Below are positions 1-64,000 of a DNA stretch of 64,000 nt, in pieces. The notes beneath the pieces are model-generated. The model saw nothing but the letters and a program-made list of their open reading frames with translations. It was not told where the DNA came from and made no database searches. The position numbers and the translations under genes are program-made. Location of the stretch: NCBI RefSeq assembly GCF_964213995.1, contig NC_135816.1, positions 46,748,001-46,812,000 on the forward strand. The letters are read 5' to 3'. This stretch comes from Mustelus asterias. Lineage: Eukaryota. Positions within the stretch are counted from its first letter, which is position 1, and each line of letters starts with the position of its first letter.

Positions 1-1524
1 AGTTCCCAAGAGTTGGTAGGCCCCCATGCATAGTTCACACTACATACTTTTCAATAAAAAAAATCATATTTCAGAATGAAAAATGAGATGCTGCTTTGCT
101 AGCATTTTCAAACTATCATTTTAATATTTCATTGTTTCACACTGAACTCATTAGTGTTAACAATGTGATTTAGTAGTGTCCTGAAATTTCACTTTTAAAA
201 AATACACATTACTGGTTATTTTTAATTAAAATAAACCATTTAGGTGTGACCCATATGCTTTAAAAATAACACGTTAATTTTCCTTATATAGACTGGCATA
301 TCTGAATACACAGTTCCATCTGCATTGCAATCCGTGTTGCTTTTTTCCAAAAGTGGTACAATAAATTGCAACTACGCCCAGTATGAAATACAGGATTTCA
401 ACTGAAAGCAATCAAAGCATCTCACATCTATTACTGGAACCACACCCATATTTAAACACAGTATTCCTGGATAAACCAGTAAACAAGTTGGTACAGGTAA
501 GGACAGCTTTGGCCCATCCTGCTTCCACTACCCACAACATCCTTTTCCTCATTTCCCTCTAATACAACAGCAGATATTATTGTACTATATATTATTTTTA
601 CAATTCTGTATTGTTTTACAAACTTCCCTTCCAATCCCCTACTTTTAAGACTGAGAAGGCCAGATTTTTCCTCAAATTAGTCCTTATTCCTGGTGGGCAG
701 AAACCAAAGCTTTGGCTCTGAATTATGATACGCACATTCAATGCAAAGAAGGTAACCTCACCCCACTCCAATCTCGTTGCTTGCTGTCTCTAGACTAGGC
801 CATTCTAACACTCCTGACCAGCTTCACATCTTACAGCATCCATAAGGTTGAAGTTATCTATTGCCTTTGTTAGCTCAAGACTGGCCTCCTATCTTCCATT
901 CAAGATAAACTCCCAAATCTCTACTGCCTGTAAGAACTTCAAGGCCCATTCACCCATTACTCCTGTAAGCATAAGAACAAGTATTATAAGAGCTGGTATA
1001 AAGATGGTTGTGGCCATGGAAGGAGCTTTCACATCAAGGTCTGTCATCAGATTGTTAGTTGGCCTGTGAATCCTTCCACTACTTCACTCTATTCCCTAAT
1101 GGACGAATGTTGTTTTGTATCTGCACAATCAGTCCTTTGACATTAAGAATAAGCTTCATGGCTCTCCTCCAGGGACTGAATGCCCCCCTTGTTCCTCAAA
1201 ATAACCAAAAATGAACCGTACTCATCATACAGTCTGAGCAAAATACTGCACAGTTTTAGCATATCATTAAACACAGATGTTATCTGATTTGTACCTTATT
1301 CCCCATATAGTTCAATATTTTATTTGCTTAATTGCTGCTCCAGTGTCTCAGCATGCAAAACAGTGTTTACTAATCCATAGATCTTTGTCAATGAAACTCC
1401 CTAGACATTTCAGTCCCCCTTTATGATGCATGTAAATTGCCCATTTCTTTTACGCCTATCTGTATTGATTAAAAAAAACAAAGAGAACAGAAGTAGCTGA
1501 CGGCATTCATAATTGTCTGGACAT

Positions 1525-1920
1525 TTGAAAAGAAAGACTTGCATTTGTATAGTGCCTTCCATGACCTCTTGTAAAGTGTTTGGAATATTCTATGAATATT
1601 CCTTTTAAGTGCGGTTGTTGCTGAAATGTAGGAAACACCTCAGCCAATTTCCATACATCAAGGTCCCAGACACAGCAATATGATAAATAGTCTGTTTTTG
1701 GCTGTTGATGGAGAATAAACATTGGTCACGGCACCAGGGATAACTCCTCTCCTCCTCTTCAAAAATAGTATCACGGGATGTTTTACTCAGTGCAGTATTC
1801 CCTTAGTGTTGCAGTGGGGAATCAGCCTTGATTTTTATGCTCAGGTCTCTGGGGTGCAATTTGAATGCACAACTTTCTGACTGAGAGGCAAGAGTGCTAT
1901 CCACTGAGCCACAGCCGACA
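1525..1920 (-). mobile_element. Old Deu-domain-like SINE (SacSINE1-like); related copies at ~11600-11990 and ~50790-51235
   Basis: Three mutually similar decayed copies (TGTAGGAAACAC.GCAGCCAATT, AATAG..ATGGGATCTTTTAC) with a tRNA-like head on the - strand. The family name is recalled, not verified. Confidence 0.55.
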
Positions 1921-3299
1921 ATGCAAACCTATGTCTGAAATAGCAAGCCATTCTGGTGCGGTATAAAATGCATGATAATTGAAGTGGTACAACACACTTC
2001 TGAATACACTACGTAGATATGAACACCTTGGTGACACCATGAAACATTTTCTGCTGGAAATTATAAATATTGAAATGAGCAAGGAATTGCCTGCTTACCT
2101 CTTATCAAATATACAGACAGAGCTATTATGATACATATTCACAATCTAAACCTCAGAAGAGCATTAGAACTTGAAGTCAACCAACCCTGAACCAAAATGA
2201 CCTTCATCTCACTCCAGATTCAGGATTACTATCCATGCTATCTGTCTCTTTTTATTTTATTCTTTGGCACTGGCCAAGCTAGGATTCATCATCCCTCTTG
2301 GCCCTTGAACAGAGTGGCTTGCTGGGCCATTTTAGAGTCAACCACATTTCTGTGGATCTGGAGTCACATGTAGACCAGACCGGATAAGGACGGCAGATTT
2401 ATTTTCTTGAAGGGCATTAGTGAATTATGACAATGGATGATAGCTTCCAGATTTTTTTTATGAATTTGAATTTAAATTCCACCAGCTTCCATGGTGGGAT
2501 TTGAACACATGTCTCGAGTTAATTTTTCTAGACTTCTGGAGTATTAGTCCAGTAAGACTGCTGTTACACCAACATCTCCACCTGTTGATCAGGTTCAATG
2601 GCCCAGTTTGAAATTATCACATAGCATTGCTATTATTGGGTCTTCACTGCAGGCCTACATATCCAGGAAGTTTCAGAAATTATTTGACTATATTTCACGA
2701 AGCACAATTTTAAATGGCAAATATCTAAAACAAATTGAGAATCAATATATCGTTATTAATAATTTAATGCAATTTTGCAACTGTATTTTTTTTCAAATTG
2801 CAAAGTTCATAGCATCTTCTGGTTCATGATAACTGCTCAATAACAGTGACACGACACCACAAGCTTTTCGGTTCCAGATATTGATTCATGCTCACTACAT
2901 GACACCATGGATCAATGAGATGCCATAATTAATTTGACAGAAATTTGGCTAGTCTGTATGCTGCCAATTTTCTTAGTCTACTGATATTCATTTTAAGCCC
3001 TGTGGTTTATTGAATAAATCTATATATTTTAAAACTTTAGCTCACACCAAAGAGCTCACAACAGGGCAACAACACGTGGTCAGGTAACTGAAAGCATACT
3101 GTTACTTCCAAAGAAAATAGACCATCACTTCACATCCTCATTAATTGAACCACCAACCAAATGGTCTTCCTGTTCTTTCCCTCACCTGCCTGCCATTTAA
3201 ATATACTCATCAAGGAAACTCATCAATTGCTGTCAGCATTAGCAGTGATGTTACACTCCAAATTTCCAACCATATAGATTAGCAAACATTGATAGGTCA

Positions 3300-4070
3300 A
3301 ACGTCAACAACTTGAGCTGCACAGATGACACTGCACTTGCTGCAGTGTCAGAAGAGGCTGCACTTGCTGCAATGTCAGAAGAGGCACTACTGGAAATTGT
3401 AAACAAAGTAAAAATGCAGAAGACAGATTACGAATGTGTGTGAAGAGGACCAAGAGAATGGTGATCTAGAGACCTAATGCTGGAAGTAAAAACTGAAGCA
3501 AATGGATCAGTCCTGGAACAACTGAAAAAGTCCACATGCCTTGGGCAGATTATCACAGATAATGGGTAATGTGATTGCGAAATCCGAAGGAGAATTGGAT
3601 TGGCCAAGACCAGCTTTGACAAATTGAAAGATATTAACTGAAATTGAACTTGAATCTTAGGATAACAATACTGAGATGCTCCTATTTATCATCTACATTA
3701 CATGCTTCAGAGACATAGTCGACTGATATGAGGATTTAATTTGGGATGTGGACATGTAGGAGGATGCTCTACATATTGTAGACAGACAGAAGGACTAATG
3801 AGAAACAGCTGGATATGGCCGCAAAAAAAAGGAAATTAGCGCACAAAGAGAGAAAGGTACAATATTTTGGTCATACAATTGGAGCAGTCAATAGGCAGAA
3901 TTATTGGAAAGATCAACAGAAAACGCAGGAGGAGAAGAAAATGGATGATGGGTATAATAGACTGGATGCAGTTGATCTAAATGGAATGCGTATGGGCAGC
4001 ACAGGGCAAACAGGTGGAAACCCATGGCAGTCAAGCTTCTGGAAAGAAGATGACACCAACAAACAACACT
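3300..4070 (+). mobile_element. Decayed RTE-like LINE 3' region
   Basis: Remnant frames resembling ADDTAL, CLGQIITDNG.CDCEIRRRIGLAKTSF and KVQYFGH, with many stops. Includes a 27-bp tandem duplication at 3331-3384. Confidence 0.55.
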
Positions 4071-5118
4071 AGCAAATTGATGAAAGATTTGAGATTAATG
4101 TAATAGTAGATTTATGGATGTTCGCCTTTTGCATTTCATTTTACAAATAATTGCAAAAGGAAAAGTAATGGTAATGCACTGCAACAACAACCTCAAAAGC
4201 TTGCTATTTGTCATACATCTATTTTTAATCTTCGGTATTTAAAATGTTTACATCATATTAACTCAAATCATTTAAGTGCCTTATGTGAATGATCAAGCAG
4301 GACCACTTCTTAGCGATACATTTTAATAAAAGCAGGGAACACACAAACATGCATCCTATTCACCTCAAAGGCCACTTTGGTTGTGAACCGAACTCCTTTA
4401 AATCTTCAAACCTCACTCTTTACAGACAATTGCCTTTTTATTAGTCTACTCAATTTTTAAGCCGATGCCATAAAAATTGTAAAAAGAAACCCTACTTTTT
4501 TAGTTGTTATTTTATTAAATTGTAACCAAAATCTTAAAATTGGGCAACGCCGTATCCACAAGTGACTAAGAGCACGCTGTAATTTCCAAAGCGGTGACAC
4601 TTTGCTGTCCCAACTATTTAAATCAACAGATTTTTTGTTAGAAGAATACAAAATGTGCATTTACAGAGATACTGGCTGATGAAATCTGGACAGGAATTAG
4701 GGATTTTGTTTTTTTAAAAAGCGAATCATGTTCCCTCTGATCATTTGCACTATTGGGTGGAATCAAACAAAAGGAGAAAGTCAACGGGCAAACAGCTTCG
4801 AGCAATCGATGAGCAAGAAAATCAACTCAAAACTAAAACATTTGGCAATAATTGGTCCTTCTTAAACGCGGCTTCTGCCACATTTTCGGCACTGAAATTA
4901 TTGGAAGCTCTTGCTGGTTTGTAAAATACTCCACAAACTACGAGCTGCGGACTTTTCCTCCAGATCAGCCTGAAACGAGGGGATCTGAAGATTGTCAGAA
5001 CAAAAAAAAACACAGTCCCAGAGACAAGGAAAAGAAAGTCCCGAGGGCCGGAGTCAGACAAAAGACTCCCGGGTGGGTGCCCGGTCACTCTGTGTAAACA
5101 ACAGCCGGCAACACTTAC

Positions 5119-5199
5119 CCAAAACACTATGTTGAAGCCGAACAAAACATATTTAACGCAGCAACTAACTTCAGGTCCTTTGAAGTGTTTCCCGGACAT
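5119..5199 (-). CDS. tspan17: TspanC8 tetraspanin, first coding exon (tetraspanin-17 by synteny; TSPAN5 is the close paralog)
   Basis: ATG at 5199 gives MSGKHFKGPEVSCCVKYVLFGFNIVFW (27 codons), then a phase-0 donor TGG|GTAAGT. Matches the TSPAN5/17 N-terminus. The order SNCB-EIF4E1B-TSPAN17 and the orientations match the known vertebrate block. The gene continues off the left edge. Confidence 0.85.
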
Positions 5200-5920
5200 G
5201 GTGAGCTGAGGAGGGAGAGGGAGGTAAACAGTAAAACCCCAGAGCCGGCCAGCCAGCCAGCCGCCGCCGCCTTCACTGAGGCTCAGCAGCGACCATCAGA
5301 AACCAGGCTCCGCCACCGCATCGGGACAAGCGAGCGGACAAACATCGGTCTCCGCTCAAGCCGGGGGACGGGGGTGGGGGGGGGAAGGCGACGACACACC
5401 GATCCCGCCTCACAGCTCCATCCCGTTATTCAGCCTCTGTGTTTCACCCAGCCAGCCGGCCTCCAGCAGCGCCACCACCGGCGCCGCCATCGAGCATATC
5501 AGCGCCAGTGCGCCTGCGCCTCCCAGCGGTGTGCACGCGCCGCGTCTGCACGGCTCCAAATTGGGGGGCGGAGAGGGGGCGCGGCCGCTCGGGACCTGCG
5601 CGTGCGCCTCAACCGGGGCGGGGCAGGTTGGGCGCGTGCGCCTCAGCCGGGGTGGGGCAGGTTGGGGGCGTGCGCCTCAGCCGGGGAGGGGCAGGTTGGG
5701 GCGGGCGCCTCAGCCGGGGAGGAGGAAGTGGGGCGTGCGCCTCAGCCGGGGAGAGGGCGGACGGTGAGGTGGTGCGCGTGCGCCTTAGCTGGGGCGGGGG
5801 AAGGTGCGGTTCTGCCGGAGAGGGGCGGGGCGACACTGAGGTATGCGCGTGCGCCTTGGCGGGGGAAGAGAGGGAAAGGGAGTATGCGCGCGCGCGCGTG
5901 TGTGATTCAGCTGGGGAAGG
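5200..5920 (-). promoter_or_regulatory. CpG-island promoter/5' UTR of tspan17 with GC boxes and NRF1-like motifs
   Basis: Abrupt GC- and CpG-rich segment directly upstream of the ATG, with GGGGCGGGG boxes and GCGCGTGCGC/TGCGCCTGCGC motifs. Confidence 0.8.
5597..5916. repeat. Degenerate promoter minisatellite, about 7-8 units of ~33-40 bp
   Basis: Recurrent core GCGTGCGCCTCAGCCGGGG followed by G-runs (e.g. AGGGGCAGGTTGGGG). Confidence 0.8.
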
Positions 5921-7617
5921 TGCTCTTGTTGTAAGGGCGAGTGACAGGGAATATGGGATGAACATCATATCTTACATTGAAAAGACCCTAAACACAAGAA
6001 GCCAGATGGGGACAGCAATAGAAAAACCAGATGCTATGTACAGGCAGTTCCACCAAAACCAGTAGCAGCAATTTAACCAATCTATGAACCAGAAATGAGC
6101 TGCAAGGCATCAGGCAACCAGATTACAGCTGTGCTAGTTTAAAGTTCAGCTGAGAACTAACCAGTCTCCTAGTTACACAATTTAAAAACCTCAATCTGCT
6201 GAGAACACTTCATTTTTACAAAACCTTAATTTCAAATTATCAAATCCATTCAATAGACTACCAACCTGTCACACAGGAAACCACAAATCAGAGACTGAGA
6301 TAACTAATCTGTTGAATTGCATTACCTTTATCTGTATCTAAATTTTTGAATGGGTGAATGAGTGAGGCAGAGTGTGTGTGATGTTACATTTAATTTGTGG
6401 CAAGAGAGAATAAATACACACAAAAGCTTGCTGCTGAATTATTTATTTGGAATACACACTCCAACCTCTTTCCTCACAGAACATATTACTCACAGGCAAT
6501 CAGAGAACACACATTCTGTCCATGACAAGGCATAGGCTAATTTATATCCAGAACTATGACAATTATTTGAATTCAAATTGGCAGCACCAATGCTTAAATG
6601 TACCATTTCTACCAGACAGATTTACCTTCAGCTTTTAGCAGTTCTAGTTTAGTTCTGCAAATTCATTTGCGTTTTTCAATTTTGAGTTTTGATTACATAC
6701 TCTATTCCCAAACCTGCTCTCTAATCTTGTTTTCTAATAAGTGGTGGTCATACAGACTACAAAGACTGGCTAATTTTCTTCCCCATATAATCTTCAAAAT
6801 GTCCCCTATCCCCGTAGATGACTGTCTGATCTGCTAAAAGGAGATTGATGTCTATTCCTTTTCAAAATCCAGGTAAAACTAAAAAGAGGAGAAGTTCTTT
6901 TCTACCTAACCCCCACCTCCCCAACTACTAGATTGTCACTATATTTATAATTTAATTGCTAATCTCTTCTAACACCTCCCAAGCTGCAAGTGAAGATATT
7001 ATTCAAAGCAGTCATGTGCCATGAGAAACAATTGCTCACATGGTACTGCACATAGTATAGCTACAATTCAAAACATCTTCCAAAATTAACAAAATGATTC
7101 CCTGCAGTTACAGTCAGAGGGAAAGCAGACTAATATTCAGAGATGATGCAATCCATTGGTCCTTGAGCTCTAATCAGTTATTTGGACTATATTTCATCAG
7201 CCAATCTGCAAGTAGTAATACTTTAATTCAAAGTTTAGAAATGGAATACATCATTTAAACACTATCAACAATTACAGCTGCATTCAAAATAGAAATCTAA
7301 TTATTTGCATTTTGTGTTTGAACTATAATGAAAGACTACAGCCCAGTGTATATTATAATAGACTTCCGGGGTTCATTTTAATCTTATGATTAATTTCTAG
7401 ATACTCATCTTGAAAAGCAATTGCCTGATGTCTATTTGTCTCACACTGAGCCTTGAAGAGAAGTATTGGTGAAAATTGAAATCCCATACTTGCACAAGAA
7501 CAATATTTGCCTCATTGCAACAGCTAAATTTTTAATTGAATAATTTAGTACAATACTGATTTAAGTGCTGTGCATGTTGTTTATACAGCTTTAAAGTTTG
7601 GCTCAATTCAAGACACC

Positions 7618-7732
7618 TCAAACAACAAATTTATTTTTAATTCCCAATCCACTCTTCGTAGCTGTGTCGGCATGCGCTTGATAACCAATCACAATCTTCA
7701 TGGGAAGACCGAGCCTTTCCTTGTAGGTTCTC
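7618..7732 (-). CDS. eif4e1b: eIF4E1B last coding exon (RTYKERLGLPMKIVIGYQAHADTATKSGLGIKNKFVV*)
   Basis: 115 nt from the TTTTCACTTTAG| acceptor to TGA at 7620-7618. The seven exons total 645 nt = 214 aa + stop with no frameshift. YQAH is 1B-like. Confidence 0.95.
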
Positions 7733-8374
7733 CTAAAGTGAAAAAAAACTTTAGCTTAAAATTTGAAGTTCATTCAATATATTTACTTGCTGACACTCCA
7801 AGCTATAACCACTGGACAGATATGTTTATGGTCCCTCGTGAATGGTGGCTTACAAAAGGGAGCATTAAAGTCACATGTATAACTGGCTAAACATGAAAAT
7901 TCTAAAAAGTCAAGAATATTCCCCACAATTAAGAAATATTTACTATTTAAAATGAGCTGCTTGGTGATACTGTCCTAGACAACTAGTTTTGTAATTACCT
8001 CCACCATTCAAGGAGGGGCAGAGATATATTTCAAAAACTAAATGGACAGATTTCATTGAAATCTGGTAGGGAGTTTGGTCCAAGAAGGAGCAATTTTTGG
8101 AAAGTGGTGCAGATCTGAATTCAGGAATGAACCTATTGACATTAGTGCAAGTTGACGACTAAGAATATAGTGGACCATCTCAGCAGCTGTGGCACAATTA
8201 GTCAACTATCAAATGGAGCCGAGCCTTCAGAAAAAGAAAGAATGTTGGATGTGTATTGGCCTGAACTTTTCAGGCATATACAGAATGGCAGAGGTACGTG
8301 CTCTACTGGGTGCTTTCTTCAGTCAGAACCATATAAAAGTTACAGCACGGAAGGAGGCCATTCAGCCCAAGGAC

Positions 8375-9090
8375 ACCCAGATGCCCTTAACCCTGTAGCT
8401 TACAGCACTTAAGGTGCAGATCCAGGTAGTTTTAAAAAGTTTAGGGTCTCGACCTCCAGCACCAACTCAGGCAGTGAATTTCAGACACCCACCACCCTGG
8501 AATACAGAAGTTCTTCCTCATTGCCACTTATCTTGCATCTATGTCCTCTGGTTCTCAAATTCACCACCAAGAAAAACAATTTTTTTCCTGTCCACTCTCT
8601 TCCCGTCATAATTTTGTACACTTCTATCAAGTCAACTCTTTAGCCTTCTTTGTACCAAGGAAAGTAACCCCAACCTATCCAATCTCTCCTCATAGTTACA
8701 CTTTTCTAACCCTGGCAACATTCTTGAAACCTCCTCTGCACTCTTCAGGGCAATTATGTTCTTCCTATAATATTGTAATCAAAACTGCACACAATATTCG
8801 AGTTGTGATCTCCTATTCCAACATTATATCCTTACTCCTCTGCCAAATGAAGGAGAGCATTCCAAATGCATTCTTTACAACCTTGTCTATTTTAACTGAT
8901 GCCTTTAGGGACCTGCGTACTTGTACACCAAGATCTCCCACTTCATCTACCCTTCTTAGTATATTCCCATTTATTGTGTACTCCCTATACCCGTTTGACC
9001 TCCCAAATGCATCACCTCACATTTCTCTGCCACTTTACCACCCACTCCACCAACCCATCCTGATCATTATGTAGATTATAGTTATCCTCA
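8375..9090 (-). mobile_element. Decayed CR1 LINE 3' portion
   Basis: Reverse-complement CR1 RT/3' UTR phrases (GGAGGCCATTCAGCCC, CACCCACCACCCT, ACACCAAGATCTC). Confidence 0.65.
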
Positions 9091-9699
9091 ACATTGTGGT
9101 GTTATATCCAAATTGTTAACTAACCACTTCTAATCCCCACAGCAAAAATCAATCATCCTCCTTTGCAGCTGAGCAGAACTGCCCTCCCCAGTTCCAGCAA
9201 TATCCAGAAGAATCACCTGCAAGAGATCTTTTGTCTTGAATTGATCCTGGAGTTGAATTTCTCAAATGCATATTCCTAGGCGTCACATGCATGCAGACAA
9301 TGCACCAACTCCGTCACCATTAACAGATTGGTTTGACTGCTGGCCCACATCCTAAATTTTGGGAAGACTGAAGCCACTGTATTTAGGATCCAGCACAAAT
9401 TCAGTTCTCTGCATGGATCCCCATTTCTATCCTACTCTATGGCAACTGCTTGAAATGGAGCCAGAACATTCACAAACCGAGGAGCTTCCAACTATCCATC
9501 TGTACAAGCTTCAAGAGTGCAGACTAACATGGTCAGGCTCTGACCTCATTACTTTGTGGCTGACAAATTCTAAGTGTCAAGTTAGTGTGAAGGTGGGAGA
9601 GCTACAGATATGTTTTATTTTTGGTGAGCTTTTACTCCCAATCTTACGCACAGTGCTTGGAAAAAATGGGCTAGACTGTTTCTAGTAATTAAAAGCAGT

Positions 9700-10412
9700 G
9701 GGCAGGGCTAAACTCACCAGCCAGCTTGCTCTAGCAGAAGAGGCAGCTATTGCACATGTGGAATTTTAACAGCAGAGGCCCGAGAGAGATTGAGATCGAT
9801 ATCAGTCAGGCCTTTGCTGTTGCATCCAGCCTCAACTCAGCCACGCTCCCATCCCACAATTGCAGGGGCCTACTGCCACTCGCGAGCCCCACACCACCCA
9901 AAAATATAGCCCCCCCCCCCCCGCCCTCCCGATCTCTAACAGAGTGCGCAGCGCCCCCTTCCTCCCCACCGATCGCATGGAAAGCAGCAGCAGCAGGATT
10001 CCACCCCCCCCCCCCTCCACAGAGTGCACAGGGGGGCCCATCCCCTCCCTGATTGCCTGCCCAAGGGGCACCCACCCCTGCCCTTGACATCCCCAGCCCC
10101 GTTCTACCAGCGAGGGCAAAACAACTGTTCCCTGTTGCTGGGGAGCAGGTGTTTTCCGCTCACTAGAGAGAACCTCTCCCAGCAAGGCCACAAAACTAAG
10201 TGAGTCCGGATGATTGAGCGTTGGGCTTGCAAAAGACATGCAAATAAACACTTCAATTTATGCAGCCTTGCTGGAAGTGGGCGAGAGGATGACGGTGCCA
10301 GAAATCAGATGCCAGTAAGATTGCACCTGTACTGAGAAATCAGGCAGGATCCTGGTTTCTCAGCTCATTCTGCCCATCGATGGGCAGGGCAAACCAGTAA
10401 AGTCACAGCCAT
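9700..10412. mobile_element. Degenerate GC-rich MITE-like insertion
   Basis: GC-rich island with a C-run core (CCCCACCGATCG) like the Harbinger-like MITEs; imperfect GGGCT.../...AGCC ends. Confidence 0.4.
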
Positions 10413-11059
10413 TATATGTTTCCTTTACATTGGAGTATTCCAACCTCTGCTGTTTGATCTCCCCATCTTCCATTGTCCGAACTCCTGAAACAAAACTCTG
10501 CTGTCTATACATACCTCAATTCCTATCCTAGTTTTGAAATTCCCCCTCAGACTCGCCCCTCCCATCTCCAACCTACAGCACTAATAAAGTTTCAAGATCT
10601 GTACTCAACATTAGCACCTTGTATGTTCCCCATTTTAAAACTCTCCACTATAAAATCATTGTGCTGCCACCTGTCTGGATTTCAAGCTCTGGAATTTCCT
10701 CCCCAAATTCCACTTTCTTTAAACTCTCTCATCTTGGAAATATTCCTTGAAACCTATCTCTGACCAGTCCCAGTATATCCTTGTGACTATAATGCACACT
10801 TTGTCTTTGTCATTTTCTACTGTTAAAGGCATTATACAAGTGCAAGAACTTTAGAACTTTTAAAAATAAGAGTTACATGACAAAGAAGAGGGTGTAAACC
10901 ACTGAACAAGTCACAAAAATAGCACTGAAAATTATGTAATATGCACTATAAATGCTTAATGTTTGGAAAACTTGTTTTCCTAGCAAATTTTTCAAATATT
11001 AAGCTCTCCATAAAAGGAGAGAAAATAAAATGTAAGAATACAAAATGTGATATCATTTT

Positions 11060-11101
11060 GGTGGTGGTGGTGGTGGTGGGGGGGGGGGGGGGGGGGGGGG
11101 G
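11060..11101. repeat. (GGT)n plus poly-G tract in eif4e1b intron 6
   Basis: Directly visible in the sequence. Confidence 0.9.
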
Positions 11102-11298
11102 CGGAGAGCGGTAGAAAGAGGGGGGAAATTAAATCAAAAGTAAAATGACCTGTAAGGTAAAGCGAAGATAAAAACTGGGGCAGTGGAAAAAGAAGATTCT
11201 GGCAATACAAACTTTCCACAGTTTAGTAGGGAATCCCCCCCCCCCCCGGCCGCCCCCCAAGGTGATCAGAAGAACAAATCTTTAAAGCATGAACCTAC

Positions 11299-11438
11299 CC
11301 TATATGTAAAACTGCTTCTTGGTTTTCAGTGTCACGGGTCCATATCGCTATTTTATCTCCTTTTGCTCGGACATTGATTACTGCACCACATACTTCATTG
11401 CTATAATCATCAAAAGCTTCTCCAATAAGGCATAACAG
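11299..11438 (-). CDS. eif4e1b: eIF4E1B coding exon 6 (LLCLIGEAFDDYSNEVCGAVINVRAKGDKIAIWTRDTENQEAVLHIG)
   Basis: 140 nt, ATAAG| and |GTAGGT. R157, K162 and W166 equivalents present. Confidence 0.95.
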
Positions 11439-12247
11439 CTTATAAAAGATATTAAATGCAAATATTAATACAAAGTCATTGAGTTACCTTACAGATTCTG
11501 AATGCTTAATTGTTCTATAGGCAATGACTGCATGTATCTTTTCAAGTAGAACTGAAGACTGAGGTTTTTAAAAATTTAATTCAAACTACAACATTTAGAT
11601 AAAAACAAAAAGATTTCAGGTCATCCCAAAATGCTTTACAATCAGTGAAGTATAGTCACTGTTGTAATTAGGAAATACGACAGCCAATTCACACATAACC
11701 AGCCCCCATAAACAGGAATGCATGAGTGGTCAGATAACCTGCGTTGGTGATTTTAATTGAAGTATAAATGTCATCTGGGAGGCTGGGGTTGAATCCCTTG
11801 CTCTGCACAAAATAGCATCATAGGACCCAAGAGGGCTGATGGAGCCTGTTTAACATCTCATCTGAAGCAGAGAACCTCGTAGTTCAGCATTCCCTCAGCA
11901 GTACACTGGAATGTCAGCCTAGATTTTTGCGGTCAAGTCTCTACAATGGGATTTAAATCTACAACTTCTGATTCAAAAGTAAACATTGCCAGACTTGGCG
12001 TCCCTTCATAAATCAAAGATTTAAACTTAAGCAAATCTACTTTGACATCAAGCAAATTTTAGCCACAGCCATCAAGTAACAGGTGCAACAACTCATGCCA
12101 ATAATCAATAGAACACTGAATGGAGTTTGTCATCTAGAAGGGCTGTTACAATTTATAATTGTTGGAGGAAGAAAAAAAAAACAAAATAAGCATTAAAACT
12201 GCCCATGACTGAACATCACTCTATAGGCTATACTTGTATTAACTCAC

Positions 12248-12361
12248 TGTTTCTAGCCAGAACTGATCGAGTTCAATCATCCTTTGCTGCTTGGACAGTG
12301 TGATTAACCATCTTCCACCGCATTTGTTTCTGTTGTCTTCCCACATGGGTTCAATACCATC
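12248..12361 (-). CDS. eif4e1b: eIF4E1B coding exon 5 (DGIEPMWEDNRNKCGGRWLITLSKQQRMIELDQFWLET)
   Basis: 114 nt, ACATAG| and |GTGAGT. Cap-binding W102/E103 equivalents present. Confidence 0.95.
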
Positions 12362-12867
12362 CTATGTAACAATACAATTAAGAGTGTTAAATCAGATCCA
12401 AATTCAGGATTTGACAAATCCCAAATAAAGTTCAAATTGAAACTCAAATCCTTTCAAAAGGAAAGCCAGATTTACAATAAAAAACACCTGGTTCACTTTT
12501 TAAACTATAAGTCAGCAAGTGGTGATGAACCTGCCGTCCCACTTAAGGTTCATATTCAGATTGAGTGTAATCCAAGTTTAATTCTTTCCCAAATAAAAAA
12601 TTAAGATTACGAAGATCACCTATTTTAAACAATGCTACAAGTACCAAATAAGGTGAAAAGGGTGGCACAAGGAACTTCAGGTCACATAAAATTCTCAAGT
12701 ATAACCCCCTCGAGAACATTAATTCCCACAGCTAGCCCTGCAACAATGTGCTCCTCTTCCAGTCAATATGGCAATTTAAGCAAAAATGATAGTTGGGTTA
12801 AAATTGTATGAAAACTAACTGCCATTGAACAAGAGAATGTATTTGCACCAGATCAAAGGTTTGTAAA

Positions 12868-13150
12868 AGTGGTTAGCACTGCTGCCTCACAGAGCCAGGG
12901 GCCCAGGCTCGATTACCAGCTTGGGTCACTGTCTGCACGTTAGCCCCATGTCTGCATGGGTTTCCTCCAGGTGCTCTGGTTTCCTCCCACAGTTCAAAAA
13001 AAAAAACACTGGTTAGGTGCATTGGCCATGCTAAATTCTCCCTCAGTGTACCTGAACAGGTGCCAGAGTGTCGTGACTATGGGATTTTCACAGTAACTTC
13101 GTTTCATCGTTACTGTAAGCCTACTTGTGACACTAATAAATAAACTTTAA
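12868..13150 (+). mobile_element. tRNA/V-SINE variant with a different 3' tail (second copy at ~50255-50546, - strand)
   Basis: HE1-like head but ends GTAAGCCTACTTGTGACACTAATAAATAAACTTT. Confidence 0.75.
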
Positions 13151-13154
13151 ACAA

Positions 13155-13438
13155 AAAGGTAGGGGAGTCTAAAACTAGAGGCATAGGTTTAAGGTGAAAG
13201 GGGAGAGATACAAAAGGGTCCAGAGGGGCAATTTTTTCCACACAGAGGGTGGTGTGTGTCTGGAACAAGCTGTCACCTGTAGTAGTAGAGGCGAGTACAA
13301 TTTTGTCTTTTAAAAAGCATTTAGAGAGTTACATGGGTAAAATGGATAATAGAGGGATACGGGCCAAACACAGGCTGGGCGGCATGGACAAGTTGGGCCA
13401 AAGGGCCTGTTTCCATGCCGTAAACCTCTATGACTCTA
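13155..13438 (+). mobile_element. CR1 3' fragment, same subfamily as 29395-30560
   Basis: Closely similar to 30247-30560, including the CTCTATGACTCTA end. Confidence 0.85.
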
Positions 13439-13641
13439 TTAGGCAATGGCAATTTTTTTGGCAGTCAGGTCTTGGACATTTGGTTCCTTAAAACGTTTAT
13501 CACTGAAAATCCTCACGGGGGCACTGTAAACAAGGTAAATCACATTCAGCACTCATCTTTCAGAAAAGGTTTAAGGTTATGACTAAGTTAGATTCTCTGG
13601 AACAATTGCTAATTTTGCCTAAAGATATCAAACATACAAAC

Positions 13642-13705
13642 CTTAAAAAGAGAGTAATCACAGCCTGACATCAGCCTGCTGGCAAGTTGAATGTGATTAT
13701 ATAAT
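13642..13705 (-). CDS. eif4e1b: eIF4E1B coding exon 4 (LYNHIQLASRLMSGCDYSLFK)
   Basis: 64 nt, CAATAG| acceptor and |GTTTGT donor, in phase with both neighbours. Confidence 0.95.
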
Positions 13706-14943
13706 CTATTGAAGCAAAAGAAAGAGGAAGTTTCAGTAAGAGAGAAAACACATTTGATGTGGTTTTGCAACAGTTACCCTCAGCATTGATACATGGTTGA
13801 TCTCTCAGAAATAAGTAGTTGCACTCATATGTTTCAGTCAAGGTTTGCTATAATCTGCACTATCCTAGTGATTCATGGCCAACATGTTCAGCACATTGAA
13901 CAAAGACAAGAGCCAGTGCAGAACAAAAACTATAAAAAAGGGAGAAATGCTGGACAGATAGTACAGGAAGAAAAGAGATGAACAACTAGTCACAAGAGCA
14001 AGAGCTTAAAATTTACAGATCTAGTTGACAGCTACAATTAATGTTTCCACGTGGCATATCAAACAATCGCCTTAAAAATGGACACGTCAGTTCACTAGCT
14101 AGACATCTCAATTATGCTCCAGAACAATAATGTGCAACAGCATGGAAGATGTGCAATCAATTCCAAAGAAATGTAACTAGTCTGGATTCCTTGGTTTATT
14201 GTTGCCAAACAAAAAGCAGAAATTTTCCAAAAATAATTTGCTGGGAAGAGATTTGTAATAAAGTTGTTTAAAAACCTCTGTCTCCATATCAATAAGTTCT
14301 TAATGTTCCTTAATTAACATTAATGCACAGTGCTTCAAGACATCACATCCCCACAAGCAAGCAGACAAGAACTTCGACGATTTTCTTGCACACCATCCTC
14401 CCAAGTGTATCTCAAAGCAGGAAAAGTCTTGGATAGAACAAATTGCTTATATATGGCATATTGGAAAAGCAACAAAACTGTCAAGAGACAAGATCTAATA
14501 CTATTGCAGTCCCTGTTATGCTTTCTCACCCATCCACGTCATGATCAAAATGTCACTCTAAACTATGCTGCAAGCCCACTCAAAGTTCCATGTTAAAAAA
14601 AAATAACGCAGAACACCGAACACACATGGGATGTTGCAAATGGTCATAGGGTGATTGCAAGATCAAAAAATGCAGCAATTTTGTTGGCAAGTTCATTTAA
14701 ATTTTAGGAGAGATTTAGAGTTAGCACTGATTTAGGCTCATTTGTCACAGGAATTGATGGAGTAGGTGCTATAACACTAACCAACAAGACCAGCTGTTAT
14801 TACAATAGACTCAGCTCACTACAGACAGTATTTTATCCTGAAGCAAGAAATCTAATTTTCTAAATTTTAGAAATAGTTCAGTTCAAAGTTGAACCTTTAG
14901 AAATATTTTCCACTTTCTAGAAATCATTCCTCAAAATACTTAC

Positions 14944-15039
14944 GCCCAAAAATCTTCCACAGTGTCAAATTTAGTAACAAGACGAAGATTTGCCTGCCAG
15001 GGTTTACTTTTATCATTTTTGAAAAACCAGAGGGTCCAC
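14944..15039 (-). CDS. eif4e1b: eIF4E1B coding exon 3 (WTLWFFKNDKSKPWQANLRLVTKFDTVEDFWA)
   Basis: 96 nt, AG/GT bounded. Contains the W56 and W73 equivalents; LVTK is 1B-like (1A has LISK). Confidence 0.95.
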
Positions 15040-15139
15040 CTATATTTGAAGATAATAAACAGAATGAAACATTCCAGAAAATTTAGACCCTTTTTTTTAA
15101 ACTGTTTCAAAGCAATGATATAACTGACTAAAATAACTG

Positions 15140-15440
15140 AAGAATCAGAATCCTGACAATGCAGAAGGAGGCCATTTGGCCCATCGAGCCTGTACCGACA
15201 ACAATCAAGCCCAGGCCTTATCCCCACAACCCCCCCCCCCCGATATTTAACCTGCTAATCCCCAACACTAAGGGACAATTTAGCATGGCCAATTCACCTA
15301 ACTTGCATATCTTTGGACTGTAGGAGGAAACTGGAGCACCCAGAGGAAACCCACACAGACACGGGGAGAATGTGCAAACTTCACACAGGCCAGAATCGAA
15401 CCCGGATCCCTGGAGCAGTGAGCTAACGACTGTGCTGCCC
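15140..15440 (-). mobile_element. HE1-type SINE
   Basis: Reverse-complement homolog of 21117-21449. Confidence 0.8.
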
Positions 15441-16727
15441 TGAAGTCTAGTAATACTGCCAATGCAATCTCCATTCTAAATAATGAATATTCAAGTACAA
15501 TTGAAAAATGTTGCTTGAAAATAGGCACGACATTTTCAAAGTAAAATTGCAAAGAAATTAACATAATAAAAACACTTCATTCCAAATACATGAAATTTAG
15601 CTTAATCAGAACTCACTGCAGAAATTGTCTTCCCAAAGCACAAACTTACCAATGGCTCAGAAAATAATATTCAACCATCTTGTACAGTCATATTTCTAGG
15701 ATAATTAAGTTCAACACTAGAAAAAATATATTCGGTTCTGTACCACAGTTGCTATATTTTCTAAAAAAAAACAAATTGCAGCATCCAATTGCAATCAACT
15801 GATATTTTGGTATACTAGAGGAAAATACACAAGATGTACTTTTTAGGTTCCCTACTTTTTCTCCAAATGAAACCAAGATATCTGCAAAATTTATCTACAT
15901 TGTGCGCACCAAAGTCTTATCATGGCAGCACCAGTGCTGACAAATTACAGAATAGCTTGCCTGCCGAATGCCAAAATTACCAAATCAGATTTGATTATCT
16001 TATGACAAGATAAATAGATTCATCCAGGATCTCTCAATTCATACAATTTGGCCTGCAGCACATTAGTGACCTTGTCTTTGGTTGTCTCCCAGCTACCATC
16101 TTCTCCTTTAAGACTGCTTTTAAAACATACCTTGGACCAAGCTCTGTACATGGTTCACTGTATTTAATGTTCCTGTGAAGTGATTTGTGTTTTACTACAA
16201 ATACTGTGTAAATGCACATCACTAACTGTAAATCGTAGCTGGCCACTAAAAAGTAGCACTTTGTTTGAAATGGTGGCAAATTCAGTTACAGGCCAAAGTC
16301 AATATAGTCACAGTCCAAAGTCAACTTTGTCAGAAGAGTTCATCTACATGGTGTAGAAGATTTACCAATCTGACAGGCGCAAGTTTTATCCAATTCAATG
16401 TCAAAATAGCAGATAAGAGGCAGGAAGTAACGAACAAAAAAAAAATGTTTAGTGAACTTGATCACAATTTGTTGATCCATGCTAGAAAAGTTGCACATGA
16501 ATGTTTGGCAAGGCCACAATTGTGCTGAGGTGTGATGGCCCGCAGATTGAGCAGCACATTAGCACTCATTATCTAAGTTTAGATTTTGAAGACCCCATTT
16601 GGCTTGCATCCATTAAATAATGCCTATTAAAAGCTCATCTTTTGAGGAACAGAAATATACTTAAGTGGTAAATAGCAAAACAGTTTACCAAGCAGAAAAA
16701 AAATGAATATAACAAGATAGATGATAC

Positions 16728-16825
16728 CTATTCTGCAAAGGATGCTTCGTATATGGTTGAATAGTCAGATGCTCCTTTTCAGCAGACTTAGTTTCTTCAG
16801 ACTCTTCAAAAACTACCAGGTATAC
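16728..16825 (-). CDS. eif4e1b: eIF4E1B coding exon 2 (VYLVVFEESEETKSAEKEHLTIQPYTKHPLQNR)
   Basis: Ends in the invariant KHPLQN-R with donor AG|GTATCA. The acceptor TTTAAG|GTA gives the required phase 0. 98 nt; the 5' boundary is less certain than the 3'. Confidence 0.85.
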
Positions 16826-17330
16826 CTTAAATGGCAATGTATAAATATAAGCTACCATTGTTGGAATACAAACAATACATACATCTGTAACAACATTTTT
16901 ATACTCAAGTCAAAATCCTGGAATATATTACCAAACAGCATGGAGTGTACCTTCAGGAAGAACAACTCTATTTAAGACGACGACCCACCATCACCCCATT
17001 CTCAGGCCAACATCGAATTGACAAAAATATTGCTTTACTAGCAGCTCCACAGAGAGCAAAGAACAAAAGGTATTGTTCAGACATCAAGTGGGGAAGGGAA
17101 AGGTAAAAGAAGGCAGGGCATCCCGTGGAGGGGGACTCAGATCATTATATCATGCAATAATTCCAGGTCCGTGGTGCAATGTAACAAAAAGATGGCTTCA
17201 AACAGGGACCCAAAGCCAAATAGCTCCTTGTAACTGCTGTTACTTCCCCAATGGGAACAGGTTCCAAAGACAATATTGGGATATATGACAAAAGACTGTT
17301 TTCTTCAAATTTAATGTCACCATTTAAGGG

Positions 17331-17426
17331 ATGATGTGGAGATGCCGGTGTTGGACTGGGGTAAACACAGTAAGAAGTTTAACACCACCAGGTTTGGACT
17401 TTAACCTGGTGTTGTTAAACTTCTTA
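17331..17426 (-). mobile_element. Very short Penelope-derived fold-back element
   Basis: Same terminal sequence family; duplicated flank ACCATTTAAGGGA (17319-17331, 17426-17438). Confidence 0.8.
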
Positions 17427-17822
17427 CCATTTAAGGGAGTCAATGGTATAGTGGTATTATCACTAAACTATTAATCCAGAAACTCAGCTAATGTTCTGAG
17501 GAGCCAGGTTCAAATCCCACCACAGCAGATTGTAGAATTTGAATTCAACAAAAAAAATCTGGGAATTAAGAATCTACAGATGGCCATGAAACCATCGTCA
17601 ATAGTCAGAAAAACCCATCTGGTTCACTGATGTCCTTTAGGGAAGGAAATCTGCCGTCCTTACCTGGTCTGGCCTACATATGACTCCAGGTCCACAGAAT
17701 GTGGTTGACTCTCAATTGACTTCAGGCAACTAGGAATGGGCAATAAATGCTGGCCAGCCAACAATGTAAGAAGTTTAACACCACCAGGTTAAAGTCCAAC
17801 AGGTTTATTTGGTAGCAAAAGC

Positions 17823-17859
17823 CACAAGCTTTCAGGGCCTCAAGCCCCTTCTTCAGGCG
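17823..17859 (-). ncRNA. Minimal type I hammerhead ribozyme motif (sense to the eif4e1b pre-mRNA)
   Basis: CGC-CUGAAGA-A-GGGGC(UUGAG)GCCCU-GAA-AGCU-U^GUG on the - strand. Confidence 0.65.
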
Positions 17860-17880
17860 AGTGGGAACAGAATTCCCACT

Positions 17881-17917
17881 CACCTGAAGAAGGGGCTTAA
17901 GACTCCGAAAGCTTGTG
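17881..17917 (+). ncRNA. Minimal type I hammerhead ribozyme motif
   Basis: CAC-CUGAAGA-A-GGGG(CUUAAGA)CUCC-GAA-AGCU-U^GUG. Confidence 0.65.
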
Positions 17918-18817
17918 GCTTTTGCTACCAAATAAACCTGTTGGACTTTAACCTGGTGTTGTTAAACTTCTTACTGTGTTTAACCCCAGTCCAACGCCGG
18001 CATCTCCACATCATGACAGCCAACAACATCCATGTCCCACAAATGATTTTTTAAAATGCACTTCTGGCTAAGATAACAAGGCAAAACCAGAAAACCATAT
18101 ATTAGATGGAGTATAGATTTATGGAAATATTCATTAAATGGTCATCTCCAATCATGCCTAATTTAGTTTACCATCCTTTTCTTCCAGTTTGCAACATGGA
18201 TTTTCTTCAATAAAGCATTTAAATTCCAATAGGCTTTCAATCATCATTATCTGATAAATTCCAAACTACTTCTCAATTTTAATCTCAACATTCCCTCAAC
18301 CAAATTAGTTTGGTTTTACAGTAAAACTACAAACCACCCAAACAGATTGTAACTGCACTTGTAATGAGTTAAATCCAGTTTATCACATTTATTGTAACGC
18401 GACGTGAGTCTTGTGCCTGACCACAGGAAATGATTTAAATCGGTGCTTGTTAAAATCAACAGAAGGTAAATCACAAAAAAATTCTAAGGTGCTCCATGTA
18501 GAATTAGCCTTCTCTATTCTCTTCTGTTGTTCGACTCCATCCGAGTCTTGCTTTAGTGAGTTTGAGAGTGCGGTCAGGCGGACAATTAAAAATACTGGTG
18601 TTAAATTACATTCTCCTAACCTGACAAAGTTACATACTCTTGACAAATTGTACTACAACTGTCCCCCGGGCAAAGAAACTTTGGTGTAATTAAAACGTAG
18701 CGCTGAAAAAAAACTTCGAACAAATTAAATGAGAAGTTATAATTCACAGGTGTCCCTTTTACATCTGAGCAATTGTATGGCACTCATTCACAACGCCGAC
18801 TACCGAGACTCACTCAC

Positions 18818-18835
18818 CGGCTTTGCTACCGCCAT
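18818..18835 (-). CDS. eif4e1b: eIF4E family member 1B, coding exon 1 (MAVAKP)
   Basis: ATG GCG GTA GCA AAG CCG|GTGAGT. 18 nt, phase 0, the same size as the MATVEP first coding exon of class I eIF4E. Confidence 0.8.
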
Positions 18836-20496
18836 ACTGAAATGTAGAACCTCCAAATTACCTGCCTCGTCCCACATTTATGGGGCTAATTGATCATTTG
18901 TTAAAGGGATTCCATGCCAACTGCTTAGTCTGATTTTGTAACTGTAAAAGAATCATCAAGTTCGTCCCTATTAACATTTTAGTAAATCATCTGACACTTC
19001 GATGTGTTTTTTTTCTGGATTAACCGTATTATAACCCCGTTCACATAAAGTGGGGGCAATCTCCCACTTCATTTGGAACGTTTGTTAATGGAAAGGGGGG
19101 AAAAAGCTGTTCACAAAGTGTGATAACGAAATTTAATCGGATATGGTCCCTTAAAAATACAAACAATAACATTATGTATGTATGTTTTAGTATTTTCAAA
19201 TCGTTTGGGTAACATAAAATGTAGCAAATCACCAATGGATGGCAAAATCCACGTGGAGTCAAAAAACCAAGTGTTTTGCTAATTGATGAAGCTGCCCAGT
19301 TCTCCAAACCCCATTAAATGACTAGGAAAAGAGAAGATGGTTCAGGTGAACTGTGGGCAAGCACTCAATACATTGGTTTTGGAGCATGCATTTATATGAA
19401 GGAGCTGGACGAAATCCTCTTCGTCATGAAGTGACCTATTCGTGCCATTGACACCACTGACCCTTTTAGTGCATAACAGGCGCTGGTGTCCTATGGGCAG
19501 ATTGCACATGCTTTGCATCTTTCTGTCAATTGATACTAAGACCCTGTGGATATTTTTCTACTAATATTGCTAAGTGGGAGGAAAACAGTCTGTTTCTGGT
19601 GCAACCAGACTTGCCCTGAATTCTTCCATTGCTCCTCCTCATCTTGGATATTCTAAAACAATAAGAGTGACAGACTACCTAAAACAATAGTTCCTGACCA
19701 ATAAGCAAATCATAAAAAAAGAACCAAACTCAGAAAGAGCCTTAAAATGTTTTTTAAACTCTTAGTCTAGTCTCTTTAAAGGCTTCTGGGCAAGCACCGC
19801 ACATCCACAGCCACATACGTTCATTTTATGTGGACAAGTAATATGACTGCCCCACTGGCAAAAAAACCCAGAAACGTGTGAATCACTGGAGACTAATTCT
19901 ACTGGCGAATAATTCTAGAATCGAAATATTTTTTTCCCCTGAGATGTGGGCAACATCAGTTTTTATTGCCCTGTTCCAGATTTCCTGAGGGCATTAAGGG
20001 TAGACCATATAGTGTTGACTGAACCACATGTAGGTCATGGCTGGTCAGTTGAATTTCCTTTCTTTAGGGCATTAGTGAGTCACATTCAACATTTAGGACT
20101 GCAACAAGTATAGTCATTTTCTGATGCTAGCCTGCAAATTAGCAGATGGAATTCAATTTCATAATGTGTGGTCTGATGGAATTATGAATTCCTAGACTGG
20201 CTTGGGTGGCGCAGTGGTTAGCACTGCTGCCTCAAGGAGCAGGGCTCCGAAAGCTAATGGCATTTGCTACCAAATAAACCTGTTGGACTTTAACCTGGTG
20301 TTGTTAAAACTCTTACTGTGGATAGGGAATTCACAGAGATAGCTAGATTTAATATGAATGCATAGCTTGGTGCCGAAACCCAGGGTCCCTTGCAGAGTAT
20401 GAATTAACATGGAGATGTTGAAACAAAACTAAGAGTTGGTTTAAAATACAAACAGGTACTCAACAAGAGAAACAAAATAAGCATCTGTGTATTTGA

Positions 20497-20681
20497 ACAC
20501 AGTAAGAAGTCTCACAACACCAGGTTAAAGTCCAACAGGTTTATTTGGTAGCAAAAGAGTGGCTTTTGTGACACATTTCCACTCCATCTGACGAAGGAGC
20601 CGCGCTCCGAAAGCTTATGGTATTTGCTACCAAATAAACCTGTTGGACTTTAACCTGGTGTTGTGAGACTTCTTACCGTGC
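20497..20681 (+). mobile_element. Penelope-derived fold-back element (a further one-armed fragment lies at ~20234-20320)
   Basis: Inverted CAGTAAGAAGTCTCACAACACCAGGTTAAAGTCCAACAGGTTTATTTGGTAGCAAA arms around a hammerhead core. Confidence 0.85.
20584..20620 (+). ncRNA. Minimal type I hammerhead ribozyme motif (Penelope-associated)
   Basis: CCAU-CUGACGA-A-GGAGC(CGC)GCUCC-GAA-AGCU-U^AUGG: 4-bp stem I, 5-bp stem II, palindromic AGCU in place of stem III. Confidence 0.75.
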
Positions 20682-23600
20682 TGTTAGTTCACCAATGCTC
20701 TATCCATGCTAATATTTCACCCCCAAAATTATGAATTCTAATCTTTGGCAGTAACCTTTTAGGTGGCATCTTACTGAACATCTTTTGGAAATCCAAATAT
20801 ATCTGCTCGTTCCCCTTTATTCACCCATTTTGTTACATCTTCAAAGAACACTCTAATAACTTAGCCAAACATGTGGACTCTGCTTGATTGTATTTTTATT
20901 TTCTAAATGTCCTGCTACCACCTCCTTAATAATGGATATTATTATTTTCCCAATGCCAGACCACCTGGCCCATGGTTTCCTGCTTTCTGCTTCACTCGTT
21001 TCTTGAATAAGGGTGTCATATTTACAGTTTTCCAATCGCTGTGACCTTTCCAGAATATAGACCAGAATTTCACTTTGCTTGGATAGGCATGCATCCAACC
21101 TGAAAGCAGATGAAATGGGGCAGCACGGTGGCACAGTGGTTAGCACTGCTGCCTCACAGCGCCAGGGTCCCAGTTCAATTCTGACCTCAGGCCACTGTCT
21201 GTGTGGAGTTTGCTTGTTCTCCCCGTGTCTGCATGGGTTTCCTCCAGCTGCTCTGGTTTCCTCCCACAGTCCAAAGATATGCGGGTTAGGTTGATTGGCC
21301 ATGCTAAATTGACCCTAGTGTCAGGGGGATTAGCAGGGTAAATGCGTGGTTTCTGGGAATAGGGTCTGGGTGGGATTGTGGTCGGTATAGACTTGATGGG
21401 CCAAATGTACTCCTTCTGTACTGTAGGAATTCTATGATTCTATTCTATGAAATTGCACGAAAAGACATCAGATATGTGTTCTGACATCATTGTGCACTCG
21501 CGCACTATTTCAGTTGGCGGGTATGTGCGAGAGTCAAAAATGTGCCTGCTGATAATTAAGCAGGCAATTGAGCACATTAAGGAGTCAGTTGAATGCAATT
21601 TTACATGGCCTGCCTGCTTTTACAGTTTGCAAGCAGTCTGATTGGCCAGGCAAATTTTACATTTTAGCTGCGACCCCGATCCAAGGCGGGATGAATTGTC
21701 GGGGCTGAAATAAAATTTATAAAGGTGCCTGGGGACTGAGGTTTGTGTTTGAAGGTGCTGCCTAAAAACTCTGCATAGTTTTTCCATTGCAATTTATTTT
21801 TTACAGCTCTGCCGCTCCCTGAGACAACTTCACAGCAGCTATTGAGGAAGCATCTTAGAAGCACCAGTCCAGACCCTACTTTTCCTCAGTGCCACCCTCT
21901 TCCCATCTTGCCTGGGAAGAGCACTGCTGAACCTTTCACAGTGCACATTTCACCCTGCCTGCCTGTTAATTGGCCAGCCAGTGTGAAATCATGCCCTGAA
22001 GCGTTTTGCTCCAGCCTCGAGGCTGGCTGAGTGCACACTCCTGACGGATGAAAAATTCAAGCCATGTGGGATTTTAGAAGATGACAACCCAATGCACCTA
22101 CTCTCCCTGCAGTCACTTTCTTTAATTCTGACCATATGATTCAAGCCATCAGATCCAGGTACTTGTCAGATTTTAGCCCCATTAGTTTTCTTCTTGTTTT
22201 TTTCCCCAATGATCATGAATGTTTTAAGTCCCTCCCTCCTTCTTGCCTCTTGCTTTCCTACTATTCTTGGGATGCTTTCTGTGTCTTCTACTGTGAAGAC
22301 AGAGACAACATAGTTTTCAAAGCCTTTGCCATTCCCTCATTTCCCATTAATAATTCATCAGTCTCACTCCTTATGGGGCCAACACTTACTTTAGCTACTC
22401 TCTTCCTTTTTATGTACTAGTAGAAGCTTTTGCTGTTATTTTTATATTTCTTGCCAGTTCTTTTCCTAGTCCAATTTCTCCTCTTTTTCTAGTCTTCCTT
22501 AATACAAGGACACAAGATCCCTGTGTATTACAGCATTCTGAAGTCTATCTCGATTGAAAAATATTCTGCTTTCATATATTTTTTAAATGTTTCCAATCTT
22601 CTAAGCTACCAGTAATGTTTGCAGCATTGCACTTCTTGTACATTGTGCAGTAAGTCAAATGGCCTCCTCCTGTTCCTTGTTCTTGACTTCTTTAGTTAGC
22701 CATGATTTATGAATGATTTATCCCTCTGGTGGTATATTCCTTTCTCAATGGAATATAACTTTGTTGAGAATTATTGCCATGACCACATAAAAGGCATTTC
22801 CTCAAAGTAGTCTATGAGCTAAAATTTGTACGGCTGTTTGCAGTTCCCTTTTAATTTGCAAGTGATTCAATTTAAAAATACCCAACAGCAAAGCTTTAGT
22901 CTTAAGTAAGATAAATGTTTGTTTATTATAAAAATACAGCCATAAGGTACTTAAGTAAAATGAATAAAGTTACTAATTGGCAACATACAAAGATTAAATG
23001 TGGATAAGTATCAAAGATGAAAAGATGCAACATCCTTTTAGATATTGTTGCAGGCCCAGAACTTACAGCTGAAGTATCGGTTGTCTGAAGCGAAAGGTTG
23101 AAGAGTTGTGCTCAGCAGCTGTGATGACTTCTGCAGTCAATTATTTGCCTTCTCAGGTGGACTCAGCAGATTTTGGGAGAGAGAAGGTTTCTTGTTCGCC
23201 ACTAGTTCTGTAGTTACAACACTTGAGGTTTTCTTAGATTATTTTCCAGCAGAAGAGTTGATTTATGGATAGCTTGCATTTTGTTCTCTCTTGGCCAAGA
23301 ACCCTCTGTGATGTTGTCTCTTAGAGTTCCTCCTGGTAGTTCTGCATAACATGACTGTTCTCAGTCAGATTTTATTCAGTTCAAAACTCAAAATGGCTGC
23401 TATCCCAAACTGTTGAATTATACTCCATATTAGGTTTTGGATTAGCTCAGGTCTGGGGTGTAGTCCCATCCATTGCCTTTTAGCAAAAGTAATTAACTTT
23501 TCAAATGTCTCAGCCATTAACTTGAAAGGCTCCCATTCTTCCAGGTTTGGTGATATTAGAAAGAACAATTCACACTTTCAGGGAAACCATTGTAAATGAG

Positions 23601-24860
23601 TGTCTGTTTATGCTTGTCGAAATGTGCCTTGAATTTTAAATGTGTTCACATGTCTGATGTGTCTATTCACGATCCACTTGGAACCTTGTGGAAGTTTAAG
23701 AAATATTGCAGTTGTAAAAGGTTGGGAGACTTGTGGAAGCCAATTTAATGCTTCAAGTGTATTTTTAAAAGAAAGATTGACATTTTATTTACAAAATTTA
23801 TAATATCACAACTACAGTGATATATATCATATATATATCACAACTATATCATACTACTACAAGTATGAAATATATCCTTAAATGTCTGTCACTGCTTACC
23901 TACCTTTTTATTTTTCAACCTACTTTCCCAATCTATTTAAACAACTCTGTCTTCATATCCTTAAAATTGCCTTGATTTAAGTTAATGCACTCATTTCAGA
24001 CCCACGCTCTACACCCTCAAACTGAACGTGGAATTCTAACATGTTATAATCACCCTTACCTAAAAGATTTTTTACTATGATGTCATTAATTAATCCTACA
24101 CATTAGAAGGTCTAAAATAGCTGCTCCCTGTTTGGTTCCAGTTTGCACTGGTCTAAGAAACTGTCCTGAATGCATTCAATGAATAGATGCTATAAGATCA
24201 TTTTGCTAATTTGATTAATCCAATCTATATGAAGACAAAAATCTCATTATTATTGCAGTACCTTTTTAACAAGCTCCATTATTTCTCGAGTTATATATAC
24301 TCTGTCCTCTGGTGCAGCTACTGTTGAGGGAACTTATAAATTACTCCCACTGGTAACATATTTCCTTTGTTATTTCTTATTTCCACCCAAACTGATTCTA
24401 CATTTGATCCACTGAACCATAATAATTTCTCACTACAGTACTCATCTCATCCTTTATTAACAGAGCCACCTTCTTCCTCTTCCCCTTCTTCCAAAATGCC
24501 AATTACTCTTAAATATTCAGGTGCCAGCTATAGTCGTTTTGCAACCATAGGCAGGATTCTCTGGCCACGAGCACCCCAAGATCGGAAATTCCTGCCCGAG
24601 CTCAAAAGACCATTGAATGGTCCACCGACTTTACTGTCTCGCCGGTTACGATTCCTGTGTTGGATGAGACAGGAGAATTTTGACCCATGTCTCTGTAATG
24701 GCTATCATATATTTATCTACTTCCATTTGTGCTATCAATTCACCCATCTTGTTACGAATGTGACCTGCATTCACATAAAGAGCCTTTCATTCTGCCTTGA
24801 TTACTATTTTCCCTTACTCTGACCTTAATTAGGAATGCACTTTTATGGTTGTAGTCTCTA
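20680..24860 (-). mobile_element. Old fragmented CR1-like LINE with nested SINE/MITE insertions
   Basis: Scattered reverse-complement CR1 ORF2-like phrases (e.g. CCTTTTTATGTAC, GAAACTGTCCTGAATGCA) separated by younger repeats. Confidence 0.5.
21117..21449 (+). mobile_element. HE1-type tRNA-derived SINE, full length
   Basis: A box TGGCACAGTGG, B-box-like GTTCAATTC, V-SINE-like core, CR1-type (ATTCTATG) tail. Confidence 0.88.
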
Positions 24861-24879
24861 TCCCTTTCTCCCACGCTTT

Positions 24880-25189
24880 GAATCATAGAATCATAGAATC
24901 CCTACAGTGCAGAAGGAGGCTATTCAGCCCATCGAGCCTACACCAACAACAATCCCACCCAGGCCCTAAACCTATAACCCCACATATTACCCTAACACTA
25001 AGTGCAATTGAGCATAGCCAATGAACCTAACCTGCACATCTTTGGACTGTGAGAGGAAACCAGATCACATGGAGGAAACCCACACAGGAAGAATGTGCAA
25101 CTCCACACAGTTACCCAAGGCTGGAATTAAACCTGGGACCCTGGCGCTGTGAGGCAGCAGTGCTAACCACTGTGCCACCACGCTGCCCC
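24880..25189 (-). mobile_element. HE1-type SINE
   Basis: Reverse-complement homolog of 21117-21449 with a (CATAGAAT)n tail. Confidence 0.85.
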
Positions 25190-25479
25190 TAATTTTAGTT
25201 GGCATTACCCTTTGGCAATCCTGCTCTATCACACTGCCCTTTCCTTTTTTCACTTTCCCAAACTCCCCTCACCTGAACCCTCCCTCCCCATCTTATTAGT
25301 CTGTAGTTAATGAGTTTGTAATTTATTGAAAACTTCACTTTAGGAAATAAGTATGACCAAATTAAATCGCTCCAACACCTTCCAGCTGTGGAGGCACTAT
25401 ATATTTTTTAATTTTTTTATTGACACAAAATCTACATTGCAGAATTTTATGTAGTGTGTGCTGTCATGAGCCTAATTCA

Positions 25480-26166
25480 TCATCGTTAATGTACGAGGGT
25501 GGGCGGAACGGCTCAAATATGTTTGTAAAAAGAAGAATTCGCCCTCCCACCCATGCAATGGAAAACACTCCTGATATGTAAGGACAAAGGACAGAAATCG
25601 GAGTGGTACAAAGGACACAGTGATCACTTGGTGAAAATAATATATGACTTGTCTAAGGGGAATTACAATGCAAGCAGTGTGTGTGTGTGTGTGTGTGGTG
25701 GGGGGGGGGGGGGGGGAGGTGGATGTGTGCGAGGATGTGCGAGTGTCCGTGTGTGATTGCACGGCACTTTGATGAAATCACGCTCTTTCTGGAGAGTAAT
25801 AGGTACAGAAGAGGAGGGAAAGATCCTCGGAGGGAGCACACGACAAGACAGCACGACAGCAGCTTCAGGTTGACAGGTCAGTTAATCGGTGGCCACATCA
25901 CTGCAGAGCTGGATGATTTCCATTCTCGCTTAAGCCCCCCCCCCTCCCCAATTCCCCCTCTCCCCCCACTCCCCAAGCCCCCCACCCCCACCCCACCAGC
26001 CCCACATGATGTTTTGATCTAATCTGTTCAATCCATTATAATCCAGTTTGACAAAAGGTCAGTACTGATGCCTGTGTAATTGTCAGTCGATGCCTGTTAC
26101 CTTCTTGGCTGATGTCTGGCTCTTTGAGGGTGAATGAATCAGATTTAGCAGATGCTTATTCTACAG
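25480..26166 (+). promoter_or_regulatory. Putative sncb promoter, non-coding exon 1 and intron 1
   Basis: Locally CpG-enriched unique sequence with a GC box near 25500 and a (GT)n/poly-G tract. Candidate donor AG|GTCAGT near 25876. The acceptor TTATTCTACAG| at 26166 lies 26 nt before the ATG, as in synuclein genes with a non-coding first exon. Confidence 0.5.
25677..25716. repeat. (GT)10 microsatellite fused to a poly-G run
   Basis: Directly visible in the sequence. Confidence 0.9.
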
Positions 26167-26177
26167 TGTTCCACTGA

Positions 26178-26345
<168 letters not shown>

Positions 26346-26817
26346 TAATGGAAGAGAAGTGTCGCCTCTTCCACAGCCACGCAGTGAAACCTTCCCTTCG
26401 CATAGTGGCTGGACGGCTGAGTTTTTACAGTCGCGGCATTATAATGGTCCTTTTTTAAAAAATACATCGAATATTAGAAATACAAATTAACCGTAAAAGT
26501 AAACGGGGAAAGGTTTAATCTGGAGGGATCGACCCACTCTCCACCCAGGGCTGCTCTCGTTGTTGGCTCGGGTCTGCTCTGATTTCCGCTAAGCAGATGG
26601 ACCAGCCATATGGCACTCTCCTCTCAGCCCAGGGGAAAATATCCTCTTCCCAAGGATGTGGCATCCACGCACGGCTGTCGTTAACAAAAAAAAAGGCAAA
26701 GACCCATCGTGACACTTCGCAAGAAATGTTCAATTCGCGCGAAATCGTTTGTAAAATGATGAATTCAGACATTTGCCCCCAGGATAACCGTGTTTTATCA
26801 TCAATCTCTATCCTTAG

Positions 26818-26856
26818 GGTCCAAAACCAAAGAAGGCGTTTCAAGTGTCGTTTCAG
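26818..26856 (+). CDS. sncb: Beta-synuclein, second coding exon (G-SKTKEGVSSVVS-V)
   Basis: CCTTAG|GG TCC AAA ACC AAA GAA GGC GTT ... TCA G|GTAAGT. 39 nt, phase 1-1. Confidence 0.9.
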
Positions 26857-27354
26857 GTAAGTCCCCCATGAATGTTTACATAATCCAGTAATTGAAATGT
26901 GCAACCATGCAGTTGTTGGTACTCGCTTCCACCCGTGTACCGAAATCAGAGGCTTTCTGTGTTCGCTATCGAGAGGCTGATGTGTGATGTTGGTTCTGCA
27001 TCGGTTAGATTCGAGGACGGAAAGAAATCAATTCATTAACACCAACAGCCCTTACAGTAACGTGACGTGAAACTCGAGAGGATTTATCGGAAGTCTAGCT
27101 TGCCCTTACATTGTACCTGTAGCTGATTAAGTAACTTGTCATCCTGTACATCCGTGAACTGCAACGGTGTGTTGCAAAGGGTGAAGTTAAATGCGCGAAT
27201 AATTGTCACTGCAATAAGGTGAAACGCTTCTCAGCAAAATTGACTCATTGCTGTGTTAACCTGACTTTTACAATGAAGTTGTGAACACGTACAAAAGTTT
27301 AGAATTGCCATGTGCGAAGTTAACGTATGAATACGTTATATCTTGGGTATTGCT

Positions 27355-27540
27355 GAAAAATACATTTTGTCGAAGCTTTTGGTCTTCCACTCATCAGGAC
27401 AATTGCAAGAATACCAATGTCAGGGGAAAGAACAACTTTATACTGTATGAGAAGAGAGTGATGGTGGGTTGGCAGGTGGAAATCAGTATTCTTTTGAGTC
27501 CTGATGAGTGTGAGATAAAAGCTTTGACAAAATGTCTTTT
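27355..27540. mobile_element. Second family of Penelope-like fold-back relic with decayed hammerhead cores
   Basis: Inverted arms read GTC-CTGATGA-GTG...AAAAGCTT(C/T)-GAC at 27369-27400 (-) and 27498-27528 (+). The GAAA is mutated in both. Confidence 0.55.
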
Positions 27541-28022
27541 AGACCAACACTCAAGTTCTGTACTACCAAATGACCACTTAATATTATTTATTTAGTTTGC
27601 TATTTTATGGGAAGGATTATCCATTTAAAAGAAACAGGTTATAAAGTCTCTTTGTTTTTTTTTAATACATTAACATAAATGTCAAAGAACAAAGAACAAA
27701 GAAAAGTACAGCACAGGAAAAGACCCTTTGGCCCTCCAACCCTGTGCTAATCATGATGCTCTAACTAAACTAAAACTTCTACCCTTACTCGGACCGAAAG
27801 AACAATTACTCAGACAAAAAGAACAAAATCCTACATGTCATACATGTAGGTTTGAAGAACATGTCGGACTAATTTTAATTGCCCATTTGTTCGTATCACA
27901 TCCAGTAATTACTGAGCTGTCGCTTTCAGGAATAATGTAATTTTGATTGATATAAGATTACCAAGAGACTTGTTAATAATTCAAACCTGCAGTTATACTG
28001 CACATACTGGTCCAAAACCATT

Positions 28023-29331
28023 GGGCCTGATTTTACCATTTTCATTCTAAGTGCTGAATCTGGGCGCAATTCAGATGCGACTTGGAAATCTGCTTTCAGG
28101 CGCCCCATACGCACTTAGCCTGAAAAAAAATCGCGTGTCTGAATTGCACTGTGGGGGGGGGGGGGGGGGCTTAGCACGCCCAAAACGATCGGAGCTCTGA
28201 ACTGCGCATGCGCAGTTAGAAAACAATTTGAAAAAGCGCACCCAAGTCAGATTGCTCCCGAGCTGCAGAAAGCGGAGAAAGCAGCCCGGAAGCAAAACGC
28301 GGGAGCGATGGCCCCCACAGATATCACTGTCCCCCTTATCCGCCCCGCCCCCCGCTACCCAGACTGAACGTGACCCCCTGCCCCCTTCCCCCACACCGAT
28401 CGCCCGCAGAGTGGCAGCGGACCCCCCCACCAGAGATCCATTTCAACCCCCCCCCCCACCAGTGAGCAGTCGGGCCTTCCCCCTCCGAGATACATCTTTT
28501 ACCTGCCTCCCTCCTCCTTCCCCAAGAATGATCTGGCCTCACTCCCCACCCCCCCAGAGGAACATCTGACCCGCCTCCTCCTCCCTCCCCACCCCCTCAC
28601 CAGAGAATAACCTGGCCCACCTCCCTCTTCCAACCAGATAATGATCGGCCCTCCAACCACCCCCCATTAGACAATGGTCGGCCCTACCCCCCCACCCCCC
28701 ACCACAGACAACGGTCGCCCCCCCCACCCCCCCACCAGACAACGATCAGCTCGCCCCTGCTCAACCAGACAATGATCTGGCCTCACTCCCCCTCACCCCC
28801 CCTAGAGAATGATCTGGCCTCACTCCCCCCCGCCCCCCGAGAATGATCTGATCTCACTCCCCTCCCCCCCCCCCCCAACCAGAGAATGATCTGGCCTCAC
28901 CACCCCTCCCTCCCCCCACAGGGAATGCTCTGACCCGCCTCCTTCCTCCTTCCTCCTTCCCACCACTGATCTGAGTCAGAGAGCCGTTGGAAGCACTGAA
29001 CTCGCCTCTTCAGCAGCTGGAGCACCCGATTCAGACTTTAATTCAGCAGGTCCATTTCGGCCCGATTCCAGATCGGTGAATGCGGTGGTAAAGGGGGAAA
29101 TGCTGAGAAAGTTGGGCGGGCAGTTCATTAATTCAATTTAAATGCATGCAAATGCATTTAAATCGCCGTTGCACCTGTTTCAGACACAAATCGGATTACG
29201 GCCATTCCCGGGTCTCAGTAAAGTGGTCATCTGCACGGACGCGGGCACGGATCACGTTAATGGCCTCACACCCGACTTTACCATGTTTTCGCACCCGAAA
29301 ATGGGCGCGATGCAATGGTAAAATAAGGCCC
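28023..29331. mobile_element. Non-autonomous DNA transposon, PIF/Harbinger-like
   Basis: TIRs GGGCCTGATTTTACCATT / AATGGTAAAATAAGGCCC, 3-bp TSD ATT, and internal C-rich ~38-bp tandem units. Confidence 0.8.
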
Positions 29332-29394
29332 ATTGTGTGCTCAAATGGTTGTAGTACGATAATTATATATTAAACATTTCCATTTAAGTACTTG

Positions 29395-30560
29395 CTAAGG
29401 TCTTTGACAAGGTACAGCGGTTGTTGCATGAGGTTAAATGATACGGGATCCAGGGTGAGGTAGCTAAATGGATACAAAATTGGCTTGATGACAGAAGCCA
29501 GAGGGTGGTTGTAGAGGGTTGTCTTTCAAACTGGAGGCTTGCGACCAGCAGTGTGCCTCAGGGATCAGTGCTGGGTCCACTGTTATTTGTCATTTATATA
29601 AATGATTTGGATGAGAATATAGGAGGCATGGCTAGTAAGTTAGCAGATGACACCAAGATTGGTGGCATAGTGGACAGCAAAGAAAGTTATCTCGGATTGC
29701 AATGGGATCTTGATCAATTGGGCCAGTGGGCTGATGAATGGCAGATGGAGTTTAATTTAGATAAATGCGAGATGATGCATTTTGGTAGATTGAATCAGGA
29801 CAGGACTTACTCAGTTAATAGTAGGGCATTGGGGAGAGTTACAGAACAAGGAGATCTAAGGGTACATGTTCATAGCTCCTTGAAAGTGGAGTCACAGGTG
29901 GACAGAATGGTGAAGAAGGCATTCAGCATGCTTGGTTTCATTGGTTAGAACATTGAATACAGGAGTTGGGCCATCTTGTTGAAGTTGTACAAGACATTGG
30001 TAAGGCCACACTTGGAATACTGTTTACAGTTCTGGTCACCCTATTATAGAAAGGATAATATTAAACTAGAAAGAGTGCAGAAAAAAATTACTAGGATGCT
30101 ACTGGGACTTGATGGTTTGAGTTATAAGGAGAGGCTGGATAGACTGGGACTTTTTTCTCTGGAGCGTAGAGGGCTGAGGGGTGATCTTATAGAGGTCTAT
30201 AAAATAATGAGGGACATAGATCAGCTAGATAGTCAATATCTTTTCCCAAAGGTAGGGCTGTCTAAAACTAGAGGGCATAGGTTTAAGGTGAGAGGGGAGA
30301 GATACAAAAGTGTCCAGAGGGGCAATTTTTTCACACAGAGGGTGGTGAGTGTCTGGAACAAGCTGCTAGAGGCTGTTGTAGAGGCGGGAACAATTTTGTC
30401 TTTTAAAAAGCATGTAGGCAGTTACATGGGTAAGATGGATATAGAGGGATATGGGCCAAATGCGGGCAATTTGGTCTAGCTTTGGGGTTTAAAAAAAAGG
30501 GTGGCATGGATAAGTTGAGCCGAAAGGCCTGTTTCCATGCTGTAAATCTCTATGACTCTA
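29395..30560 (+). mobile_element. 5'-truncated CR1 LINE
   Basis: VPQGSVLGP...LADDTK and VRPHLEY...FFTQRVV frames with an internal stop; 3' end CTCTATGACTCTA. Confidence 0.92.
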
Positions 30561-31868
30561 GGTACTTATGTGGCGGGGAAGGATGCTGCTAAGGTGGTAA
30601 TCTGGCCAATTCAGGGTACAGACCTACAAACATACAATGATGTCCATAATTGGCAATCACACCAAAAGCAAGTGGAAATATAAAATCAGGAATAAATTGT
30701 TGATAATAATGAAAAAAATGTTTTCAGGATGCTTCATGGCTGAGTTGCAATTTTAGGCTGAACATTTCTATGCACCCCGAGTCCAGAGTTATAATGCCTC
30801 CTGCAAATTGAAAAGTGGTGCCTTTTGTCACCTGGAATTTTATTTCTCCTACTTTCATGCACCACAGAATTAGAATTGACTCCATGACTTTGCTGCATAG
30901 AATCATAAAAGTAACAGTATGACTACAATCTAAAAAGACTATGCAGAAATTGCACTGACATAATGTTTCGAATATAGCAAATAAAAACATCCTGAATGGT
31001 GCACCAAGTTCTATCTCTAAAGGGATATGAGTTTTCTTTCATGTACATTCTACATTCTTATTAAAAATAAACACAATGCTACAATGTGTTCTATATCTTA
31101 TGTCTGCTGCTTGGACCAGCGTGCAGTTGTTTGTGGTCAGAGTGACTGAAAGAAAAGCGAAAAGGAAAACAAAATTGTTTGATTAAATCGTAAGTGGGGG
31201 TTTTTTTTGGAAGGAAGAGGACATGATATTTTTGGATAATTATGGGACAACATAATTGCACTCAGTGTACTGACCAACTGCTGAATTTTACTGATGTAAG
31301 GAAGCAACTTTTCCTGAAATTCTAGATACAAAATTGCTATACTCAAACCCCAATTGAAAGATCTGGATGACGACCATCTCACCATAATAATAATTACATT
31401 CACAGTGTTTTTGAAACAGTTGAAAGATGTCATATTGACCACGTTAGACTGTTCAAGCTGTGGACCATGTAATTCTGAAATTGATACAGATGTGCACAAT
31501 CACAACCCTATCTTTTGTGTATTCGCACTGCATGGTGTTCAAGGGTAGAACTTTCCAGTTAAAAATGATAGCACTTCACAATAGAAGGTCAGACAATTTG
31601 TTTAAAATATTCCTGCATTCATACATTAATTCTAATTTTCTCCACACTGAAGTTAACTTACATTAAAATCAAACACTCCACAGTGAATCCGGGCTTGCAT
31701 TCAAGAAACGGTTAGAGGATTATTTTATTTAAATCCCACAAAAGGTATTGATTCAATTTAAGCATTTAATTTTAAATTGACTTGAAAAGTGGCATTGAAA
31801 AGAAGGAATTGAAATAAGTAAAGTCTCCTTTGAATAGGAGTCAAAGTATACTGATGCTTGCTTTTTAG

Positions 31869-32020
31869 TCGCTGAGAAGACAAAGGAGCAGGCCTCGTTG
31901 GTGGGTGGCGCAGTTATCACTGGGGTCTCAGCTGTGGCTCAGAAGACAGTGGATGGAGCTGGGAGCATTGCAGCTGCCACCGGTCTGGTGAAAAAGGAAG
32001 ATTTCCCATCTGAACTAAAG
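31869..32020 (+). CDS. sncb: Beta-synuclein, third coding exon ([51 protein letters not shown])
   Basis: TTTTTAG| ... AAG|GTAAGC, 152 nt. The end [14 protein letters not shown] matches beta-synuclein TGLVKREEFPTDLK rather than alpha TGFVKKDQLGK. Confidence 0.93.
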
Positions 32021-33114
32021 GTAAGCCTTCATCAAACATGCCCACCTCATCCTCTGCTGCTGTAATCATACAGCAAACCATCCTGATTTAACTCACTTTG
32101 TACGCTTGTTTTCAGAAAACATATAAACAGACTGAAGATCTTAATTTTACTTAGATTTTAATATTAACAAGCTGTTTTAAATGCCTCAGGATTTGAGATA
32201 TACTCTTCCTAATAATTTCCAATATAGGCAAGAATTTGCGTAGAAATTCAATGGGTCTAAATTTGGCTGTGTAGTACCACTTTTTAAGGCACACTGCGGT
32301 CATCTAACACTCAAAGTTGGGGTCGGAGAAACATGAACTGACCTTTAATGGGAAATGGACAGAATTCCATCCTAGTAAAAGGGGTTTGTGCATGCACATC
32401 AAATGACTATTCGCAGCATGAAGAGCAGGTAAATTAGATGTCTATCAGTGTTTAACACAAATTTGACACCATCACTGCCATTTCCAAACTTCATATTTTG
32501 ATCAATACCCAACGCAGCAGAACAACCAATTCCCTGCCTTAACCTGGCACAGCAGAGCATGACTTAAAATGGACTGAAGGCTCCACCCCCTGCCACTTCT
32601 TTCAAATCTGTGCTATTTAAAGGGATCATGACCCACCTACAGATTCATTGCTGGATTATTTCTTAGTGTATTCACACTGGTTGTTGGTGCAATTGTACTT
32701 GTTTTTGGAACATTGCTATATTTGACTAAAGTTTGAATCGTGTTCAGGTGCTGTATATCCTTTGCCCCAGTACTCCTGGAAAACGTTTGTTTCCCCACTG
32801 GCTGCAGGTTAGGTGCTAGAAGATTGCTAAGGCTTCAATAGGGAAGACTGCAGATGACGTTAGACAGCGACCTCAAGCTGCTTTGTGCCAAGAGGACCCA
32901 AATTCTGGCTGTACTATCTCGGTCTGGCCTGCAGCAGTCAGGTCTGGCTGGCTGATGGGGAACAGCGAGGGCACTGGCAGATTGACTGCAATAGAAACAC
33001 AAATACTGAAATTCTGCAAATGGATGACAGGTTTGTGCTCCATCAAGCCACTGCCACTATTCCGAGGAGCTGCCTCATCAATGATACTGATTTATTGGCA
33101 GACAGATTGATGGA

Positions 33115-34130
33115 CTACAGTGACATCCTGAAAGCCCCTTTGATAAAGGTATTCAGAGTCACAATGGCAGCAGTCTCAGCTTGCAAGGCAACATTCTGAC
33201 CTTCCAGTGAAGCATTCAGACGATTGACATTAGTTGTTTGTGCTGTACTGGAACCTATTTGTGTGGCAATGCAATCTTTGACATCAACCATCAGACTCTG
33301 CATCACGGTGAATTCCACAATGCTGCTGGAAGTGACCGCTCATTCATGTTGGGAGGGGCGACTTCATGTTTTGCTCAACCTTGTGTCAAGTTGATACTGA
33401 ACTCTTCCATTCTTCTTGACATTGAGTGCTGGCAACAAACATTTGATTTTACATACTCATTAACCTTCTTCAGTGGCCAGACCCATCAAAGCCCTCATCG
33501 TCTGCAGTGAACTAGCGGTGATCTTGCATCCTCCCTATTCTTTCTCCTGTCCTCGCGCTGAATGATTTACTCCTGGTGTCAAACCATCTGCAGATCCCTA
33601 CTCTATGCTGGTCTCTAAATTACATATAGTGTCAGTATCTGGTGGTCATAAGTGTAAAATTAGGAGACAGTATCTCGTCATCTTCACTGTATCCATCCTC
33701 TTCTTCCTCTGACTGGGATGGTTCCAGTTCTTGGTATCTATAAAGGAACTTGGGCTGAGTTGTGATGAGGAAAGAGGAGAAAATACGAATTGCATGCTCA
33801 CATCATCTGAAACTTGTAATTCAGAAAATGTTATCTGATCAGGGGGTGGTGGGACAAGAGGGAGATTAAGTATGCAGCTACCCTCATCATCAGTCTTCAC
33901 CTTAACAGCATGTTTGAGATTGTTAAACATCTTCTTTGCAATGCACCCATGTTCTTGGGGCAAAACTCCTGGCATTAATGTCTGCCACTAACTCTTCCCA
34001 CTCCCTCCTGACCATATGGCTGGTGGACCTCCTATCCCACAAAGATGTTTCTCCTCCTTTCCACCTCCCACAGTAAGGCCACCAGTATACTATCCAAAAA
34101 CCTTGGTGCCCACTCTCTGCCATGTTCAGC
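33115..34130 (-). pseudogene. Decayed Myb/SANT-like gene, probably from a PIF/Harbinger transposon
   Basis: Joining two frames gives RREWEELVADINARSFAPRTWVHC/KKMFNNLK, a Myb/SANT-like (trihelix) signature, followed by a coiled-coil-like segment. Frameshifted. Confidence 0.55.
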
Positions 34131-36132
34131 CATTCCTCAAAGCATCACAGCCTAGATTCACTATTGAAAAAAAAATCACATCAATTCTTGCAATCACCAT
34201 GCACATTCATTAAAAGACACGCAGGCTGCTTTGAAATATCGCTGGCCAGTCACGCTGATGCATGAAGCCAATGTACACACACGTTGAGCTCGCTGACTGC
34301 AGCTATCTTTTTAAAGCACAATTTAACATGCGCCAGCAGTACAATGAACCAATGTGGGTTAATCTCCTTGCCCATTTTTGGGTGTCGTTCGATATCACCT
34401 CTAAATAATTCTATCAATTCCCTCCTAAAATCCTTATTCGTAAAATCTTATTTTCCATCCAAGGATAGGTCTTGGTGAGTTTTAAGTTTATAGAAAAATA
34501 TTGAGTCTTCTTCAAATTATGAACTCGAAGGACTGTCTGCTGCACAACGCAGTGGTATTAAATATGTTATACCACAGAGTAACAGGATGTCATGTTTTGG
34601 GCCTGATTATTTACAATGTGGGTTCGCAGTCTTGGTTAGGTTTTCTGGAGATGGGATGGGTTCACACTTTCTAATAGCTGCTAGATACTGAATGCACTGA
34701 GGAAATAATGAAAAAAGGGACCTAAAAGAGGGTAGAATTAATGACTTTTTAAAAATTGTTATAATTGAAGGACAACATGGAGTGCACAGGCCTTGCCTGT
34801 TTATTGGCAAATCATACAGGAATAATAAGGCCGCAACCTTTCCAGTCATTCACACAATGCTCCCGCAGCAGCGCCCAGTCAAACCTCCGTTCACTGCAGC
34901 GGGAAGGGAAAATCACACCGTACCATTCCAGCCCAAGACTTTTAAGGAAGCGGTTTTTGTGGAATAGCTTTGATCAAGTGGGGTAAAACTAAGTGACCCA
35001 AGGTGACATTTTATCTGGACAAAAATAGATTTGGTGCCCTCATTCATAATCTATATATGAAATGGAACACATGGACGGAAGTTTGCAGCTCAACGCAGTG
35101 AGAGCTGGGCCGGAAAATGTAGCGAGCCATTCAAAACTCCATTGACTTCAGCGGGACTGGAAAATCCCGCTGCCCATAATATTGAAACATACGACTTCAG
35201 GAATGTCAGTCATGTGTCACTGTAATAAGGTTCCTTAATACTTCTCAAATTGTTAGGAAGTCATTTAACCAGTTTAAATAATGGAATGTTTGGTGAGCAA
35301 GTTGTGTCTGAAATGACAGACTCTTTACAACAAATGAGAGTGATTAAGGGTTAAGAGATTAAGGGATTAATCCAGCAGGATTAAGGAAAATCCCAAGGCT
35401 TTTTATACATATATAAAGAGCAAGAGGGTAGCCAGGGAGAGGGTTGGCCCACTCAGGGACAGGGGAGGGAATCTATGCATGGAACCAGAGGAAATGGGCG
35501 AGGTATTAAATGAGCACTTTGCATCAGTATTCACCAAAGAGAAGGACTTGGTGGATGATACGTCTAGGAAAGGGTGTGTAGACAGTTTGAGTCATGTTGA
35601 GATCAAAAAGGAGGAGATATTGGGGTTCTTGAGAAACATTAAGGTAGACAAGTCCCCAGGGGCTGATGGGATATACTCCAGACTACTGAGAGAGGCAAAG
35701 GAGGAAATTGCTGGGGCCTTAAGAGAAATCTTTGTATCCTCACTGGCTACAGGGGAGAATAGCCAATGTTGTTCCTTTGTTTAAGAAGGGTAGCAAGAAT
35801 AATCCAGGTAATTACAGGCTGGTGAGCCTTATGTCAGTGGTAGGGAAATTATTGGAGAGGATTCTTCGAGACAAGATTTACTCCCATTTGGAAATAAGTG
35901 GACGTATTCACGAGAGGCAACATGGTTTTGTGAAGGGGAGGTCGTGTCTCACTAACTTGATTGAGTTTTTCGAGGAAGTGACGAAGATGATTGATGAATG
36001 TAGGGCAGTGGATGTTGTCTACATGGACTTCAGTAAGGCCTTTGAAAAGGTCCCTCATGGCAGACTGGTGCAGAAGGTGAAATCGCATGGGATCAGAGGT
36101 GAGCTGGTGGATACAGAACTGGCTCGGTCATA

Positions 36133-36296
36133 AAACAGTAAGAAGTCTCACAACACCAGGTTAAAGTCCAACAGCTTTATTTAGTAGCACAAGCACAAGT
36201 GACTTGTGCTACCAAATAAACCTGTTGGACTTTAATCTGGTGTTGTGAGACTTCTTACTGTGCTTACCCCAGTCCAACGCCGGCATCTCCACATCA
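36133..36296 (+). mobile_element. Penelope-derived fold-back element inserted in CR1
   Basis: Same arms and tail. TSD TCGGTCATA (36124-36132, 36297-36305); removing the insert restores the CR1 sequence. Confidence 0.88.
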
Positions 36297-36501
36297 TCGG
36301 TCATAGAAGACAGAGGGTAGCAGTGGAAGGGTGCATTTCGAGATGGAGGACTGTGACAAGTGGCGTTCCTCAGGGATCAGTGCTGGGACCTTTGCTATTT
36401 GTAATATATATATAAATGATTTGGAGCAAAATGTACCTGGTTTGATTAGTAAGTTTGCGGACGACACAAAGGTTGGTGGATTTGCGGGTAGCGATGAGGA
36501 C

Positions 36502-38518
36502 CATAGAACATAGAACAGTACAGCACAGAACAGGCCCTTCGGCCCACGATGTTGTGCCGAGCTTTATCTGAAACCAAGATCAAGCTATCCCACTCCCTAT
36601 CATCCTGGTGTGCTCCATGTGCCTATCCAATAACCGCTTAAATGTTTCTAAAGTGTCTGACTCCACTATCACTGCAGGCAGTCCATTCCACACCCCAACC
36701 ACTCTCTGCGTAAAGAACCTACCTCTGATATCCGTCCTGTATCTCCCACCACGAACCCTATAGTTATACCCCCTTGTAATAGCTCCATCCACCCGAGGAA
36801 ATAGTCTTTGAACGTTCACTCTATCTATCCCCTTCATCATTTTATACACCTCTATTAAGTCTCCCCTCAGCCTCCTCCGCTCCAGAGAGAACAGCCCTAG
36901 CTCCCTCAACCTTTCCTCATATGACCTACCCTCCAAACCAGGCAGCATCCTGGTAAATCTCCTCTGCACTCTTTCCAGCGCTTCCACATCCTTCTTATAG
37001 TGAGGTGACCAGAACTGCACACAATATTCCAAATGTGGTCTCACCAAGGTCCTGTACAGTTGCAGCATAACCCCACGGCTCTTAAACTCCAACCCCCTGT
37101 TAATAAAAGCTAACACACTATAGGCCTTCTTCACAGCTCTATCCACTTGAGTGGCAACCTTTAGAGATCTGTGGATATGGACCCCAAGATCTCTCTGTTC
37201 CTCCACAGTCTTCAGAACCCTACCTTTGACCCTGTAATCCATATTTAAATTAGTCCTACCAAAATGAATCACCTCACATTTATCCGGGTTAAACTCCATT
37301 TGCCATTTTTCAGCCCAGCTTTGCATCCTATCTATGTCTCTTTGCAGCCTACAACAGCCCTCCACCTCATCCACTACTCCACCAATCTTGGTGTCATCAG
37401 CAAATTTACTGATCCACCCTTCAGCCCCCTCCTCTAAGTCATTAATAAAAATCACAAAGAGCAGAGGACCAAGCACTGATCCCTGCGGCACACCGCTAGC
37501 AACCTGCCTCCAATCTGAAAATTTTCCATCGACCACCACCCTCTGTCTTCGGTCAGACAGCCAGTTACCTATCCAATCGGCCAACTTTCCCTCTATCCCA
37601 CACCTCCTCACTTTCATCATAAGCCGACCATGGGGGACCTTATCAAACGCCTTACTAAAATCCATGTATATGACATCAACTGCCCTACCTTCATCAACAC
37701 ACTTAGTTACCTCCTCAAAAAATTCTATCAAATTTGTGAGGCACGACTTGCCCTTCACGAATCCGTGCTGACTATCTCGGATTAATCCGCATCTTTCTAA
37801 ATGGTCGTAAATCCCATCCCTAAGGACCCTTTCCATCAATTTACCAACCACCGAAGTAAGACTAACCGGTCTATAATTATCAGGGTCATTTCTATTCCCT
37901 TTCTTAAACAGAGGAACAACATTCGCCATTCTCCAGTCCTCTGGCACCATCCCCGTGGACAGCGAGGACCCAAAGATCAACGCCAAAGGCTCTGCAATCT
38001 CATCCCTTGCCTCCCACAGAATCCTAGGATACATTTCATCAGGCCCAGGGGACTTATCGACCTTCAGTTTATTCAAAACTGCCAAGACATCCTCCCTCCG
38101 AACATCTATTTCCTCCAGCCTATTAGCCTGTAACACCTTCTCTTCCTCAAAAACATGGCCCCTCTCCTTGGTGAACACTGAAGAAAAGTATTCATTCATC
38201 ACCTCGCCTATCTCTACTGACTCCATACACAAGTTCCCACTACTGTCCTTGACCGGCCCTAACCTCACCCTGGTCATTCTTTTATTCCTCACATAAGAGT
38301 AAAAAGCCTTGGGGTTTTCCTTGATCCGACCCGCCAAGGACTTCTCATGTCCCCTCCTAGCTCTCCTAAGCCCCTTTTTCAGCTCATTCCTTGCTAACTT
38401 GTAACCCTCAATCGAGCCATCTGAACCTTGTTTCCTCATCCCTACATAAGCTTCCCTCTTCCTTTTCACAAGACATTCCACCTCTTTTGTGAACCATGGT
38501 TCCCTCACTCGGCCATTT
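36502..38518 (-). mobile_element. Young 5'-truncated CR1 LINE inserted antisense into another CR1
   Basis: Uninterrupted 642-aa RT reading frame (36580-38508; [21 protein letters not shown]) and a (TTCTATG)n tail at ~36502-36517. The host frame resumes on the far side. Confidence 0.95.
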
Positions 38519-40422
38519 CAGAAGATACAGCAGGATATAGATCGGTTGGAGACTTGGGCGGAGAGATGGCAGATGGAGTTTAATCTGGACAAATGTGAGG
38601 TAATGCATTTTGGAAGGTCTAATACAGATAGGAAATATACAGTAAATGGCAGAACCCTTAAGAATATTGATCGGCAGAGGGATCTGGGTGTACAGGCGCA
38701 CAGGTTACTGAAAGTGGCAACACAGGTGGAGAAGGTAGTCAAGAAGGTGTACGGCATGCTTGTCTTCATTGGCTGGGGCATTGAGTTTAAAAATTGGAAA
38801 ATCATGTTGCAGCTTTATAGAAACTTAGTTAGGCCGCACTTGGAATATAGTGTTCAATTCTGGTCGCCACACTACCAGAAGGATGTGGAGGCTTTGGAGA
38901 GGGTACAAAAAAGATTTATCAGGATGTTGCCTGGTGTGGAGGGCATTAGCTATGAGGAGAGGTTGGAGGAACTTGGTTTGTTCTCACTGGAATGACGGAG
39001 GTTGAGGGGCAACCTGATAGAAGTCTACAAGATTATGAGGGGCATGGACAAAGTTAATAGTCAGAAGCTTTTTCCCAGGGTGGAAGTGTCAATTATTTGG
39101 GGGCGTAGGATTAGGGTGCGAGGGGCAAGATTTAATGTAGATGTATGAGGCAAGTTTTTTACACAGAGGGTGGTGGGTGCCTGGAACTCGCTACCGGGGG
39201 AGGTAGTGGAAGCAGATACGATAGTGACTTTTAAGGGGTGTGTTGACAAATACATGAATCGGATGGGAATGGAGGAATATGGTCCCCGCAAGAGTAGGGG
39301 GTTTTAGTTCAGTCGGGCAGCATGGTCGGTGCAGGCTTAGAGGGCCGAAGGGCCTGTTCCTGTGCTGGAATTTTCTTTGCTCTTTGTTCTTTATTAGAAA
39401 CAAGTGAATGAAATACTGCGTAAAGGTGGTTAGATTGCCAAAACGTCTTCTCCTGCCTTAAATGGCTTCTATGTTACTGTTACTATGTTAACATCCATCT
39501 GTCTGCGCAGAATTTAGTGTCATGCATTATCAGGGAAAATTAGCTACTGACATGCTAAGAATTCTTTTTCCATTATTCAACTGTATATTTTGTGGTGACA
39601 GGATTTCTGATCAATTTTTACCAAATTTAGTGTGTCTATGTCAGAACTTCCGAACCACTGACATGAACATCATTAAAAAGAGCAGCCAGAATATAGGGAC
39701 AGGAATAGACCATTCAGTCCCTCAGGCTGATTCTGCCATTCTATTACAACATGCAAATAGGCAACATTTCATTCCTTTTGCCTCTTGGCAGTTCAGGAGG
39801 TTTTCAAATATCCCAATTAAATTAATGGGCCTACAATGAATTCAGATAAATAAATGATTATATTAACAGCATTCCAGAGACACAGAAGTGAAATAAAAAA
39901 CTCATAAGATATATTTCAGATACCCATTTTTAAATTAAATGTTGGTCAGATAATGCCTCATTTTATGGAGCTGGTCCTATCTCTTCCCATATCCATCAAG
40001 CTGCAATATGGAAGTTATCCATTTGTTGTCTATAAACACAAATCCATCCTTCGGAATAGGGAGCAAAGCCACACAATAATTAGCAACACTTTAGAGTTCT
40101 GTTAGAAAGTCTGACATATCTCCTGAATGCTATACAACAATGGATATCTGAAGTGCACTTTAACATGGTTGTGCTGTGAGCAGAACGACATGTCTGATTA
40201 TACCGGATTTTTGCATCGAGAAGTGTAGTTTACAATCTGGATTGCCAAGCAAGCTTCACAGTCTTTCACTTGACCATCCTTACAATTTGCGTCAGTTTCA
40301 AACCTCATACAGAGAAAAGGCTGAGGCAGAACAAATTATTCATGACAGGAGTCAGGATGAATCAGCAACAGACATTGATCATATTTTATATTCTACTGCA
40401 CTGAGGGCCTTAGGAACATTAT

Positions 40423-40720
40423 GGTGGCACAGTGGTTGGCACTGCTGCCTCACAGCGTCAGGGACTCGGGTTTGACTTCCATCTTGGGTCATTGTCTGTG
40501 TGGAGCTTGCACATTCTCCCCGCGTCTGCATGGATTTCCTCCAGTGCTCCAGTTTCCTCCACAATCCAAAGATGTTGCTAAATTGCTCCTTAGTGTCAGG
40601 GGAACTAGCTCGGGTAAATGCATTGGATTATGGGGATAGGGCCTGGGTGGGATTGTGGTCAGTGCCAACTCGATGGGCCAAATGGCTCCTTCTGCACTGT
40701 AGGGATTCTATGATTCTATT
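40423..40720 (+). mobile_element. HE1-type SINE
   Basis: GTGGCACAGTGG...CACTGCTGCCTCACAGCG head and ATTCTATGATTCTA tail. Confidence 0.85.
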
Positions 40721-41024
40721 TTGACTATGACAGAAAGCTCACCAAGTTTGTTTTGTTACTTATTGAATCACAGGAACAAGATGTTGTTATTTGTAGAATA
40801 TACAGTATCTTGACCACCATGTCAGCTCTGAGGCTATGGAAACAATTAGTTGTCTGGAAGTTAAATGCAGTTTTTATCTTCAACATTGCTAGAATAACTG
40901 TGCTGTCTGAAGTAGAAGCAGTTCTTCGTTGGAGCCTTTGGTGCTATTGAGACTTCACTGTTTACAAGGGTGTGGAAAATAATTCTACAGTACCAATCAT
41001 AATGATCAAGGAACTATGTACATG

Positions 41025-41250
41025 CAATAGAAACAGAACATGCTGGAAAAACTCAGCAGGTCTGGTAGCATCTGTAGAGAGTGGAAAAAGTTAATATTTG
41101 AGTCTGTATGACTTCTTTAGGGTCAGAGTCAAGTGGAATTCAAAACATGAAGACTTCCCACAGATGCTGCCAGACCTGCTGAGTTTTTCCAGCATTTTCT
41201 GCTTCGATTTTGGATTTCCAGCATCCTCAGTATTTTGCTTTTATATTACT
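41025..41250. mobile_element. Third inverted-repeat family, probably Penelope-derived (related interrupted copy at ~51425-52640)
   Basis: ATGCTGGAAAAACTCAGCAGGTCTGGTAGCATCTGT ... ACAGATGCTGCCAGACCTGCTGAGTTTTTCCAGCAT inverted arms. Confidence 0.6.
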
Positions 41251-41835
41251 GTGTAAATAGAGTTGTCTAAATGTTGCATTTGTGAATGATAATATATAGT
41301 TCTGGCCATAGACCTTCCCCCGATTGCTGAAAAAAACAGCACTACTGCTTTTAGCAGAGCCCAGAACACTAGCTAATAAAATATGCTGCTTCCCCAAGAG
41401 TTGCATTGCTATTACATTTGCTTAATAGCTCACCAATGTAATGTAAATCGTGGCACTGTAATGTAATGGGATCATTTGACATTTGTCTTCAATTTCAACC
41501 GTTAAATAAATCAACCATTGTTTGCTAATCACTGTCAAGCTGAAAGAAAAGGCATTTGCAAATGCAGGGAAAAGTGAAAGTCCAGCAGGCAGACAGAGTT
41601 GTAAATAGCAACAAAGGGATACAAGGAAAGTCATAGGGTGCAAAAAGAAAATTCGCAAAAAAAAAATTGCAAAGAATATAAAATCTTCTAAATATATTAA
41701 AAGAGTAAAGGAAAATACGGTCTAATTTAAGGTTAACATAGAAGAGATGATAATGGACAATAAGGAAATGGTAGACTTGTTAAATGAGTGCTTGTGGTAC
41801 AAAGGAACCTAAAAATAAGTCAAGGAGAAAAACTT

Positions 41836-42155
41836 CAGGGACCCGGGTTCAATTCCAGCTTTAGGTCACTGTCTGTGTGGAGTTTTCATGTTCTCCCTGT
41901 GTCTGCGAGGGTTTCCTCCCGGTGCTCCGCTTTCCATCCACAGTCCAAACATGTGCGGATTAGGTGGATTGGCCATGCTAAATTGCCCCTTAGTGTTCAA
42001 AGATGTATAGGTTAGGGAGATTAGTGTAATAAATGTGTTGGGTTACAGGAATAGGGCAGAGAATGGGTGAGGGCAAGATGCTCTGTCAGAGAGTCAGTGT
42101 GGACTCAATGGGCCAAATGGCCTCCTTCTGCAATGTAAGGATTCTATTCTATGAT
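41836..42155 (+). mobile_element. HE1-type SINE (5' clipped) in a decayed CR1
   Basis: CAGGGACCCGGGTTCAATTCC B box and ATTCTATTCTATG tail. Confidence 0.8.
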
Positions 42156-42796
42156 TAACAATATGATGATAGAGAAAATAATGGAGCTTAAGACAAATCT
42201 GTAGGATGTGATATCCTCCACCCTAAAGGATTAAGAAAAAAAAACACAGGTTACAAAATTGCAGATGATTTAGTCATAATTTTCGAAAGCTCTCTTGATT
42301 CAAAATTTATCCAGTTGGTTAATAAAATTGCAAATGTCACTTCATTATTTAAGGTTAGAGGAAGGGAGGAATCTTGTTAGGCCTAGTATTTAGCAACATA
42401 TCATGAAATTATATATTCCTCCTTTGGGAAATTATGTCCAAATATTGAGCCGTAACAATGCTCCGGATTCAATAATAGTAATTGGTGGACTTGTATTAGT
42501 CTGCTGAATAATATCTGAATAAAAATCAGAAATTTAAACCATCGTCTTTCCAGGTCATTTAACAAATGCACTCGCAATTTCTTCACCAGATTTAAAAAAA
42601 ATCTCAGGTAATGGAAACTGTCAACAATCAGAAAGAGGAGAGAAAGGTAGAATTATTTTCCATCAACTGTTTTCATGGAGCTTGACATTTTCTGCCCCAT
42701 ATAGTACAAGATATAGCAGTGAAGCATTTATATCCATTGGTATGAGTAGTAGGTCAAACTTTAGCATTGGTTTTATTATTGATCAATATTATAACC

Positions 42797-43112
42797 TGAT
42801 GCGCTACTCAAACACGAGGCCTGATGCTCGGTAAATGAAAGGCTTGTATTTACTGTAATGAAGCAGCCAGAAATTATATACACTATCCCAGACTGAAGGG
42901 GTCCCGGCCAGAGCAGGGACTTTTATACCTCTCCCAGGAGGCGGAGCCCGACTGGGATGTGCCACAACACTACAGTACAAAGGTGTAACAACCCCACCCT
43001 AACCCCAACAGCAACAATAGCACAACCCAACAGTAGCATATGTACATCCTTGTAGTACTGGCCAGCCCCTGGCTCAGTACTATCCAGTGGGAACCAACGA
43101 TGGTTCACCACA
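42797..43112 (-). repeat. 3' LTR of the Gypsy element
   Basis: Direct repeat of 47216-47531, preceded on the - strand by the PPT. Confidence 0.97.
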
Positions 43113-43174
43113 TTCACCCCTCCTTTGAGAACAAAGGCCGGCGGGGTACAAAAACAGAATAAAGTGTCAGCAGT

Positions 43175-46100
43175 CTATAAGTTCAGACGGTCAGGGGGAC
43201 CGCACCGTCGTTGTGACCTCCTCAATACCGGCGGTGACACCGGAGTAGGCACTTGCGGTGGCGTCCTCCCCAAGGCAGCGTCCAGCTGTTCTTCCACGGA
43301 CTCACAGGCCGGTTGACCCTGAGGTGACGGTAGTCCATGGGGTCCTGACACGCCCTGCAGTGGCGACCATCTTCTGGGCTCAGGCAAGCTGTACATGGGA
43401 GTAAAAGGGTTAAGCAGTGGTCCCGATGCTGCCCGCGCCGTGTCCGGGGAAGAAACAAGAGTTAAAGGGTTTGTAACAGGGGGTATGGGAGCGACAGGAG
43501 TTGCTACGTCCCCTGCTGGTGCCAGGTCTCGGATCGAGACCGTGTCCTCTCGCCCGTCAGGGTATGCCACATAGGCATACTGAGGGTTGGCGTGGAGGAG
43601 ATGGACCTGTTCGACCAACGGGTCGGACTTGCGGGCCCTTACATGTCGCCGCAGGAGGACGGGTCCTGAGTACGTCAACCAAGATGGTAATGAGGTCCCA
43701 GAGGAAGACTTCCGAGGGAATGAGAACATCCTCTCGTGCGGAGTAGCATTGGTTGCCGTACACAGGAGGGAGCGAATAGAATGGAGCGCATCAGGGAGCA
43801 CCTCTTGCCAACGGGAGACTGGAAGACCTTTTGACTTCAACGCCAGTAAGACAGCCTTCCAGACTGTAGCATTCTCACGTTCCACCTGTCCGTTACCCCT
43901 AGGGTTGTAGCTCGTGGTCCTACTAGAGGCAATCCCGTATGAGAGCAGGAATTGCCTCAAGTCATCGCTAATGAACGACGAGCCCCTATTGCTATGGATG
44001 TAGCCGGGGTACCCGAACAGGGTAAAGAGATCACGAAATGCCTTGATAACCGTGGCAGCGGATGTATCAGAGCAGGGAACAACAAAAGGGAACCGAGAGT
44101 ACTCGTCAATGATATTAAGGAAGTACACATTCCGATCTGTTGAGGGAAGGGGGCCCTTAAAATCGACACTCAGTCTCTCGAAGGGACGAGTGGCCTTGAC
44201 TAAATGTGCCCGGTCAGGTCGGTAAAAGTGCGGTTTGCACTCCGCGCAAACCCGACAGCTTCTTGTTACTGACCTGACGTCCTCCACCGAGTAAGGCAGG
44301 TTGCGGGCTTTTGTAAAGTGGTAGAGCCGAGTGACCCCAGGATGGCATAGGTCATTATGGAGGGCCTGCAAACGGTCCTCCTCTATACTGGCGCATGTTC
44401 CACGCGAGAGGGCATCCGAGGGCTCATTGAGTTTCCCTGGACGGTACATGATGTCGTAGTTATAGGTGGAGAGTTCAATTCTCCACCGCAAGATCTTGTC
44501 ATTCTTGATCTTGCCCCTCTGCGTGTTGTTAAACATGAACGCCACGGACCGCTGGTCCGTGATCAGGGTGAACCGTTTTCCCACCAAGTAATGGCGCCAG
44601 TGCCTAACGGCCTCCACAATGGCCTGGGCCTCCTTTTCCACCGCCGAATGCCGAATTTCGGGGCCTTGGAGGGTGCGGGAAAAAAATGCGACGGGCCTGC
44701 CCGCCTGGTTAAGTGTGGCGGCCAGGGCGAAATCAGATGCATCGCTCTCCACCTGAAAGGGGATGGACTCGTCAACAGCGTGCATCGTAGCTTTCGCGAT
44801 GTCGGCTTTCAATTTATCGAAGGCCAATCGGGCCTCTGGTGTTAGGGGAAAAGTCGTGGACTTAATGAGCGGACGGGCTTTGTCCGCGTAGTTGGGAACC
44901 CACTGCGCATAATAAGAGAAGAAGCCTAAGCACCTTCTCAGTGCTTTTGCACTAGCAGGCAAGGGAAGTTCAGAAAGGGGGCGCATACGGTCTGGATCAG
45001 GGCCAATGACCCCGTTTTCCACCACGTATCCTAGGATGGCTAAACGGCGCGTACGAAACACACACTTCTCCCTGTTGTAGGTCAAGTTCAGGCGAGATGC
45101 AGTGCGTAGGAAGTTCAGGAGATTCGTGTCGTGGTCCTGCTGGTCATGGCCGCAGATGGTGACATTATCCAGGTACGGGAAGGTAGCCCGCAGCCCGTTC
45201 TGGTCCACCATTCGGTCCATAGCACGCTGGAAGACCGAGACCCCATTGGTGACACCAAAGGGAACCCTGAGAAAGTGATACAAGCAACCATCCGCCTCAA
45301 AAGCCGTGTATTGTCGGTCCTCTGGGCGAATGGGGAGTTGGTGGTAGGCAGACCTGAGGTCTATGGTGGAGAACACCCGGTACTGCGCAATCTGATTGAC
45401 CATATCAGATATGCGCGGGAGGGGATACGCATCCAGCTGCGTATATCGGTTAATGGTCTGACTATAGTCAATGACCATCCGGGGTTTGTTCCCGCTCTTG
45501 ACCACCATGACCTGCGCCCTCCACGGACTAGCGCTGGGTTGTATGATCCTTTCTTTGAGGAGCCGCTGAACCTCAGATCTAATGAAGATCCGATCCTCAG
45601 CGCTGTAACGCCTACTTTTAGTCACGATGGGCTTGCAGCCTGGCACAAGATTCTGGAACAAGGAGGGTGTGGTGATCTTCAGCGTCGAGAGGCTGCAGGC
45701 GGGGCGCGTTGGGCAATTTGGAGGCTGCTGCTGTTTTCCCACTGCCAGTGAAGGGAGTGGCCCACCATACTGTAGGATTACACTCCTCAAGTGGACCATG
45801 AAGTTTAGTCCGAGAAGTATTGGCGCGCAAAGATACGGCAACACGAGGAGCTTGAAACGCTCGTAAACTGTACCTTGCACCTTCAAAGTTACCACGCAAC
45901 TCCCCAGCACGGCAACAGACCGGGACCTTGATGCCATAGAGATTGTCTGTTTGGCAGGTTGAATCTGGAGTCCACAACGCTTCACAGTGTCTGGGTGGAT
46001 AAAGCTCTCAGTGCTCCCGCTGTCAAACAGACAATAAATCACGTGGTCATTTACCTGGATATTCATCATAGATTTGTCAAGTCTATGAGGCTTGGCCTGG

Positions 46101-47164
46101 TCCAGGATGATCGACGCCACCGTTGGTTCATGAGCGCCACTGCAGGCAGCTGAAATCAATGAGGAGGACCCCTGCTGGTCGTTCGCGGTCAGTGTCGACC
46201 AACATGGCCGCTCCCATGAGTCGCACGTGGGTGAGGGCGCCAAACTCAGCGACCCCTGGTGGTCACACACCTCCGACTCTGTCGACCGTAATGGCGTCGT
46301 CCTGGCCTCGCACGTGGACGAACCCCTCGATGACTTCGACGACGAAGACCCGAGCTCTGAAGAATCGCAGGCCGCACTGCCGTTCCTGGGTTTAGATCGG
46401 CACACTTTCGAATAGTGCCCTTTCTTACCGCATGTGGTGCACAACACAGCTTTAGCGGGACACCGTTGCCGAGTATGCTTCGCTCCCCCACAGAAGTAGC
46501 ACCGCGGGCCGCCCGGGGCTGCTGCCGTCGTCTGGCCCGTGTGTGAGCACGCCATTACGCAGCATTTCGAACCCGAGGGACGAGGAGGGATTGGCGACTG
46601 CTCCTGCCACGTTGTCTCCACATGGTCCTCCGGATATAATACTAAGCTTTTGGAGGCCGTCTCGAGCATCTCCGCTAGCTCGATGGCCTGGGTAAGATCA
46701 AGGTTACCCTTCTCCAACAGTTTAAGTCGAATGTACGACGATCCGACCCCCGCCACAAATGCATCTCGGGCGAGGTCGTTCATACTCTGCTCAGCCGACA
46801 CAGCTTTGCAGTTACAGCCCCTGGCTAGCTGTAGGAGCTCGTTCGCATATTCCTCCATCGTTTCGCCAGACTGCCGTCGTCGAGTGGCTAGGAGGTAACG
46901 AGCGTGTATTTCATTGGGTGGTTTGATATAGCGCTTCTTCAGAAGCTCGAGGGCCTTAGTATAATTGGTGGCCGCACGGATCGCGAGGTAGACAGTGTCG
47001 CTTACCCTCGCATGGAGGACCCGGAGTCTGTCATCATCTGTGGTGACCGCTGCGGAGGCTGCCAGGTAGTCATCGAAACACTTCAGCCAGTGGTCGAAGG
47101 TGTTAGAAGCGCCCACCGCAGGTGGATCTAGTGTAAGGCGTTCCGGCTTCAGGATTTGCTCCAT
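43175..47164 (-). CDS. Gag-Pol polyprotein, 1329 aa (gag with two Zn knuckles, protease, RT, RNase H, integrase)
   Basis: First ATG after the 5' LTR at 47164 (MEQILKPE). CYFCGGAKH and CTTCGKKGH knuckles; LFDSGS protease; IDLRSAYHQ, PFG and YLDN in RT; SDASD RNase H; HHCC and VDFKGP...VERE integrase. The PR-RT-RH-INT order is Ty3/Gypsy. Confidence 0.95.
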   Translation of the reverse strand: MEQILKPERLTLDPPAVGASNTFDHWLKCFDDYLAASAAVTTDDDRLRVLHARVSDTVYLAIRAATNYTKALELLKKRYIKPPNEIHARYLLATRRRQSGETMEEYANELLQLARGCNCKAVSAEQSMNDLARDAFVAGVGSSYIRLKLLEKGNLDLTQAIELAEMLETASKSLVLYPEDHVETTWQEQSPIPPRPSGSKCCVMACSHTGQTTAAAPGGPRCYFCGGAKHTRQRCPAKAVLCTTCGKKGHYSKVCRSKPRNGSAACDSSELGSSSSKSSRGSSTCEARTTPLRSTESEVCDHQGSLSLAPSPTCDSWERPCWSTLTANDQQGSSSLISAACSGAHEPTVASIILDQAKPHRLDKSMMNIQVNDHVIYCLFDSGSTESFIHPDTVKRCGLQIQPAKQTISMASRSRSVAVLGSCVVTLKVQGTVYERFKLLVLPYLCAPILLGLNFMVHLRSVILQYGGPLPSLAVGKQQQPPNCPTRPACSLSTLKITTPSLFQNLVPGCKPIVTKSRRYSAEDRIFIRSEVQRLLKERIIQPSASPWRAQVMVVKSGNKPRMVIDYSQTINRYTQLDAYPLPRISDMVNQIAQYRVFSTIDLRSAYHQLPIRPEDRQYTAFEADGCLYHFLRVPFGVTNGVSVFQRAMDRMVDQNGLRATFPYLDNVTICGHDQQDHDTNLLNFLRTASRLNLTYNREKCVFRTRRLAILGYVVENGVIGPDPDRMRPLSELPLPASAKALRRCLGFFSYYAQWVPNYADKARPLIKSTTFPLTPEARLAFDKLKADIAKATMHAVDESIPFQVESDASDFALAATLNQAGRPVAFFSRTLQGPEIRHSAVEKEAQAIVEAVRHWRHYLVGKRFTLITDQRSVAFMFNNTQRGKIKNDKILRWRIELSTYNYDIMYRPGKLNEPSDALSRGTCASIEEDRLQALHNDLCHPGVTRLYHFTKARNLPYSVEDVRSVTRSCRVCAECKPHFYRPDRAHLVKATRPFERLSVDFKGPLPSTDRNVYFLNIIDEYSRFPFVVPCSDTSAATVIKAFRDLFTLFGYPGYIHSNRGSSFISDDLRQFLLSYGIASSRTTSYNPRGNGQVERENATVWKAVLLALKSKGLPVSRWQEVLPDALHSIRSLLCTATNATPHERMFSFPRKSSSGTSLPSWLTYSGPVLLRRHVRARKSDPLVEQVHLLHANPQYAYVAYPDGREDTVSIRDLAPAGDVATPVAPIPPVTNPLTLVSSPDTARAASGPLLNPFTPMYSLPEPRRWSPLQGVSGPHGLPSPQGQPACESVEEQLDAALGRTPPQVPTPVSPPVLRRSQRRCGPPDRLNL

Positions 47165-47215
47165 ACTCTCTCTTTTTTTTTTCTTCGACGAGAGTTTAAC
47201 GACAGTAAATAAAAT

Positions 47216-47531
47216 TGATGCGCTACTCAAACACGAGGCCTGATGCTCGGTAAATGAAAGGTTTTTATTTACTGTAATGAAGCAGCCAGTAATTATATAC
47301 ACTATCCCAGACTGAAGGGGTCCCGGCCAGAGCAGGGACTTTTATTCCTCTCCCAGGAGGCGGAGCCCGACTGGGATGTGCCACAACACTACAGTACAAA
47401 GGTGTAACAACCCCACCCTAACCCCAACAGCAACAATAGCACAACCCAACAGTAACATATGTACATCCTTGTAGTACTGGCCAGACCCTGGCTCAGTACT
47501 ATCCAGTGGGAACCAACGATGGTTCACCACA
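47216..47531 (-). repeat. 5' LTR of the Gypsy element
   Basis: Direct repeat of 42797-43112, upstream of the gag ATG. Confidence 0.97.
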
Positions 47532-47802
47532 TAACCTTGCTGATTTAGGAATTTGGATGAATCGGAAAATATCCCCATTTCAAATTGTTCAATCTCCATC
47601 ACAGGTTGTTTGGATGGCTGATCTATGAGATTGTTTTAAGACTGATGTAGCTTAAGTAGAACACTGTTTCATAAAGCACTTCTAGTACTATACCAACTCA
47701 AGTGTTTTCATGGGGTGTGAACTTCATTGGCAAGGCCAGGATTTGTTGTCTGTCCCTAATTGATCTTCAGGAAGGTGGCGGCGAACCACTGCAGTCCATC
47801 TG

Positions 47803-48414
47803 GTGTGGAGATGCCGGTGTTGGACTGGGCTGGGCATAGTAAGAAGTCTCACAACACCAGGTTAAAGTCCAGCAGGACTTTTTGGAATCACGAGCTTTCG
47901 GAGCACTGTTCCTTCATCAGGTGAGTGGAGAGGTAGGTTTCACAAATACAGCATATATAGACAAAGACACAATGTAAGATAATGGTTGGAATGTGAGTCT
48001 TTTCAAGGTGGCTGTTTCCTCCAAGGCGGCCTTCAAGACACACGACAACGCAGAATCACCGAGGAGAAACTGATAGCCAAGTTCCGCACACATGACGATG
48101 GTCTCAACCGGGATCTTGGGTTCATGTCACACTACATGTAACCCCCACCATTGGGCTTGGGCTTGCAAAATCCTGCTAACTGTCCAGGCTTGAGACAATT
48201 CACACCTCTTTAACCTGTGATAATCCCTCTCTCCACTTGCACTGTCTGTACCTGTAAAGACTCGCATTCCAACCATTATCTTGTAATTGTGTCTCTGTCT
48301 ATATATGCCGTGTTTGTGAAACCTAGCTCTCCACTCACCTGATGAAGGAGCAGCACTCCAAAGCTCGTGATTCCAAATAAATCTGTTGGACTTTAACCTG
48401 GTGTTGTGAGATAA
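47803..48414 (+). mobile_element. 5'-truncated Penelope-like element with an inverted pseudo-LTR
   Basis: 48019-48141 reads LQGGLQDTRQRRITEEKLIAKFRTHDDGLNRDLGFMSHYM*, resembling a GIY-YIG endonuclease C-terminus of Penelope-like elements. Flanked by inverted copies of the 3' terminal sequence. Possible TSD CTGGTGT (47800-47806, 48415-48421). Confidence 0.85.
47889..47923 (-). ncRNA. Minimal type I hammerhead motif with one stem II mismatch (partner copy at 48336-48369 has lost the G of GAAA)
   Basis: CAC-CUGAUGA-A-GGAAC(AGU)GCUCC-GAA-AGCU-C^GUG. Confidence 0.6.
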
Positions 48415-51400
48415 CTGGTGTAGGTATACTAGTCTAGCTGTTAGGTAAAAAAATACGCTATGATTATATCACAATTTTTTTAAACTCTGAAAAGGTGAGT
48501 GTGTGATGAAACAAATAATGCTATTTTGATGCAGTGAACTGCAAAGCGATGTTCTCACCCTTGTGCTTTCACTGCACAAACCTTTTGGTCTTCATGTGCC
48601 TTCAGCAAAATGACAGCGGACGTATTTCTGCAAAGTTGTTTTTGACACTTGTTTCTGTCAGATTTTGGAAGGCCTGAATCTACTACTCAGCCGCCAGGAA
48701 AGGGAAACCAGATTTAATGTAAACACAAGGGACTAGATTTCTCTGTCAGTGGATTTGTAGGTGGGGGTGGTGACATGTAAAATCCAGCAAGTGATCTGCC
48801 TGCTGGATTTTACATGTCAATGGGGCATGGGGAAGGTGTCAGACCCTCAAGCTCACCCTTGAGACTATTAAGATTCTTAAGTGGCCCATTAATGGCCATT
48901 TAAATCTTTTCCCACCACCATCAGTATTCTGTCCACAACAGAGACCAAGCCATGCAGCATTAACTGCGTGAGCTGGTGCCAGGAAAGGTCGAGGGGAATC
49001 ATCCTTTAGGGCCCCCTTGGGCCCATCGAAGACACTTCCTCCAAATTCAACTGATTTTTATTTTCTTCTCACTGGCACAAGTAGTCAGTTTTGTTTTCAA
49101 GTTTTAAAAGGTAGGGATTTAAATAGCCTGACATTTCAACATAACTTACCTGCGCCTAAGAGCATTGAGTTCAGATGGCCCTGCTGAGTTCAGGTTTTGG
49201 ATAATTGGTAGTCCCCTCCCACCCTCAATTGATCTGTGCTCCACACAAGCCTCCTCCCATCCCTCTCCATCTATCCAGAGCAAGATAATCTTTTATATCT
49301 TTCACCTTTGTGTGTTTCTCTAGCTTCCCCTTAAATTCATCAAATCTATTTGTCTCAATTATTCCATGTGGTGACAAGCTCCACATTCTACCCACTCGCT
49401 GGGTAAATACATTTCTCCTGCATTCTGTATGATTTATTAGTGACTATCTTTGAGTCACTAATAAATCATGGCCCTTAGTTTTGATCTCAACCATACGTGG
49501 AAACAACTTCTCAACGTGTACCCCGTCAAACTGCTTCACAAGCTTAAATATTTTATTATGTACTTCAGCCTTCTCTTTTCTAGAGCAAAGAGCCCTACCT
49601 GTTCAATCTCGCCTGACGGCTTGACCTTTTAATTCTTAATTATTATTGACTCTGAATACAGTAATGTATATTCGAATGGGACACAGCAGTCCCAAGCCTT
49701 GGGCATAATGACGATTTATCTGGAGTGTGGCAAAACATACAAACTCCAGCTCTACTTTTGTTAAGTTTTAAATTCACTTCCGACAGTCAAAGAACCCATC
49801 AATTCACACAAGAAAATTCCGAATTCTGGTACTCCTTGATGCCAGGACTTTTCAGTTGCCTGCGATCAGCGATGTGAATAGTATCACAGCATGATAGATA
49901 TGTAACGGTGAGCATGACTAAACATGTATGATTCAGAATAGTATTGTAGGAGAGGATGTGATGTGTCAGAGTGCTGTGCCAAATAGTTTCTCCATTGAGC
50001 AGGAATATGTGGTGTATCAAAGTGGCGATATACCAAAATTGTGATATATGAGTGCCATATAAAGAGACGGGCGTCTCTCAGATATGATGGGCCCACAAAG
50101 CTGATGGTATACTGGAGATAGTGATACCACAAACACTGGTGTTGCACAGTTAGGTAGCATGATAACTAACCCTCCTGAAGGAAGAACCTGTCCCTCACCC
50201 CCTCCCCTCAGTGTCGCAGTCACCTGCACTCTTGCTTACAGAGGGACTTTTTTAAAGTTTTATTTATTATTGTCACAAGTATGCTTACATTAACACCTCA
50301 ATGAAGTTACTGTGAAAATCCCCTAGCCGCCACATTCTGACGCCTGTTCGGGTACACTGAGGGAGAATTTAGCATGGCCAATACACCTAACCAACACATC
50401 TTTTGGACTGTGGGAGGAAACTGGAGGAAACCCATGCAGACACAGGGAGAACATGCACACGCCACACAGACAGTGACCCAAGCTGGGAATCAAACCCAGG
50501 TCCCTGGCACTGAGGCAGCAGTGCTAACCACTGTGTACCATGCCGCACTTAAACATGCCTGGGAAAAAGCTACGAGTGTCTTTGTCATAAGTGAACTGTA
50601 TTTTAATAACGATCCATATCTGACTGCGACAGCCCTGTATAATTCAGGGATGAAGCTGGCCTGCCTGCAATTCAGAAGCCAGGCCTCCTCCACTACCAAT
50701 TCCTACCCCCATCATGTGTCTTGCACCAGCTACCCACAGTGCCTCTATTGACCACAGGACATCCAAAAGTGCATTGAAGTACTGTTGAAAGAAAAGACTA
50801 CATTTATATCACACTTTTGACAACCACCAGATGTCTCTTTACAACCAATGAAGTTCTTTCTGAAGTGTTATAATTGTTGTAATGTAGGAAACACAGCAGC
50901 TAACTTGCATTCAGCAAATTATCAAAAAGGACAATGTGATAATGACCTGATAATCTCTTTTGGTGATGTTGATTGAGGGATAAATATTGACCAGCACAAC
51001 TCCCCTATTCTTCTTCAGAATATTGCTAATGGGATCTTTTACATCCCTGTGAGCAGGTGGAAGGGGCCTCAGATTAACATCTCATCTGAAAGACAACACC
51101 TCCAATGGTGCAGTGTCTTCTGAGTAGTGCGCCAGAGGGTCAGCCTTGATCTTGATGCTCAAGCCGAGAGTGCAACTCAAACCTGGAACCTTGTAATTGT
51201 GTTCCCATCTGAGCCAGGGCTGACACTGCACTCATTGACAATGCAATCACTGCCACAATGCAGGAAACAAGGCAGTCAACCCATGCTCAGCAACCTCCCA
51301 TTTAAACCAGTGAACAGGGAGAATCTGCTTCTGTGATGTTGGCTGGAGGACAAGGTACTGATCAGGACACTGAGTTTAACGGCCCTACATTGGTCTAAGA

Positions 51401-52302
51401 ACAAACATTACAAGTTTCAAGTGAAAAAATATTGTGGATACTGAAAATCTGAAATAAAAGTGGAAAATGCTGGAAACACTCAGCAGGTCAGGCAACATGT
51501 GTGAATGGGGAAACAGAGTTAATGGGCTGAATATATTAGAGTTTATTGCGGTGGAACCAGGACAGCAGAGCCCATTTAATTATAGGTGGAGACCCAGGCC
51601 AATCTTGCAGCAGGGGGTAAAAACCTGTACCAGTTATATTGGGGAGGAGAAGGGATGATACAGATTCCCCACTGCCAGTGGTGGGATGTCAATTAGGCTC
51701 ATTAATGAGCCAATTGACACCCATTAACCCTGAGCCCACTGCAATTTTGTGACCACTCTGGGATTAAACGGGGGCTGCACTGCATTTCACACCTTCCAAA
51801 GACCGTTCAGCAAACCCTGTCAGGTACACGCTGCCTGATCAATGGATCCGGCATCAGGGAGGGGGGTGTTGCTCCTGCCCTTACCTCTGACCCTCCTGCT
51901 ACCCCTCTCCTGTGACCTTCCATCCTGTGACCCCCTATTGTGCCCTCACTACCTTTGGTCTGGGGTCCCATGATGACCAGTGTCACCTTTGTTGGGTGCA
52001 GTGACACTAACTGCCACCGCTTCCCGACGGCATTGGTGTTTTAAGGAGCTTCTAGCCTTGGATTGGATGGCAGTTCTTGGGGGCGTGAATTAGTTGCCAG
52101 GAACCTCAATCTCAGGGAAGGCTCAGCGGTGGCCATTTAAATGCCTGAAAGAAATTTGATTCCATCAGGCCTCCCCTACAGAGACTGATAAGGTTTCCCA
52201 GTGGGTTATCTGAATCAATGGCCCGACAGAATCTAGACCAATGTTTCAATGTTTGATAACGCTTCTTCAGCCCTGGAACATTAACCTTGTTTCTCTCTCC
52301 AC

Positions 52303-52597
52303 AGTGGCTTGCACTGCTGCCTCACAGCATCAGAGACCCGGGTTCAATTCCGGCCTTGGGTGACTGTTCTGTGTGGAGTTTGTACGTTCTGTGTGGGTTT
52401 CCTTCTAGTGCTCCAATTCCCTCCCAAACTCCAAAGATCTGCGGGTTAGGTTGATCAGCCATGTTAAATTGGCCCTTAGTGTCAGGGGGACTAGCAGGGT
52501 AAATATGTGGTGTACGGGGATGGGCCTTGGTGGGATTGTTGTCGGCGCAGGCTCGATGGGCCGAATGGCCTCCTTCTGCTCTGTAGGGATTCTATGA
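52303..52597 (+). mobile_element. HE1-type SINE
   Basis: Head, B box and tail as in the other copies. Confidence 0.8.
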
Positions 52598-53277
52598 TGC
52601 TGCCTGACCTGCTGAATATTCCAGAAATTTCTGTTATTCCAAGTTTCAATATTTATGTGTTATCCATAATTTAAAAATAATAATTGTCTTTTCCTAACTG
52701 AAATTATTAGCAAATTATTCATATATTAAAAAAACATAGATGAGAGCACACGCAATATGATTAAAACACACCTCCATTTAATAATTAAACACAGCTACTG
52801 AATATGCATTTTTCATACACAACAGACTGTCGCATTTAACAAGTATTATATTCTCAGAGGCATAATTTAAGAGTCAATGCAATCCAGTTTAGCTGTTTTA
52901 CATAAAGTATAATTAATTAACTTAATGTAAAACAAGATTAATATGCAGGATGAAAAGAAGATGCAAGATGGCGGGTCCCTGAAATGAACTTGTTAAATTG
53001 CTAGAAAATCCACAGAAGTACAACTATTCCAGGCATAATATTTGCTAGTTGCAATGCAGTTTTGAAAGTGCATATTACTCAAATAAAATAGAACATAATG
53101 TACAAACTAGCAATAAAACAGGCGGCAAACTATTACCAGAACAAAAATGTTATAGTTGTTAAAACATAGGTCAGAGTTTCCTTTGCACCCAATGACTCAT
53201 GTAATTGGGTCATAAATGTCAACACCTGACATTAAAGATTGAGGAAATCTGAGCAGTGTTATGCACTGAGCCGCAAT

Positions 53278-54122
53278 GGGCCCTATTTTACCATTTTGAT
53301 TCTAAGTGCTGGGCGGACTTGAAACAGGGTGTGTTTCAGATCCGACTTTTAGACCCGTTCTCAGGCGCCCCCATACGCACTCTGCCTGAAAAAGTATCAG
53401 CAATTCCGAATCGCGCTGCAGAAACCTGTGGGCGGGGCTTAATGCACCCAAAATCCTGCAGCTACAATCGGCACCTCCAACTGCGCATGCACAGGGAAAA
53501 AAAAGATAGAATGCGGCTCCCCTGCCATATCACTCCCGGGCTGGATAATGCCTCCCCCTGGCCCCCACAGACATTGCCCCACCCCCACAACATTACTGAT
53601 CCCCTCATCCCCCCACACCCTTGCCACCCGATCATGGGCCCCTTCAACCTCACTAATCACAGGCAAAGTGGCAGCGGACCCCCCCTTCCTCCTCACTGAT
53701 TACAGGCAGAGTGGCAGTGGACCTTCACCCCCTCCCCCCACCCACCGATCTCAAGCAGAGAGCCATCAGACCCACCTTCCCCCCACCCCACCGATCTCAA
53801 GCAGAGAGCTGTCGAACACTCGGCACTTACCACCTCAGTAGCTGGAGCGCCCGAATCGGACTTTTGTAGAGCATGTCTGTTTCATGCCGATTCTGGATGG
53901 ACGAACACGGTGGTAAAGGGGGAAGTGCCAGTAAGGTTGGGCGTGCAGGCCATTAGTCAATTTAAATGCATACAAAATGGCCCGATCGTGGCTATTTTCG
54001 GGCCTTGGTAAAGGGGGAACCTGCGCGGAGGCGGACGCAGATCGCGCTACTCGCCTCATGCCCAACTTTACCCAAGTTTATGCACCCGAAAAAGGGTGCA
54101 ACTTGATGGTAAAATTGGGCCC
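53278..54122. mobile_element. Second copy of the same PIF/Harbinger-like MITE family
   Basis: TIRs GGGCCCTATTTTACCAT / ATGGTAAAATTGGGCCC, 3-bp TSD AAT; both ends align with 28023-29331. Confidence 0.8.
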
Positions 54123-54369
54123 AATGTGTCCAGATACAGAGTTTGATAAATAGGTAAGAAAGATTGAGGAAATCTAAAGCATGCTTTGGACAAACACTTG
54201 TGCTCTCCAAATTTCCTCTTATCTTTTAATGCTGTTTATTAAGCTCTGCACTCAGACACATCACAGCTGACTTTAGTGGCTTAGTCCCCAAGGTAAAGAG
54301 TGGTACACAAATTTCCTGCAATTGCAAGATGTGAAATTAAGTCTAGAGTTTCGGGGATATGCAAGCACC

Positions 54370-56680
54370 AGATAAGAACATGGGAACATGAGTACCCCAT
54401 TCAGTCCCTCAAGCCAATGGTAATGAGATCATGGATGATCAGTATCTTGACTCCATCTACCTTACTCAGTTCATATCCTGTCCTGGGTTAGCAAAATATT
54501 ATTGATCTCAGATTTAAAATTCTGAATTGAGTCAGCGCCTACTGTTTTTCAGGAGTTCAACACTTCTACATCTTTTCCATGAAGATGTGTTACCAAACTT
54601 CACCCCGGATCATGAATCTGAGCACCATGTTGATGATTTTTGTTTGGCATGAGATTCTGAAGGGACTTAACAGGATAGATGCTAAGAGATATTTCCCCTT
54701 GAAGGAGAATCTTGATCTGGGGGGCACAACTTCAAAATAAGGGATATGCCATTTAAGACAGAAATGAGGAGGAATTTCTTCTCTCAGAGTCATTAAGTTT
54801 TGGAATTCATTATTCCGGAACACAGTGAAGCGTGGGTCATTGAATATTCATGGATGAGTTAGACAGATTTTTTGAACTACAAAGGAATCCAGGGTTATAG
54901 AGGTGGGTGTGGATGGAGGGAGGCGAGGTGGAGAGCCAGAAAAATGAAATTACGGCCACAATCAGATCAGCCATGATCTTACTGAATGGCCAAGCAGACT
55001 CAAGGGGCCAAATGGCCTACTCTTGCTCTTATTTGTTCCTATAACTACAATTTCCAAACTTCTCTCAATTTGGGAACCATTGGAAAAATATGCATGTCAC
55101 TCTGCTATTTAAGGAAGCTGAAAGATGGAAGCCAGGGAATTAGAGACCAATTAGTTTAACATCTGTTGTCAGAAAATTACTCGAGTCTATAATAAGGATA
55201 GGATGACTGAACACTTTGAAAGTGTTCATCTGATCAGAGAAAACAAGCTTGGATTTGTACATGATAGAATATGCCTGAACAATCTGATTTTTTTTTGAAG
55301 AGGCATCTAAAGTAATGGACAAGGGAATGTCTATGAATGTTATCTATATGGATTTCCAAAACTTATTTAATAAAGGCCCTTATAAGAGATTGTTAACTGA
55401 AGTTGAAGTCCTTGGAATTGAAGGGAAATTATTGATCTGGTTAGAAGATTGTCTGAGTGCCAGGTGGCAGGGAATAAGAATAGTGGAAAGGTGCTCGAGT
55501 TGGCAAGATGTGATCAATGGTTGCCAACCCTCCAGTGGAGGCTCCAGGAATTGAAGATCAATCTTCAAGACATTGCTGTGTGCAATCCTGGAGAAAAAAA
55601 ACTCAAAGGGACATTATAAAATATATATTTTTTCAACTTTCTTTGAGCATTTCTCAGGAAGGCTGTTTGGCTGACAGTCAAGTTTCATCCAATTGGGTAA
55701 TGAGTCTTTTTGCTTTGCAATTGGCCTGGGATGTAAGTGCGTCATCAGTGTTGGCTGACAAGTGGCTGGACTGTGGGGACAAATCAGATGCTGAAACCTC
55801 CAGGAATGTGTTTAACCAAAATTGGCAGCCCTAATGGTGCTTTGGGACCTTAACTATTTGTGATATTCATGAACAAATTGGATAATGGGATAGAAAGCGA
55901 CATATACAAATCTGTTGATGACACAGAATTTGGCAGCATTGTACATGACATGGATGAGTGATTATACAAACTAAGATTGCATTCCCTAGAATTTAGATGG
56001 TTTTGGGGTGATTTGATGGAAGCTTTCAAGATATTCAGGGCAATAAATAGGGGAGGTAGAAAGGATTTTTAATCGGCTGTTAGTAACTAGAAATAGGAGC
56101 TAGTTTTAGGTCCTCCCCCTGCATGGTGTTCATTCAGCATGCCCAATGTAATTTTAAAATCTTGAGCCAAATATGGGTCAGTGAGTGGGTTTGACGTTCA
56201 ATCAAGGATAGCAGATGGACCTGACATTGGAGGCTCACTGTGGCGTATCCCAGCATTCAGTGACCTGCAGTCTCTTGTGCGGGACCATTCTGGGAAATTT
56301 CTGGAAATCCAAATAAACACCATCCGAAGAGATTCCCCGGCCTACTAATTTCTCAATAAATTCAATTAAGTTTGTTATCCATTACAAATCCACATTGGCT
56401 GTCTCTAATCAGCTTACATTTCTCTAAATGCTAAGTCATTCTATCCTTAATTTTAGATTCCAATTGCTTTCCTAGAATAGATGTTACACTATCAAGGCTC
56501 TAATTTCTTTGTTTCTTTCTCATGCCTCTCTTAAATAATGGGGTTACATTTGCAATTTTCTGATCTGAAGCGTTAATTCTTGAATCAATAGCGTTTTTGA
56601 AAATATTCTGAAGAAGCATTTGGAATTTTCTCAACTATGGCTTTTGCATCCCTAGGGTAGAAACCATCAGTCCTTTATAG
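54370..56680. mobile_element. Cluster of decayed CR1 fragments on both strands
   Basis: YMDFQN/KGPYKRL-type RT remnant (55315-55554) and a CR1 3' end at ~54655-55040. Confidence 0.6.
55519..55832. mobile_element. Small hAT-like non-autonomous element inside a CR1 remnant
   Basis: Inverted ends GGTTGCCAA / TTGGCAGCCCT; AATGGT is repeated at the flanks. Confidence 0.4.
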
Positions 56681-57900
56681 CATTATGGGCTGAAGTTTCC
56701 TACCCATGTGATGACCAACTTGGAGTTGGGAAAGTTGGGAACATGGGTGGAGTCATGTTGGCACAGCTCCCCGACATTCCTGCTGCCAGGGAACTTTCCC
56801 AGGGTTAGGCATGAAATCGCATTTGTTGTTCACTCCAGGGTTGCGGGCAGCCGATAATGCTGGTTAAGAATCCAGTTCGGGGTGATTAAGGAGCCTCGGT
56901 GGCATTCTACCACTCGTGGAGTCGTCCCTCACTGTGTGTGTGGATGCAGTCAGCTCATTTGTGATAGCCTCTCTACATCAGGTTGGGTGGCCATCAGATC
57001 AGGAGACTTCATATCCAATTGAAAGGGTCGCGAGAATGAAAGGCCACAATCTTGGCCTAGTCCAATCCAACAGAATCACCTCCATCTCTGTGCAAATATG
57101 CCAATCTAAATCTTGTTTATACCTTCACTGCTTTGCAGCCCCAGTGGGGCACCTTCATTTTGAGGCACCCTCTTTATTCCTGAGCTGCCCCAGCAGTGCC
57201 CACCTCCACCTGTGGGGCTGCCATTGCTCCAGAACTGACAGCCCTCTGATTGGACTGCAGCATCAAGAGTCTACTTGTCATCTATAATAGGATGGTGAGT
57301 TCAGGGGCTGCAATTAGGAGACCACCTCCTGGAATATTGCTGATCTGGTCTTTGTACTGGCAAGATTCTACACTTTCAACGCATTTCTGTGAGAGGGGAT
57401 AACTTGAGATAATGGAGACTCTCTACTGAGGGTCTTAAGTTAATAAAGAAGAATTAAAAGGGATAGGAAAATGGTGGTCTAGTGGTAATGTTGTAATCCA
57501 GAGGCCCAGGCTAATGCTCTGGGGATATGGGTTCAAATCCCACCATGGCAGTTCAGAAATCTGGAATATAAAGTTAGTCTCAGTAATGGTTACCATGAAA
57601 CTATAATCAAGTGTGGTTAAAAACCTACCTGGTCCACTTTCCTTTAGAGAAGAAGATCTGCCATTCTTACTTGGTTTGGCTCCAGATCCCCAACAATGTG
57701 ATTGACTCTTAACTGAAGCCACTTTTCACAAAAATATACTTTATTCATATAAAAGCTGAAAGACACATTGCACAGCATTTCAAATTGTTATAACAGTGAT
57801 GATATTCACATTTTCTCCAGAGGTCAAGATGCACTCTGAGGTGCTTCACTTCAGTAATGAGAACATTACAAACACTTCAGTATTTTCATCACAGACAGTA

Positions 57901-58038
57901 GTGGCGGGATTTTCGAGCTACACGCGCCCAAAGACAGTAAATTCCCACCCAAAGTCAATGGACCTTTAAATGGTCCACCAAATTTCCTGTCTCGCCCACT
58001 ATAATTCCCTTGGTGGGAGGGACAGGAAAATTCCGCCA
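57901..58038. mobile_element. Short MITE (related copies at ~24549-24686 and ~35070-35175)
   Basis: Inverted ends GGCGGGATTTTC / GAAAATTCCGCC; the core AAATTCC..CCC.AAGTCAATGGAC resembles 24586-24625. Confidence 0.5.
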
Positions 58039-58089
58039 TTCAATTCTTTCCGAACTACATACATCGGTCATGTTGCACTCTGAGTTGCT

Positions 58090-58460
58090 TCAATGAAGTT
58101 GCATGCAGTTAACAGCCGGAGGGATTTTAACAGGTTACCAGCCCTTCGGCATACATTGGCTGAAAGGCCTTACACAATGGCCTTTCCCCAATGTGCCTTG
58201 GCAGTGGCTGCCCAAGCTTGAATGCGTCCCTCAGCACATAGTCCTGAACTTTGGAATGTGCCAGCCTGCAGCACTCGGTCAAGGACAATCCTTTGCACTG
58301 GAAACATGTTTCGGTCAGACCAAAGAGCATCTTTCACCGAGTTGATGATTCTCCAGCAACAGTTGATGTTTGTCTTGTTGTGCGTCCTTGGAAACAACCT
58401 GAAGAGCAGAGTTCTGTGAACTGCTTAGGATGAACCTCAACAAATATCACTGCATTTCTC
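58090..58460 (-). mobile_element. Tx1/L1-like LINE ORF2 C-terminal fragment
   Basis: Frameshifted NINCCWRIINSVKDALWS and ECCRLAHSKVQDYVLRDA segments. Confidence 0.6.
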
Positions 58461-60462
58461 TCCAGATCTTCTTTACAAAGCTTAGTTCATGAACAATTAA
58501 GGATGAGGAGCAAACGCTAGCCTTGCCAATGATGGCCATTCCTACAACAGAATAGAGGAAGCGCTACTTCAAAATAAGGATTTCCCTAGCCCCCTAACCT
58601 TATCCCAATGGCTTTTACAGACTCCATCCCTGGAACCTCAGTGGCTGATTCTTACCTTCCAGAATGGTCAAATTAGAGGAATTAATGTCGACAAATAGGT
58701 GCATGAAGGGTGCATAATCAGCAATAACTTGTTAATTATGCCCCCTGACCACAATTTAATGCTGTTTTAGGAAGCATTAAAATAATTCAGCACATAGATC
58801 AATGTGAGAGAGAATTGGGAAGTCAATTTTATTAGTTAGGCATCATCAATATCCTCACATTCAAGACTAATTGAGCCATCACATTGCATCATGAAACCTT
58901 CATATTAACTTATCCAGTGATCAGCTATATTTATGATATAAAATGACTATTTGAATACAAGATGGCATAACTGTAATGAGCAGTCAAAGACATTGTAGAA
59001 AAGTCACATGAAACTGCTTCCACATTATTTATTTTGAAAATGAGCATTAGGGTGGCCACAGCAAAAGTTGTGAAAAATCTTCCATAACAAAGCATCTGAA
59101 GAGAGGATAACATTTACTATTACATTAATTTGGTGGCTTTGAGGATATGTGTAATGTAACAAATTGGATGCATGGAGTCTACCCTCTCAATATAGGGTGG
59201 GCCTGAAAATGACTTGAAAGGTGGTCTAGATGTTGAAAGGATGGACAACAACTCCACGAAAAGCTTCAAGATCAACATTATTGATGTGTGCATTCAAGCA
59301 CGCATTCCCCATGTTCTGTAATTGTTCCAAACTGCAGAACCCAGATTTTAATTTACCTTCTTGTTTCTTACCTTTCCACAGGTAGAATGATTCAGAGGGG
59401 CAGCAAACTCCTGCCTACTCCTGCTCCTAGTTCTTATGTTCTTATATAAACAACGTTGATGTTTAACTAAAAGGAACAATGACAAAATCACTTCAAACTA
59501 TATGAAGAATGCAGTTAAGCTGTAATAATGTTGGCAAAAGATGGACACAGTTTATTTTCAAATGGAAGACAGTAAATCTGAAATCTAAACAGCCACTTCA
59601 ATAATGTTTGAATGGATAATTAATACAAACCTTTCAGATGAAGAGATAGTTCATTTCGATACCTTACAGGGCAGGGAGTCCACCTGATTACTGTATTCAT
59701 TCCAAACCAGGAAAACAAATGGGGTTAGAGTTGGACTCGCAGTTGGAAATCCTCAGTTGATGATCTTCTGGTTGAAGCAATGACACAAATCTAGACAGTA
59801 GTGCTTCAAATTGCCAAGTGGATTTCATCATTTAGAACTGTCAGTGCTTGGGGCTTACAAGATCTAAGTTCCTTCTGTAGGGTAGGTTTTCATCTCCAAT
59901 TGCATTTTCTACCCAATATACAACTGCTCAACTGATACTACATTGAGATGAATGGATCCATGATAAGCAGGTGATCCGCTCCATCAGGTTATCACTCAAG
60001 TGGAGAAATCAAAACATTACTCCTGTATTTAACTGCACTACATCAGTCCGAGCAGAACCAGCCTAGTGGGTCTTTCTCTTTTTCACAGTGCCTCGTTATT
60101 TACAGATAGATGTTGTTGCAACAAAATAAAAATGAATATTTGCTCGAGGGATCAGTAGCCATTTGTCAGCATTGAAATTAACATGCTCCATTGAGAGATA
60201 TTAATCTATGTTGAGGCAATTAAAGACTAACGAATCAAAGCTTGGGTCCTGAAAAACACTTACAGCGGTTTCAACAATCAAAGACTAAAAACTGCAAATC
60301 ATGCATATGAGTGAAGTTTGGCTTAGGTACATTCAAGGTATCTCTGATTAGTTGAGTAAATAAGATACAATAGGAGGAGAGCTCTCAGTAATTAATAATT
60401 TGTTACCCTACTGGGACAGTTATCCCTGCTACATCAAGGAGCAATATTCTTGTCTGAATACA

Positions 60463-61790
60463 TGGAATCATAGAAAGGTTATAACAAACAAAAACACCTT
60501 TGTTCCTGTGTCAGCTCTCCACAAGAGCGAATCCCCTAGTTCCACTCCCTGGCCTTTTCTCCACAGCCCTGCAAATGTTTTCTCTTCAGATAATTGTCCA
60601 ATTCTCTTTTGAAAACCTTTGATTGAAGCTGCCTACATCACCCTCTCAGGCAGATCATTCCAACCATCCACTGCACTAAAAGGATTTCCCCCATGTTGCC
60701 GCCACTTTCCTAGCCAATTACCTCAAAATGATATTGTCCAATCCTTGATCCCTCAGCCAATGGGAGCAATGTCTCCTTATCCACTCTCCATTGTGACTGC
60801 TCATGATGCTGACTGCCTCCACCAAATCTCCCCCCAATTCCCTCCTCTCTATGGAGAACAGCCCCCTGAAGCCACTCCCATAATCCTCCTCTGCATAATA
60901 GCTCCATATTCTTCCCATAGTGCGGTGCCAAGGACCGGGCACAACACTCAACTGATACCAATCCAGTGTGCTGTATGGATTTGTCATAACTTCACTGCTC
61001 CTGCATACCTCATCCTCACCCATGAATCCCAGGATCCATATGTTTCACCAACTGCTCTCCCAGCCTGTCCCACCTCCTTTGATGACCTGTACACCTACAC
61101 TCCCAGGTCCTTCTACTCCTGCATTACCCCACAGAACCATACCCACCATTCTACATTGACTCTCCTAGTTCTCCATAGTGAATCAATCCACACCTCCCTG
61201 TACTATATTTGCCACCCACCTTCCCACTCCGCCAGCTTGTCTATGTCCTCTTGAAGTTCATCACTATCCCCCTCACAGTTCACTACAACTCCAATTATTG
61301 TCATCTGCAAAGTCTACAATTATGTTCTGTAAACCCCAAGCCAGGACATTAATATATAGCAAGAAAATCAGAGATTCCAACACCAACACCTAGGCAACCC
61401 CACTATATATCTTCAAGCATCACAAAAAACTGTTCGCCACCACTCTCTGTCCCCACCACTTAGCCAATTTTGTGTTCCTACTGCTACTGTTCCCTCTCCC
61501 TTCGCCACAAGTTCTAACCTTCCTCTCAAGCTTGTCATGTGGCACCTTATTAAATGGCCTCAGGAAGTCCATATACACCGCATCAACCGCACCAACCACA
61601 TAACCCCCCATCAACTTTCTGTTACCCCATCAAAAAACCCAAGCACCTCCATCAAATATGACCTGCCCCCAATAAATCCATGTTGATCCTCCTCCAACCA
61701 ATCTACATTTGTCCAAATGACTGTTATCCTTTCCATTTCTATAGATCTTCCCACCACTGAGGTCAAACTGACTGGCTCATAATGGCTGAT
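60463..61790 (-). mobile_element. Decayed CR1 LINE
   Basis: AVDAVYMDFLRPFNKVPHDKL (61420-61614) and RELGGDLVEA remnants. Confidence 0.75.
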
Positions 61791-61884
61791 TTTTCAGTAC
61801 AAATACCATGCTTGTTCCCGGAAATCACACAAAATTTACTTTTGTACTTTCAGTCCAATCTCACATCGATAGTCTCAGGATAAA

Positions 61885-62143
61885 GAGATGAGCAGAAATT
61901 ACTTCACTCAAAGGGTTGTGAATCTTTTGAACTCTCTACCTCGGCAAGTTGTGGGTATTCTAATGTTGAATATATTAAAGGCTGGGACAGAAGAGTTTTT
62001 GGTCTCTTAGGGAATTAAAGGATATGCGGAGTGGGCAGGCAAATGGAGTTGATGCCCAAGATCAGCCCTGATCGTACTAAATAGTGGAGCAGTCTCGACC
62101 GACCATCTGGTTTACTCCTGGTCTTATTTCTTGTGTTCTTAAC
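61885..62143 (+). mobile_element. CR1 3' fragment
   Basis: TTCACTCAAAGGGTTGTGAATC... through the TTCTTGTGTTCTT tail. Confidence 0.65.
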
Positions 62144-62567
62144 TTCATCTGCTTTCTGTGTTTTCTAGGTTGTTTTGTAATTCTTGATTAGCAGATAATA
62201 ACTGGACACTTAGAGTATTCAAATGCAGTTCATCTGGTGGCAGTGTACCATTTGTAGCCCACAAATCCCAATCCAACCAATTATCCTTTAACTTGGAATG
62301 AATTGGAGATGTCTCTTGTTGCTGTGCCAATTGCCATTTGCTGTTTGCACATTGAGCAACGTAGGAAATCTTTTTTTGCCTTTTCTGACAACAGTATTTC
62401 CCCACATTTTTATTTAGCAATCTAACATTTACTTTCTCATGAGATCCTCGTACTTGAAGTACATAGAATCATAGAATGGTTAGAACACAGATTTCAGCTT
62501 ATTGTGCCTATGTCAGCTCTCTGCAAGAGCAATTCTGCTGGACCACTCCCCTGCCTTTTCCCTATAG

Positions 62568-62737
62568 TAACAGTTTTAACAACACCAGGTTAAAGTCCAA
62601 CAGGTTTATTTGGTAGCAAATACCATTAGCTTTCGGAGCGCTACTCCTTCGTCAGATGGAGTGGAAATCTGCTCAACCTGGTGTTGTTAAAACTGTTACT
62701 GTGTTCACCCCAGTCCAACGCCGGCATCTCCACATCA
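62568..62737 (+). mobile_element. Penelope-derived fold-back element
   Basis: Same family; 12-bp TSD TTTTCCCTATAG (62556-62567, 62738-62749). Confidence 0.88.
62623..62659 (-). ncRNA. Minimal type I hammerhead ribozyme motif
   Basis: CCAU-CUGACGA-A-GGAG(UAGCG)CUCC-GAA-AGCU-A^AUGG on the - strand. Confidence 0.75.
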
Positions 62738-64000
62738 TTTTCCCTATAGCCCAGTAAAGTAGAACTATAGTACTCGCACTAAACATTGCTGCTTAAGGTA
62801 AGACTGCTTGCGTTTATTGTTAAATGATTATTTAGTTTATCTTGTTATTTTTCATCTTGGCTACTTTAACTTCAGATTTTTGCCTAATGAAATGATAGCT
62901 TTTTTTCTGTTGTTTTATAAACAACAGAGATATGCTTTTACCTGACTGAATAATGCGGTGGCTGCTTAGAGCTGTCAGATGACTGAATTTAAATAATCTA
63001 GTGTAATAGTCAGTAATAGCACAGTATCTTTGTCTTCTGCAACCTTCTGCCAAGGTTTCTGCGTGATGTTGTGACTTGCTTCTGTGGAAAAACTTTTCCC
63101 TTTGATATCCGGTGCTGGCATATCATGATACCTCGATGATCAGGCAGAGATGCCGAGGATGGTTGAGATGGAGTTGTAGAAACATTGGCCATGGACTTTT
63201 GGTCCTCCTTGCGTGCAGGGGTGATTCCAAGGAACTAAAGAGTTGCAAGTGTTTGCCCTTGCTTGGAAGGTGGGAGAAATGAATTGAGAGATAAGCAGGT
63301 GATACCTTTTAGTTACACCTTTAGATAGGTCATAATTTCTTGGACGATAAAAAGCCCAAAATATACCGAAAAGCAATTGGCACCAATATGACTGAAAGAA
63401 GATGTATATACTGACGGTGAGATATTTATTTCCTTTGGGTATAGGGGATGATGTTCCCTCCCCGAGAGGTCTGATTTATGACAGCTCAGGCAGACTTCTC
63501 GCATGCCCTTCCGCGGGTTCAGTGGTGGGCAGAGGGGAAAGATATTGGCGGACAGGAGGTTCAAAAATTAGTTTCACACTGGTATGAATTTCCTGTGGGA
63601 TCTGCAGGTGGACCTTCCAGCTTCAGTGTCATCGAGGGAATCCATCTTCCAGCTTCAGATTGTTCCTGGAAATCAGTCTTCATTTTCAGGCGGTCCATCT
63701 TCTTTCTTCAATAGTGGGTCAGTGGTGTTGGGCGCCTTTGCAATATGGCATTCGGATACAATGGCTGCTCCACCATGGGATACACCACAAAACCCCTGGT
63801 TGCAAATTAATGAGGTCAGGGCCAGAAGATATGGTGTATTTTCCCTGTGGCCTTCACAGTGGGAAACACTCCACGTTCCCGACCCTGCCACAGAACTTAG
63901 TCCCCAGATGGGAGAACACTGCCCTTCATATTGTGCATTTTATTGCGTTTTTAGTCATACAATAATTCTGATCTCTGAAATAAAAATCGTTTTTGAAATA

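Follow-up and report, generated by a model that had tools for sequence, protein, structure and literature searches.

The seven related insertions described here are most probably separately made, heavily 5'-truncated products of an autonomous endonuclease-positive Penelope-like element (PLE) of sharks with a Neptune-type linker. They comprise 13 arms (203 arms per Mb) within the window, the whole 64,000-nt stretch of DNA that was analysed, and six of the seven are inverted pairs (fold-backs). In the master element the hammerhead would form part of the pLTR, with the two 3' termini about 60 and 100 nt downstream of it, and would be carried along whenever cDNA synthesis gets that far. The hairpin insertions and their ribozyme motifs are real; we believe that they represent ordinary PLE biology, and that a separate mobile ribozyme class is very unlikely.

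Layout of the insertions

The insertions were 87–610 bp long, with single arms of 34–416 nt. The 3' ends pointed outward in all six fold-backs, and a tail of about 36–40 nt was carried by exactly one arm in five of them. E1 (97 bp, 17331..17427) joins a tail arm (17331-17394, minus strand) to a tail-less arm (17394-17427, plus strand) without a ribozyme core, between target site duplications (TSDs) at 17319-17331 and 17426-17438. E2 (251 bp, 17766..18016; TSD 17755-17764/18017-18026) has a tail-less minus arm (17766-17867) and a plus arm (17868-18016), whose tail (17975..18016, plus strand) runs from an internal terminus (about 17975-17978) to an outer terminus (about 18013-18016); in the same arm, 17988-17995 can pair with 17940-17947 as an internal inverted repeat of 8 bp. 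E3 (87 bp, 20234..20320, plus strand) is a single tail-less arm which starts inside the core, its 5' half missing, adjoins a SINE fragment (20204-20234) and has no TSD. E4 (186 bp, 20497..20682) consists of a minus arm to 20557, a filler A, a 10-nt piece (20559-20568) and a plus arm (20569-20682), with neither tail nor TSD. A joint insertion of E3 and E4 was ruled out by their different subfamily signatures and the lack of a TSD. E5 (165 bp, 36133..36297; TSD 36124-36132/36297-36305) lies inside a LINE RT frame and comprises a tail-less minus arm to 36196 (or 36199), a filler AA and a tail arm (36199-36297, plus strand), without a core. E6 (610 bp, 47803..48412; TSD 47800-47806/48415-48421) joins a tail arm (47803-48005, minus strand) to a tail-less arm (47997-48412, plus strand) with an ORF end and the pLTR, and E7 (172 bp, 62567..62738; TSD 62556-62567/62738-62749) joins a tail-less minus arm (62567-62674) to a plus tail arm (62675-62738).

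The at least seven related insertions claimed by the first-pass annotation were all present, and its five distinct TSDs of 7–13 bp also stood. Perfect boundary duplications of 13, 10, 9, 7 and 12 bp were found at 17331, 17765, 36133, 47803 and 62568 (5/7), each with P of at most 0.008 under a boundary-anchored null of 5000 random pairs (P = 0.008 for at least 7 bp and 0.0012 for at least 9 bp); in several of them 1–3 nt also match the element end. No TSD was found at 20234 or 20497, and no AT-rich ATT target preference was evident in the five TSDs. The six inversion junctions in the window all differed, with microhomology or filler at junctions such as that of E6 (an imperfect microhomology of about 9 nt). 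The truncation points of the two arms were 9, 5 and 0–3 nt apart in E1, E2 and E5, and the asymmetry was about 250 and 80 nt in E6 and E7. None of the 13 rows of tandem repeats in the window overlapped an element.

Both arms carried the same subfamily signature in 6/6 fold-backs (about 0.002 if pairing were random). At reference position 17959, the two arms of E1 differed (G versus T), as did those of E2, and the arms of E4 differed at the subfamily site 17919-17920. At the 5' end, the tail arm of E2 exceeded its partner by 5 nt, the tail arms of E1 and E7 both stopped at the same base (17950), and the tail-less arm extended as far or further 5' than the tail arm in four of five cases. In a second repeat family of the window (41026-41245), an extension was likewise seen on one arm only.

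Hammerhead cores and the parent element

The five CUGANGA...H cores claimed by the first-pass annotation were recovered when the descriptor search that it had proposed was run on the window. The pattern CTGANGAA-N9-18-GAAAGCTH gave five matches against 0.01 expected, a count reached in 0/100 shuffles, and a relaxed descriptor with pairing checks returned the same five at 0.07 per shuffle (30 shuffles). They are minimal type I hammerheads with the AGCU palindrome, as claimed, whose self-cleavage is predicted from the sequence: 17884..17914 (+) in E2 (N7=A, H17=U, one C-A mismatch in stem II), 17826..17856 (-) in E2 (N7=A, H17=U, a G10.1-U11.1 wobble), 20588..20616 (+) in E4 (N7=C, H17=U), 47892..47920 (-) in E6 (N7=U, H17=C, one A-C mismatch in stem II) and 62627..62655 (-) in E7 (N7=C, H17=A). 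The cuts proposed earlier, 3' of 20616 and between 62627 and 62626, agree with these cores. The intact cores were confined to only four of the seven insertions, however; E1 and E5 have none, E3 lacks the 5' half, and the plus arm of E6 holds a broken core without G12 (48339..48366, plus strand). Seven of the 13 arms extended to the 3' half of the hammerhead.

Stem I was paired in 24/24 cells, and 51 of 54 core stem cells were paired, compared with 26–50% in slid controls. The earlier claim of stem covariation held for three pairs with double changes among six related sequences of about three subfamilies, but stem II pairing was not always kept (unpaired in 3/30 cells); the covariation score of 0.43 (9/500 shuffles) is one that relatedness alone can give among six related sequences. 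An Rfam scan returned 13 matches at E<=5, with no hammerhead model among them, and therefore the cores were identified from the descriptor and from the available text of PMC4209133. Ten of these 13 matches were miRNA families, all below the gathering score; the hairpins mimic microRNA precursors, and miRNA identity was rejected as a below-threshold hairpin artefact. In E2 and E6, to which the counts of pairing outside the core are limited, the antisense arm pairs with 27–30 of 29–31 core bases and would lock the core in a duplex; the fold of the whole E7 element gave no hammerhead fold. A fold-back has its two cores on opposite strands, so that no cis dimer can form.

The Penelope origin claimed for the family was supported by the 47803 copy (E6), which contains the C-terminal codons and stop of a PLE RT-GIY-YIG ORF (47998..48141, plus strand). 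Here 35 of 41 aa are identical to P0004, a shark RT-EN protein (85% identity to its C-terminus; RVT_1 E 5e-9). The window holds only these last codons, and the single ORF with RT and C-terminal GIY-YIG is known through relatives; Pfam gave no match on the 47-aa ORF fragment alone, and P0003 matches GIY-YIG above the cut-off. Protein comparison of the ORF end gave seven matches among nine candidates, and all three named ones were from sharks. The linker of P0004 reads CX4CxxC, and CX2-5CxxC, as defined in PMC8557442, was seen by eye in P0004, P0005 and P0006. On sequence grounds, the insertions are 3'-terminal pieces of a shark Penelope-like element that encodes GIY-YIG and has the Neptune/Nematis linker motif. 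The vertebrate PLEs in 10.64898/2026.07.22.740005 are only Neptune or Poseidon. A 20-nt family pattern had no match in viral contigs and one in metagenome contigs (L001), which was dismissed as chance in a GC-rich bacterial-looking gene. The presence of several subfamilies was borne out; their recent activity was supported only in part, with arm differences ranging from 0/26 (E7) and 1/25 (E1) to the 18/160 of the longest copy.

Exact junctions were read for the six fold-backs only, and the read data come from relatives, the best run sharing 0.53 of sampled words. In raw WGS run X22, 114,916 of 13,065,944 reads aligned to the element, with a peak depth of 93,372 (48.6 arms per Mb) and a tail depth of 0.49 of the peak. 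Loose 3' ends piled up at 17977, 18013 and 18014 with unlike flanks (agreement 0.47, 0.39 and 0.35), which indicates two 3' termini. G>A at G12 reached 5.2%, compared with 6.1% and 6.0% at two tail CpGs; this decay at the neutral CpG rate indicates that there is no purifying selection in the copies. Changes at the subfamily level affected N7 (C 24%, U 40%), stem II pair 3 (54%), loop II, H17 (A 59%) and N1.1 (A 45%), but an excess conservation of the core was not apparent from these reads, since the non-core stretch 17925-17961 was also without a row among the best 40 of 163 variant rows and depth across the 5' core was only about 6,500. Inversion joints numbered 434, of which the best 15 were seen in detail, and the largest lay at subfamily clip points (17903, 17921, 17923 and 17928), where other subfamilies stop aligning. 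The joints 17945/17983 and 17947/17983 were set aside as probable mis-splits from the internal 8-bp inverted repeat and a 1-nt indel at 17982.

Routes to the fold-back insertions

Among the possible routes, we lean towards end-joining of two cDNAs made by target-primed reverse transcription, one from each nicked strand, at the two known start sites. The RT-GIY-YIG protein would nick both target strands 7–13 nt apart, and each 3'-OH would prime a cDNA on the same RNA, with the internal start site used by one and the tail end by the other. Both cDNAs would end early, their 3' ends would be joined via short microhomology or filler, and gap filling would leave an inverted pair with 3' ends out and a tail on one arm, between TSDs. 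Twin priming is known from L1. The layout, the TSDs, the unique junctions, the two termini, the parent ORF and the neutral decay are shown by this analysis; that one RNA was primed twice and that ends were joined is what we infer. The differences between arms at 17959 in E1 and E2 and at 17919-17920 in E4 fit two templates or gene conversion better than one RNA. In vitro, with a Poseidon and not a Neptune element, both strands are cut and extended, there are two start sites matching the tail, and insertion needs no ribozyme (PMC11167929). Selection for the ribozyme probably acted on the master elements, in which pLTRs in tandem on the same strand could dimerise via the AGCU palindrome; in the fold-back copies, dead on arrival, it is probably cargo. 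Dimer cleavage was reportedly described by Lunse et al. in 2017.

Self-priming on an antisense transcript, giving a head-to-head hairpin intermediate that is resolved by the endonuclease with the tail left on one side (the model of PMC3846280), is rather doubtful for these copies. The near-symmetric centres of E1, E2 and E5, the subfamily common to both arms in 6/6 and a variant common to both E7 arms and found in no other arm would suit it. However, both outer ends coincide with two fixed termini, which in PMC11167929 serve on sense RNA as start sites of target-primed reverse transcription. In addition, E1, E2 and E4 have shared variants at which their arms disagree, E6 and E7 are strongly asymmetric, and E5 carries filler instead of a snap-back loop. 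The tail arm is also not a snap-back copy of the other arm, because the tail-less arm extends as far or further 5' in 4/5. Later loss of unstable centres from once-longer inverted insertions by microhomology-mediated repair is quite unlikely: it would leave microhomology or filler at junctions and spare the TSDs, and microhomology deletions occur in Penelope copies (PMC3846280), but the smallest copies show some of the lowest divergence and the longest one shows the highest, and PLEs are as a rule heavily 5'-truncated when they insert (PMC8969392). It is unlikely, although compatible with double target-primed synthesis, that a minority of insertions was copied from hammerhead-cut RNA, in which case their inversion junctions or 5' ends would begin with the first base past the cut. 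In E5 the tail arm begins with N1.1 and the second arm either there or 3 nt upstream, and the 10-nt inner piece of E4 also begins with N1.1; in run X3, four of the best 12 filler rows end at 17914, which may be one locus with the kind of joint not given. This pattern was spotted after the fact in one or two of seven insertions, and in PMC11167929 none of the RNA reads ended at the cut site, uncut RNA being the main substrate. A truncation pile-up at the cut site was rejected and kept as a minor possibility, since depth in run X22 rose by about 310 per base over both 17903-17913 and 17913-17916 (31,269 to 32,199) without a step, which bounds the class near 3%.

The first-pass annotation had also raised a mobilised non-autonomous ribozyme retroelement class, in which each hairpin would be a unit that is transcribed and then moved again by the PLE protein, its RNA being processed by the ribozyme. 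Each fold-back retains its 3' ends in cis, pLTR sequences are sufficient for mobilisation in trans (PMC3846280), PLE-derived non-autonomous retrozymes are known (10.64898/2026.07.22.740005), and some joints recur in 2–3 further runs (e.g. 17918/17928 and 17923/17923). Nevertheless, we consider this reading highly improbable. Identical hairpin junctions at many loci did not appear: the six in the window are unique, in insertions of 87–610 bp, and among the best 15 of 434 joints in the relative's reads none is dominant, the top one, at clip points, reaching 293 of 114,916 aligned reads (0.25%). A whole core is missing in 3/7 insertions, it is locked by the antisense arm in two of four core-bearing ones (E2, E6), cores on opposite strands form no cis dimer, no tandem array covers any element, and G12 decays neutrally. 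Small recurrent junction families are possible. The other reading in the annotation, that the tiny hairpins are truncation products, gained support from the six different junctions and the three insertions without a whole core.

Relation to known elements

Complex insertions of endonuclease-positive PLEs, with a 5'-truncated copy, an adjacent inverted truncated copy, a 30–40 bp tail at one end and a TSD, have already been described (PMC8557442; PMC3846280). The shark insertions share the inverted head-to-head 3' ends, the tail on one arm and the C-terminal GIY-YIG ORF with the pLTR right after it, with TSDs of 7–13 bp compared with 8–10 bp in PMC3846280. In contrast, their arms are so short that no direct pLTR tandem or ORF body is left, and their density is very high. 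With the metazoan PLE pLTR hammerheads, according to the available text of PMC4209133, they share the conserved core, an extra base between 9 and 10.1, G10.1-C11.1, a 4-bp helix I, the palindromic 15.1-16.1 segment, many sequence families per genome and mostly single motifs in truncated copies, with some opposite-strand pairs 100–700 bp apart; helix II is 5–6 bp here and 7–8 bp in the schistosome motifs, and sharks are not named in that text. In PAc, the Poseidon element of Anolis (PMC11167929), a hammerhead likewise lies upstream of the tail and of the two termini that delimit it, and a stem-loop can form over the start region (here weak, z -1.66), but the shark parent has the CX2-5CxxC linker, which Penelope/Poseidon lack. 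Non-LTR retrozymes (PMC7229834; 10.64898/2026.07.22.740005) are also non-coding, PLE-related and of hammerhead type I, and occur in a chondrichthyan genome. They are same-strand tandem repeats of a fixed unit, with dimer-competent ribozymes and circular RNAs, whereas the shark copies are scattered inverted pairs that vary in length and often lack a core, and their cores are single or on opposite strands instead of whole hammerheads in each same-strand unit.

Our literature searches found no description of this family among shark Penelope elements with hammerhead ribozymes, and no study of the PLE mechanism under Penelope twin priming or inversion; how PLE inverted copies form and what the hammerhead does in vivo are stated to be open in PMC8557442 and PMC11167929. 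PLE hairpins can pass for microRNA precursors, which is a warning for annotation. The density of about 49 arms per Mb, together with the subfamily markers that both arms carry, makes it feasible to survey junctions, the number of templates and truncation at the cut site. If some copies did come from cut RNA, shark genomes would record in fossil form that a minimal PLE ribozyme cleaved in vivo, and one-RNA twin priming could be directly tested against self-priming.

Fold-back insertions and their boundaries

A BLAST search of the window with the 47803 copy of the Penelope-like element (PLE) found seven insertions with 13 arms, an arm being one copy of the element's 3' end, and no further ones. 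The insertions lie at 17331 (E1), 17766 (E2), 20234 (E3), 20497 (E4), 36133 (E5), 47803 (E6) and 62567 (E7), and their arms were placed on the plus arm of E2 (17868-18016) as reference. On this reference, E1 covers 17950-18014 and 17941-17974, E2 covers 17868-18016 and 17873 to about 17974, E4 covers 17872-17978 and 17920-17983, E5 covers 17915-18014 and 17912-17982, and E7 covers 17950-18014 and 17868-17975. One arm of E6 runs from beyond the reference to 18013 and the other to about 17966, and the single arm of E3 covers 17890-17978. Six of the seven insertions are inverted pairs with the element's 3' ends at the outer borders in all six, which agrees with the first-pass annotation of at least seven related, mostly inverted insertions. 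The tail, the 36-40 nt or so between the internal and outer 3' terminus, is present on exactly one arm in 5/6 fold-backs, and E4 has no tail.

The distinct 7-13-bp TSDs claimed for five copies were confirmed. Perfect boundary duplications of this length were found in 5/7 insertions, compared with 0.8% (at least 7 bp) and 0.12% (at least 9 bp) of 5000 random boundary pairs. The junctions showed 1-nt microhomology in E1 and possibly E7, about 9 nt of imperfect microhomology in E6, and filler in E4 and E5. The tail arms of E1 (window 17394) and E7 (window 62675) end at the same reference base, 17950, with different partner arms; RT may pause there, or joining may favour this base. E3 (window 20204-20320), which has no TSD, overlaps by 1 nt with the adjoining 5' fragment (30 nt) of a tRNA-type SINE, and either a template switch or a deletion may have produced the chimera.

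Parent element and hammerhead cores

The link between the 47803 copy and a GIY-YIG-like ORF end also held. Positions 47998-48141 encode the last residues of the ORF, 35 of 41 being identical to those at the C-terminus of P0004, an RT-bearing shark protein of 643 aa, and the related database protein P0003 had a GIY-YIG match above the cut-off. Three shark genera account for all named relatives of this ORF end. A CX4CxxC linker precedes the endonuclease in the related proteins P0004-P0006, and in the available part of PMC8557442 this motif is present in Neptune and Nematis and absent in Penelope and Poseidon. The parent PLE is called putatively Neptune-type here, after its linker motif. The shark database protein P0005 is a PYRIN domain fused to the C-terminal half of the PLE ORF, and the fusion may be a gene-model artefact.

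Five cores fit the proposed hammerhead pattern, against 0.01 expected by chance, and a relaxed descriptor gave the same five; they are distributed over only four insertions, while two insertions have no core and one has half. One further arm lacks G12 of the core. Across six aligned cores, 51/54 cells were paired (26-50% in slid controls), and double changes occurred in three pairs: 2.1-1.1 (C-G/U-A), 2.4-1.4 (C-G/U-A/U-G) and stem II pair 3 (A-U/G-U/G-C). The covariation claimed for the stems amounts to these three pairs, with three cells unpaired; pairing and double changes agree with a hammerhead but, in six related sequences, are no measure of significance. Folded on their own, the cores form helices I and II (folding z -1.5 and -1.7). 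Degenerate hammerhead-like words at window 52244-52300 (minus strand), beside a SINE-interrupted copy of a second repeat family, fail the relaxed descriptor.

The two cores of a fold-back sit on opposite strands, and a transcript therefore carries a single sense core that lacks a dimer partner in cis. Of the 29-31 core bases, 27-30 are paired with the antisense arm in E2 and E6. The accessible text of PMC4209133 reports no cleavage by the minimal hammerhead monomer and low cleavage by dimers, and already records single motifs in truncated PLEs and opposite-strand pairs. According to PMC11167929, the Anolis PLE ribozyme is assisted by protein, and insertion in vitro does not need it. Retrozymes require same-strand tandems (PMC7229834 and 10.64898/2026.07.22.740005), and none was found over the insertions in the window.

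Insertion mechanism

PMC11167929 reports that a PLE protein nicks and extends both target strands and that RT starts at two sites bounding the tail, which directly explains why the outer ends fall on two fixed termini and are flanked by TSDs. We propose that two primings on one RNA would be followed by end-joining of the cDNAs. In 6/6 fold-backs both arms have a common subfamily signature, for which random pairing among three signatures would give a probability of about 0.002, and the tail-less arm extends equally far or further 5' in 4/5; both results argue for double priming on one RNA, and the latter is expected from a trailing second polymerase and impossible from snap-back of the first cDNA. 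The less likely rival route, self-priming on an antisense template (PMC3846280), draws support from centres that are nearly symmetric in E1, E2 and E5. Divergence is lowest in the smallest copies, which speaks against loss of the centre after insertion. What counts against a single template is that in both E1 and E2 the left arm has G at reference 17959 where the right arm has T, and that the E4 arms differ at 17919-17920. The T>G variant is confined to the E1 and E2 left arms (window 17370-17394 and 17766-17790), being absent from the right arms and all others, and could come from gene conversion between these copies, 430 bp apart, or from two templates.

A perfect 8-bp inverted repeat (window 17940-17947/17988-17995) pairs body with tail, so that the internal terminus lies within a stem-loop. 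It resembles the start-site stem-loop of the element in PMC11167929 (partial text), with z -1.66, and is invariant, without covariation.

One or two junctions start at the predicted cut, between reference 17914 and 17915. The E5 tail arm and the inner 10-nt piece of E4 both start at the base after it, and the second E5 arm starts at this base or 3 nt further upstream. In X3, a sequencing run of a relative, 4/12 filler rows among the matches listed end at 17914, the joint kind not being given and one locus perhaps accounting for them. Depth in another such run, X22, climbs by about 310 per base on either side of the cut site, and this equal rise bounds the cut-site class near 3%. We consider it unlikely that a minority of insertions was copied from hammerhead-cut RNA.

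Truncated inverted copies, tails of 30-40 bp and TSDs are all well established for PLEs (PMC8557442, PMC3846280 and PMC8969392). The insertions of the first-pass annotation are real, correctly described and mostly ordinary PLE biology. Our literature search found no account of this shark PLE family, the supplements of PMC4209133 and 10.64898/2026.07.22.740005 may list shark motifs, and the available part of PMC6155905 adds nothing on sharks.

A second, unrelated repeat family at window 41026-41245, also at 51426-51523 and 52596-52635, has the same 3'-ends-out fold-back, with an extension of about 40 nt solely on the 5'-shorter arm; a TSD was looked for in this family and not found. The same layout suggests that the insertion signature is generic, and we take this family to be probably another Penelope-like one. 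The window is eukaryotic and repeat-rich, of a shark-type genome to judge by the named relatives of the ORF end. It contains LINE RT frames as well as an LTR retrotransposon whose ORF looks intact; this retrotransposon (42797-47515) has 300-nt direct repeats 98% alike and an uninterrupted 1388-aa frame matching protease, RT, RNase H and integrase. The repeat labels HE1-like SINE, CR1-like LINE and gypsy-like are our assumptions. A short exon-like stretch at 4822-5295 (minus strand), without Pfam match and presumably resembling a tetraspanin N-terminus, adjoins a region (5100-6060) that is rich in GC and CpG and contains a 34-bp tandem repeat; the insertions would sit upstream of this stretch.

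Copies in reads of relatives

Reads from four runs were aligned to 17868-18040; these are treated as runs of relatives, since even the best contains a share of 0.53 of the words sampled from the 47803 copy. Of the 13,065,944 reads in raw run X22, 114,916 matched, and the peak depth of 93,372 in 1922.5 Mb corresponds to 48.6 arms per Mb, versus 203 per Mb in the window. Tail depth was 0.49 of peak, which fits a tail on about one arm in two. Loose 3' ends cluster at 17977, 18013 and 18014 with unlike sequence beyond, which is the pattern of two termini and dispersed flanks.

It had been asked whether identical hairpin junctions recur. X22 gave 434 joints, of which the best 15 all join opposite strands, and the largest had 293 reads (0.25% of matched reads). 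Large joints fall at positions where the alignment of other subfamilies ends (17903, 17921, 17923 and 17928) or at the indel at 17983, so each pools many junctions. There is no dominant fixed hairpin in these reads, while small recurrent ones may exist.

Among the best 40 of 163 variant rows, the ribozyme varies at N7, stem II pair 3, loop II, H17 (U or A, no G) and N1.1, the first base after the cut, and the sole core change is G12 to A (5.2%), at a CpG site. This rate equals that of two tail CpGs (6.1% and 6.0%). On these rows, the subfamilies thus obey hammerhead rules and the inserted copies decay neutrally.

Follow-up and report, generated by a model that had tools for sequence, protein, structure and literature searches.

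Organization of the element

The window, i.e., the whole stretch of 64,000 nucleotides that was analyzed, carries on its minus strand a complete Ty3/Gypsy element of 4.7 kb, and the feature of interest lies at the 5′ end of this element. The assignment to Ty3/Gypsy is based on TG...CA LTRs, a target duplication, a polypurine tract and the order protease, reverse transcriptase (RT), RNase H and integrase. The following parts were recognized:

47532–47536 (−): target-site duplication, upstream copy, GGTTA; this 5-mer recurs after the 3′ LTR
47216–47531 (−): 5′ LTR, 316 nt, TG...CA; direct repeat at a spacing of 4419 nt, with 6 differences from the 3′ LTR
47311–47346 (−): alternative promoter candidate, an AT-rich box (47346–47340) with TCAGT 31 nt further on, both of which we take to be promoter motifs
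47293–47299 (−): TATATAA, its first base 24 nt ahead of that of the paired segment; present in one of the four families compared below
47263–47275 (−): putative self-primer, 13 nt, with AATAAA at 47269–47264
47215–47262 (−): loop of 48 nt made up of the remainder of R, U5 and a spacer of 1 nt; it contains an internal hairpin
47202–47214 (−): putative primer-binding site without TGG, 1 nt after the CA of the LTR, complementary to the LTR segment
43175–47164 (−): single gag-pol ORF, 1329 aa
43113–43126 (−): polypurine tract, preceding the 3′ LTR
42797–43112 (−): 3′ LTR, 316 nt, TG...CA
42792–42796 (−): target-site duplication, downstream copy, GGTTA

The Gag encoded by the ORF has a double zinc knuckle and is followed, in the Gypsy order, by protease, RT, RNase H and integrase; env is absent. 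A Pfam search of the protein at E values up to 0.1 found neither of the chromodomain families PF00385 and PF24626, in agreement with the first-pass annotation, which had noted no evident chromodomain. The RT motif is YLDN instead of YxDD (about 45170–45185), a trait of the lineage described below. The catalytic triad of the integrase looks incomplete in comparison with relatives (about 43900–44200) though the ORF is open, and the copy in the window may therefore be inactive. The gag frame is also open for 59 codons 5′ of the ATG, across the primer segment, U5 and the binding site (47165–47341, minus strand), which is probably due to chance. A search with the junction motif found no second copy of the element in the window; each of the seven other matches had two mismatches.

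Directly upstream of the element there are long inverted repeats (47801–48411), and a related hairpin of 59 nt occurs at 36135–36261; both are probably degraded copies of mobile elements. ORFs resembling the RT of CR1-type LINEs were recognized by eye at 36580–38517 (minus strand), 29442–30479 (plus strand) and 38450–38995 (plus strand). A frame at 4822–5295 (minus strand) that contains MSGKHFKGPEVSCCVKY and lies beside a G+C-rich stretch presumably resembles the first exon of a tetraspanin gene. A scan of the window for bacterial promoters, a type not relevant to the element, returned nothing.

The leader is complementary to a segment of the LTR

The 5′ LTR (47531–47216) ends with GCGCATCA and is followed by a single A (47215) and then by TTTTATTTACTGT (47214–47202). 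The latter is the exact complement of ACAGTAAATAAAA, located within the LTR at 47275–47263, so that a loop of 48 nt lies between the two arms, and in the whole window the 13-mer is found at just these two places. The binding site has a G+C content of 2/13, and no TGG occurs within 10 nt of the LTR end. The first-pass annotation had claimed that the element is without a tRNA primer-binding site and that its leader 13-mer complements its own LTR across 48 nt, and this description is borne out. It had also placed the LTR 13-mer 24 nt after a TATATAA, a distance that is correct from start to start, the actual gap being 17 nt.

Counting complements that start 0–5 nt after the LTR, none of 3000 dinucleotide shuffles of the LTR reached 13 bp (mean 4.8, maximum 11). 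When no LTR end is assumed, the 13-bp pairing is still the longest inverted repeat between the start of the LTR and the ATG, and it was equalled in 0 of 400 shuffles. Two of the differences between the LTRs, at 42846 and 42843, fall at this site, where the 3′ LTR has AATACA and the 5′ LTR AATAAA. Its copy of the primer segment (42856–42844) has one mismatch to the leader, leaving a match of only 10 bp.

Relatives of the element

Out of 6644 candidates a search with the RT–RNase H region found 1309 proteins with E values up to 1e-30, some of which lie outside the lineage of the element. The best 120 of the 1309 are 59–86% identical to the element and include proteins from rays, sharks, a sea anemone, a sea cucumber, a tunicate, a damselfly, Trichuris and Trichinella; the closest named relatives among the matches listed are from sharks and rays (73–83% identity over RT–RNase H), which points to a cartilaginous fish as the probable source of the window. 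The matched lineage proteins, the one from a tunicate included, mostly have a length of about 1100–1300 aa. Like the window ORF, 93 of the 120 clade proteins with an N-terminus long enough have the double zinc knuckle in Gag. Neither PF00385 nor PF24626 was found in any of the best 120 of the 1309 relatives, and a local phmmer search for the chromodomain, an insensitive one with only 5 matches in the whole protein set, found it in 0 of 185 proteins. The RT motif ends in DN in 112 of the 183 proteins with at least 40% identity (64 have DD and 7 could not be parsed) and in none of 72 more distant ones. The named relatives thus comprise cnidarians, nematodes, an insect, an echinoderm, a tunicate, sharks and rays, and the lineage is a pan-animal, chromodomain-less one of Ty3/Gypsy.

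For the DNA context of such proteins a set of bacterial and archaeal genomes was scanned with an alignment of 12 proteins, which yielded eight loci (L001–L008). These are evidently eukaryotic contigs within metagenome-assembled genomes; L001–L007 are likely to be eukaryotic contamination because they carry animal-type LTR retrotransposons, several of them amid tandem repeats. By identity six of the eight belong to the lineage (L001–L005 and L007), L006 and L008 representing other clades and L008 being a short contig. The leader is included in L001, L002, L003 and L004, which make up three further families: L003 and L004 are members of one family that were inserted separately, with about 90–93% identity and a 5-bp duplication of its own for each, and L001 and L002 are circular contigs with a single LTR each. 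The terminal overlaps of the latter two look like single-LTR circles or collapsed repeats. Since L005 and L007 contain only the 3′ LTR, they fall outside the pairing test.

L005 and L007 are 86% identical to each other and have an ATTAAAA about 40 nt before the end of the 3′ LTR (about 7175–7190 and 7562–7575, respectively), placed as the paired hexamer is in the tested families. Within the RT of the lineage member in L007 there is, in opposite orientation, a Gypsy element of another clade (277–5896) with a TGG-starting site after its 5′ LTR. By tblastn no lineage members were found in the plasmid and phage collections; three plasmid records matched at 24–32% identity and the phages gave no match. 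A record of 5.3 kb filed as a Wolbachia plasmid (L009, NZ_CP087956.1) has genes for protease, RT and RNase H and an LTR-like stretch, and it resembles a circularized LTR retrotransposon of an insect. No usable leader could be read from homologous proteins that are extended at the N-terminus, as an extension of any kind was present in 7 of 184 and these were too degenerate.

The pairing covaries between families

A comparison of the leader and LTR sequences showed that all four relatives with a readable leader, i.e., three families beyond that of the window, have a perfect pairing of 13–14 bp with differing sequences. The paired segment is TAATGTAATAAAA in L001 (13 bp), TATTGTTGATTAAA in L002 (14 bp) and CTTAGTTGAATAAA in both L003 and L004 (14 bp). 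In the window element and the four relatives alike the pairing starts 1 nt after the CA of the LTR, the loops are 39–51 nt long, and there is no TGG near the LTR end (0 of 5 elements). The LTRs of different families give no blastn alignment, a leader matches the LTR of another family over just 4–8 bp, and seven paired positions vary between the families when these are anchored at the hexamer. All four families come from the inner part of the lineage.

For each element, none of 3000 shuffles attained the observed pairing length, the shuffle maxima being 11–12 bp. Because the LTR ends had to be deduced from a single LTR in L001 and L002, the test was rerun without an assumed end. In each element the pairing was again the longest inverted repeat between the start of the LTR and the ATG, equalled in 0 of 400 shuffles, and the second arm came after CA and one base. 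The control L006 from another clade has a self-match of only 4 bp, and a TGG site is present. This site complements the end of tRNA-Ser(GCU) as given in supplement 3 of PMC13524379. A comparison of the two 13-mers in family members had been proposed together with the first-pass annotation. It came out in favor of covariation in all four testable relatives; the complementarity is conserved and a TGG site is found in none of them.

In every copy with two LTRs (the window element, L003 and L004) the 5′ LTR matches the leader perfectly and the 13- to 14-mer of the 3′ LTR carries a single mismatch; the regions concerned are 42844–42856 in the window, 9688–9884 in L003 and 9768–9964 in L004. The probability that any LTR difference falls into the segment is 0.22, 0.31 and 0.49, respectively, for this small sample in which the window copy was picked for its match.

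A poly(A) hexamer at the end of the paired segment

The LTR arm of each of the four families terminates at most 1 nt from an A(A/T)TAAA hexamer, and in L002 the hexamer takes part in a compensated pair, ATTAAA with TTTAAT. In L003 and L004 a second AATAAA lies in the loop, 15 nt further on, and is uncovered by the leader. The first-pass annotation had proposed that the pairing, possible only at the 5′ LTR, hides the 5′ poly(A) signal and leaves the 3′ one free. With the hexamer at the end of the segment in all four families, such an occlusion is a plausible side function. On its own it is insufficient, because it supplies no primer and leaves the fixed offset of 1 nt from the LTR end unexplained. 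The window copy does not display a free canonical 3′ signal, because its 3′ LTR lacks AATAAA at this place.

RNA folding and promoter motifs

In the computed folds of an RNA that begins with the segment the duplex prevails, with pair probabilities of 0.65–1.0 in all four families. With 45 nt more at the upstream end the pair probability of the window duplex falls to about 0.05. In L001, L002 and L003 the duplex still forms with the longer 5′ end, and there folding does not fix the start. The motif YAKT, which we take to be initiator-like, falls within positions 1–6 of the segment in three of the four families, an observation made after the fact. Of the four families only that of the window has a TATA-like box upstream of the segment; L001–L004 showed none. 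Further upstream the window LTR has a better-spaced pair of TATA and TCAGT; the box of this pair reads TATAAAA in the 3′ LTR and AATAAAA in the 5′ LTR.

Priming in Tf1 has been reported to require a three-duplex "pretzel", i.e., two additional duplexes, in the part of 10.1101/2022.12.06.519325 available to us. A search for the two additional arms gave no sign of them in seven of eight arm tests, which were equalled by 111–412 of 500 shuffles; the U5 arm of L001 was the single one to beat the shuffles (0 of 500).

Phylogenetic placement

A fast tree of 109 RT–RNase H rows set the lineage apart. We then calculated a careful RT–RNase H tree of 47 rows, consisting of 37 of the 109 and 10 chromovirus-type rows and including amphibian sequences. 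The labels of the chromovirus rows derive from Pfam domains, the name of the host and the position in the tree, and those of the Mag-like rows from motifs and the primer site of L006, rather than from named elements. In this tree the lineage (13 rows), the chromoviruses (15 rows) and the Mag-like rows (5 rows) separate with support values of 100/100, 100/100 and 100/99, respectively. The trees are unrooted, the stem of the lineage is long, and the rows are without a named Tf1, sushi-ichi, Mag or Cigr-1 sequence.

With RT–RNase H the AU test did not reject a union of the lineage with nine fungal and vertebrate-type chromovirus rows (p = 0.058). The integrase was added after this result (RT–RNase H–integrase, 30 rows, 675 columns), whereby the amphibian rows were dropped because they have no contiguous integrase; in this tree, too, the lineage and the Mag-like rows are on different branches. 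With the larger data set a union with five fungal rows was rejected (p = 0.0001), and a union with all eight chromovirus rows was rejected more weakly (p = 0.029). A union with four Mag-like rows was not rejected (p = 0.07), and the Mag-like rows, which are about 28–30% identical to the window element in RT–RNase H, may be the nearest sampled group. A double zinc knuckle in Gag is a trait of Mag elements. The first-pass annotation had called the element Mag-like, a term that applies in a loose sense: its Gag carries the double zinc knuckle, and its pol branches separately from the Mag-like rows (100/100 and 100/99).

Discussion

The primer of an LTR element defines the DNA end, and its 3′ end must therefore fall within a few bases of the LTR end. 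In the elements studied here the only conserved complement at this position is the element's own LTR segment. By one published definition a self-primer pairs over 10 bp or more with the 5′ LTR, beginning 0–5 bp after the LTR (PMC6317226, in the part available); all five elements have 13–14 bp at an offset of 1. Judging by this anatomy, self-priming in some form appears very likely. The reading that we prefer is a Tf1-like self-priming from the 5′ end of the RNA in which the poly(A) hexamer would form the 3′ end of the primer, and we put its probability at roughly 0.78. The first-pass annotation had offered self-priming as one of two proposals; the covariation in four of four testable relatives and the missing TGG site support it.

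By analogy with Tf1, for which pairing of the first 11 bases with the binding site and cleavage by RNase H after base 11 are described (PMC7175516, in the part available), transcription would start at or near the 5′ end of the segment, at about 47275–47273. The first 11–14 nt of the transcript would fold back onto the leader, and the RNase H of the element, the domain of which is present, would cut at the junction of duplex and loop. The freed 3′-OH would then be extended through U5 and the remainder of R, and the strong-stop DNA would be transferred to the 3′ LTR via that stretch of R which lies between primer and poly(A) site. Synthesis of the plus strand would finally copy the primer back into the binding site, and in this way both arms would stay matched. 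With the hexamer as the 3′ end of the primer the 5′ poly(A) signal would be cap-proximal, base-paired and then cut off, so that occlusion would likely be a by-product or a second function of the same duplex.

The same complementarity could serve a self-priming that does not proceed from the 5′ tip of the RNA. Transcription would start further upstream, for example at the TCAGT (about 47313), or the priming segment would be its copy in the 3′ R region or on the second packaged RNA, cut directly after the hexamer. The TATAAAA/TCAGT pair in the window LTR has the textbook spacing, both LTRs contain the same segment, the duplex withstands a 45-nt extension of the 5′ end in three of four families, and the missing pretzel arms permit another geometry of cleavage. 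We nevertheless regard this as unlikely. The complementarity stops sharply at 13–14 bp in every family, as would be expected of a primer with a free 5′ end that is copied back; the upstream TATA is absent from the relatives, an upstream start disfavors the window duplex, and it is the 5′ LTR that matches perfectly in all three two-LTR copies. Still less probable, at about one chance in twenty by our estimate, is that the duplex just hides the 5′ poly(A) signal and another primer is used. The position of the segment at most 1 nt from the hexamer in all four families, the compensated pair of L002 included, would suit this, and so would the fact that the pairing is possible only where the leader follows the LTR. 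Yet there is no other primer site near the LTR end, a fixed offset of 1 nt from the CA would be unnecessary, L003 and L004 leave a second AATAAA uncovered, and the 3′ LTR of the window is without AATAAA.

Priming by a fragment of a host tRNA or by another small RNA, with the LTR match being secondary, has a precedent in the half-tRNA priming of some Copia lineages (PMC6317226, in the part available). The tRNA scans covered the window and the nine loci and found no tRNA genes to compare with the site. In the lineage studied here such priming seems highly improbable, since the binding site is very A/T-rich, has no TGG and changes in step with the LTR of its own family, unlike a site that is held by a conserved host RNA. 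Moreover, Rfam gave no match at E values up to 1 in 47100–47600. Finally, the arms are A/T-rich and the shuffle maxima of 11–12 bp come near the observed length, which could point to chance complementarity or to one decayed copy that has lost a normal primer site. The covariation refutes this reading, to which we give practically no weight: none of the 3000 and none of the 400 shuffles per element reached the observed pairing, the same anatomy recurs in four of four testable relatives, and the control is negative.

Under the preferred reading, self-priming from the 5′ end of the RNA, the lineage probably acquired self-priming independently of Tf1/sushi, because it is without chromodomain and pretzel arms and its pol lies outside the chromoviruses. 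An ancient shared origin with many losses is less favored. A more far-reaching reading is that of a large and ancient animal lineage of Gypsy in which self-priming evolved independently of Tf1/sushi and which would be previously undescribed; the hexamer would be the 3′ end of the primer, a single duplex of 13–14 bp would both silence the 5′ poly(A) signal and supply the primer without a pretzel, and the RT would often have YxDN and not YxDD. For this picture as a whole our confidence is tentative and stays somewhat below even odds.

Within Gypsy, self-priming has been taken as characteristic of a single subgroup of the chromoviruses and has served as an argument for common descent and for horizontal transfer (PMC6317226, in the part available). 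A second, apparently independent origin in Gypsy would, if true, weaken this argument; it would mean that tRNA-free priming can be reinvented, and it would explain some animal elements annotated without a primer site. The design with one duplex tests the need for a pretzel in the cutting of an RNA duplex by RNase H, and the overlap with the hexamer ties together two classic problems of LTR elements, namely how a primer is made and how the 5′ poly(A) signal is ignored. It has also been reported that 3′ tRNA fragments can target LTR elements via the tRNA site (PMC7472051, in the part available), and self-priming elements would be without the tRNA site that these fragments target.

Comparison with known systems

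We compared these findings with the available parts of PMC3601003, PMC6317226, PMC6238403, PMC6934838, PMC4600332, 10.1101/2022.12.06.519325, PMC5443660, PMC3670739, PMC5445492, PMC7175516, PMC5006619, PMC13524379 and PMC8556966. Within this scope no description of self-priming in a non-chromovirus animal Gypsy element was found. According to PMC6317226 self-priming is confined to Tf1/sushi, with Tcn1, and to the TAR lineage of plant Copia elements, and primer sites are described in the literature searched as unexplained in Skipper, fungal GalEa and bivalve TRIMs. YLDN gave no sequence match in the supplement rows of PMC6238403 and PMC8556966.

The Tf1/sushi chromoviruses (Tf1, Tf2, Tj1, Tcn1, MAGGY and sushi-ichi) resemble the lineage described here in that they have no tRNA site and carry the complement of an LTR segment just past the 5′ LTR, and the primer is of similar length (11 nt in Tf1). 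In contrast to them the lineage has no chromodomain or SH3_Tf2-1 domain and no conserved three-duplex pretzel, and its pol lies outside the chromoviruses. Judged from the sequences, membership in Tf1/sushi fails on the chromodomain, on the pretzel and, with the larger data set, on the phylogeny. The putative primer of the lineage ends in a poly(A) hexamer, and no such Tf1/sushi primer was found in the parts of the literature searched.

With the Mag lineage (clades A, B and C) the elements share a short single ORF, the double zinc knuckle of Gag and the missing chromodomain. They differ in that the Mag-like control L006 has a TGG site for tRNA-Ser, whereas TGG is found in none of five lineage elements, and in that the Mag-like rows form their own branch. 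Cigr-1, which we take to be about 4.2 kb long and to have short LTRs, a single ORF of some 1200 aa and a Gag of the Mag type, fits the lineage in size and Gag. Going by this description, the lineage is possibly the Cigr-1 clade or an unplaced MolGy clade, and an earlier remark on the primer site of Cigr-1 may exist in the older literature. In the supplement of PMC6238403, as far as available, Cigr-1 is filed under Mag; a description of the primer sites of Cigr-1 or MolGy elements was not found in the parts of the literature searched.

A parallel in the kind of evidence is provided by the TAR lineage of plant Ty1/Copia (Houba, Osr-1), for which self-priming unrelated to Tf1/sushi has been predicted from sequence (PMC6317226, in the part available). 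These elements belong to the Copia superfamily and live in plants, whereas the window element has the Gypsy order and its relatives animal hosts. In both cases self-priming is predicted at an equal level of evidence, and the TAR lineage thereby sets a precedent for independent origins.
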